From the human T2T-CHM13v2.0 reference genome, Homo sapiens: 64,000 nt of DNA. The position numbers were made by a program, and so were the translations under genes. The stretch lies in assembly GCA_009914755.4 (NCBI GenBank), contig CP086569.2, positions 51,200,001 to 51,264,000 on the forward strand, read 5' to 3'. Below the pieces are notes generated by a model that was not told where the DNA came from, did no database searches, and saw only the letters and a list, made by a program, of their open reading frames with translations. Positions 1-64,000 of the stretch are shown here, one piece after another. Every line of letters starts with the position of its first letter. The stretch's first letter is position 1.

Positions 1-3000
1 ATTAAATGGAAATGAATCAAATTGAATAGCACGGAATTGAATTGAATGGAATGGAATGCAATGGAATCTAATGAAACGGAAAGGAAAGGAATGGAATGGA
101 ATGGAATGGACTGGAATGGAAAGGAATCGAAACGAATGGAATGGAATCGAACTGAAGAGACTGGAATGGAATGCACTGGAATGGAAGGGAGTGTAATGGA
201 AGGTTCTCGAAAAAAATGGAATCGAATGGAATGGAATTGAATGGAACGGAATAGAGTCGAATGGAATTGAATGGAATGGAATGGACTAGAGTGAAATGGA
301 ATCGAACCACAAGGAATGGAGAGGAATAGAATGGTCTCGAATTGAATGGAATCGTATGGAATGGCATCAAACGGAATGGAATGGACAGCCACGGAATGGA
401 ATGCACTCGAATGCAATGGAGTCGAAACTAATGGACTGGAATAGAATGGACTCGACTGGTACGGACTCCAATGGAATGGAATCGAATGGAAGGGAATCGA
501 ACGGAATGGACTCGAAGGGAAAAGACTGCAATGGAAAGGTCTCGAATGGAATGGAAATTAATGGAATGGAATGGAATCGAATGAAATGGAGTCAAAAGGA
601 ATGGAATCGAATGGCAAGAAATCGAATGTAATGGAATCACAAGGAATTGATGTGAACGGAACGGAATGGAATGGAATCCAAAGGAATGGAATAGAATGGA
701 ATGGAATCGAATGGAAAGGACTCGAATGGAAATCACTCGAATAGAATGCAATTTAATAAAATTGGATCAAATTTAATGGAATGGAATGAAAAGGAATCGA
801 AACGAAAGGAATGGAGACAGACGGAATGGAATGGAACAGAGAGCAATGGTATAGAATGGAATGGAATCATCTGGAATGGAATTGAATGGAATGGAATAAT
901 ATGAAATGGAATGGAATGGAATGGAATGGAATGCCCTTGAATTAAATGGACTGGAATGGAATGGACTCGATCAGAGTGGAATGGAAAGTGTTGAGATAGA
1001 ATGGAATGGACTCCTTTGGAATGGTGTAGTATGCAATGCAATCGACTGGCAGGGAATCAAAAGGAATGTAATCGAATGGATTGGACTGGAATGCAATGGA
1101 CTCGAATAGATTGGAAACGGAATGCAAAGGAATGGAATGGAATAGTATGGAATGGAATGGAAAGGAATGGAGTGGAATAGACTAGAGTGGAATGGAATGG
1201 ACTGGAAAGCAATGGACTGGAATGGAACTTTCTTGAATGGACTGGAATCAAACGGAATGGAATGCAATGCAATCAAATGGCATGGAATAAAATAGAATGA
1301 AAGAGAATCAAATGGAATTGAATCGAATGGAATCGAATGGATTGGAAAGGAATAGAATGGAATGGAATGGAATTGACTCAAATGGAATGGACTAGAATGG
1401 AATGGATTCGAATGGAAGGCAAAGGAATGGAATCTATTGGAATGGACTGTAATGGAATGGAATGGAAGGGATTGGAATGGGCTCGAATGGAATGGACTGC
1501 AATAGAAAGGATTCCAATGGAATGAAAAAGAATTGAATGGAATAGAACAGAATGGAATCAAATCGAATGAAATGGAATGGAATAGAAAGGAATGGAATGA
1601 AATGGAATGGAAAGGATTCGAATGGAATGCAATCGAATGGAATGGAATCGAACGGAATGGAATAAAATGGAAGAAAACTGGCAAGAAATGGAATCGAAAT
1701 GAATGGAGTGTTATGGAACGGAGTCAAAAGGAATTGAATGTAATAGAATGGAGTGGAGTGGACTCGAATATAATGGACTGGAATGGAATGAAATCACATG
1801 GAATGGGAACGAATGGAATGGAATGGAAAGGAATGGAATCGAATGGAAAGGAATCGAATGGAAGGGAATGAAATTAAATCAACAGGAATGGAAGGGAATA
1901 GAATAGACGGTAATGGAATGGACTCGAATAGAATGGACAGGAATGCTCAAATTGAATGGACTCGAATGGAATGGAAACGAAATGAATGTCATCGAATGGA
2001 ATTGAATCGATTGGAATGAAATCATATAGAATGGAGTGGAATCAAATGGAATTGAATCGAAAGGAAAGGAAACAAATGGACTGAAATGAAATGGAATGGA
2101 ATTGAATGGAAAGTTATGTAATGGAATAGAATGGAACGAAATTTCACGGAATGGATTCAAACTGAATGGAATCAAATCAATGGAATCAAATCAAATGGAA
2201 TGGAAAGGAATTGAATGGAGTAGATTGGATTGGATGGGATTGGAATGAAATGTACTGGAAAGGACTCGAATTTCATGAAACGGAATGGAATGAATTGGAA
2301 CGGAACGGAATCGAATGGAATGGAATGTCATGGAATGGCATCAAATGGAATGGCATCAAATGGAATGGAATCGAATGCAATGGAATGCTATGGAATGGAA
2401 TGGAATGCATTGGAATGGAATGTCCTCTAATGGAATGGATTCGAGTGGAATGGAATCGAATATAATGGAGTCGAATGAAATGGAATTGAAAGGAATGGGA
2501 TCGAATACAATGGAATATACTGGAATGTAATGTAATGAACTCGAATGTAATTGACTGGAATGGAATGTACATGAATGGAATGTAATCGAATGGAAAGTAA
2601 TCCAATGGAATAGAATCTAATGCAATAAAATCGACTCAGATAGAGTAGAATGTAATGGAATGGAGTGCAGTGCAATGGAATGGAATGGAATGCAATGGAA
2701 TGGAATGGAATGGAATGGAATGGAATGGAATGGAATGGAATGGTGTGGAATGGATAGTAATGGACTGGAGTGAAATGGACTGGAAAGGAATGGACTCAAA
2801 TTGAAAGGGCTCGAAAGGAATGGAGTCAAATGGAATGGTCTGGAATGGAATGAACACGAATGTAATGCAATCCAATAGAATGGAATCGAATGGCATGGAA
2901 TATAAAGAAATGGAATCGAAGAGAATGGAAACAAATGGAATGGAATTGAGTGGAATCGAATTGAATGGAATGGGAACGAATGGAGTGAAATTGTATGCAG

Positions 3001-3554
3001 TAGAAGAGAATAGAATGGAATGCAAGCGAAAGGAAAGGAATGGATTGGAATGGAATGGAATTCATTGGAATGGAAGGGAATGTAGTGTAATGGACAGGCC
3101 TGGAATAAAGTGGAATGCTACGGTCTCGAATGGAATAAAAATGTATGGAATGGAATGCAATGAAACGGAATCGAATGTCATAGAATGTAATGGAATGCAA
3201 AAAAATGGAATCCAAAATCATTGACTGGAAAGGCTGGGTGTCGAAAGGAATTGACTCCAATGGAATGGAATCGAATGGAATGGAAGTGAATAGAATCGAA
3301 CTAAATCGAATGGAATGGAATTGATAGGAACGGAATGGAAAGGAATGCAATGATTTGGCATGGAATGGAATCGAATGGCATCGAATGGAATGGAATGGAA
3401 TGCAATGGAATGGAATGTATTAGAATGTAATGAACTTTAATGGAATGTACTCGAATGGATTCGACTGGAATGGAATGTTCTGGAAGTGAATGGACTCCAA
3501 TGGAATGGATTCCAAAGGAATGGAATCGTACGGAATGGAATCTAATGGAATGGA
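1..3554 (+). repeat. HOR unit 1 (3554 bp). The phase is arbitrary: the window happens to start at the anchor motif.
   Basis: Anchor motif at 1. The next anchor is at 3555. Confidence 0.9.
2694..2753 (+). repeat. Pure (AATGG)12 microsatellite-like tract inside unit 1. It is the length-variable core of each HOR.
   Basis: Counted directly: 12 perfect aatgg copies, followed by tgtgg. Confidence 0.9.
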
Positions 3555-6500
3555 ATTAAATGGAAATGAATCAAATTGAATAGCACGGAATTGAATTGAA
3601 TGAAATGGAATGCAATGGAATCTAATGAAACGGAAAGGAAAGGAATGGAATGGAATGGAATGGGCTGGAATGGAAAGGAATCGAAACGAATGGAATGGAA
3701 TCGAACTGAAGAGACTGGAATGGAATGCACTGGAATGGAAGGGAGTGTAATGGAAGGTTCTCGAAAAAAATGGAATCGAATGGAATGGAATTGAATGGAA
3801 CGGAATAGAGTCGAATGAAATTGAATGGAATGGAATGGACTAGAGTGAAATGGAATCGAACCACAAGGAATGGACAGGAATAGAATGGTCTCGAATTGAA
3901 TGGAATCGTATGGAATGGCATCAAACGGAATGGAATGGACAGCCACGGAATGGAATGCACTCGAATGCAATGGAGTCGAAACTAATGGACTGGAATAGAA
4001 TGGACTCGACTGGTACGGACTCCAATGGAATGGAATCGAATGGAAGGGAATCGAACGGAATGGACTCGAAGGGAAAAGACTGCAATGGAAAGGTCTCGAA
4101 TGGAATGGAAATTAATGGAATGGAATGGAATCGAATGAAATGGAGTCAAAAGGAATGGAATCGAATGGCAAGAAATCGAATGTAATGGAATCGCAAGGAA
4201 TTGATGTGAACGGAACGGAATGGAATGGAATCCAAAGGAATGGAATAGAATGGAATGGAATCGAATGGAAAGGACTCGAATGGAAATCACTCGAATAGAA
4301 TGCAATTTATTAAAATAGGATCAAATGGAATGGAATGGAATGGAAAGGAATCGAAACGAAAGGAATGGAGACAGATGGAATGGAATGGAACAGAGAGCAA
4401 TGCTATAGAATGGAATGGAATCATCTGGAATGGAATTGAATGGAATGGAATAATATGAAATGGAATGGAATGGAATGGAATGGAATGCCCTTGAATTAAA
4501 TGGACTGGAATGGAATGGACTCCAACAGAGTGGAATGGAAAGTGTTGAGATAGAATGGAATGGACTCCTTTGGAATGGTCTAGTATGCAATGCAATAGAC
4601 TGGCAGGGAATCAAAAGGAATGTAATCGAATGGATTGGACTGGAATGCAATGGACTCGAATAGATTGGAAACGGAATGCAAAGGAATGGAATGGAATAGT
4701 ATGGAATGGAATGGAAAGGAATGGAGTGGAATAGACTAGAGTGGAATGGAATGGACTGGAAAGCAATGGACTGGAATGGAACTTTCTTGAATGGACTGGA
4801 ATCAAACGGAATGGAATGCAATGCAATCAAATGGCATGGAATAAAATAGAATGAAAGAGAATCAAATGGAATTGAATCGAATGGAATCGAATGGATTGGA
4901 AAGGAATAGAATGGAATGGAATGGAATTGACTCAAATGGAATGGACTAGAATGGAATGGATTCGAATGGAAGGCAAAGGAATGGAATCTATTGGAATGGA
5001 CTGTAATGGAATGGAATGGAAGGGATTGGAATGGACTCGAATGGAATGGACTGCAATAGAAAGGATTCCAATGGAATGAAAAAGAATTGAATGGAATAGA
5101 ACAGAATGGAATCAAATCGAATGAAATGGAATGGAATAGAAAGGAATGGAATGAAATGGAATGGAAAGGATTCGAATGGAATGCAATCGAATGGAATGGA
5201 ATCGAACGGAATGGAATAAAATGGAAGAAAACTGGCAAGAAATGGAATCGAAATGAATGGAGTATTATGGAACGGACTCAAAAGGAATTGAATGTAATAG
5301 AATGGAGTGGAGTGGACTCGAATATAATGGACTGGAATGGAATGAAATCACATGGAATGGGAACGAATGGAATGGAATGGAAAGGAATGGAATCGAATGG
5401 AAAGGAATCGAATGGAAGGGAATGAAATTGAATCAACAGGAATGGAAGGGAATAGAATAGACGGTAATGGAATGGACTCGAATAGAATGGACACGAATGC
5501 TCAAATTGAATGGACTCGAATGGAATGGAAACGAAAGGAATGTCATCGAATGGAATTGAATCGATTGGAATGAAATCGCATAGAATGGAGTGGAATCAAA
5601 TGGAATTGAATCGAAAGGAAAGGAAGCGAATGGACTGAAATGAAATGGAATGGAATTGAATGGAAAGTAATGCAATGGAATAGAATGGAACGAAATTTCA
5701 CGGAATGGAATCAAACTGAATGGAATCAAATCAATGGAATCTAATCAAATGGAATGGAAAGGAATTGAATGGAGTAGATTGGATTGGATGGGATTGGAAT
5801 GAAATCTACTGGAAAGGACTCGAATTTCATGAAACGGAATGGAATGAATTGGAACGGAATGGACTCGAATGGAATGGAATGTCATGGAATGGCATCAAAT
5901 GGAATGGCATCAAATGGAATGGAATCGAATGCAATGGAATGTTATGGAATGGAATGGAATGCATTGGAATGGAATGTCCTCTAATGGAATGGATTCGAGT
6001 GGAATGGAATCGAATATAATGGAGTCGAATGAAATGGAATTGAAAGGAATGGGATCGAATAGAATGGAATATACTGGAATGTAATGTAATGAACTCGAAT
6101 GTAATTGACTGGAATGGAATGTACATGAATGGAAGGTAATCGAATGGAAAGTAATCCAATGGAATAGAATCTAATGCAATAAAACCGACTCAGATAGAGT
6201 AGAATGTAATGGAATGGAGTGCAGTGCAATGGAATGGAATGGAATTGAATGCAAAGGAATGGAATGGAATGGAATGGAATGGAATGGAATGGAATGGAAT
6301 GGAATGGAATGGGATGGAATGGTATGGAATGGATAGAAATGGACTGGAGTGAAATGGACTGGAAAGGAATGGACTCAAATTGAAAGGGCTCGAAAGGAAT
6401 GGAGTCAAATGGAATGGTCTGGAATGGAATGAACACGAATGTAATGCAATCCAATAGAATGGAATCGAATGGCATGGAATATAAAGAAATGGATACGAAG

Positions 6501-7133
6501 AGAATGGAAACAAATGGAATGGAATTGAATGGAATGGAATTGAATGGAATGGGAACGAATGGAGTGAAATTGTATGCAGTAGAAGGGAATAGAATGGAAT
6601 GCAAGCGAAAGGAAAGGAATGGATTGGAATGGAATGGAATTCATTGGAATGGAAGGGAATGTAGTGTAATGGACAGGCCTGGAATAAAGTGGAATGCTAC
6701 GGTCTCGAATGGAATAAAAATGTATGGAATGGAATGCAATGAAACGGAATCGAATGTCATAGAATGTAATGGAATGCAACAAAATGGAATCCAAAATCAT
6801 TGACTGGAAAGGCTGGGTGTCGAAAGGAATTGACTCCAATGGAATGGAATCGAATGGAATGGAAGTGAATAGAATCGAACTAAATCGAATGGAATGGAAT
6901 TGATAGGAACGGAATGGAAAGGAATGCAATGATTTGGCATGGAATGGAATCGAATGGCATCGAATGGAATGGAATGGAATGCAATGGAATGGAATGTATT
7001 AGAATGTAATGAACTTTAATGGAATGTACTCGAATGGATTCGACTGGAATGGAATGTTCTGGAAGTGAATGGACTCCAATGGAATGGATTCAAAAGGAAT
7101 GGAATCGTACGGAATGGAATCTAATGGAATGGA
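3555..7133 (+). repeat. HOR unit 2 (3579 bp), variant family A
   Basis: Anchors at 3555 and 7134. Private variants: 'MKWNAMES' at 3600 and 'KEWTGIEW' at 3850-4185, both shared only with unit 17. Confidence 0.9.
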
Positions 7134-10100
7134 ATTAAATGGAAATGAATCAAATTGAATAGCACGGAATTGAATTGAATGGAATGGAATGCAATGGAAT
7201 CTAATGAAACGGAAAGGAAAGGAATGGAATGGAATGGAATGGGCTGGAATGGAAAGGAATCGAAACGAATGGAATGGAATCGAACTGAAGAGACTGGAAT
7301 GGAATGCACTGGAATGGAAGGGAGTGTAATGGAAGGTTCTCGAAAAAAATGGAATCGAATGGAATGGAATTGAATGGAACGGAATAGAGTCGAATGGAAT
7401 TGAATGGAATGGAATGGACTAGAGTGAAATGGAATCAAACCACAAGGAATGGAGAGGAATAGAATGGTCTCGAATTGAATGGAATCATATGGAATGGCAT
7501 CAAACGGAATGGAATGGACAGCCACGGAATGGAATGCACTCGAATGCAATGGAGTCGAAACTAATGGACTGGAATAGAATGGACTCGACTGGTACGGACT
7601 CCAATGGAATGGAATCGAATGGAAGGGAATCGAACGGAATGGACTCGAAGGGAAAAGACTGCAATGGAAAGGTCTCGAATGGAATGGAAATTAATGGAAT
7701 GGAATGGAATCGAATGAAATGGAGTCAAAAGGAATGGAATCGAATGGCAAGAAATCGAATGTAATGGAATCGCAAGGAATTGATGTGAACGGAACGGAAT
7801 GGAATGGAATCCAAAGGAATGGAATAGAATGGAATGGAATCGAATGGAAAGGACTCGAATGGAAATCACTCGAATAGAATGCAATTTAATAAAATAGGAT
7901 CAAATATAATGGAATGGAATGGAAAGGAATCGAAACGAAAGGAATGGAGACAGATGGAATGGAATAGAACAGAGAGCAATGGTATAGAATGGAATGGAAT
8001 CATCTGGAATGGAATTGAATGGAATGGAATAATATGAAATGGAATGGAATGGAATGGAATGGAATGCCCTTGAATTAAATGGACTGGAATGGAATGGACT
8101 CGAACAGAGTGGAATGGAAAGTGTTGAGATAGAATGGAATGGACTCCTTTGGAATGGTGTAGTATGCAATGCAATCGACTGGCAGGGAATCAAAAGGAAT
8201 GTAATCGAATGGATTGGACTGGAATGCAATGGACTCGAATAGATTGCAAACAGAATGCAAAGGAATGGAATGGAATAGTATGGAATGGAATGGAAAGGAA
8301 TGGAGTGGAATAGACTAGAGTGGAATGGAATGGACTGGAAAGCAATGGACTGGAATGGAACTTTCTTGAATGGACTGGAATCAAACGGAATGGAATGCAA
8401 TGCAATCAAATGGCATGGAATAAAATAGAATGAAAGAGAATCAAATGGAATTGAATCGAATGGAATCGAATGGATTGGAAAGGAATAGAATGGAATGGAA
8501 TGGAATGGACTCAAATGGAATGGACTAGAATGGAATGGATTCGAATGGAAGGCAAAGGAATGGAATCTATTGGAATGGACTGTAATGGAATGGAATGGAA
8601 GGGATTGGAATGGACTCGAATGGAATGGACTGCAATAGAAAGGATTTGAATGGAATGAAAAAGAATTGAATGGAATAGAACAGAATGGAATCAAATCGAA
8701 TGAAATGGAATGGAATAGAAAGGAATGGAATGAAATGGAATGGAAAGGATTCGAATGGAATGCAATCGAATGGAATGGAATCGAACGGAATGGAATAAAA
8801 TGGAAGAAAACTGGCAAGAAATGGAATCGAAATGAATGGAGTGTTATGGAACGGACTCAAAAGGAATTGAATGTAATAGAATGGAGTGGAGTGGACTCGA
8901 ATATAATGGACTGGAATGGAATGAAATCACATGGAATGGGAACGAATGGAATGGAATGGAAAGGAATGGAATCGAATGGAAAGGAATCGAATGGAAGGGA
9001 ATGAAATTGAATCAACAGGAATGGAAGGGAATAGAATAGACGGTAATGGAATGGACTCGAATAGAATGGACACGAATGCTCAAATTGAATGGACTCGAAT
9101 GGAATGGAAACGAAAGGAATGTCATCGAATGGAATTGAATCGATTGGAATGAAATGGCATAGAATGGAGTGGAATCAAATGGAATTGAATCGAAAGGAAA
9201 GGAAGCGAATGGACTGAAATGAAATGGAATGGAATTGAATGGAAAGTAATGCAATGGAATAGAATGGAACGAAATTTCACGGAATGGAATCAAACTGAAT
9301 GGAATCAAATCAATGGAATCAAATCAAATGGAATGGAAAGGAATTGAATGGAGTAGATTGGATTGGATGGGATTGGAATGAAATGTACTGGAAAGGACTC
9401 GAATTTCATGAAACGGAATGGAATGAATTGGAACGGAATGGACTCGAATGGAATGGAATGTCATGGAATGGCATCAAATGGAATGGCATCAAATGGAATG
9501 GAATCGAATGCAATGGAATGCTATGGAATGGAATGGAATGCATTGGAATGGAATGTCCTCTAATGGAATGGATTCGAGTGGAATGGAATCGAATATAATG
9601 GAGTCGAATGAAATGGAATTGAAAGGAATGGGATCGAATACAATGGAATATACTGGAATGTAATGTAATGAACTCGAATGTAATTGACTGGAATGGAATG
9701 TACATGAATGGAATGTAATCGAATGGAAAGTAATCCAATGGAATAGAATCTAATGCAATAAAATCGACTCAGATAGAGTAGAATGTAATGGAATGGAGTG
9801 CAGTGCAATGGAATGGAATGGAATGGAATGCAATGGAATGGAATGGAATGGAATGGAATGGAATGGAATGGAATGGAATGGGATGGAATGGTATGGAATG
9901 GTATGGAATGGATAGTAATGGACTGGAGTGAAATGGACTGGAAAGGAATGGACTCAAATTGAAAGGGCTCGAAAGGAATGGAGTCAAATGGAATGGTCTG
10001 GAATGGAATGAACACGAATGTAATGCAATCCAATAGAATGGAATCGAATGGCATGGAATATAAAGAAATGGATTCGAAGAGAATGGAAACAAATGGAATG

Positions 10101-10712
10101 GAATTGAATGGAATGGAATTGAATGGAATGGGAACGAATGGAGTGAAATTGTATGCAGTAGAAGGGAATAGAATGGAATGCAAGCGAAAGGAAAGGAATG
10201 GATTGGAATGGAATGGAATTCATTGGAATGGAAGGGAATGTAGTGTAATGGACAGGCCTGGAATAAAGTGGAATGCTACGGTCTCGAATGGAATAAAAAT
10301 GTATGGAATGGAATACAAAGAAACGGAATCGAATGTCATAGAATGTAATGGAATGCAACAAAATGGAATCCAAAATCATTGACTGGAAAGGCTGGGTGTC
10401 GAAAGGAATTGACTCCAATGGAATGGAATCGAATGGAATGGAAGTGAATAGAATCGAACTAAATCGAATGGAATGGAATTGATAGGAACGGAATGGAAAG
10501 GAATGCAATGATTTGGCATGGAATGGAATCGAATGGCATCGAATGGAATGGAATGGAATGCAATGGAATGGAATGTATTAGAATGTAATGAACTTTAATG
10601 GAATGTACTCGAATGGATTCGACTGGAATGGAATGTTCTGGAAGTGAATGGACTCCAATGGAATGGATTCCAAAGGAATGGAATCGTACGGAATGGAATC
10701 TAATGGAATGGA
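7134..10712 (+). repeat. HOR unit 3 (3579 bp), variant family B
   Basis: Anchors at 7134 and 10713. Shares 'LCILFAIYSS...FHYI' and 'FAFCLQSIRVHC' variants with units 5, 8 and 18. Confidence 0.9.
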
Positions 10713-13700
10713 ATTAAATGGAAATGAATCAAATTGAATAGCACGGAATTGAATTGAATGGAATGGAATGCAATGGAATCTAATGAAACGGAAAGGAAAG
10801 GAATGGAATGGAATGGAATGGGCTGGAATGGAAAGGAATCGAAACGAATGGAATGGAATCGAACTGAAGAGACTGGAATGGAATGCACTGGAATGGAAGG
10901 GAGTGTAATGGAAGGTTCTCGAAAAAAATGGAATCGAATGGAATGGAATTGAATGGAACGGAATAGAGTCGAATGGAATTGAATGGAATGGAATGGACTA
11001 GAGTGAAATGGAATCGAACCACAAGGAATGGAGAGGAATAGAATGGTCTCGAATTGAATGGAATCGTATGGAGTGGCATCAAACGGAATGGAATGGACAG
11101 CCACGGAATGGAATGCACTCGAATGCAATGGAGTCGAAACTAATGGACTGGAATAGAATGGACTCGACTGGTACGGACTCCAATGGAATGGAATCGAATG
11201 GAAGGGAATCGAACGGAATGGACTCGAAGGGAAAAGACTGCAATGGAAAGGTCTCGAATGGAATGGAAATTAATGGAATGGAATGGAATCGAATGAAATG
11301 GAGTCAAAAGGAATGGAATCGAATGGCAACAAATCGAATGTAATGGAATCGCAAGGAATTGATGTGAACGGAACGGAATGGAATGGAATCCAAAGGAATG
11401 GAATAGAATGGAATGGAATCGAATGGAAAGGACTCGAATGGAAATCACTCGAATAGAATGCAATTTAATAAAATAGGATCAAATGGAATGGAATGGAATG
11501 GAAAGGAATCGAAACGAAAGGAATGGAGACAGATGGAATGGAATGGAACAGAGAGCAATGCTATAGAATGGAATGGAATCATCTGGAATGGAATTGAATG
11601 GAATGGAATAATATGAAATGGAATGGAATGGAATGGAATGGAATGCCCTTGAATTAAATGGACTGGAATGGAATGGACTCCAACAGAGTGGAATGGAAAG
11701 TGTTGAGATAGAATGGAATGGACTCCTTTGGAATGGTCTAGTATGCAATGCAATCGACTGGCAGGGAATCAAAAGGAATGTAATCGAATGGATTGGACTG
11801 GAATGCAATGGACTCGAATAGATTGGAAACGGAATGCAAAGGAATGGAATGGAATAGTATGGAATGGAATGGAAAGGAATGGAGTGGAATAGACTAGAGT
11901 GGAATGGAATGGACTGGAAAGCAATGGACTGGAATGGAACTTTCTTGAATGGACTGGAATCAAACGGAATGGAATGCAATGCAATCAAATGGCATGGAAT
12001 AAAATAGAATGAAAGAGAATCAAATGGAATTGAATCGAATGGAATCGAATGGATTGGAAAGGAATAGAATGGAATGGAATGGAATTGACTCAAATGGAAT
12101 GGACTAGAATGGAATGGATTCGAATGGAAGGCAAAGGAATGGAATCTATTGGAATGGACTGTAATGGAATGGAATGGAAGGGATTGGAATGGACTCGAAT
12201 GGAATGGACTGCAATAGAAAGGATTCCAATGGAATGAAAAAGAATTGAATGGAATAGAACAGAATGGAATCAAATCGAATGAAATGGAATGGAATAGAAA
12301 GGAATGGAATGAAATGGAATGGAAAGGATTCGAATGGAATGCAATCGAATGGAATGGAATCGAACGGAATGGAATAAAATGGAAGAAAACTGGCAAGAAA
12401 TGGAATCGAAATGAATGGAGTATTATGGAACGGACTCAAAAGGAATTGAATGTAATAGAATGGAGTGGAGTGGACTCGAATATAATGGACTGGAATGGAA
12501 TGAAATCACATGGAATGGGAACGAATGGAATGGAATGGAAAGGAATGGAATCGAATGGAAAGGAATCGAATGGAAGGGAATGAAATTGAATCAACAGGAA
12601 TGGAAGGGAATAGAATAGACGGTAATGGAATGGACTCGAATAGAATGGACACGAATGCTCAAATTGAATGGACTCGAATGGAATGGAAACGAAAGGAATG
12701 TCATCGAATGGAATTGAATCGATTGGAATGAAATCGCATAGAATGGAGTGGAATCAAATGGAATTGAATCGAAAGGAAAGGAAGCGAATGGACTGAAATG
12801 AAATGGAATGGAATTGAATGGAAAGTAATGCAATGGAATAGAATGGAACGAAATTTCACGGAATGGAATCAAACTGAATGGAATCAAATCAATGGAATCT
12901 AATCAAATGGAATGGAAAGGAATTGAATGGAGTAGATTGGATTGGATGGGATTGGAATGAAATCTACTGGAAAGGACTCGAATTTCATGAAACGGAATGG
13001 AATGAATTGGAACGGAATGGACTCGAATGGAATGGAATGTCATGGAATGGCATCAAATGGAATGGCATCAAATGGAATGGAATCGAATGCAATGGAATGT
13101 TATGGAATGGAATGGAATGCATTGGAATGGAATGTCCTCTAATGGAATGGATTCGAGTGGAATGGAATCGAATATAATGGAGTCGAATGAAATGGAATTG
13201 AAAGGAATGGGATCGAATAGAATGGAATATACTGGAATGTAATGTAATGAACTCGAATGTAATTGACTGGAATGGAATGTACATGAATGGAAGGTAATCG
13301 AATGGAAAGTAATCCAATGGAATAGAATCTAATGCAATAAAACCGACTCAGATAGAGTAGAATGTAATGGAATGGAGTGCAGTGCAATGGAATGGAATGG
13401 AATTGAATGCAATGGAATGGAATGGAATGGAATGGAATGGAATGGAATGGAATGGAATGGAATGGAATGGGATGGAATGGTATGGAATGGATAGAAATGG
13501 ACTGGAGTGAAATGGACTGGAAAGGAATGGACTCAAATTGAAAGGGCTCGAAAGGAATGGAGTCAAATGGAATGGTCTGGAATGGAATGAACACGAATGT
13601 AATGCAATCCAATAGAATGGAATCGAATGGCATGGAATATAAAGAAATGGATACGAAGAGAATGGAAACAAATGGAATGGAATTGAATGGAATGGAATTG

Positions 13701-14291
13701 AATGGAATGGGAACGAATGGAGTGAAATTGTATGCAGTAGAAGGGAATAGAATGGAATGCAAGCGAAAGGAAAGGAATGGATTGGAATGGAATGGAATTC
13801 ATTGGAATGGAAGGGAATGTAGTGTAATGGACAGGCCTGGAATAAAGTGGAATGCTACGGTCTCGAATGGAATAAAAATGTATGGAATGGAATGCAATGA
13901 AACGGAATCGAATGTCATAGAATGTAATGGAATGCAACAAAATGGAATCCAAAATCATTGACTGGAAAGGCTGGGTGTCGAAAGGAATTGACTCCAATGG
14001 AATGGAATCGAATGGAATGGAAGTGAATAGAATCGAACTAAATCGAATGGAATGGAATTGATAGGAACGGAATGGAAAGGAATGCAATGATTTGGCATGG
14101 AATGGAATCGAATGGCATCGAATGGAATGGAATGGAATGCAATGGAATGGAATGTATTAGAATGTAATGAACTTTAATGGAATGTACTCGAATGGATTCG
14201 ACTGGAATGGAATGTTCTGGAAGTGAATGGACTCCAATGGAATGGATTCAAAAGGAATGGAATCGTACGGAATGGAATCTAATGGAATGGA
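10713..14291 (+). repeat. HOR unit 4 (3579 bp), family A
   Basis: Anchors at 10713 and 14292. From ~11.4 kb onward it is near-identical to unit 7. Confidence 0.9.
13411..13470 (+). repeat. Pure (AATGG)12 tract in unit 4. The homologous tract in its duplicate, unit 7, has 11 copies.
   Basis: Counted directly. Confidence 0.9.
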
Positions 14292-17200
14292 ATTAAATGG
14301 AAATGAATCAAATTGAATAGCACGGAATTGAATTGAATGGAATGGAATGCAATGGAATCTAATGAAACGGAAAGGAAAGGAATGGAATGGAATGGAATGG
14401 GCTGGAATGGAAAGGAATCGAAACGAATGGAATGGAATCGAACTGAAGAGACTGGAATGGAATGCACTGGAATGGAAGGGAGTGTAATGGAAGGTTCTCG
14501 AAAAAAATGGAATCGAATGGAATGGAATTGAATGGAACGGAATAGAGTCGAATGGAATTGAATGGAATGGAATGGACTAGAGTGAAATGGAATCGAACCA
14601 CAAGGAATGGAGAGGAATAGAATGGTCTCGAATTGAATGGAATCATATGGAATGGCATCAAACGGAATGGAATGGACAGCCACGGAATGGAATGCACTCG
14701 AATGCAATGGAGTCGAAACTAATGGACTGGAATAGAATGGACTCGACTGGTACGGACTCCAATGGAATGGAATCGAATGGAAGGGAATCGAACGGAATGG
14801 ACACGAAGGGAAAAGACTGCAATGGAAAGGTCTCGAATGGAATGGAAATTAATGGAATGGAATGGAATCGAATGAAATGGAGTCAAAAGGAATGGAATCG
14901 AATGGCAAGAAATCGAATGTAATGGAATCGCAAGGAATTGATGTGAACGGAACGGAATGGAATGGAATCCAAAGGAATGGAATAGAATGGAATGGAATCG
15001 AATGGAAAGGACTCGAATGGAAATCACTCGAATAGAATGCAATTTAATAAAATAGGATCAAATATAATGGAATGGAATGGAAAGGAATCGAAACGAAAGG
15101 AATGGAGACAGATGGAATGGAATAGAACAGAGAGCAATGGTATAGAATGGAATGGAATCATCTGGAATGGAATTGAATGGAATGGAATAATATGAAATGG
15201 AATGGAATGGAATGGAATGGAATGCCCTTGAATTAAATGGACTGGAATGGAATGGACTCGAACAGAGTGGAATGGAAAGTGTTGAGATAGAATGGAATGG
15301 ACTCCTTTGGAATGGTGTAGTATGCAATGCAATCGACTGGCAGGGAATCAAAAGGAATGTAATCGAATGGATTGGACTGGAATGCAATGGACTCGAATAG
15401 ATTGCAAACAGAATGCAAAGGAATGGAATGGAATAGTATGGAATGGAATGGAAAGGAATGGAGTGGAATAGACTAGAGTGGAATGGAATGGACTGGAAAG
15501 CAATGGACTGGAATGGAACTTTCTTGAATGGACTGGAATCAAACGGAATGGAATGCAATGCAATCAAATGGCATGGAATAAAATAGAATGAAAGAGAATC
15601 AAATGGAATTGAATCGAATGGAATCGAATGGATTGGAAAGGAATAGAATGGAATGGAATGGAATTGACTCAAATGGAATGGACTAGAATGGAATGGATTC
15701 GAATGGAAGGCAAAGGAATGGAATCTATTGGAATGGACTGTAATGGAATGGAATGGAAGGGATTGGAATGGACTCGAATGGAATGGACTGCAATAGAAAG
15801 GATTTGAATGGAATGAAAAAGAATTGAATGGAATAGAACAGAATGGAATCAAATCGAATGAAATGGAATGGAATAGAAAGGAATGGAATGAAATGGAATG
15901 GAAAGGATTCGAATGGAATGCAATCGAATGGAATGGAATCGAACGGAATGGAATAAAATGGAAGAAAACTGGCAAGAAATGGAATCGAAATGAATGGAGT
16001 GTTATGGAACGGACTCAAAAGGAATTGAATGTAATAGAATGGAGTGGAGTGGACTCGAATATAATGGACTGGAATGGAATGAAATCACATGGAATGGGAA
16101 CGAATGGAATGGAATGGAAAGGAATGGAATCGAATGGAAAGGAATCGAATGGAAGGGAATGAAATTGAATCAACAGGAATGGAAGGGAATAGAATAGACG
16201 GTAATGGAATGGACTCGAATAGAATGGACACGAATGCTCAAATTGAATGGACTCGAATGGAATGGAAACGAAAGGAATGTCATCGAATGGAATTGAATCG
16301 ATTGGAATGAAATCGCATAGAATGGAGTGGAATCAAATGGAATTGAATCGAAAGGAAAGGAAGCGAATGGACTGAAATGAAATGGAATGGAATTGAATGG
16401 AAAGTAATGCAATGGAATAGAATGGAACGAAATTTCACGGAATGGAATCAAACTGAATGGAATCAAATCAATGGAATCAAATCAAATGGAATGGAAAGGA
16501 ATTGAATGGAGTAGATTGGATTGGATGGGATTGGAATGAAATGTACTGGAAAGGACTCGAATTTCATGAAACGGAATGGAATGAATTGGAACGGAATGGA
16601 CTCGAATGGAATGGAATGTCATGGAATGGCATCAAATGGAATGGCATCAAATGGAATGGAATCGAATGCAATGGAATGCTATGGAATGGAATGGAATGCA
16701 TTGGAATGGAATGTCCTCTAATGGAATGGATTCGAGTGGAATGGAATCGAATATAATGGAGTCGAATGAAATGGAATTGAAAGGAATGGGATCGAATACA
16801 ATGGAATATACTGGAATGTAATGTAATGAACTCGAATGTAATTGACTGGAATGGAATGTACATGAATGGAATGTAATCGAATGGAAAGTAATCCAATGGA
16901 ATAGAATCTAATGCAATAAAATCGACTCAGATAGAGTAGAATGTAATGGAATGGAGTGCAGTGCAATGGAATGGAATGGAATGGAATGCAATGGAATGGA
17001 ATGGAATGGAATGGAATGGAATGGAATGGAATGGAATGGAATGGGATGGAATGGTATGGAATGGATAGTAATGGACTGGAGTGAAATGGACTGGAAAGGA
17101 ATGGACTCAAATTGAAAGGGCTCGAAAGGAATGGAGTCAAATGGAATGGTCTGGAATGGAATGAACACGAATGTAATGCAATCCAATAGAATGGAATCGA

Positions 17201-17865
17201 ATGGCATGGAATATAAAGAAATGGATTCGAAGAGAATGGAAACAAATGGAATGGAATTGAATGGAATGGAATTGAATGGAATGGGAACGAATGGAGTGAA
17301 ATTGTATGCAGTAGAAGGGAATAGAATGGAATGCAAGCGAAAGGAAAGGAATGGATTGGAATGGAATGGAATTCATTGGAATGGAAGGGAATGTAGTGTA
17401 ATGGACAGGCCTGGAATAAAGTGGAATGCTACGGTCTCGAATGGAATAAAAATGTATGGAATGGAATACAAAGAAACGGAATCGAATGTCATAGAATGTA
17501 ATGGAATGCAACAAAATGGAATCCAAAATCATTGACTGGAAAGGCTGGGTGTCGAAAGGAATTGACTCCAATGGAATGGAATCGAATGGAATGGAAGTGA
17601 ATAGAATCGAACTAAATCGAATGGAATGGAATTGATAGGAACGGAATGGAAAGGAATGCAATGATTTGGCATGGAATGGAATCGAATGGCATCGAATGGA
17701 ATGGAATGGAATGCAATGGAATGGAATGTATTAGAATGTAATGAACTTTAATGGAATGTACTCGAATGGATTCGACTGGAATGGAATGTTCTGGAAGTGA
17801 ATGGACTCCAATGGAATGGATTCAAAAGGAATGGAATCGTACGGAATGGAATCTAATGGAATGGA
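14292..17865 (+). repeat. HOR unit 5 (3574 bp), family B
   Basis: Anchors at 14292 and 17866. Near-identical to unit 8; one visible SNP at 14811 (gacacgaagg versus gactcgaagg). Confidence 0.9.
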
Positions 17866-20800
17866 ATTAAATGGAAATGAATCAAATTGAATAGCACGGA
17901 ATTGAATTGAATGGAATGGAATGCAATGCAATCTAATGAAACGGAAAGGAAAGGAATGGAATGGAATGGAATGGGCTGGAATGGAAAGGAATCGAAACGA
18001 ATGGAATGGAATCGAACTGAAGAGACTGGAATGGAATGCACTGGAATGGAAGGGAGTGTAATGGAAGGTTCTCGAAAAAAATGGAATCGAATGGAATGGA
18101 ATTGAATGGAACGGAATAGAGTCGAATGGAATTGAATGGAATGGAATGGACTAGAGTGAAATGGAATCAAACCACAAGGAATGGAGAGGAATAGAATGGT
18201 CTCGAATTGAATGGAATCGTATGGAATGGCATCAAACGGAATGGAATGGACAGCCACGGAATGGAATGCACTCGAATGCAATGGAGTCGAAACTAATGGA
18301 CTGGAATAGAATGGACTCGACTGGTACGGACTCCAATGGAATGGAATCGAATGGAAGGGAATCGAACGGAATGGACTCGAAGGGAAAAGACTGCAATGGA
18401 AAGGTCTCGAATGGAATGGAAATTAATGGAATGGAATGGAATCGAATGAAATGGAGTCAAAAGGAATGGAATCGAATGGCAACAAATCGAATGTAATGGA
18501 ATCGCAAGGAATTGATGTGAACGGAACGGAACGGAATGGAATGGAATCCAAAGGAATGGAATAGAATGGAATGGAATCGAATGGAAAGGACTCGAATGGA
18601 AATCACTCGAATAGAATGCAATTTAATAAAATAGGATCAAATGTAATGGAATGGAATGGAAAGGAATCGAAACGAAAGGAATGGAGACAGATGGAATGGA
18701 ATAGAACAGAGAGCAATGGTATGGAATGGAATGGAATCATCTGGAATGGAATTGAATGGAATGGAATAATATGAAATGGAATGGAATGGAATGGAATGGA
18801 ATGGAATGCCCTTGAATTAAATGGACTGGAATGGAATGGACTCGAACAGAGTGGAATGGAAAGTGTTGAGATAGAATGGAATGGACTCCTTTGGAATGGT
18901 GTAGTATGCAATGCAATCGACTGGCAGGGAATCAAAAGGAATGTAATGGAATGGACTGGACTGGAATGCAATGGACTCGAATAGATTGGAAACGGAATGC
19001 AAAGAAATGGAATGGAATAGTATGGAATGGAATGGAAAGGAATGGAGTGGAATAGACTAGAGTGGAATGGAATGGACTGGAAAGCAATGGACTGGAATGG
19101 AACTTTCTTGAATGGACTGGAATCAAACGGAATGGAATGCAATGCAATCAAATGGCATGGAATAAAATAGAATGAAAGAGAATCAAATGGAATTGAATCG
19201 AATGGAATCGAATGGATTGGAAAGGAATAGAATGGAATGGAATGGAATTGACTCAAATGGAATGGACTAGAATGGAATGGATTCGAATGGAAGGCAAAGG
19301 AATGGAATCTATTGGAATGGACTGTAATGGAATGGAATGGAAGGGATTGGAATGGACTCGAATGGAATGGACTGCAATAGAAAGGATTCGAATGGAATGA
19401 AAAAGAATTGAATGGAATAGAACAGAATGGAATCAAATCGAATGAAATGGAATGGAATAGAAAGGAATGGAATGAAATGGAATGGAAAGGATTCGAATGG
19501 AATGCAATCGAATGGAATGGAATCGAACGGAATGGAATAAAATGGAAGAAAACTGGCAAGAAATGGAATCGAAATGAATGGAGTGTTATGGAACGGACTC
19601 AAAAGGAATTGAATGTAATAGAATGGAGTGGAGTGGACTCGAATATAATGGACTGGAATGGAATGAAATCACATGGAATGGGAACGAATGGAATGGAATG
19701 GAAAGGAATGGAATCGAATGGAAAGGAATCGAATGGAAGGGAATGAAATTGAATCAACAGGAATGGAAGGGAATAGAATAGACGGTAATGGAATGGACTC
19801 GAATAGAATGGACACGAATGCTCAAATTGAATGGACTCGAATGGAATGGAAACGAAAGGAATGTCATCGAATGGAATTGAATCGATTGGAATGAAATCGC
19901 ATAGAATGGAGTGGAATCAAATGGAATTGAATCGAAAGGAAAGGAAGCGAATGGACTGAAATGAAATGGAATGGAATTGAATGGAAAGTAATGCAATGGA
20001 ATAGAATGGAACGAAATTTCACGGAATGGAATCAAACTGAATGGAATCAAATCAATGGAATATAATCAAATGGAATGGAAAGGAATTGAATGGAGTAGAT
20101 TGGATTGGATGGGATTGGAATGAAATGTACTGGAAAGGACTCGAATTTCATGAAACGGAATGGAATGAATTGGAACGGAATGGACTCGAATGGAATGGAA
20201 TGTCATGGAATGGCATCAAATGGAATGGCATCAAATGGAATAGAATCGAATGCAATGGAATGCTATGGAATGGAATGGAATGCATTGGAATGGAATGTCC
20301 TCTAATGGAATGGATTCGAGTGGAATGGAATCGAATATAATGGAGTCGAATGAAATGGAATTGAAAGGAATGGGATCGAATACAATGGAATATACTGGAA
20401 TGTAACGTAATGAACTCGAATGTAATTGACTGGAATGGAATGTACATGAATGGAATGTAATCGAATGGAAAGTAATCCAATGGAATAGAATCTAATGCAA
20501 TAAAACCGACTCAGATAGAGTAGAATGTAATGGAATGGAGTGCAGTGCAATGGAATGGAATGGAATGGAATGCAATTGAATGGAATGGAATGGAATGGAA
20601 TGGAATGGAATGGGATGGAATGGTATGGAATGGATAGTAATGGACTGGAGTGAAATGGACTGGAAAGGAATGGACTCAAATTGAAAGGGCTCGAAAGGAA
20701 TGGAGTCAAATGGAATGGTCTGGAATGGAATGAACACGAATGTAATGCAATCCAAAAGAATGGAATCGAATGGCATGGAATATAACGAAATGGAATCGGA

Positions 20801-21434
20801 GAGAATGGAAACAAATGGAATGGAATTGAATGGAATGGAATTGAATGGAATGGGAACGAATGGAGTGAAATTGTATACAGTAGAAGGGAATAGAATGGAA
20901 TGCAAGCGAAAGGAAAGGAATGGATTGGAATGGAATGGAATTCATTGGAATGGAAGGGAATGTAGTGTAATGGACAGGCCTGGAATAAAGTGGAATGCTA
21001 CGGTCTCGAATGGAATAAAAATGTATGGAATGGAATGCAATGAAATGGAATCGAATGTCATAGAATGTAATGGAATGCAACAAAATGGAATCCAAAATCA
21101 TTGACTGGAAAGGCTGGGTGTCGAAAGGAATTGACTCCAATGGAATGGAATCGAATGGAATGGAAGTGAATAGAATCGAACTAAATCGAATGGAATGGAA
21201 TTGATAGGAACGGAATGGAAAGGAATGCAATGATTTGGCATGGAATGGAATCGAATGGCATCGAATGGAATGGAATGGAATGCAATGGAATGGAATGTAT
21301 TAGAATGTAATGAACTTTAATGGAATGTACTCGAATGGATTCGACTGGAATGGAATGTTCTGGAAGTGAATGGACTCCAATGGAATGGATTCCAAAGGAA
21401 TGGAATCGTACGGAATGGAATCTAATGGAATGGA
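17866..21434 (+). repeat. HOR unit 6 (3569 bp), family C
   Basis: Anchors at 17866 and 21435. Private 'MEWNAMQSNETERKG' and 'DCIAFHSIQ' variants shared only with unit 9. Confidence 0.9.
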
Positions 21435-24400
21435 ATTAAATGGAAATGAATCAAATTGAATAGCACGGAATTGAATTGAATGGAATCGAATGCAATGGAA
21501 TCTAATGAAACGGAAAGGAAAGGAATGGAATGGAATGGAATGGGCTGGAATGGAAAGGAATCGAAACGAATGGAATGGAATCGAACTGAAGAGACTGGAA
21601 TGGAATGCACTGGAATGGAAGGGAGTGTAATGGAAGGTTCTCGAAAAAAATGGAATCGAATGGAATGGAATTGAATGGAACGGAATAGAGTCGAATGGAA
21701 TTGAATGGAATGGAATGGACTAGAGTGATATGGAATCGAACCACAAGGAATGGAGAGGAATAGAATGGTCTCGAATTGAATGGAATCGTATGGAGTGGCA
21801 TCAAACGGAATGGAATGGACAGCCACGGAATGGAATGCACTCGAATGCAATGGAGTCGAAACTAATGGACTGGAATAGAATGGACTCGACTGGTACGGAC
21901 TCCAATGGAATGGAATCGAATGGAAGGGAATCGAACGGAATGGACTCGAAGGGAAAAGACTGCAATGGAAAGGTCTCGAATGGAATGGAAATTAATGGAA
22001 TGGAATGGAATCGAATGAAATGGAGTCAAAAGGAATGGAATCGAATGGCAACAAATCGAATGTAATGGAATCGCAAGGAATTGACGTGAAAGGAACGGAA
22101 TGGAATGGAATCCAAAGGAATGGAATAGAATGGAATGGAATCGAATGGAAAGGACTCGAATGGAAATCACTCGAATAGAATGCAATTTAATAAAATAGGA
22201 TCAAATGGAATGGAATGGAATGGAAAGGAATCGAAACGAAAGGAATGGAGACAGATGGAATGGAATGGAACAGAGAGCAATGCTATAGAATGGAATGGAA
22301 TCATCTGGAATGGAATTGAATGGAATGGAATAATATGAAATGGAATGGAATGGAATGGAATGGAATGCCCTTGAATTAAATGGACTGGAATGGAATGGAC
22401 TCCAACAGAGTGGAATGGAAAGTGTTGAGATAGAATGGAATGGACTCCTTTGGAATGGTCTAGTATGCAATGCAATCGACTGGCAGGGAATCAAAAGGAA
22501 TGTAATCGAATGGATTGGACTGGAATGCAATGGACTCGAATAGATTGGAAACGGAATGCAAAGGAATGGAATGGAATAGTATGGAATGGAATGGAAAGGA
22601 ATGGAGTGGAATAGACTAGAGTGGAATGGAATGGACTGGAAAGCAATGGACTGGAATGGAACTTTCTTGAATGGACTGGAATCAAACGGAATGGAATGCA
22701 ATGCAATCAAATGGCATGGAATAAAATAGAATGAAAGAGAATCAAATGGAATTGAATCGAATGGAATCGAATGGATTGGAAAGGAATAGAATGGAATGGA
22801 ATGGAATTGACTCAAATGGAATGGACTAGAATGGAATGGATTCGAATGGAAGGCAAAGGAATGGAATCTATTGGAATGGACTGTAATGGAATGGAATGGA
22901 AGGGATTGGAATGGACTCGAATGGAATGGACTGCAATAGAAAGGATTCCAATGGAATGAAAAAGAATTGAATGGAATAGAACAGAATGGAATCAAATCGA
23001 ATGAAATGGAATGGAATAGAAAGGAATGGAATGAAATGGAATGGAAAGGATTCGAATGGAATGCAATCGAATGGAATGGAATCGAACGGAATGGAATAAA
23101 ATGGAAGAAAACTGGCAAGAAATGGAATCGAAATGAATGGAGTATTATGGAACGGACTCAAAAGGAATTGAATGTAATAGAATGGAGTGGAGTGGACTCG
23201 AATATAATGGACTGGAATGGAATGAAATCACATGGAATGGGAACGAATGGAATGGAATGGAAAGGAATGGAATCGAATGGAAAGGAATCGAATGGAAGGG
23301 AATGAAATTGAATCAACAGGAATGGAAGGGAATAGAATAGACGGTAATGGAATGGACTCGAATAGAATGGACACGAATGCTCAAATTGAATGGACTCGAA
23401 TGGAATGGAAACGAAAGGAATGTCATCGAATGGAATTGAATCGATTGGAATGAAATCGCATAGAATGGAGTGGAATCAAATGGAATTGAATCGAAAGGAA
23501 AGGAAGCGAATGGACTGAAATGAAATGGAATGGAATTGAATGGAAAGTAATGCAATGGAATAGAATGGAACGAAATTTCACGGAATGGAATCAAACTGAA
23601 TGGAATCAAATCAATGGAATCTAATCAAATGGAATGGAAAGGAATTGAATGGAGTAGATTGGATTGGATGGGATTGGAATGAAATCTACTGGAAAGGACT
23701 CGAATTTCATGAAACGGAATGGAATGAATTGGAACGGAATGGACTCGAATGGAATGGAATGTCATGGAATGGCATCAAATGGAATGGCATCAAATGGAAT
23801 GGAATCGAATGCAATGGAATGTTATGGAATGGAATGGAATGCATTGGAATGGAATGTCCTCTAATGGAATGGATTCGAGTGGAATGGAATCGAATATAAT
23901 GGAGTCGAATGAAATGGAATTGAAAGGAATGGGATCGAATAGAATGGAATATACTGGAATGTAATGTAATGAACTCGAATGTAATTGACTGGAATGGAAT
24001 GTACATGAATGGAAGGTAATCGAATGGAAAGTAATCCAATGGAATAGAATCTAATGCAATAAAACCGACTCAGATAGAGTAGAATGTAATGGAATGGAGT
24101 GCAGTGCAATGGAATGGAATGGAATTGAATGCAATGGAATGGAATGGAATGGAATGGAATGGAATGGAATGGAATGGAATGGAATGGGATGGAATGGTAT
24201 GGAATGGATAGAAATGGACTGGAGTGAAATGGACTGGAAAGGAATGGACTCAAATTGAAAGGGCTCGAAAGGAATGGAGTCAAATGGAATGGTCTGGAAT
24301 GGAATGAACACGAATGTAATGCAATCCAATAGAATGGAATCGAATGGCATGGAATATAAAGAAATGGATACGAAGAGAATGGAAACAAATGGAATGGAAT

Positions 24401-25008
24401 TGAATGGAATGGAATTGAATGGAATGGGAACGAATGGAGTGAAATTGTATGCAGTAGAAGGGAATAGAATGGAATGCAAGCGAAAGGAAAGGAATGGATT
24501 GGAATGGAATGGAATTCATTGGAATGGAAGGGAATGTAGTGTAATGGACAGGCCTGGAATAAAGTGGAATGCTACGGTCTCGAATGGAATAAAAATGTAT
24601 GGAATGGAATGCAATGAAACGGAATCGAATGTCATAGAATGTAATGGAATGCAACAAAATGGAATCCAAAATCATTGACTGGAAAGGCTGGGTGTCGAAA
24701 GGAATTGACTCCAATGGAATGGAATCGAATGGAATGGAAGTGAATAGAATCGAACTAAATCGAATGGAATGGAATTGATAGGAACGGAATGGAAAGGAAT
24801 GCAATGATTTGGCATGGAATGGAATCGAATGGCATCGAATGGAATGGAATGGAATGCAATGGAATGGAATGTATTAGAATGTAATGAACTTTAATGGAAT
24901 GTACTCGAATGGATTCGACTGGAATGGAATGTTCTGGAAGTGAATGGACTCCAATGGAATGGATTCAAAAGGAATGGAATCGTACGGAATGGAATCTAAT
25001 GGAATGGA
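21435..25008 (+). repeat. HOR unit 7 (3574 bp). The first ~650 bp resembles the start of unit 10; the rest resembles unit 4.
   Basis: Anchors at 21435 and 25009. At 22081 it reads ttgacgtgaaaggaacgg, as unit 10 does at 32800. From ~22190 onward it equals unit 4. Confidence 0.9.
24133..24187 (+). repeat. Pure (AATGG)11 tract in unit 7. This is the homologue of 13411-13470, one pentamer shorter.
   Basis: Counted directly. This 5-bp difference accounts for the 10,722-bp versus 10,717-bp lengths of the duplicated three-unit blocks. Confidence 0.85.
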
Positions 25009-28000
25009 ATTAAATGGAAATGAATCAAATTGAATAGCACGGAATTGAATTGAATGGAATGGAATGCAATGGAATCTAATGAAACGGAAAGGAAAGGAAT
25101 GGAATGGAATGGAATGGGCTGGAATGGAAAGGAATCGAAACGAATGGAATGGAATCGAACTGAAGAGACTGGAATGGAATGCACTGGAATGGAAGGGAGT
25201 GTAATGGAAGGTTCTCGAAAAAAATGGAATCGAATGGAATGGAATTGAATGGAACGGAATAGAGTCGAATGGAATTGAATGGAATGGAATGGACTAGAGT
25301 GAAATGGAATCGAACCACAAGGAATGGAGAGGAATAGAATGGTCTCGAATTGAATGGAATCATATGGAATGGCATCAAACGGAATGGAATGGACAGCCAC
25401 GGAATGGAATGCACTCGAATGCAATGGAGTCGAAACTAATGGACTGGAATAGAATGGACTCGACTGGTACGGACTCCAATGGAATGGAATCGAATGGAAG
25501 GGAATCGAACGGAATGGACTCGAAGGGAAAAGACTGCAATGGAAAGGTCTCGAATGGAATGGAAATTAATGGAATGGAATGGAATCGAATGAAATGGAGT
25601 CAAAAGGAATGGAATCGAATGGCAAGAAATCGAATGTAATGGAATCGCAAGGAATTGATGTGAACGGAACGGAATGGAATGGAATCCAAAGGAATGGAAT
25701 AGAATGGAATGGAATCGAATGGAAAGGACTCGAATGGAAATCACTCGAATAGAATGCAATTTAATAAAATAGGATCAAATATAATGGAATGGAATGGAAA
25801 GGAATCGAAACGAAAGGAATGGAGACAGATGGAATGGAATAGAACAGAGAGCAATGGTATAGAATGGAATGGAATCATCTGGAATGGAATTGAATGGAAT
25901 GGAATAATATGAAATGGAATGGAATGGAATGGAATGGAATGCCCTTGAATTAAATGGACTGGAATGGAATGGACTCGAACAGAGTGGAATGGAAAGTGTT
26001 GAGATAGAATGGAATGGACTCCTTTGGAATGGTGTAGTATGCAATGCAATCGACTGGCAGGGAATCAAAAGGAATGTAATCGAATGGATTGGACTGGAAT
26101 GCAATGGACTCGAATAGATTGCAAACAGAATGCAAAGGAATGGAATGGAATAGTATGGAATGGAATGGAAAGGAATGGAGTGGAATAGACTAGAGTGGAA
26201 TGGAATGGACTGGAAAGCAATGGACTGGAATGGAACTTTCTTGAATGGACTGGAATCAAACGGAATGGAATGCAATGCAATCAAATGGCATGGAATAAAA
26301 TAGAATGAAAGAGAATCAAATGGAATTGAATCGAATGGAATCGAATGGATTGGAAAGGAATAGAATGGAATGGAATGGAATTGACTCAAATGGAATGGAC
26401 TAGAATGGAATGGATTCGAATGGAAGGCAAAGGAATGGAATCTATTGGAATGGACTGTAATGGAATGGAATGGAAGGGATTGGAATGGACTCGAATGGAA
26501 TGGACTGCAATAGAAAGGATTTGAATGGAATGAAAAAGAATTGAATGGAATAGAACAGAATGGAATCAAATCGAATGAAATGGAATGGAATAGAAAGGAA
26601 TGGAATGAAATGGAATGGAAAGGATTCGAATGGAATGCAATCGAATGGAATGGAATCGAACGGAATGGAATAAAATGGAAGAAAACTGGCAAGAAATGGA
26701 ATCGAAATGAATGGAGTGTTATGGAACGGACTCAAAAGGAATTGAATGTAATAGAATGGAGTGGAGTGGACTCGAATATAATGGACTGGAATGGAATGAA
26801 ATCACATGGAATGGGAACGAATGGAATGGAATGGAAAGGAATGGAATCGAATGGAAAGGAATCGAATGGAAGGGAATGAAATTGAATCAACAGGAATGGA
26901 AGGGAATAGAATAGACGGTAATGGAATGGACTCGAATAGAATGGACACGAATGCTCAAATTGAATGGACTCGAATGGAATGGAAACGAAAGGAATGTCAT
27001 CGAATGGAATTGAATCGATTGGAATGAAATCGCATAGAATGGAGTGGAATCAAATGGAATTGAATCGAAAGGAAAGGAAGCGAATGGACTGAAATGAAAT
27101 GGAATGGAATTGAATGGAAAGTAATGCAATGGAATAGAATGGAACGAAATTTCACGGAATGGAATCAAACTGAATGGAATCAAATCAATGGAATCAAATC
27201 AAATGGAATGGAAAGGAATTGAATGGAGTAGATTGGATTGGATGGGATTGGAATGAAATGTACTGGAAAGGACTCGAATTTCATGAAACGGAATGGAATG
27301 AATTGGAACGGAATGGACTCGAATGGAATGGAATGTCATGGAATGGCATCAAATGGAATGGCATCAAATGGAATGGAATCGAATGCAATGGAATGCTATG
27401 GAATGGAATGGAATGCATTGGAATGGAATGTCCTCTAATGGAATGGATTCGAGTGGAATGGAATCGAATATAATGGAGTCGAATGAAATGGAATTGAAAG
27501 GAATGGGATCGAATACAATGGAATATACTGGAATGTAATGTAATGAACTCGAATGTAATTGACTGGAATGGAATGTACATGAATGGAATGTAATCGAATG
27601 GAAAGTAATCCAATGGAATAGAATCTAATGCAATAAAATCGACTCAGATAGAGTAGAATGTAATGGAATGGAGTGCAGTGCAATGGAATGGAATGGAATG
27701 GAATGCAATGGAATGGAATGGAATGGAATGGAATGGAATGGAATGGAATGGAATGGAATGGGATGGAATGGTATGGAATGGATAGTAATGGACTGGAGTG
27801 AAATGGACTGGAAAGGAATGGACTCAAATTGAAAGGGCTCGAAAGGAATGGAGTCAAATGGAATGGTCTGGAATGGAATGAACACGAATGTAATGCAATC
27901 CAATAGAATGGAATCGAATGGCATGGAATATAAAGAAATGGATTCGAAGAGAATGGAAACAAATGGAATGGAATTGAATGGAATGGAATTGAATGGAATG

Positions 28001-28582
28001 GGAACGAATGGAGTGAAATTGTATGCAGTAGAAGGGAATAGAATGGAATGCAAGCGAAAGGAAAGGAATGGATTGGAATGGAATGGAATTCATTGGAATG
28101 GAAGGGAATGTAGTGTAATGGACAGGCCTGGAATAAAGTGGAATGCTACGGTCTCGAATGGAATAAAAATGTATGGAATGGAATACAAAGAAACGGAATC
28201 GAATGTCATAGAATGTAATGGAATGCAACAAAATGGAATCCAAAATCATTGACTGGAAAGGCTGGGTGTCGAAAGGAATTGACTCCAATGGAATGGAATC
28301 GAATGGAATGGAAGTGAATAGAATCGAACTAAATCGAATGGAATGGAATTGATAGGAACGGAATGGAAAGGAATGCAATGATTTGGCATGGAATGGAATC
28401 GAATGGCATCGAATGGAATGGAATGGAATGCAATGGAATGGAATGTATTAGAATGTAATGAACTTTAATGGAATGTACTCGAATGGATTCGACTGGAATG
28501 GAATGTTCTGGAAGTGAATGGACTCCAATGGAATGGATTCAAAAGGAATGGAATCGTACGGAATGGAATCTAATGGAATGGA
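25009..28582 (+). repeat. HOR unit 8 (3574 bp), family B, equal to unit 5
   Basis: Anchors at 25009 and 28583. The ORF-track translations are identical to those of unit 5 apart from one residue. Confidence 0.9.
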
Positions 28583-31500
28583 ATTAAATGGAAATGAATC
28601 AAATTGAATAGCACGGAATTGAATTGAATGGAATGGAATGCAATGCAATCTAATGAAACGGAAAGGAAAGGAATGGAATGGAATGGAATGGGCTGGAATG
28701 GAAAGGAATCGAAACGAATGGAATGGAATCGAACTGAAGAGACTGGAATGGAATGCACTGGAATGGAAGGGAGTGTAATGGAAGGTTCTCGAAAAAAATG
28801 GAATCGAATGGAATGGAATTGAATGGAACGGAATAGAGTCGAATGGAATTGAATGGAATGGAATGGACTAGAGTGAAATGGAATCAAACCACAAGGAATG
28901 GAGAGGAATAGAATGGTCTCGAATTGAATGGAATCGTATGGAATGGCATCAAACGGAATGGAATGGACAGCCACGGAATGGAATGCACTCGAATGCAATG
29001 GAGTCGAAACTAATGGACTGGAATAGAATGGACTCGACTGGTACGGACTCCAATGGAATGGAATCGAATGGAAGGGAATCGAACGGAATGGACTCGAAGG
29101 GAAAAGACTGCAATGGAAAGGTCTCGAATGGAATGGAAATTAATGGAATGGAATGGAATCGAATGAAATGGAGTCAAAAGGAATGGAATCGAATGGCAAC
29201 AAATCGAATGTAATGGAATCGCAAGGAATTGATGTGAACGGAACGGAACGGAATGGAATGGAATCCAAAGGAATGGAATAGAATGGAATGGAATCGAATG
29301 GAAAGGACTCGAATGGAAATCACTCGAATAGAATGCAATTTAATAAAATAGGATCAAATGTAATGGAATGGAATGGAAAGGAATCGAAACGAAAGGAATG
29401 GAGACAGATGGAATGGAATAGAACAGAGAGCAATGGTATGGAATGGAATGGAATCATCTGGAATGGAATTGAATGGAATGGAATAATATGAAATGGAATG
29501 GAATGGAATGGAATGGAATGGAATGCCCTTGAATTAAATGGACTGGAATGGAATGGACTCGAACAGAGTGGAATGGAAAGTGTTGAGATAGAATGGAATG
29601 GACTCCTTTGGAATGGTGTAGTATGCAATGCAATCGACTGGCAGGGAATCAAAAGGAATGTAATGGAATGGACTGGACTGGAATGCAATGGACTCGAATA
29701 GATTGGAAACGGAATGCAAAGAAATGGAATGGAATAGTATGGAATGGAATGGAAAGGAATGGAGTGGAATAGACTAGAGTGGAATGGAATGGACTGGAAA
29801 GCAATGGACTGGAATGGAACTTTCTTGAATGGACTGGAATCAAACGGAATGGAATGCAATGCAATCAAATGGCATGGAATAAAATAGAATGAAAGAGAAT
29901 CAAATGGAATTGAATCGAATGGAATCGAATGGATTGGAAAGGAATAGAATGGAATGGAATGGAATTGACTCAAATGGAATGGACTAGAATGGAATGGATT
30001 CGAATGGAAGGCAAAGGAATGGAATCTATTGGAATGGACTGTAATGGAATGGAATGGAAGGGATTGGAATGGACTCGAATGGAATGGACTGCAATAGAAA
30101 GGATTCGAATGGAATGAAAAAGAATTGAATGGAATAGAACAGAATGGAATCAAATCGAATGAAATGGAATGGAATAGAAAGGAATGGAATGAAATGGAAT
30201 GGAAAGGATTCGAATGGAATGCAATCGAATGGAATGGAATCGAACGGAATGGAATAAAATGGAAGAAAACTGGCAAGAAATGGAATCGAAATGAATGGAG
30301 TGTTATGGAACGGACTCAAAAGGAATTGAATGTAATAGAATGGAGTGGAGTGGACTCGAATATAATGGACTGGAATGGAATGAAATCACATGGAATGGGA
30401 ACGAATGGAATGGAATGGAAAGGAATGGAATCGAATGGAAAGGAATCGAATGGAAGGGAATGAAATTGAATCAACAGGAATGGAAGGGAATAGAATAGAC
30501 GGTAATGGAATGGACTCGAATAGAATGGACACGAATGCTCAAATTGAATGGACTCGAATGGAATGGAAACGAAAGGAATGTCATCGAATGGAATTGAATC
30601 GATTGGAATGAAATCGCATAGAATGGAGTGGAATCAAATGGAATTGAATCGAAAGGAAAGGAAGCGAATGGACTGAAATGAAATGGAATGGAATTGAATG
30701 GAAAGTAATGCAATGGAATAGAATGGAACGAAATTTCACGGAATGGAATCAAACTGAATGGAATCAAATCAATGGAATATAATCAAATGGAATGGAAAGG
30801 AATTGAATGGAGTAGATTGGATTGGATGGGATTGGAATGAAATGTACTGGAAAGGACTCGAATTTCATGAAACGGAATGGAATGAATTGGAACGGAATGG
30901 ACTCGAATGGAATGGAATGTCATGGAATGGCATCAAATGGAATGGCATCAAATGGAATAGAATCGAATGCAATGGAATGCTATGGAATGGAATGGAATGC
31001 ATTGGAATGGAATGTCCTCTAATGGAATGGATTCGAGTGGAATGGAATCGAATATAATGGAGTCGAATGAAATGGAATTGAAAGGAATGGGATCGAATAC
31101 AATGGAATATACTGGAATGTAACGTAATGAACTCGAATGTAATTGACTGGAATGGAATGTACATGAATGGAATGTAATCGAATGGAAAGTAATCCAATGG
31201 AATAGAATCTAATGCAATAAAACCGACTCAGATAGAGTAGAATGTAATGGAATGGAGTGCAGTGCAATGGAATGGAATGGAATGGAATGCAATTGAATGG
31301 AATGGAATGGAATGGAATGGAATGGAATGGGATGGAATGGTATGGAATGGATAGTAATGGACTGGAGTGAAATGGACTGGAAAGGAATGGACTCAAATTG
31401 AAAGGGCTCGAAAGGAATGGAGTCAAATGGAATGGTCTGGAATGGAATGAACACGAATGTAATGCAATCCAAAAGAATGGAATCGAATGGCATGGAATAT

Positions 31501-32151
31501 AACGAAATGGAATCGGAGAGAATGGAAACAAATGGAATGGAATTGAATGGAATGGAATTGAATGGAATGGGAACGAATGGAGTGAAATTGTATACAGTAG
31601 AAGGGAATAGAATGGAATGCAAGCGAAAGGAAAGGAATGGATTGGAATGGAATGGAATTCATTGGAATGGAAGGGAATGTAGTGTAATGGACAGGCCTGG
31701 AATAAAGTGGAATGCTACGGTCTCGAATGGAATAAAAATGTATGGAATGGAATGCAATGAAATGGAATCGAATGTCATAGAATGTAATGGAATGCAACAA
31801 AATGGAATCCAAAATCATTGACTGGAAAGGCTGGGTGTCGAAAGGAATTGACTCCAATGGAATGGAATCGAATGGAATGGAAGTGAATAGAATCGAACTA
31901 AATCGAATGGAATGGAATTGATAGGAACGGAATGGAAAGGAATGCAATGATTTGGCATGGAATGGAATCGAATGGCATCGAATGGAATGGAATGGAATGC
32001 AATGGAATGGAATGTATTAGAATGTAATGAACTTTAATGGAATGTACTCGAATGGATTCGACTGGAATGGAATGTTCTGGAAGTGAATGGACTCCAATGG
32101 AATGGATTCCAAAGGAATGGAATCGTACGGAATGGAATCTAATGGAATGGA
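28583..32151 (+). repeat. HOR unit 9 (3569 bp), family C, equal to unit 6
   Basis: Anchors at 28583 and 32152. The 318-aa '-' strand artefact ORF is identical to the one in unit 6. Confidence 0.9.
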
Positions 32152-35100
32152 ATTAAATGGAAATGAATCAAATTGAATAGCACGGAATTGAATTGAATGG
32201 AATCGAATGCAATGGAATCTAATGAAACGGAAAGGAAAGGAATGGAATGGAATGGAATGGGCTGGAATGGAAAGGAATCGAAACGAATGGAATGGAATCG
32301 AACTGAAGAGACTGGAATGGAATGCACTGGAATGGAAGGGAGTGTAATGGAAGGTTCTCGAAAAAAATGGAATCGAATGGAATGGAATTGAATGGAACGG
32401 AATAGAGTCGAATGGAATTGAATGGAATGGAATGGACTAGAGTGATATGGAATCGAACCACAAGGAATGGAGAGGAATAGAATGGTCTCGAATTGAATGG
32501 AATCGTATGGAGTGGCATCAAACGGAATGGAATGGACAGCCACGGAATGGAATGCACTCGAATGCAATGGAGTCGAAACTAATGGACTGGAATAGAATGG
32601 ACTCGACTGGTACGGACTCCAATGGAATGGAATCGAATGGAAGGGAATCGAACGGAATGGACTCGAAGGGAAAAGACTGCAATGGAAAGGTCTCGAATGG
32701 AATGGAAATTAATGGAATGGAATGGAATCGAATGAAATGGAGTCAAAAGGAATGGAATCGAATGGCAACAAATCGAATGTAATGGAATCGCAAGGAATTG
32801 ACGTGAAAGGAACGGAATGGAATGGAATCCAAAGGAATGGAATAGAATGGAATGGAATCGAATGGAAAGGACTCGAATGGAAATCACTCGAATAGAATGC
32901 AATTTAATAAAATAGGATCAAATGTAATGGAATGGAATGGAAAGGAATCGAAACGAAAGGAATGGAGACAGATGGAATGGAATGGAACAGAGAGCAATGG
33001 TGTAGAATGGAATGGAATCATCTGGAATGGAATTGAATGGAATGGAATAATATGAAATGGAATGGAATGGAATGGAATGGAATGCCCTTGAATTAAATGG
33101 ACTGGAATGGAATGGACTCGAACAGAGTGGAATGGAAAGTGTTGAGATAGAATGGAATGGACTCCTTTGGAATGGTGTAGTATGCAATGCAATCGACTGG
33201 CAGGGAATCAAAAGGAATGTAATGGAATGGACTGGACTGGAATGCAATGGACTCGAATAGATTGGAAACGGAATGCAAAGAAATGGAATGGAATAGTATG
33301 GAATGGAATGGAAAGGAATGGAGTGGAATAGACTAGAGTGGAATGGAATGGACTGGAAAGCAATGGACTGGAATGGAACTTTCTTGAATGGACTGGAATC
33401 AAACGGAATGGAATGCAATGCAATCAAATGGCATGGAATAAAATAGAATGAAAGAGAATCAAATGGAATTGAATCGAATGGAATCGAATGGATTGGAAAG
33501 GAATAGAATGGAATGGAATGGAATGGACTCAAATGGAATGGACTAGAATGGAATGGATTCGAATGGAAGGCAAAGGAATGGAATCTATTGGAATGGACTG
33601 TAATGGAATGGAATGGAAGGGATTGGAATGGACTCGAATGGAATGGACTGCAATAGAAAGGATTCGAATGGAATGAAAAAGAATTGAATGGAATAGAACA
33701 GAATGGAATCAAATCGAATGAAATGGAATGGAATAGAAAGGAATGGAATGAAATGGAATGGAAAGGATTCGAATGGAATGCAATCGAATGGAATGGAATC
33801 GAACGGAATGGAATAAAATGGAAGAAAACTGGCAAGAAATGGAATCGAAATGAATGGAGTGTTATGGAACGGACTCAAAAGGAATTGAATGTAATAGAAT
33901 GGAGTGGAGTGGACTCGAATATAATGGACTGGAATGGAATGAAATCACATGGAATGGGAACGAATGGAATGGAATGGAAAGGAATGGAATCGAATGGAAA
34001 GGAATCGAATGGAAGGGAATGAAATTGAATCAACAGGAATGGAAGGGAATAGAATAGACGGTAATGGAATGGACTCGAATAGAATGGACACGAATGCTCA
34101 AATTAAATGGACTCGAATGGAATGGAAACGAAAGGAATGTCATCGAATGGAATTGAATCGATTGGAATGAAATCGCATAGAATGGAGTGGAATCAAATGG
34201 AATTGAATCGAAAGGAAAGGAAGCGAATGGACTGAAATGAAATGGAATGGAATTGAATGGAAAGTAATGCAATGGAATAGAATGGAACGAAATTTCACGG
34301 AATGGAATCAAACTGAATGGAATCAAATCAATGGAATCAAATCAAATGGAATGGAAAGGAATTGAATGGAGTAGATTGGATTGGATGGGATTGGAATGAA
34401 ATGTACTGGAAAGGACTCGAATTTCATGAAACGGAATGGAATGAATTGGAACGGAATGGACTCGAATGGAATGGAATGTCATGGAATGGCATCAAATGGA
34501 ATGGCATCAAATGGAATGGAATCGAATGCAATGGAATGCTATGGAATGGAATGGAATGCATTGGAATGGAATGTCCTCTAATGGAATGGATTCGAGTGGA
34601 ATGGAATCGAATATAATGGAGTCGAATGAAATGGAATTGAAAGGAATGGGATCGAATAGAATGGAATATACTGGAATGTAATGTAATGAACTCGAATGTA
34701 ATTGACTGGAATGGAATGTACATGAATGGAATGTAATCGAATGGAAAGTAATCCAATGGAATAGAATCTAATGCAATAAAACCGACTCAGATAGAGTAGA
34801 ATGTAATGGAATGGAGTGCAGTGCAATGGAAGGGAATGGAATTGAATGCAATGGAATGGAATGGAATGGAATGGAATGGAATGGAATGGAATGGGATGGA
34901 ATGGTATGGAATGGATAGTAATGGACTGGAGTGAAATGGACTGGAAAGGAATGGACTCAAATTGAAAGGGCTCGAAAGGAATGGAGTCAAATGGAATGGT
35001 CTGGAATGGAATGAACACGAATGTAATGCAATCCAATAGAATGGAATCGAATGGCATGGAATATAAAGAAATGGAATCGAAGAGAATGGAAACAAATGGA

Positions 35101-35715
35101 ATGGAATTGAATGGAATGGAATTGAATGGAATGGGAACGAATGGAGTGAAATTGTATGCAGTAGAAGGGAATAGAATGGAATGCAAGCGAAAGGAAAGGA
35201 ATGGATTGGAATGGAATGGAATTCATTGGAATGGAAGGGAATGTAGTGTAATGGACAGGCCTGGAATAAAGTGGAATGCTACGGTCTCGAATGGAATAAA
35301 AATGTATGGAATGGAATGCAATGAAACGGAATCGAATGTCATAGAATGTAATGGAATGCAAAAAAATGGAATCCAAAATCATTGACTGGAAAGGCTGGGT
35401 GTCGAAAGGAATTGACTCCAATGGAATGGAATCGAATGGAATGGAAGTGAATAGAATCGAACTAAATCGAATGGAATGGAATTGATAGGAACGGAATGGA
35501 AAGGAATGCAATGATTTGGCATGGAATGGAATCGAATGGCATCGAATGGATTGGAATGGAATGCAATGGAATGGAATGTATTAGAATGTAATGAACTTTA
35601 ATGGAATGTACTCGAATGGATTCGACTGGAATGGAATGTTCTGGAAGTGAATGGACTCCAATGGAATGGATTCAAAAGGAATGGAATCGTACGGAATGGA
35701 ATCTAATGGAATGGA
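32152..35715 (+). repeat. HOR unit 10 (3564 bp), family D
   Basis: Anchors at 32152 and 35716. 'FHITLV', 'GTESNGVEW' and 'NAQIKWTRMEW' variants are shared with unit 12. Confidence 0.9.
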
Positions 35716-38700
35716 ATTAAATGGAAATGAATCAAATTGAATAGCACGGAATTGAATTGAATGGAATGGAATGCAATGGAATCTAATGAAACGGAAAGGA
35801 AAGGAATGGAATGGAATGGAATGGACTGGAATGGAAAGGAATCGAAACGAATGGAATGGAATCGAACTGAAGAGACTGGAATGGAATGCACTGGAATGGA
35901 AGGGAGTGTAATGGAAGGTTCTCGAAAAAAATGGAATCGAATGGAATGGAATTGAATGGAACGGAATAGAGTCGAATGGAATTGAATGGAATGGAATGGA
36001 CTAGAGTGAAATGGAATCGAACCACAAGGAATGGACATGAATAGAATGGTCTCGAATTGAATGGAATCGTATGGAATGGCATCAGACGGAATGGAATGGA
36101 CAGCCACGGAATGGAATGCACTCGAATGCAATGGAGTCGAAACTAATGGACTGGAATAGAATGGACTCGACTGGTACGGACTCCAATGGAATGGAATCGA
36201 ATGGAAGGGAATCGAACGGAATGGACTCGAAGGGAAAAGACTGCAATGGAAAGGTCTCGAATGGAATGGAAATTAATGGAATGGAATGGAATCGAATGAA
36301 ATGTAGTCAAAAGGAATGGAATCGTATAGCAAGAAATCGAATGTAATGGAATCACAAGGAATTGATGTGAACGGAACGGAATGGAATGGAATCCAAAGGA
36401 ATGGAATAGAATGGAATGGAATCGAATGGAAAGGACTCGAATGGAAATCACTCGAATAGAATGCAATTTAATAAAATAGGATCAAATGTAATGGAATGGA
36501 ATGGAAAGGAATCGAAACGAAAGGAATGGAGACAGATGGAATGGAATAGAACAGAGAGCAATGGTATGGAATGGAATGGAATCATCTGGAATGGAATTGA
36601 ATGGAATGGAATAATATGAAATGGAATGGAATGGAATGGAATGGAATGCCCTTGAATTAAATGGACTGGAATGGAATGGACTCGAACAGAGTGGAATGGA
36701 AAGTGTTGAGATAGAATGGAATGGACTCCTTTGGAATGGTGTAGTATGCAATGCAATCGACTGGCAGGGAATCAAAAGGAATGTAATGGAATGGACTGGA
36801 CTGGAATGCAATGGACTCGAATAGATTGGAAACGGAATGCAAAGAAATGGAATGGAATAGTATGGAATGGAATGGAAAGGAATGGAGTGGAATAGACTAG
36901 AGTGGAATGGAATGGACTGGAAAGCAATGGACTGGAATGGAACTTTCTTGAATGGACTGGAATCAAACGGAATGGAATGCAGTGCAATCAAATGGCATGG
37001 AATAAAATAGAATGAAAGAGAATCAAATGGAATTGAATCGAATGGAATCGAATGGATTGGAAAGGAATAGAATGGAATGGAATGGAATGGACTCAAATGG
37101 AATGGACTAGAATGGAATGGATTCGAATGGAAGGCAAAGGAATGGAATCTATTGGAATGGACTGTAATGGAATGGAATGGAAGGGATTGGAATGGACTCG
37201 AATGGAATGGACTGCAATAGAAAGGATTCGAATGGAATGAAAAAGAATTGAATGGAATAGAACAGAATGGAATCAAATCGAATGAAATGGAATGGAATAG
37301 AAAGGAATGGAATGAAATGGAATGGAAAGGATTCGAATGGAATGCAATCGAATGGAATGGAATCGAACGGAATGGAATAAAATGGAAGAAAACTGGCAAG
37401 AAATGGAATCGAAATGAATGGAGTGTTATGGAACGGACTCAAAAGGAATTGAATGTAATAGAATGGAGTGGAGTGGACTCGAATATAATGGACTGGAATG
37501 GAATGAAATCACATGGAATGGGAACGAATGGAATGGAATGGAAAGGAATGGAATCGAATGGAAAGGAATCGAATGGAAGGGAATGAAATTGAATCAACAG
37601 GAATGGAAGGGAATAGAATAGACGGTAATGGAATGGACTCGAATAGAATGGACACGAATGCTCAAATTGAATGGACTCGAATGGAATGGAAACGAAAGGA
37701 ATGTCATCGAATGGAATTGAATCGATTGGAATGAAATCGCATAGAATGGAGTGGAATCAAATGGAATTGAATCGAAAGGAAAGGAAGCGAATGGACTGAA
37801 ATGAAATGGAATGGAATTGAATGGAAAGTAATGCAATGGAATAGAATGGAACTAAATTTCACGGAATGGAATCAAACTGAATGGAATCAAATCAATGGAA
37901 TCAAATCAAATGGAATGGAAAGGAATTGAATGGAGTAGATTGGACTGGATGGGATTGGAATGAAATGTACTGGAAAGGACTCGAATTTCATGAAACGGAA
38001 TGGAATGAATTGGAACGGAATGGACTCGAATGGAATGGAATGTCATGGAATGGCATCAAATGGAATGGCATCAAATGGAATAGAATCGAATGCAATGGAA
38101 TGCTATGGAATGGAATGGAATGCATTGGAATGGAATGTCCTCTAATGGAATGGATTCGAGTGGAATGGAATCGAATATAATGGAGTCGAATGAAATGGAA
38201 TTGAAAGGAATGGGATCGAATACAATGGAATATACTGGAATGTAACGTAATGAACTCGAATGTAATTGACTGGAATGGAATGTACATGAATGGAATGTAA
38301 TCGAATGGAAAGTAATCCAATGGAATAGAATCTAATGCAATAAAATCGACTCAGATAGAGTAGAATGTAATGGAATGGAGTGCAGTGCAATGGAATGGAA
38401 TGGAATGGAATGCAATTGAATGGAATGGAATGGAATGGAATGGAATGGAATGGAATGGGATGGAATGGTATGGAATGGATAGTAATGGACTGGAGTGAAA
38501 TGGACTGGAAAGGAATGGACTCAAATTGAAAGGGCTCGAAAGGAATGGAGTCAAATGGAATGGTCTGGAATGGAATGAACACGAATGTAATGCAATCCAA
38601 AAGAATGGAATCGAATGGCATGGAATATAAAGAAATGGAACCGGAGAGAATGGAAACAAATGGAATGGAATTGAATGGAATGGAATTGAATGGAATGGGA

Positions 38701-39279
38701 ACGAATGGAGTGAAATTGTATGCAGTAGAAGGGAATAGAATGGAATGCAAGCGAAAGGAAAGGAATGGATTGGAATGGAATGGAATTCATTGGAATGGAA
38801 GGGAATGTAGTGTAATGGACAGGCCTGGAATAAAGTGGAATGCTACGGTCTCGAATGGAATAAATATGTATGGAATGGAATGCAATGAAATGGAATCGAA
38901 TGTCATAGAATGTAATGGAATGCAACAAAATGGAATCCAAAATCATTGACTGGAAAGGCTGGGTGTCGAAAGGAATTGACTCCAATGGAATGGAATCGAA
39001 TGGAATGGAAGTGAATAGAATCGAACTAAATCGAATGGAATGGAATTGATAGGAACGGAATGGAAAGGAATGCAATGATTTGGCATGGAATGGAATCGAA
39101 TGGCATCGAATGGAATGGAATGGAATGCAATGGAATGGAATGTATTAGAATGTAATGAACTTTAATGGAATGTACTCGAATGGATTCGACTGGAATGGAA
39201 TGTTCTGGAAGTGAATGGACTCCAATGGAATAGATTCCAAAGGAATGGAATCGTACGGAATGGAATCTAATGGAATGGA
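35716..39279 (+). repeat. HOR unit 11 (3564 bp), family E
   Basis: Anchors at 35716 and 39280. 'MDWNGKE' and ggaatggacatgaatagaatgg (36001) variants are shared with unit 13. Confidence 0.9.
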
Positions 39280-42200
39280 ATTAAATGGAAATGAATCAAA
39301 TTGAATAGCACGGAATTGAATTGAATGGAATGGAATGCAATGGAATCTAATGAAACGGAAAGGAAAGGAATGGAATGGAATGGAATGGGCTGGAATGGAA
39401 AGGAATCGAAACGAATGGAATGGAATCGAACTGAAGAGACTGGAATGGAATGCACTGGAATGGAAGGGAGTGTAATGGAAGGTTCTCGAAAAAAATGGAA
39501 TCGAATGGAATGGAATTGAATGGAACGGAATAGAGTCGAATGGAATTGAATGGAATGGAATGGACTAGAGTGATATGGAATCGAACCACAAGGAATGGAG
39601 AGGAATAGAATGGTCTCGAATTGAATGGAATCGTATGGAGTGGCATCAAACGGAATGGAATGGACAGCCACGGAATAGAATGCACTCGAATGCAATGGAG
39701 TCGAAACTAATGGACTGGAATAGAATGGACTCGACTGGTACGGACTCCAATGGAATGGAATCGAATGGAAGGGAATCGAACGGAATGGACTCGAAGGGAA
39801 AAGACTGCAATGGAAAGGTCTCGAATGGAATGGAAATTAATGGAATGGAATGGAATCGAATGAAATGGAGTCAAAAGGAATGGAATCGAATGGCAACAAA
39901 TCGAATGTAATGGAATCGCAAGGAATTGACGTGAAAGGAACGGAATGGAATGGAATCCAAAGGAATGGAATAGAATGGAATGGAATCGAATGGAAAGGAC
40001 TCGAATGGAAATCACTCGAATAGAATGCAATTTAATAAAATAGGATCAAATGTAATGGAATGGAATGGAAAGGAATCGAAACGAAAGGAATGGAGACAGA
40101 TGGAATGGAATGGAACAGAGAGCAATGGTGTAGAATGGAATGGAATCATCTGGAATGGAATTGAATGGAATGGAATAATATGAAATGGAATGGAATGGAA
40201 TGGAATGGAATGCCCTTGAATTAAATGGACTGGAATGGAATGGACTCGAACAGAGTGGAATGGAAAGTGTTGAGATAGAATGGAATGGACTCCTTTGGAA
40301 TGGTGTAGTATGCAATGCAATCGACTGGCAGGGAATCAAAAGGAATGTAATGGAATGGACTGGACTGGAATGCAATGGACTCGAATAGATTGGAAACGGA
40401 ATGCAAAGAAATGGAATGGAATAGTATGGAATGGAATGGAAAGGAATGGAGTGGAATAGACTAGAGTGGAATGGAATGGACTGGAAAGCAATGGACTGGA
40501 ATGGAACTTTCTTGAATGGACTGGAATCAAACGGAATGGAATGCAATGCAATCAAATGGCATGGAATAAAATAGAATGAAAGAGAATCAAATGGAATTGA
40601 ATCGAATGGAATCGAATGGATTGGAAAGGAATAGAATGGAATGGAATGGAATGGACTCAAATGGAATGGACTAGAATGGAATGGATTCGAATGGAAGGCA
40701 AAGGAATGGAATCTATTGGAATGGACTGTAATGGAATGGAATGGAAGGGATTGGAATGGACTCGAATGGAATGGACTGCAATAGAAAGGATTCGAATGGA
40801 ATGAAAAAGAATTGAATGGAATAGAACAGAATGGAATCAAATCGAATGAAATGGAATGGAATAGAAAGGAATGGAATGAAATGGAATGGAAAGGATTCGA
40901 ATGGAATGCAATCGAATGGAATGGAATCGAACGGAATGGAATAAAATGGAAGAAAACTGGCAAGAAATGGAATCGAAATGAATGGAGTGTTATGGAACGG
41001 ACTCAAAAGGAATTGAATGTAATAGAATGGAGTGGAGTGGACTCGAATATAATGGACTGGAATGGAATGAAATCACATGGAATGGGAACGAATGGAATGG
41101 AATGGAAAGGAATGGAATCGAATGGAAAGGAATCGAATGGAAGGGAATGAAATTGAATCAACAGGAATGGAAGGGAATAGAATAGACGGTAATGGAATGG
41201 ACTCGAATAGAATGGACACGAATGCTCAAATTAAATGGACTCGAATGGAATGGAAACGAAAGGAATGTCATCGAATGGAATTGAATCGATTGGAATGAAA
41301 TCGCATAGAATGGAGTGGAATCAAATGGAATTGAATCGAAAGGAAAGGAAGCGAATGGACTGAAATGAAATGGAATGGAATTGAATGGAAAGTAATGCAA
41401 TGGAATAGAATGGAACGAAATTTCACGGAATGGAATCAAACTGAATGGAATCAAATCAATGGAATCAAATCAAATGGAATGGAAAGGAATTGAATGGAGT
41501 AGATTGGATTGGATGGGATTGGAATGAAATGTACTGGAAAGGACTCGAATTTCATGAAACGGAATGGAATGAATTGGAACGGAATGGACTCGAATGGAAT
41601 GGAATGTCATGGAATGGCATCAAATGGAATGGCATCAAATGGAATGGAATCGAATGCAATGGAATGCTATGGAATGGAATGGAATGCATTGGAATGGAAT
41701 GTCCTCTAATGGAATGGATTCGAGTGGAATGGAATCGAATATAATGGAGTCGAATGAAATGGAATTGAAAGGAATGGGATCGAATAGAATGGAATATACT
41801 GGAATGTAATGTAATGAACTCTAATGTAATTGACTGGAATGGAATGTACATGAATGGAATGTAATCGAATGGAAAGTAATCCAATGGAATAGAATCTAAT
41901 GCAATAAAACCGACTCAGATAGAGTAGAATGTAATGGAATGGAGTGCAGTACAATGGAAGGGAATGGAATTGAATGCAATGGAATGGAATGGAATGGAAT
42001 GGAATGGAATGGAATGGAATGGAATGGGATGGAATGGTATGGAATGGATAGTAATGGACTGGAGTGAAATGGACTGGAAAGGAATGGACTCAAATTGAAA
42101 GGGCTCGAAAGGAATGGAGTCAAATGGAATGGTCTGGAATGGAATGAACACGAATGTAATGCAATCCAATAGAATGGAATCGAATGGCATGGAATATAAA

Positions 42201-42848
42201 GAAATGGAATCGAAGAGAATGGAAACAAATGGAATGGAATTGAATGGAATGGAATTGAATGGAATGGGAACGAATGGAGTGAAATTGTATGCAGTAGAAG
42301 GGAATAGAATGGAATGCAAGCGAAAGGAAAGTAATGGATTGGAATGGAATGGAATTCATTGGAATGGAAGGGAATGTAGTGTAATGGACAGGCCTGGAAT
42401 AAAGTGGAATGCTACGGTCTCGAATGGAATAAAAATGTATGGAATGGAATGCAATGAAACGGAATCGAATGTCATAGAATGTAATGGAATGCAAAAAAAT
42501 GGAATCCAAAATCATTGACTGGAAAGGCTGGGTGTCGAAAGGAATTGACTCCAATGGAATGGAATCGAATGGAATGGAAGTGAATAGAATCGAACTAAAT
42601 CGAATGGAATGGAATTGATAGGAACGGAATGGAAAGGAATGCAATGATTTGGCATGGAATGGAATCGAATGGCATCGAATGGAATGGAATGGAATGCAAT
42701 GGAATGGAATGTATTAGAATGTAATGAACTTTAATGGAATGTACTCGAATGGATTCGACTGGAATGGAATGTTCTGGAAGTGAATGGACTCCAATGGAAT
42801 GGATTCAAAAGGAATGGAATCGTACGGAATGGAATCTAATGGAATGGA
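39280..42848 (+). repeat. HOR unit 12 (3569 bp), family D, approximately equal to unit 10
   Basis: Anchors at 39280 and 42849. Confidence 0.9.
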
Positions 42849-45800
42849 ATTAAATGGAAATGAATCAAATTGAATAGCACGGAATTGAATTGAATGGAAT
42901 GGAATGCAATGGAATCTAATGAAACGGAAAGGAAAGGAATGGAATGGAATGGAATGGACTGGAATGGAAAGGAATCGAAACGAATGGAATGGAATCGAAC
43001 TGAAGAGACTGGAATGGAATGCACTGGAATGGAAGGGAGTGTAATGGAAGGTTCTCGAAAAAAATGGAATCGAATGGAATGGAATTGAATGGAACGGAAT
43101 AGAGTCGAATGGAATTGAATGGAATGGAATGGACTAGAGTGAAATGGAATCGAACCACAAGGAATGGACATGAATAGAATGGTCTCGAATTCAATGGAAT
43201 CGTATGGAATGGCATCAAACGGAATGGAATGGACAGCCACGGAATGGAATGCACTCGAATGCAATGGAGTCGAAACTAATGGACTGGAATAGAATGGACT
43301 CGACTGGTACGGACTCCAATGGAATGGAATCGAATGGAAGGGAATCGAACGGAATGGACTCGAAGGGAAAAGACTGCAATGGAAAGGTCTCGAATGGAAT
43401 GGAAATTAATGGAATGGAATGGAATCGAATGAAATGTAGTCAAAAGGAATGGAATCGTATGGCAAGAAATCGAATGTAATGGAATCACAAGGAATTGATG
43501 TGAACGGAACGGAATGGAATGGAATCCAAAGGAATGGAATAGAATGGAATGGAATCGAATGGAAAGGACTCGAATGGAAATCACTCGAATAGAATGCAAT
43601 TTAATAAAATAGGATCAAATGTAATGGAATGGAATGAAAAGGAATCGAAACGAAAGGAATGGAGACAGATGGAATGGAATGGAACAGAGAGCAATGGTAT
43701 GGAATGGAATGGAATCATCTGGAATGGAATTGAATGGAATGGAATAATATGAAATGGAATGGAATGGAATGGAATGGAATGCCCTTGAATTAAATGGACT
43801 GGAATGGAATGGACTCGAACAGAGTGGAATGGAAAGTGTTGAGATAGAATGGAATGGACTCCTTTGGAATGGTGTAGTATGCAATGCAATCGACTGGCAG
43901 GGAATCAAAAGGAATGTAATCGAATGGATTGGACTGGAATGCAATGGACTCGAATAGATTGGAAACGGAATGCAAAGGAATGGAATGGAATAGTATGGAA
44001 TGGAATGGAAAGGAATGGAGTGGAATAGACTAGAGTGGAATGGAATGGACTGGAAAGCAATGGACTGGAATGGAACTTTCTTGAATGGACTGGAATCAAA
44101 CGGAATGGAATGCAATGCAATCAAATGGCATGGAATAAAATAGAATGAAAGAGAATCAAATGGAATTGAATCGAATGGAATCGAATGGATTGGAAAGGAA
44201 TAGAATGGAATGGAATGGAATTGACTCAAATGGAATGGACTAGAATGGAATGGATTCGAATGGAAGGCAAAGGAATGGAATCTATTGGAATGGACTGTAA
44301 TGGAATGGAATGGAAGGGATTGGAATGGGCTCGAATGGAATGGACTGCAATAGAAAGGATTCGAATGGAATGAAAAAGAATTGAATGGAATAGAACAGAA
44401 TGGAATCAAATCGAATGAAATGGAATGGAATAGAAAGGAATGGAATGAAATGGAATGGAAAGGATTCGAATGGAATGCAATCGAATGGAATGGAATCGAA
44501 CGGAATGGAATAAAATGGAAGAAAACTGGCAAGAAATGGAATCGAAATGAATGGAGTGTTATGGAAGGGAGTCAAAAGGAATTGAATGTAATAGAATGGA
44601 GTGGAGTGGACTCGAATATAATGGACTGGAATGGAATGAAATCACATGGAATGGGAACGAATGGAATGGAATGGAAAGGAATGGAATCGAATGGAAAGGA
44701 ATCGAATGGAAGGGAATGAAATTGAATCAACAGGAATGGAAGGGAATAGAATAGACGGTAATGGAATGGACTCGAATAGAATGGACAGGAATGCTCAAAT
44801 TGAATGGACTCGAATGGAATGGAAACGAAATGAATGTCATCGAATGGAATTGAATCGATTGGAATGAAATCATATAGAATGGAGTGGAATCAAATGGAAT
44901 TGAATCGAAAGGAAAGGAAACAAATGGACTGAAATGAAATGGAATGGAATTGAATGGAAAGTTATGTAATGGAATAGAATGGAACGAAATTTCACGGAAT
45001 GGAATCAAACTGAATGGAATCAAATCAATGGAATCAAATCAAATGGAATGGAAAGGAATTGAATGGAGTAGATTGGATTGGATGGGATTGGAATGAAATG
45101 TACTGGAAAGGAATCGAATTTCTTGAAACGGAATGGAATGAATTGGAACGGAACGGACTCGAATGGAATGGAATGTCATGGAATGGCATCAAATGGAATG
45201 GCATCAAATGGAATGGAATCGAATGCAATGGAATGCTATGGAATGGAATGGAATGCATTGGAATGGAATGTCCTCTAATGGAATGGATTCGAGTGGAATG
45301 GAATCGAATATAATGGAGTCGAATGAAATGGAATTGAAAGGAATGGGATCGAATAGAATGGAATATACTGGAATGTAATGTAATGAACTCGAATGTAATT
45401 GACTGGAATGGAATGTACATGAATGGAAGGTAATCGAATGGAAAGTAATCCAATGGAATAGAATCTAATGCAATAAAACCGACTCAGATAGAGTAGAATG
45501 TAATGGAATGGAGTGCAGTGCAATGGAATGGAATGGAATTGAATGCAATGGAATGGAATGGAATGGAATGGAATGGAATGGAATGGAATGGAATGGAATG
45601 GGATGGAATGGTATGGAATGGATAGAAATGGACTGGAGTGAAATGGACTGGAAAGGAATGGACTCAAATTGAAAGGGCTCGAAAGGAATGGAGTCAAATG
45701 GAATGGTCTGGAATGGAATGAACACGAATGTAATGCAATCCAATAGAATGGAATCGAATGGCATGGAATATAAAGAAATGGATACGAAGAGAATGGAAAC

Positions 45801-46422
45801 AAATGGAATGGAATTGAATGGAATGGAATTGAATGGAATGGGAAAGAATGGAGTGAAATTGTATGCAGTAGAAGGGAATAGAATGGAATGCAAGCGAAAG
45901 GAAAGGAATGGATTGGAATGGAATGGAATTCATTGGAATGGAAGGGAATTTAGTGTAATGGACAGGCCTGGAATAAAGTGGAATGCTACGGTCTCGAATG
46001 GAATAAAAATGTATGGAATGGAATGCAATGAAACGGAATCGAATGTCATAGAATGTAATGGAATGCAAAAAAATGGAATCCAAAATCATTGACTGGAAAG
46101 GCTGGGTGTCGAAAGGAATTGACTCCAATGGAATGGAATCGAATGGAATGGAAGTGAATAGAATCGAACTAAATCGAATGGAATGGAATTGATAGGAACG
46201 GAATGGAAAGGAATGCAATGATTTGGCATGGAATGGAATCGAATGGCATCGAATGGAATGGAATGGAATGCAATGGAATGGAATGTATTAGAATGTAATG
46301 AACTTTAATGGAATGTACTCGAATGGATTCGACTGGAATGGAATGTTCTGGAAGTGAATGGACTCCAATGGAATGGATTCAAAAGGAATGGAATCGTACG
46401 GAATGGAATCTAATGGAATGGA
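42849..46422 (+). repeat. HOR unit 13 (3574 bp), family E, approximately equal to unit 11. Carries a unit-private extra GAATTC at 43187-43192.
   Basis: Anchors at 42849 and 46423. Confidence 0.9.
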
Positions 46423-49400
46423 ATTAAATGGAAATGAATCAAATTGAATAGCACGGAATTGAATTGAATGGAATGGAATGCAATGGAATCTAATGAAACG
46501 GAAAGGAAAGGAATGGAATGGAATGGAATGGGCTGGAATGGAAAGGAATCGAAACGAATGGAATGGAATCGAACTGAAGAGACTGGAATGGAATGCACTG
46601 GAATGGAAGGGAGTGTAATGGAAGGTTCTCGAAAAAAATGGAATCGAATGGAATGGAATTGAATGGAACGGAATAGAGTCGAATGGAATTGAATGGAATG
46701 GAATGGACTAGAGTGAAATGGAATCGAACCACAAGGAATGGAGAGGAATAGAATGGTCTCGAATTGAATGGAATCATATGGAATGGCATCAAACGGAATG
46801 GAATGGACAGCCACGGAATGGAATGCACTCGAATGCAATGGAGTCGAAACTAATGGACTGGAATAGAATGGACTCGACTGGTACGGACTCCAATGGAATG
46901 GAATCGAATGGAAGGGAATCGAACGGAATGGACTCGAAGGGAAAAGACTGCAATGGAAAGGTCTCGAATGGAATGGAAATTAATGGAATGGAATGGAATC
47001 GAATGAAATGTAGTCAAAAGGAATGGAATCGAATGGCAAGAAATCGAATGTAATGGAATCGCAAGGAATTGATGTGAACGGAACGGAATGGAATGGAATC
47101 CAAAGGAATGGAATAGAATGGAATGGAATCGAATGGAAAGGACTCGAATGGAAATCACTCGAATAGAATGCAATTTAATAAAATAGGATCAAATATAATG
47201 GAATGGAATGGAAAGGAATCGAAACGAAAGGAATGGAGACAGATGGAATGGAATAGAACAGAGAGCAATGGTATAGAATGGAATGGAATCATCTGGAATG
47301 GAATTGAATGGAATGGAATAATATGAAATGGAATGGAATGGAATGGAATGGAATGCCCTTGAATTAAATGGACTGGAATGGAATGGACTCGAACAGAGTG
47401 GAATGGAAAGTGTTGAGATAGAATGGAATGGACTCCTTTGGAATGGTGTAGTATGCAATGCAATCGACTGGCAGGGAATCAAAAGGAATGTAATCGAATG
47501 GATTGGACTGGAATGCAATGGACTCGAATAGATTGGAAACGGGATGCAAAGGAATGGAATGGAATAGTATGGAATGGAATGGAAAGGAATGGAGTGGAAT
47601 AGACTAGAGTGGAATGGAATGGACTGGAAAGCAATGGACTGGAATGGAACTTTCTTGAATGGACTGGAATCAAACGGAATGGAATGCAATGCAATCAAAT
47701 GGCATGGAATAAAATAGAATGAAAGAGAATCAAATGGAATTGAATCGAATGGAATCGAATGGATTGGAAAGGAATAGAATGGAATGGAATGGAATTGACT
47801 CAAATGGAATGGACTAGAATGGAATGGATTCGAATGGAAGGCAAAGGAATGGAATCTATTGGAATGGACTGTAATGGAATGGAATGGAAGGGATTGGAAT
47901 GGACTCGAATGGAATGGACTGCAATAGAAAGGATTCGAATGGAATGAAAAAGAATTGAATGGAATAGAACAGAATGGAATCAAATCGAATGAAATGGAAT
48001 GGAATAGAAAGGAATGGAATGAAATGGAATGGAAAGGATTCGAATGGAATGCAATCGAATGGAATGGAATCGAACGGAATGGAATAAAATGGAAGAAAAC
48101 TGGCAAGAAATGGAATCGAAATGAATGGAGTGTTATGGAACGGACTCAAAAGGAATTGAATGTAATAGAATGGAGTGGAGTGGACTCGAATATAATGGAC
48201 TGGAATGGAATGAAATCACATGGAATGGGAACGAATGGAATGGAATGGAAAGGAATGGAATCGAATGGAAAGGAATCGAATGGAAGGGAATGAAATTGAA
48301 TCAACAGGAATGGAAGGGAATAGAATAGACGGTAATGGAATGGACTCGAATAGAATGGACACGAATGCTCAAATTGAATGGACTCGAATGGAATGGAAAC
48401 GAAAGGAATGTCATCGAATGGAATTGAATCGATTGGAATGAAATCGCACAGAATGGAGTGGAATCAAATGGAATTGAATCGAAAGGAAAGGAAGCGAATG
48501 GACTGAAATGAAATGGAATGGAATTGAATGGAAAGTAATGCAATGGAATAGAATGGAACTAAATTTCACGGAATGGAATCAAACTGAATGGAATCAAATC
48601 AATGGAATCAAATCAAATGGAATGGAAAGGAATTGAATGGAGTAGATTGGATTGGATGGGATTGGAATGAAATGTACTGGAAAGGACTCGAATTTCATGA
48701 AACGGAATGGAATGAATTGGAACGGAATGGACTCGAATGGAATGGAATGTCATGGAATGGCATCAAATGGAATGGCATCAAATGGAATGGAATCGAATGC
48801 AATGGAATGCTATGGAATGGAATGGAATGCATTGGAATGGAATGTCCTCTAATGGAATGGATTCGAGTGGAATGGAATCGAATATAATGGAGTCGAATGA
48901 AATGGAATTGAAAGGAATGGGATCGAATACAATGGAATATACTGGAATGTAATGTAATGAACTCGAATGTAATTGACTGGAATGGAATGTACATGAATGG
49001 AATGTAATCGAATGGAAAGTAATCCAATGGAATAGAATCTAATGCAATAAAATCGACTCAGATAGAGTAGAATGTAATGGAATGGAGTGCAGTGCAATGG
49101 AATGGAATGGAATGGAATGCAATTGAATGGAATGGAATGGAATGGAATGGAATGGAATGGGATGGAATGGTATGGAATGGATAGTAATGGACTGGAGTGA
49201 AATGGACTGGAAAGGAATGGACTCAAATTGAAAGGGCTCGAAAGGAATGGAGTCAAATGGAATGGTCTGGAATGGAATGAACACGAATGTATTGCAATCC
49301 AATAGAATGGAATCGAATGGCATGGAATATAAAGAAATGGAATCGGAGAGAATGGAAACAAATGGAATAGAATTGAATGGAATGGAATTGAATGGAATGG

Positions 49401-49981
49401 GAACGAATGGAGTGAAATTGTATGCAGTAGAAGGGAATAGAATGGAATGCAAGCGAAAGGAAAGGAATGGATTGGAATGGAATGGAATTCATTGGAATGG
49501 AAGGGAATGTAGTGTAATGGACAGGCCTGGAATAAAGTGGAATGCTACGGTCTCGAATGGAATAAAAATGTATGGAATGGAATGCAATGAAATGGAATCG
49601 AATGTCATAGAATGTAATGGAATGCAACAAAATGGAATCCAAAATCATTGACTGGAAAGGCTGGGTGTCGAAAGGAATTGACTCCAATGGAATGGAATCG
49701 AATGGAATGGAAGTGAATAGAATCGAACTAAATCGAATGGAATGGAATTGATAGGAACGGAATGGAAAGGAATGCAATGATTTGGCATGGAATGGAATCG
49801 AATGGCATCGAATGGAATGGAATGGAATGCAATGGAATGGAATGTATTAGAATGTAATGAACTTTAATGGAATGTACTCGAATGGATTCGACTGGAATGG
49901 AATGTTCTGGAAGTGAATGGACTCCAATGGAATGGATTCAAAAGGAATGGAATCGTACGGAATGGAATCTAATGGAATGGA
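46423..49981 (+). repeat. HOR unit 14 (3559 bp). B-like over the 47123-48106 region.
   Basis: Anchors at 46423 and 49982. Confidence 0.9.
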
Positions 49982-52900
49982 ATTAAATGGAAATGAATCA
50001 AATTGAATAGCACGGAATTGAATTGAATGGAATGGAATGCAATGGAATCTAATGAAACGGAAAGGAAAGGAATGGAATGGAATGGAATGGGCTGGAATGG
50101 AAAGGAATCGAAACGAATGGAATGGAATCGAACTGAAGAGACTGGAATGGAATGCACTGGAATGGAAGGGAGTGTAATGGAAGGTTCTCGAAAAAAATGG
50201 AATCGAATGGAATGGAATTGAATGGAACGGAATAGAGTCGAATGGAATTGAATGGAATGGAATGGACTAGAGTGAAATGGAATCGAACCACAAGGAATGG
50301 AGAGGAATAGAATGGTCTCGAATTGAATGGAATCATATGGAATGGCATCAAACGGAATGGAATGGACAGCCACGGAATGGAATGCACTCGAATGCAATGG
50401 AGTCGAAACTAATGGACTGGAATAGAATGGACTCGACTGGTACGGACTCCAATGGAATGGAATCGAATGGAAGGGAATCGAACGGAATGGACTCGAAGGG
50501 AAAAGACTGCAATGGAAAGGTCTCGAATGGAATGGAAATTAATGGAATGGAATGGAATCGAATGAAATGGAGTCAAAAGGAATGGAATCGAATGGCAAGA
50601 AATCGAATGTAATGGAATCGCAAGGAATTGATGTGAACGGAACGGAATGGAATGGAATCCAAAGGAATGGAATAGAATGGAATGGAATCGAATGGAAAGG
50701 ACTCGAATGGAAATCACTCGAATAGAATGCAATTTAATAAAATAGGATCAAATGTAATGGAATGGAATGGAAAGGAATCGAAACGAAAGGAATGGAGACA
50801 GATGGAATGGAATGGAACAGAGAGCAATGGTATAGAATGGAATGGAATCATCTGGAATGGAATTGAATGGAATGGAATAATATGAAATGGAATGGAATGG
50901 AATGGAATGGAATGCCCTTGAATTAAATGGACTGGAATGGAATGGACTCGAACAGAGTGGAATGGAAAGTGTTGAGATAGAATGGAATGGACTCCTTTGG
51001 AATGGTGTAGTATGCAATGCAATCGACTGGCAGGGAATCAAAAGGAATGTAATCGAATGGATTGGACTGGAATGCAATGGACTCGAATAGATTGGAAACG
51101 GAATGCAAAGGAATGGAATGGAATAGTATGGAATGGAATGGAAAGGAATGGAGTGGAATAGACTAGAGTGGAATGGAATGGACTGGAAAGCAATGGACTG
51201 GAATGGAACTTTCTTGAATGGACTGGAATCAAACGGAATGGAATGCAATGCAATCAAATGGCATGGAATAAAATAGAATGAAAGAGAATCAAATGGAATT
51301 GAATCGAATGGAATCGAATGGATTGGAAAGGAATAGAATGGAATGGAATGGAATTGACTCAAATGGAATGGACTAGAATGGAATGGATTCGAATGGAAGG
51401 CAAAGGAATGGAATCTATTGGAATGGACTGTAATGGAATGGAATGGAAGGGATTGGAATGGGCTCGAATGGAATGGACTGCAATAGAAAGGATTCGAATG
51501 GAATGAAAAAGAATTGAATGGAATAGAACAGAATGGAATCAAATCGAATGAAATGGAATGGAATAGAAAGGAATGGAATGAAATGGAATGGAAAGGATTC
51601 GAATGGAATGCAATCGAATGGAATGGAATCGAACGGAATGGAATAAAATGGAAGAAAACTGGCAAGAAATGGAATCGAAATGAATGGAGTGTTATGGAAC
51701 GGAGTCAAAAGGAATTGAATGTAATAGAATGGAGTGGAGTGGACTCGAATATAATGGACTGGAATGGAATGAAATCACATGGAATGGGAACGAATGGAAT
51801 GGAATGGAAAGGAATGGAATCGAATGGAAAGGAATCGAATGGAAGGGAATGCAATTGAATCAACAGGAATGGAAGGGAATAGAATAGACGGTAATGGAAT
51901 GGACTCGAATAGAATGGACAGGAATGCTCAAATTGAATGGACTCGAATGGAATGGAAACGAAAGGAATGTCATCGAATGGAATTGAATCGATTGGAATGA
52001 AATCATATAGAATGGAGTGGAATCAAATGGAATTGAATCGAAAGGAAAGGAAACAAATGGACTGAAATGAAATGGAATGGAATTGAATGGAAAGTTATGT
52101 AATGGAATAGAGTGGAACGAAATTTCACGGAATTTATTCAAACTGAATGGAATCAAATCAATGGAATCAAATCAAATGGAATGGAAAGGAATTGAATGGA
52201 GTAGTTTGGATTGGATGGGATTGGAATGAAATGTACTGGAAAGGACTCGAATTTCATGAAACGGATTGGAATGAATTGGAACGGAACGGACTCGAATGGA
52301 ATGGAATGTCATGGAATGGCATCAAATGGAATGGCATCAAATGGAATGGAATCGAATGCAATGGAATGCTATGGAATGGAATGGAATGCATTGGAATGGA
52401 ATGTCCTCTAATGGAATGGATTCGAGTGGAATGGAATCGAATATAATGGAGTCGAATGAAATGGAACTGAAAGGAATGGGATCGAATACAATGGAATATA
52501 CTGGAATGTAATGTAATGAACTCGAATGTAATTGACTGGAATGGAATGTACATGAATGGAATGTAATCGAATGGAAAGTAATCCAATGGAATAGAATCTG
52601 ATGCAATAAAATCGACTCAGATAGAGTAGAATGTAATGGAATGGAGTGCAGTGCAATGGAATGGAATGGAATGCAATGGAATGGAATGGAATGGAATGGA
52701 ATGGAATGGAATGGAATGGTGTGGAATGGATAGTAATGGACTGGAGTGAAATGGACTGGAAAGGAATGGACTCAAATTGAAAGGGCTCGAAAGGAATGGA
52801 GTCAAATGGAATGGTCTGGAATGGAATGAACACGAATGTAATGCAATCCAATAGAATGGAATCGAATGGCATGGAATATAAAGAAATGGAATCGAAGAGA

Positions 52901-53530
52901 ATGGAAACAAATGGAATGGAATTGAGTGGAATCGAATTGAATGGAATGGGAACGAATGGAGTGAAATTGTATGCAGTAGAAGAGAATAGAATGGAATGCA
53001 AGCGAAAGGAAAGGAATGGATTGGAATGGAATGGAATTCATTGGAATGGAAGGGAATGTAGTGTAATGGACAGGCCTGGAATAAAGTGGAATGCTACGGT
53101 CTCGAATGGAATAAAAATGTATGGAATGGAATGCAATGAAACGGAATAGAATGTCATAGAATGTAATGGAATGCAACAAAATGGAATCCAAAATCATTGA
53201 CTGGAAAGGCTGGGTGTCGAAAGGAATTGACTCCAATGGAATGGAATCGAATGGAATGGAAGTGAATAGAATCGAACTAAATCGAATGGAATGGAATTGA
53301 TAGGAACGGAATGGAAAGGAATGCAATGATTTGGCATGGAATGGAATCGAATGGCATCGAATGGAATGGAATGGAATGCAATGGAATGGAATGTATTAGA
53401 ATGTAATGAACTTTAATGGAATGTACTCGAATGGATTCGACTGGAATGGAATGTTCTGGAAGTGAATGGACTCCAATGGAATGGATTCAAAAGGAATGGA
53501 ATCGTACGGAATGGAATCTAATGGAATGGA
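49982..53530 (+). repeat. HOR unit 15 (3549 bp)
   Basis: Anchors at 49982 and 53531. Confidence 0.9.
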
Positions 53531-56500
53531 ATTAAATGGAAATGAATCAAATTGAATAGCACGGAATTGAATTGAATGGAATGGAATGCAATGGAATCTA
53601 ATGAAACGGAAAGGAAAGGAATGGAATGGAATGGAATGGGCTGGAATGGAAAGGAATCGAAACGAATGGAATGGAATCGAACTGAAGAGACTGGAATGGA
53701 ATGCACTGGAATGGAAGGGAGTGTAATGGAAGGTTCTCGAAAAAAATGGAATCGAATGGAATGGAATTGAATGGAACGGAATAGAGTCGAATGGAATTGA
53801 ATGGAATGGAATGGACTAGAGTGAAATGGAATCGAACCACAAGGAATGGAGAGGAATAGAATGGTCTCGAATTGAATGGAATCATATGGAATGGCATCAA
53901 ACGGAATGGAATGGACAGCCACGGAATGGAATGCACTCGAATGCAATGGAGTCGAAACTAATGGACTGGAATAGAATGGACTCGACTGGTACGGACTCCA
54001 ATGGAATGGAATCGAATGGAAGGGAATCGAACGGAATGGACTCGAAGGGAAAAGACTGCAATGGAAAGGTCTCGAATGGAATGGAAATTAATGGAATGGA
54101 ATGGAATCGAATGAAATGGAGTCAAAAGGAATGGAATCGAATGGCAAGAAATCGAATGTAATGGAATCGCAAGGAATTGATGTGAACGGAACGGAATGGA
54201 ATGGAATCCAAAGGAATGGAATAGAATGGAATGGAATCGAATGGAAAGGACTCGAATGGAAATCACTCGAATAGAATGCAATTTAATAAAATAGGATCAA
54301 ATGTAATGGAATGGAATGGAAAGGAATCGAAACGAAAGGAATGGAGACAGATGGAATGGAATGGAACAGAGAGCAATGGTATAGAATGGAATGGAATCAT
54401 CTGGAATGGAATTGAATGGAATGGAATAATATGAAATGGAATGGAATGGAATGGAATGGAATGCCCTTGAATTAAATGGACTGGAATGGAATGGACTCGA
54501 ACAGAGTGGAATGGAAAGTGTTGAGATAGAATGGAATGGACTCCTTTGGAATGGTGTAGTATGCAATGCAATCGACTGGCAGGGAATCAAAAGGAATGTA
54601 ATGGAATGGATTGGACTGGAATGCAATGGACTCGAATAGATTGGAAACGGAATGCAAAGGAATGGAATGGAATAGTATGGAATGGAATGGAAAGGAATGG
54701 AGTGGAATAGACTAGAGTGGAATGGAATGGACTGGAAAGCAATGGACTGGAATGGAACTTTCTTGAATGGACTGGAATCAAACGGAATGGAATGCAATGC
54801 AATCAAATGGCATGGAATAAAATAGAATGAAAGAGAATCAAATGGAATTGAATCGAATGGAATCGAATGGATTGGAAAGGAATAGAATGGAATGGAATGG
54901 AATTGACTCAAATGGAATGGACTAGAATGGAATGGATTCGAATGGAAGGCAAAGGAATGGAATCTATTGGAATGGACTGTAATGGAATGGAATGGAAGGG
55001 ATTGGAATGGGCTCGAATGGAATGGACTGCAATAGAAAGAATTCGAATGGAATGAAAAAGAATTGAATGGAATAGAACAGAATGGAATCAAATCGAATGA
55101 AATGGAATGGAATAGAAAGGAATGGAATGAAATGGAATGGAAAGGATTCGAATGGAATGCAATCGAATGGAATGGAATCGAACGGAATGGAATAAAATGG
55201 AAGAAAACTGGCAAGAAATGGAATCGAAATGAATGGAGTGTTATGGAACGGAGTCAAAAGGAATTGAATGTAATAGAATGGAGTGGAGTGGACTCGAATA
55301 TAATGGACTGGAATGGAATGAAATCACATGGAATGGGAACGAATGGAATGGAATGGAAAGGAATGGAATCGAATGGAAAGGAATCGAATGGAAGGGAATG
55401 CAATTGAATCAACAGGAATGGAAGGGAATAGAATAGACGGTAATGGAATGGACTCGAATAGAATGGACAGGAATGCTCAAATTGAATGGAAACGAAAGGA
55501 ATGTCATCGAATGGAATTGAATCGATTGGAATGAAATCATATAGAATGGAGTGGAATCAAATGGAATTGAATCGAAAGGAAAGGAAACAAATGGACTGAA
55601 ATGAAATGGAATGGAATTGAATGGAAAGTTATGTAATGGAATAGAGTGGAACGAAATTTCACGGAATGGATTCAAACTGAATGGAATCAAATCAATGGAA
55701 TCAAATCAAATGGAATGGAAAGGAATTGAATGGAGTAGTTTGGATTGGATGGGATTGGAATGAAATGTACTGGAAAGGACTCGAATTTCATGAAACGGAA
55801 TGGAATGAATTGGAACGGAACGGACTCGAATGGAATGGAATGTCATGGAATGGCATCAAATGGAATGGCATCAAATGGAATGGAATCGAATGCAATGGAA
55901 TGCTATGGAATGGAATGGAATGCATTGGAATGGAATGTCCTCTAATGGAATGGATTCGAGTGGAATGGAATCGAATATAATGGAGTCGAATGAAATGGAA
56001 CTGAAAGGAATGGGATCGAATACAATGGAATATACTGGAATGTAATGTAATGAACTCGAATGTAATTGACTGGAATGGAATGTACATGAATGGAATGTAA
56101 TCGAATGGAAAGTAATCCAATGGAATAGAATCTAATGCAATAAAATCGACTCAGATAGAGTAGAATGTAATGGAATGGAGTGCAGTGCAATGGAATGGAA
56201 TGGAATGCAATGGAATGGAATGGAATGGAATGGAATGGAATGGAATGGTGTGGAATGGATAGTAATGGACTGGAGTGAAATGGACTGGAAAGGAATGGAC
56301 TCAAATTGAAAGGGCTCGAAAGGAATGGAGTCAAATGGAATGGTCTGGAATGGAATGAACACGAATGTAATGCAATCCAATAGAATGGAATCGAATGGCA
56401 TGGAATATAAAGAAATGGAATCGAAGAGAATGGAAACAAATGGAATGGAATTGAGTGGAATCGAATTGAATGGAATGGGAACGAATGGAGTGAAATTGTA

Positions 56501-57059
56501 TGCAGTAGAAGAGAATAGAATGGAATGCAAGCGAAAGGAAAGGAATGGATTGGAATGGAATGGAATTCATTGGAATGGAAGGGAATGTAGTGTAATGGAC
56601 AGGCCTGGAATAAAGTGGAATGCTACGGTCTCGAATGGAATAAAAATGTATGGAATGGAATGCAATGAAACGGAATCGAATGTCATAGAATGTAATGGAA
56701 TGCAACAAAATGGAATCCAAAATCATTGACTGGAAAGGCTGGGTGTCGAAAGGAATTGACTCCAATGGAATGGAATCGAATGGAATGGAAGTGAATAGAA
56801 TCGAACTAAATCGAATGGAATGGAATTGATAGGAACGGAATGGAAAGGAATGCAATGATTTGGCATGGAATGGAATCGAATGGCATCGAATGGAATGGAA
56901 TGGAATGCAATGGAATGGAATGTATTAGAATGTAATGAACTTTAATGGAATGTACTCGAATGGATTCGACTGGAATGGAATGTTCTGGAAGTGAATGGAC
57001 TCCAATGGAATGGATTCCAAAGGAATGCAATCGTACGGAATGGAATCTAATGGAATGGA
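53531..57059 (+). repeat. HOR unit 16 (3529 bp, the shortest). Contains a 15-bp deletion at ~55489/55490 and an extra GAATTC at 55039-55044.
   Basis: Anchors at 53531 and 57060. Confidence 0.9.
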
Positions 57060-60000
57060 ATTAAATGGAAATGAATCAAATTGAATAGCACGGAATTGAA
57101 TTGAATGAAATGGAATGCAATGGAATCTAATGAAACGGAAAGGAAAGGAATGGAATGGAATGGAATGGGCTGGAATGGAAAGGAATCGAAACGAATGGAA
57201 TGGAATCGAACTGAAGAGACTGGAATGGAATGCACTGGAATGGAAGGAAGTGTAATGGAAGGTTCTCGAAAAAAATGGAATCGAATGGAATGGAATTGAA
57301 TGGAACGGAATAGAGTCGAATGAAATTGAATGGAATGGAATGGACTAGAGTGAAATGGAATCGAACCACAAGGAATGGACAGGAATAGAATGGTCTCGAA
57401 TTGAATGGAATCGTATGGAATGGCATCAAACGGAATGGAATGGACAGCCACGGAATGGAATGCACTCGAATGCAATGGAGTCGAAACTAATGGACTGGAA
57501 TAGAATGGACTCGACTGGTACGGACTCCAATGGAATGGAATCGAATGGAAGGGAATTGAACGGAATGGACTCGAAGGGAAAAGACTGCAATGGAAAGGTC
57601 TCGAATGGAATGGAAATTAATGGAATGGAATGGAATCGAATGAAATGGAGTCAAAAGGAATGGAATCGAATGGCAAGAAATCGAATGTAATGGAATCGCA
57701 AGGAATTGATGTGAACGGAACGGAATGGAATGGAATCCAAAGGAATGGAATAGAATGGAATGGAATCGAATGGAAAGGACTCGAATGGAAATCACTCGAA
57801 TAGAATGCAATTTAATAAAATAGGATCAAATGGAATGGAATGGAATGGAAAGGAATCGAAACGAAAGGAATGGAGACAGATGGAATGGAATGGAACAGAG
57901 AGCAATGCTATAGAATGGAATGGAATCATCTGGAATGGAATTGAATGGAATGGAATAATGTGAAATGGAATGGAATGGAATGGAATGGAATGCCCTTGAA
58001 TTAAATGGACTGGAATGGAATGGACTCGAACAGAGTGGAATGGAAAGTGTTGAGATAGAATGGAATGGACTCCTTTGGAATGGTCTAGTATGCAATGCAA
58101 TCGACTGGTAGGGAATCAAAAGGAATGAAATCGAATGGATTGGACTGGAATGCAATGGACTCGAATAGATTGGAAACGGAATGCAAAGGAATGGAATGGA
58201 ATAGTATGGAATGGAATGGAAAGGAATGGAGTGGAATAGACTAGAGTGGAATGGAATGGACTGGAAAGCAATGGACTGGAATGGAACTTTCTTGAATGGA
58301 CTGGAATCAAACGGAATGGAATGCAATGCAATCAAATGGCATGGAATAAAATAGAATGAAAGAGAATCAAATGGAATTGAATCGAATGGAATCGAATGGA
58401 TTGGAAAGGAATAGAATGGAATGGAATGGAATTGACTCAAATGGAATGGACTAGAATGGAATGGATTCGAATGGAAGGCAAAGGAATGGAATCTATTGGA
58501 ATGGACTGTAATGGAATGGAATGGAAGGGATTGGAATGGACTCGAATGGAATGGACTGCAATAGAAAGGATTCCAATGGAATGAAAAAGAATTGAATGGA
58601 ATAGAACAGAATGGAATCAAATCGAATGAAATGGAATGGAATAGAAAGGAATGGAATGAAATGGAATGGAAAGGATTCGAATGGAATGCAATCGAATGGA
58701 ATGGAATCGAACGGAATGGAATAAAATGGAAGAAAACTGGCAAGAAATGGAATCGAAATGAATGGAGTGTTATGGAACGGACTCAAAAGGAATTGAATGT
58801 AATAGAATGGAGTGGAGTGGACTCGAATATAATGGACTGGAATGGAATGAAATCACATGGAATGGGAACGAATGGAATGGAATGGAAAGGAATGGAATCG
58901 AATGGAAAGGAATCGAATGGAAGGGAATGAAATTGAATCAACAGGAATGGAAGGGAATAGAATAGACGGTAATGGAATGGACTCGAATAGAATGGACACG
59001 AATGCTCAAATTGAATGGACTCGAATGGAATGGAAACGAAAGGAATGTCATCGAATGGAATTGAATGGATTGGAATGAAATCGCATAGAATGGAGTGGAA
59101 TCAAATGGAATTGAATCGAAAGGAAAGGAAGCGAATGGACTGAAATGAAATGGAATGGAATTGAATGGAAAGTAATGCAATGGAATAGAATGGAACGAAA
59201 TTTCACGGAATGGAATCAAACTGAATGGAATCAAATCAATGGAATCTAATCAAATGGAATGGAAAGGAATTGAATGGAGTAGATTGGATTGAATGGGATT
59301 GGAATGAAATGTACTGGAAAGGACTCGAATTTCATGAAACGGAATGGAATGAATTGGAACGGAATGGACTCGAATGGAATGGAATGTCATGGAATGGCAT
59401 CAAATGGAATGGCATCAAATGGAATGGAATCGAATGCAATGGAATGTTATGGAATGGAATGGAATGCATTGGAATGGAATGTCCTCTAATGGAATGGATT
59501 CGAGTGGAATGGAATCGAATATAATGGAGTCGAATGAAATGGAATTGAAAGGAATGGGATCGAATAGAATGGAATATACTGGAATGTAATGTAATGAACT
59601 CGAATGTAATTGACTGGAATGGAATGTACATGAATGGAAGGTAATCGAATGGAAAGTAATCCAATGGAATAGAATCTAATGCAATAAAACCGACTCAGAT
59701 AGAGTAGAATGTAATGGAATGGAGTGCAGTGCAATGGAATGGAATGGAATTGAATGCAATGGAATGGAATGGAATGGAATGGAATGGAATGGGATGGAAT
59801 GGTATGGAATGGATAGAAATGGACTGGAGTGAAATGGACTGGAAAGGAATGGACTCAAATTGAAAGGGCTCGAAAGGAATGGAGTCAAATGGAATGGTCT
59901 GGAATGGAATGAACACGAATGTAATGCAATCCAATAGAATGGAATCGAATGGCATGGAATATAAAGAAATGGATACGAAGAGAATGGAAACAAATGGAAT

Positions 60001-60613
60001 GGAATTGAATGGAATGGAATTGAATGGAATGGGAACGAATGGAGTGAAATTGTATGCAGTAGAAGGGAATAGAATGGAATGCAAGCGAAAGGAAAGGAAT
60101 GGATTGGAATGGAATGGAATTCATTGGAATGGAAGGGAATTTAGTGTAATGGACAGGCCTGGAATAAAGTGGAATGCTACGGTCTCGAATGGAATAAAAA
60201 TGTATGGAATGGAATGCAATGAAACGGAATCGAATGTCATAGAATGTAATGGAATGCAACAAAATGGAATCCAAAATCATTGACTGGAAAGGCTGGGTGT
60301 CGAAAGGAATTGACTCCAATGGAATGGAATCGAATGGAATGGAAGTGAATAGAATCGAACTAAATCGAATGGAATGGAATTGATAGGAACGGAATGGAAA
60401 GGAATGCAATGATTTGGCATGGAATGGAATCGAATGGCATCGAATGGAATGGAATGGAATGCAATGGAATGGAATGTATTAGAATGTAATGAACTTTAAT
60501 GGAATGTACTCGAATGGATTCGACTGGAATGGAATGTTCTGGAAGTGAATGGACTCCAATGGAATGGATTCCAAAGGAATGGAATCGTACGGAATGGAAT
60601 CTAATGGAATGGA
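57060..60613 (+). repeat. HOR unit 17 (3554 bp), family A. Carries the same private variants as unit 2.
   Basis: Anchors at 57060 and 60614. 'MKWNAMES' at 57105 and 'KEWTGIEW' at 57355-57690. Confidence 0.9.
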
Positions 60614-63600
60614 ATTAAATGGAAATGAATCAAATTGAATAGCACGGAATTGAATTGAATGGAATGGAATACAATGGAATCTAATGAAACGGAAAGGAAA
60701 GGAATGGAATGGAATGGAATGGGCTGGAATGGAAGGGAGTGTAATGGAAGGTTCTCGAAAAAAATGGAATCGAATGGAATGGAATTGAATGGAACGGAAT
60801 AGAGTCGAATGGAATTGAATGGAATGGAATGGACTAGAGTGAAATGGAATCGAACCACAAGGAATGGAGAGGAATAGAATGGTCTCGAATTGAATGGAAT
60901 CATATGGAATGGCATCAAACGGAATGGAATGGACAGCCACGGAATGGAATGCACTCGAATGCAATGGAGTCGAAACTAATGGACTGGAATAGAATGGACT
61001 CGACTGGTACGGACTCCAATGGAATGGAATCGAATGGAAGGGAATCGAACGGAATGGACTCGAAGGGAAAAGACTGCAATGGAAAGGTCTCGAATGGAAT
61101 GGAAATTAATGGAATGGAATGGAATCGAATGAAATGGAGTCAAAAGGAATGGAATCGAATGGCAAGAAATCGAATGTAATGGAATCGCAAGGAATTGATG
61201 TGAACGGAACGGAATGGAATGGAATCCAAAGGAATGGAATAGAATGGAATGGAATCGAATGGAAAGGACTCGAATGGAAATCACTCGAATAGAATGCAAT
61301 GTAATAAAATAGGATCAAATATAATGGAATGGAATGGAAAGGAATCGAAACGAAAGGAATGGAGACAGATGGAATGGAATAGAACAGAGAGCAATGGTAT
61401 AGAATGGAATGGAATCATCTGGAATGGAATTGAATGGAATGGAATAATATGAAATGGAATGGAATGGAATGGAATGGAATGCCCTTGAATTAAATGGACT
61501 GGAATGGAATGGACTCGAACAGAGTGGAATGGAAAGTGTTGAGATAGAATGGAATGGACTCCTTTGGAATGGTGTAGTATGCAATGCAATCGACTGGCAG
61601 GGAATCAAAAGGAATGTAATCGAATGGATTGGACTGGAATGCAATGGACTCGAATAGATTGCAAACAGAATGCAAAGGAATGGAATGGAATAGTATGGAA
61701 TGGAATGGAAAGGAATGGAGTGGAATAGACTAGAGTGGAATGGAATGGACTGGAAAGCAATGGACTGGAATGGAACTTTCTTGAATAGACTGGAATCAAA
61801 CGGAATGGAATGCAATGCAATCAATCGGCATGGAATAAAATAGAATGAAAGAGAATCAAATGGAATTGAATCGAATGGAATCGAATGGATTGGAAAGGAA
61901 TAGAATGGAATGGAATGGAATGGACTCAAATGGAATGGACTAGAATGGAATGGATTCGAATGGAAGGCAAAGGAATGGAATCTATTGGAATGGACTGTAA
62001 TGGAATGGAATGGAAGGGATTGGAATGGACTCGAATGGAATGGACTGCAATAGAAAGGATTCGAATGGAATGAAAAAGAATTGAATGGAATAGAACAGAA
62101 TGGAATCAAATCGAATGAAATGGAATGGAATAGAAAGGAATGGAATGAAATGGAATGGAAAGGATTCGAATGGAATACAATCGAATGGAATGGAATCGAA
62201 CGGAATGGAATAAAATGGAAGAAAACTGGCAAGAAATGGAATCGAAATGAATGGAGTGTTATGGAACGGACTCAAAAGGAATTGAATGTAATAGAATGGA
62301 GTGGAGTGGACTCGAATATAATGGACTGGAATGGAATGAAATCACATGGAATGGGAACGAATGGAATGGAATGGAAAGGAATGGAATCGAATGGAAAGGA
62401 ATCGAATGGAAGGGAATGAAATTGAATCAACAGGAATGGAAGGGAATAGAATAGACGGTAATGGAATGGACTCGAATAGAATGGACACGAATGCTCAAAT
62501 TGAATGGACTCGAATGGAATGGAAACGAAAGGAATGTCATCGAATGGAATTGAATCGATTGGAATGAAATCGCATAGAATGGAGTGGAATCAAATGGAAT
62601 TGAATCGAAAGGAAAGGAAGCGAATGGACTGAAATGAAATGGAATGGAATTGAATGGAAAGTAATGCAATGGAATAGAATGGAACGAAATTTCACGGAAC
62701 GGAATCAAACTGAATGGAATCAAATCAATGGAATCCACTCAAATGGAATGGAAAGGAATTGAATGGAGTAGATTGGATTGGATGGGATTGGAATGAAATG
62801 TACTGGAAAGGACTCGAATTTCATGAAACGGAATGGAATGAATTGGAACGGAATGGACTCGAATGGAATGGAATGTCATGGAATGGCATCAAATGGTATG
62901 GCATCAAATGGAATGGAATCGAATGCAATGGAATGCTATGGAATGGAATGGAATGCATTGGAATGGAATGTCCTCTAATGGAATGGATTCGAGTGGAATG
63001 GAATCGAATATAATGGAGTCGAATGAAATGGAATTGAAAGGAATGGGATCGAATACAATGGAATATACTGGAATGTAATGTAATGAACTCGAATGTAATT
63101 GACTGGAATGGAATGTACATGAATGGAATGTAATCGAATGGAAAGTAATCCAATGGAATAGAATCTAATGCAATAAAATCGACTCAGATAGAGTAGAATG
63201 TAATGGAATGGAGTGCAGTGCAATGGAATGGAATGGAATGGAATGCAATGGAATGGAATGGAATGGAATGGAATGGAATGGAATGGAATGGGATGGGATG
63301 GAATGGTATGGAATGGATAGTAATGGACTGGAGTGAAATGGACTGGAAAGGAATGGACTCAAATTGAAAGGGCTCGAAAGGAATGGAGTCAAATGGAATG
63401 GTCTGGAATGGAATGAACACGAATGTAATGCAATCCAATAGAATGGAATCGAATGGCATGGAATATAAAGAAATGGAATCGGAGAGAATGGAAACAAATG
63501 GAATGGAATTGAATGGAATGGAATTGAATGGAATGGGAACGAATGGAGTGAAATTGTATGCAGTAGAAGGGAATAGAATGGAATGCAAGCGAAAGGAAAG

Positions 63601-64000
63601 GAATGGATTGGAATGGAATGGAATTCATTGGAATGGAAGGGAATGTAGTGTAATGGACAGGCCTGGAATAAAGTGGAATGCTACGGTCTCGAATGGAATA
63701 AAAATGTATGGAATGGAATGCAATGAAATGGAATCGAATGTCATAGAATGTAATGGAATGCAAAAAATGGAATCCAAAATCATTGACTGGAAAGGCTGGG
63801 TGTCGAAAGGAATTGACTCCAATGGAATGGAATCGAATGGAATGGAAGTGAATAGAATCGAACTAAATCGAATGGAATGGAATTGATAGGAACGGAATGG
63901 AAAGGAATGCAATGATTTGGCATGGAATGGAATCGAATGGCATCGAATGGAATGGAATGGAATGCAATGGAATGGAATGTATTAGAATGTAATGAACTTT
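60614..64000 (+). repeat. HOR unit 18 (partial; the window ends ~170 bp before the next expected anchor), family B. Contains a 65-bp internal deletion at 60732/60733.
   Basis: Anchor at 60614. Comparison with the homologous stretch in units 2-17 shows the loss of aaaggaatcgaaacg...gcactggaatgg. Confidence 0.85.

What the first reader, a model, noticed from the sequence alone, without database searches (positions are those of the whole stretch)
11400..32850. Near-identical tandem duplication of a three-HOR-unit (10.72-kb) block
The block at ~11.4-22.1 kb is repeated at ~22.1-32.8 kb. Block 1 is the rest of unit 4, all of units 5 and 6, and the first ~650 bp of unit 7. Block 2 is the rest of unit 7, all of units 8 and 9, and the first ~650 bp of unit 10.

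All artefact-ORF translations are identical between the homologous units. Examples are the 305-aa '-' ORF at 11479-12396 versus 22201-23118, and the 318-aa ORF at 18603-19559 versus 29320-30276. Private variants seen nowhere else occur in both copies (MEWNAMQS at 17911 and 28628; DCIAFHSIQ; MATNRM).

The visible differences are a (AATGG)12 versus (AATGG)11 tract and one SNP at 14811 versus 25511. The copy-2 left junction lies between 22,100 and 22,200. Left of it, unit 7 matches unit 10 (ttgacgtgaaagg at 22081 versus 32800). Right of it, unit 7 matches unit 4. This points to a very recent unequal sister-chromatid exchange or duplication in register at a three-unit offset.
Basis: seen in the sequence. 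Interest (0 to 1): 0.55.

Follow-up and report, generated by a model that had tools for sequence, protein, structure and literature searches.

The report
Recent three-unit duplication in Y satellite
A 10.7-kb stretch (three repeat units) of the human Y-chromosome DYZ1 satellite sits twice in a row, almost letter-perfect; the duplication is real and recent, but it is the ordinary way such satellite arrays grow and shrink.

Summary
Window 11370-22091 (10,722 bp) and 22092-32808 (10,717 bp) are head-to-tail copies. They differ by one SNP (14803 A / 25520 T) and one AATGG pentamer ((AATGG)12 vs (AATGG)11). About 124 differences would be expected at the local background of ~11.5 events/kb (P~1e-50).

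The whole window is 18 units of human DYZ1 / HSat3A6 (Yq12). Evidence: one HaeIII site per ~3.57-kb unit, 38.7% GC, only the HSat3A6 diagnostic 24-mer present, and all published DYZ1 primers hitting once per unit.

The near-identical tract is one period plus 116 bp. Unit 7 is a scar-free hybrid: unit-10-type to the left of 22092 and unit-4-type to the right of 22207. That is the signature of an in-register, homology-driven tandem duplication at a three-unit offset, most likely unequal sister-chromatid exchange. Each copy carries one derived mutation. The rough age is ~120 generations (95% 3-670) at the published Yq12 rate, or up to ~60 ky at the euchromatic Y rate.

No three-unit periodicity exists outside the block. 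Older, more eroded two-unit duplications lie around it.

Such turnover in Yq12 is already documented, so interest is low. An assembly artefact and population polymorphism could not be tested here.

The parts
1..64000 (+). Host array: 18 tandem units (3,521-3,579 bp) of human DYZ1 / HSat3A6 satellite. The + strand is the GGAAT strand, antisense to the classical TTCCA orientation. Unit starts: 1, 3555, 7134, 10713, 14292, 17866, 21435, 25009, 28583, 32152, 35716, 39280, 42849, 46423, 49982, 53531, 57060, 60581.
   Evidence: Searches give periodicity and unit boundaries. One search gives one GGCC per unit, 38.7% GC and 1 CpG per 36 bp. One search shows 7/7 published DYZ1 primers hitting. One search shows only the HSat3A6 24-mer present.
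11370..22091 (+). Copy 1 of the duplicated block, 10,722 bp. It comprises unit 4 from offset +657, units 5 and 6, and the first 656 bp of unit 7.
22092..32808 (+). Copy 2 of the duplicated block, 10,717 bp. It comprises unit 7 from offset +657, units 8 and 9, and the first 656 bp of unit 10.
22092..22207 (+). Exchange (breakpoint) interval, 116 bp. The sequence is identical in unit 4 (11370-11485), unit 7 and unit 10 (32809-32924). Left of it unit 7 equals unit 10 (22085 C, 22091 A). Right of it unit 7 equals unit 4 (22208 G). There is no gap or filler.
   Evidence: three-way alignment; informative-site mosaic.
14803..14803 (+). The only substitution between the copies: A in copy 1 vs T at 25520 in copy 2. 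A is unique among all 18 units, so it is a derived mutation in copy 1 after the duplication. It lies in the published primer 'DYZ1 D' site.
13411..13470 (+). (AATGG)12 tract in copy 1. Its homologue at 24133-24187 is (AATGG)11. Unit 2, the older paralogue of unit 4, has the unit-4 length, so copy 2 lost one pentamer after the duplication.
3916..17823 (+). Older two-unit duplication. 3916-10670 (units 2-3) matches 11074-17823 (units 4-5) with 10 events in 6.76 kb, or 1.5/kb. The three-unit event re-copied its right-hand copy.

Best explanation
The window is a stretch of the human Y-chromosome long-arm satellite DYZ1 (HSat3A6).

Within it, a block of exactly three 3.57-kb units was duplicated in tandem by homologous recombination between copies of the array misaligned by three units. 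The most likely route is unequal sister-chromatid exchange, since the male-specific Y has no homologue.

The exchange resolved inside a 116-bp stretch (now 22092-22207) where the then unit 4 and unit 7 were identical. This produced a hybrid unit 7: the left 656 bp come from the old unit 7 (today's unit 10) and the rest from unit 4. It added 10.7 kb to the array.

Since then one T>A substitution arose in copy 1 (14803) and one AATGG pentamer was lost in copy 2 (24133). The event is therefore young, on the order of 10^2 generations at the Yq12 pedigree mutation rate and at most some 10^4-10^5 years.

The duplication has no function of its own. It is a snapshot of the unequal-exchange turnover that homogenises and resizes this satellite.

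Shown: the duplication structure, the hybrid junction, the family identity and the polarity of both mutations. Inferred: the sister-chromatid mechanism, the net gain of copies and the age.
For: Structure of the duplication:
- 10,715 matches, 1 mismatch and one 5-bp indel between the blocks.
- The tract 11370-22207 is 10,838 bp with 2 events where 124 are expected, P~9e-51. The next best stretch on any diagonal is 3.9 kb.
- Tract length equals the period (10,722 bp) plus 116 bp. The 116-bp overlap is typical of local identity tracts: 76% of positions lie in tracts of 116 bp or more.
- The gap-free three-way alignment shows U7=U10 at 2 sites on the left and U7=U4 at 3 sites on the right. The informative-site mosaic shows the same.
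- Unit difference matrix: U6=U9 0 differences, U5/U8 1, U4/U7 9, against 30-97 for other full-length pairs.
- There is no three-unit periodicity outside the block. The rate is 11.5 events/kb, the same as other diagonals.
- The SNP is derived in copy 1 and the indel is derived in copy 2.

DYZ1 identity:
- One GGCC per unit, fragments of 3,504-3,579 bp including 3,569, 38.7% GC and 1 CpG per 36 bp. Published values are a 3,569-bp modal fragment, 38% GC and 1 CpG per 35 bp.
- 7/7 published primers sit at the expected distances from the HaeIII site.
- Only the HSat3A6 24-mer is present; 13 other subfamily markers are absent.

Mechanism, from the literature:
- Yq12 rearrangement patterns are described as consistent with unequal exchange, and sister-chromatid exchanges in Yq12 were seen in ~15% of Strand-seq libraries.
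- Expansion and contraction inside arrays has been inferred.
- De novo whole-unit SVs arise about once per Y transmission, and the Yq12 SNV rate is 3.86e-7 per bp per generation.
Against: - No reads were available, so a mis-assembled extra traversal of a tandem-repeat loop cannot be excluded. Assembler errors at such loops in Y heterochromatin are reported.
- There is no outgroup haplotype. A net gain of three units is therefore not shown directly.
- A conversion tract of 10.7 kb or more would leave the same pattern.
- Unequal sister-chromatid exchange cannot be told apart from break-induced replication or template switching on sequence alone.
- The age depends on a mutation rate that differs ~30-fold between Yq12 pedigree and euchromatic estimates. 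Conversion between the copies could also make the event look younger.
- The public collections reachable here gave nothing: the ORF product is not on record, and the junction 124-mer is absent from metagenome contigs.
Confidence: 0.8

Rival explanations
1. Assembly artefact. The assembler walked a near-identical tandem-repeat loop once too often, creating a false extra copy of three units. The two differences would be consensus or polishing errors.
For: The copies are almost identical. One of the two differences is a pentamer-count change in a 60-bp microsatellite-like tract, a typical consensus error type. The 2026 population-scale Y preprint reports path errors at loops in tandem repeats in heterochromatic regions.
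Against: The copies are not identical. There is a T>A transversion in non-repetitive context, private to one copy among 18 units. The junction unit is a clean hybrid whose flanks carry distinguishing variants within 124 bp. The 10.7-kb period is shorter than typical HiFi/ONT reads, so the structure should be resolvable (inference). The same window holds older, diverged multi-unit duplications, showing that the process is real here.
Confidence: 0.08
2. Long-tract gene conversion without change in copy number. Pre-existing units 7-9 were overwritten by units 4-6 from a misaligned sister chromatid.
For: Interlocus gene conversion is frequent in Yq12: 29% of de novo SNVs match non-orthologous sites, and 17% of events fit conversion. 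Shorter tracts in the window that are below one period, such as U10~U12 at 32205-36058, could be conversions.
Against: A tract shorter than the offset is excluded, because the identity covers a whole period plus only 116 bp. There is no reason for a conversion tract to stop within ~100 bp of exactly three units. A tract of 10.7 kb or more would be far longer than usual conversion tracts (established knowledge). It is also formally equivalent to a duplication plus an equal downstream loss.
Confidence: 0.07
3. Replication-based duplication. A collapsed fork or broken end re-invades three units behind, by break-induced replication or template switching, and re-copies 10.7 kb with no reciprocal exchange.
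For: It gives exactly the same product: an in-register, scar-free junction within a tract of perfect homology.
Against: Nothing in the sequence argues against it. Sister-chromatid exchanges are directly observed in Yq12, which makes the exchange route the default.
Confidence: 0.25
4. The 10.7-kb period is a genuine higher-order (three-unit) superstructure of this part of the array rather than a single duplication.
For: The three-unit diagonal has the highest overall identity, 98.65%.
Against: That excess comes entirely from the one block. Outside it the three-unit diagonal has 11.5 events/kb, like all others. U1/U4, U2/U5, U3/U6, U8/U11 and U9/U12 differ at 45-71 columns. There are only two copies.
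Confidence: 0.02

Closest known systems
Recent iterative tandem duplications in Yq12 of T2T-Y (Rhie et al., preprint 10.1101/2022.12.01.518724)
   Same: Same locus class (DYZ1/DYZ2 heterochromatin). The signature is the same, near-identical tandem copies seen in exact-match dot plots, and the authors' interpretation is the same (unequal exchange).
   Different: Those events span up to 5 Mb and several DYZ1/DYZ2 blocks. This one is 10.7 kb, three units inside one DYZ1 array, and is resolved here to a 116-bp exchange interval.
Within-array expansion/contraction of DYZ1 and DYZ2 units (Hallast et al., preprint 10.1101/2022.12.01.518658) and the ~80-kb DYZ19 duplication shared by haplogroup QR
   Same: Local homogenisation by gain and loss of units. 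These are lineage-restricted, datable duplications in Y satellites.
   Different: The published evidence is array-level similarity gradients or a much larger DYZ19 event. No unit-resolved junction is given for DYZ1.
De novo whole-unit structural variants in Yq12 in the CEPH 1463 pedigree (PMC12240836)
   Same: Gain or loss of whole satellite units arises at about one event per Y transmission, which shows the process is ongoing.
   Different: The reported de novo events were 2.4-4.8 kb and in DYZ2. This one is three DYZ1 units and is not de novo, because two mutations have accumulated since.
Unequal-crossover model of tandem-repeat evolution (Smith 1976) and layered expansions in alpha-satellite HOR arrays (own knowledge, not checked in the library)
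   Same: Out-of-register homologous exchange creates multi-unit duplications and hybrid junction units. Nested events of different ages are expected.
   Different: None in principle. This is a textbook instance in HSat3 rather than alpha satellite.

Membership tests
DYZ1 / HSat3A6 (human Yq12 satellite) | ~3.5-3.6 kb unit with a single HaeIII (GGCC) site; modal HaeIII fragment 3,569 bp (3,564 bp in the classical clone) | tested here: met
   There are 18 GGCC sites, exactly one per unit. Fragments are 3,504-3,579 bp, including 3,569 (x3), 3,574 (x4) and 3,579 (x3).
DYZ1 / HSat3A6 (human Yq12 satellite) | Built from diverged CATTC/GGAAT pentamers; ~38% GC; ~1 CpG per 35 bp | tested here: met
   GGAAT occurs 4,324 times on the + strand against 12 for ATTCC. 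TRF reports periods of 10 and 15 across the whole window. GC is 38.7% and there is 1 CpG per 36.2 bp.
DYZ1 / HSat3A6 (human Yq12 satellite) | Subfamily-specific 24-mer of Altemose 2014 Table 1 present; markers of other HSat2/3 subfamilies absent | tested here: met
   TCGTTTCGATTCCTTTCCATTCCA gives 33 hits, about 2 per unit, on the minus strand. The other 13 subfamily 24-mers give 0 hits.
DYZ1 / HSat3A6 (human Yq12 satellite) | Published DYZ1 PCR primers anneal at their stated positions in the HaeIII unit | tested here: met
   Primers A-G of PMC3925983 Table 5 each hit about once per unit (16-18 of 18 units) with 0-2 mismatches. Their distances from the HaeIII site match the stated positions to within ~30 bp. 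A primer pair recalled from memory gives a 154-bp amplicon once per unit, but I could not confirm that pair in the library.
DYZ1 / HSat3A6 (human Yq12 satellite) | Units more than 98% identical within an array | tested here: met
   Identity is 98.0-98.65% on most diagonals, as stated for T2T-Y.
DYZ1 / HSat3A6 (human Yq12 satellite) | Located in Yq12, in blocks alternating with DYZ2 (HSat1B) | not testable with these tools
   The window is pure DYZ1 with no flank and no DYZ2. No human assembly is searchable here.
Tandem duplication by out-of-register homologous exchange (unequal sister-chromatid exchange type) | Two adjacent head-to-tail copies spanning an integral number of units, far more alike than the array background | tested here: met
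   Copies of 10,722 and 10,717 bp equal three units. Two events are seen where 124 are expected.
Tandem duplication by out-of-register homologous exchange (unequal sister-chromatid exchange type) | Identity tract equals one period plus a short stretch of pre-existing identity; the junction unit is a hybrid of the two parental units | tested here: met
   The tract is 10,838 bp, which is 10,722 + 116. Unit 7 is U10-type on the left and U4-type on the right.
Tandem duplication by out-of-register homologous exchange (unequal sister-chromatid exchange type) | Scar-free junction with no filler, deletion or microhomology-only join | tested here: met
   The three-way alignment over 281 columns has no gap and 116 identical bases at the switch.
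Tandem duplication by out-of-register homologous exchange (unequal sister-chromatid exchange type) | Net gain of units relative to the ancestral haplotype; reciprocal deletion on the sister chromatid | not testable with these tools
   This needs orthologous arrays from other Y assemblies or pedigrees. Nothing was found in the reachable collections.
Multi-unit higher-order periodicity (three-unit super-repeat) | The three-unit period recurs beyond a single pair of copies | tested here: not met
   Outside the block the three-unit diagonal is at background, 11.5 events/kb. Unit pairs three apart differ at 45-71 columns.
Gene-conversion tract | Tract length unrelated to, and usually much shorter than, the donor-recipient offset; no copy-number change | tested here: inconclusive
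   The tract covers the full offset plus 116 bp. That excludes a tract shorter than the offset and is unexpected for conversion. A tract at least as long as the offset cannot be excluded from one haplotype.

The most novel reading that the evidence does not exclude
The three-unit event is the latest step of a locally active, nested series. A two-unit duplication of units 2-3 came first, and then a three-unit duplication re-copied its right half. The exchanges may prefer one site in the DYZ1 unit: the unit-7 junction lies at unit offset +657 to +772, and an older mosaic switch in unit 6 lies at about +652. If so, this would be a recombination-prone spot inside the satellite unit. The duplication would also be a haplogroup-restricted marker that lets satellite turnover be clocked on the Y phylogeny.
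Probability: 0.1. Interest if true: 0.4.

Novelty: already known. Interest (0 to 1): 0.15.

Why it matters
It matters little on its own. It is a clean, base-resolved example of how the largest human heterochromatin block turns over. It has an exchange interval narrowed to 116 bp, both post-duplication mutations polarised, and older nested duplications around it.

If it is confirmed with reads and placed on the Y phylogeny, events like this could serve two purposes. They could calibrate the rate and size spectrum of unit-scale unequal exchange in DYZ1, for which pedigree data so far show events only in DYZ2. They could also act as lineage markers inside a region that is otherwise hard to genotype. 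The phenomenon itself is well documented.

Tried and rejected
- The repeat finder on 9000-36000 was swamped by pentamer-level self-similarity (families of ~1,700 overlapping 300-nt 'copies'). It was uninformative at the kb scale and only showed 0 inverted repeats. I used BLAST and global alignment in scripts instead.
- Searching the paper library for the classical 154-bp DYZ1 primer pair, which I recalled from memory, found nothing. I replaced it with primers printed in PMC3925983.
- A look-up of the 305-aa artefact ORF in the public gene-position index found it not on record.
- An exact scan of metagenome contigs for the 124-bp junction haplotype gave 0 hits. Even a hit would not have been decisive, because the same variant combination could occur in other DYZ1 units.
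- Protein or RNA content of the block was rejected. The ORFs translate to degenerate (IPFHS)n. They give only sub-threshold Extensin_1/Pentapeptide_4 hits, 23-42 bits against cut-offs of 38 and 105. Rfam gives no match.
- A three-unit super-repeat was rejected.
- The inflated difference counts on the 9- and 12-unit BLAST diagonals (28 and 37 events/kb) are alignment-path artefacts. The MAFFT unit matrix shows ordinary distances for those pairs.
- A breakpoint hotspot at unit offset ~+650 was considered. It is not supported beyond coincidence (~7% by chance), and detection bias is likely because that part of the unit is variant-dense.

Full report
**What the window is**

The 64-kb window is pure pentameric satellite: A 25,900, G 19,459, T 13,306 and C 5,335. 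TRF reports periods of 10 and 15 across 33-63,994. On top of this sits a strong ~3.57-kb periodicity.

BLAST of the window against itself gives end-to-end alignments at every multiple of ~3.57 kb, with 98.0-98.65% identity on most diagonals. Following the one-unit diagonal cuts the window into 18 units of 3,521-3,579 bp.

**Family identity**

I tested the features that the literature gives for DYZ1/HSat3A6:

- **Published description.** Hallast et al. describe a ~3.5-kb unit, a modal HaeIII fragment of 3,569 bp, 38% GC and 1 CpG per 35 bp. Rhie et al. describe ~3.6-kb nested repeats derived from CATTC, with units more than 98% identical.
- **Window values.** The window has exactly one GGCC per unit, with fragments of 3,504-3,579 bp that include 3,569, 3,574 and 3,579. 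GC is 38.7% and there is 1 CpG per 36 bp.
- **Diagnostic 24-mers.** Of the 14 subfamily-diagnostic 24-mers in Altemose 2014 Table 1, only the HSat3A6 one is present (33 hits). The other 13 give zero hits.
- **Primers.** All seven DYZ1 primers printed in PMC3925983 hit about once per unit, at the stated distances from the HaeIII site.
- **Orientation.** The + strand is the GGAAT strand, antisense to the classical orientation. This agrees with the report that 96% of Yq12 units are antisense in assemblies.

Chromosomal position could not be tested.

**The observation**

- Global alignment of 11400-22120 against 22120-32840 gives 10,715 matches, one mismatch (14803 A / 25520 T) and one 5-bp gap (AATGG at 13411-13415, present only in copy 1).
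- On the three-unit diagonal the near-identical tract runs 11370-22207 vs 22092-32924, which is 10,838 bp. It is bounded by mismatches at 11363/11369 and at 22208.
- Outside the block the same diagonal carries 11.5 difference events per kb. About 124 events are therefore expected and two are seen (Poisson P~9e-51).
- The longest stretch with two or fewer events on any other diagonal is 3.9 kb. On diagonals without an older relationship it is ~1.0-1.6 kb on those spanning at least 10 kb.
- The unit difference matrix says the same: U6/U9 0, U5/U8 1 and U4/U7 9 difference columns, against 30-97 for other full-length pairs.

Corrections:

- The SNP is ~9 bp from the stated coordinates.
- 'MATNRM' occurs at six sites.
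- 11 open frames overlapping the two differences do differ between the copies.

**Anatomy of the junction**

Copy 1 is 11370-22091 (10,722 bp = 3,579 + 3,574 + 3,569). Copy 2 is 22092-32808 (10,717 bp). The identity continues for a further 116 bp (22092-22207 = 32809-32924 = 11370-11485).

A gap-free three-way alignment shows the switch. Unit 7 shares C and A with unit 10 at 22085 and 22091. It then shares G with unit 4 at 22208, and two more sites about 75 bp further on. The informative-site table shows the same switch over the whole unit.

This is what an in-register exchange between arrays misaligned by three units predicts. The diagonal identity equals one period plus the stretch in which the two parental units were already identical. 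A 116-bp identity tract is unremarkable here, since 76% of positions lie in tracts at least that long. There is no filler or deletion, so the join was homology-driven.

**Polarity and age**

- The A at 14803 is unique among all 18 units, so it arose in copy 1 after the duplication.
- Unit 2, an older paralogue of unit 4, has the same pentamer-tract length as unit 4, so copy 2 lost one AATGG.
- One SNV in 2 x 10.7 kb corresponds to ~121 generations (95% 3-673) at the pedigree-based Yq12 rate of 3.86e-7 per bp per generation.
- At 0.76e-9 per bp per year, the rate quoted, it corresponds to ~61 ky (1.6-342 ky).
- These are rough. Conversion between copies would bias the estimate young.

**Context**

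A likelihood-ratio segmentation of all diagonals ranks the three-unit block far above everything else (LLR 103). It also finds older multi-unit tracts:

- **Units 2-3 vs 4-5.** 3916-10670 vs 11074-17823, 10 events, 1.5/kb, about 8 times more diverged than the three-unit block.
- **Unit 9R-11L vs 11R-13L.** 29237-36058, with its core being U10~U12.
- **A one-unit tract.** 49600-53488.

The three-unit event therefore re-copied the right half of an earlier two-unit duplication, giving a nested, iterative history. No three-unit periodicity exists beyond the single pair.

**Mechanism and rivals**

The literature already attributes Yq12 structure to unequal exchange:

- It reports sister-chromatid exchanges there in ~15% of Strand-seq libraries.
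- It infers expansion and contraction inside arrays.
- It finds about one de novo whole-unit SV per Y transmission, all in DYZ2.

Unequal sister-chromatid exchange is therefore the default reading.

| Rival | Assessment |
|---|---|
| Break-induced replication or template switch | Gives the same product and cannot be separated from unequal exchange on sequence alone. |
| Gene conversion, tract shorter than the offset | Excluded, because the identity covers the whole period. |
| Gene conversion, tract of 10.7 kb or more | Equivalent to duplication plus an equal loss; cannot be excluded without another haplotype. |
| Assembly artefact | Cannot be excluded without reads, and tandem-loop path errors are known. 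The two copies differ by a private transversion, and the structure is shorter than long reads, so this is unlikely. |

**Nothing else is hidden in the block**

- Rfam gives no match.
- The long ORFs translate to degenerate (IPFHS)n, the in-frame reading of ATTCC.
- They give only sub-threshold hits to pentapeptide-periodic Pfam families.

**Verdict**

The thing itself is an ordinary, already-documented kind of event in a well-studied satellite. Interest is low (0.15).

No human assemblies are searchable here, and the two attempts on public collections found nothing.

Noticed in passing
window 3916-10670 vs 11074-17823: Older two-unit tandem duplication (units 2-3 ~ units 4-5) with 10 difference events in 6.76 kb, or 1.5/kb. 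That is about 8 times the divergence of the three-unit block. Its right copy was later re-copied by the three-unit event, which gives a five-unit-offset tract at 4311-10670.
   Followed up: partly
window 29237-36058 vs ~36365-43191 (core 32205-36058 vs 39333-43191): A further two-unit-offset low-divergence tract. Unit 10 vs unit 12 shows only 11 difference columns. The core is shorter than the 7.1-kb offset, so it is either a conversion tract or an eroded older duplication.
   Followed up: partly
window 49600-53488 (one-unit offset) and units 15-18 (49982-64000): A one-unit-offset tract with 9 events in 3.9 kb. The right end of the window has shorter units (3,549, 3,529 and 3,521 bp), larger indels, and the most divergent units. 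U16 and U17 differ from the other full-length units at 29-106 columns (45-106 if the recently related pair U15/U16 is left out). This may be nearer an array edge or an older part of the array.
   Followed up: no
window 13411-13470 and homologous tracts in all units: The (AATGG)n tract that carries the only indel between the copies varies in length across the 18 units by up to ~35 bp. It behaves like a microsatellite embedded in the satellite unit.
   Followed up: partly
window 14802-14821: The single post-duplication SNP (14803 T>A) lies inside the published PCR primer site 'DYZ1 D' (PMC3925983). Unit 5 is the only one of the 18 units without an exact match to that primer.
   Followed up: yes
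unit offsets about +652 to +772: window 11366/18519, 29237, 22092-22207: Unit 6 (and its copy, unit 9) is itself a mosaic. Its switch point is at about +652, within ~5-120 bp of the unit-7 junction at +657 to +772. This could be a preferred exchange site or a detection bias, since that part of the unit is variant-dense. The chance of such proximity is ~7%.
   Followed up: partly
window-wide, 9-unit and 12-unit BLAST diagonals (offsets 32151 and 42848): These two diagonals show 28 and 37 events/kb (96.6% and 95.5% identity) although the MAFFT unit matrix shows normal distances for the same pairs. This is an alignment-path (pentamer register) artefact, not biology.
   Followed up: partly
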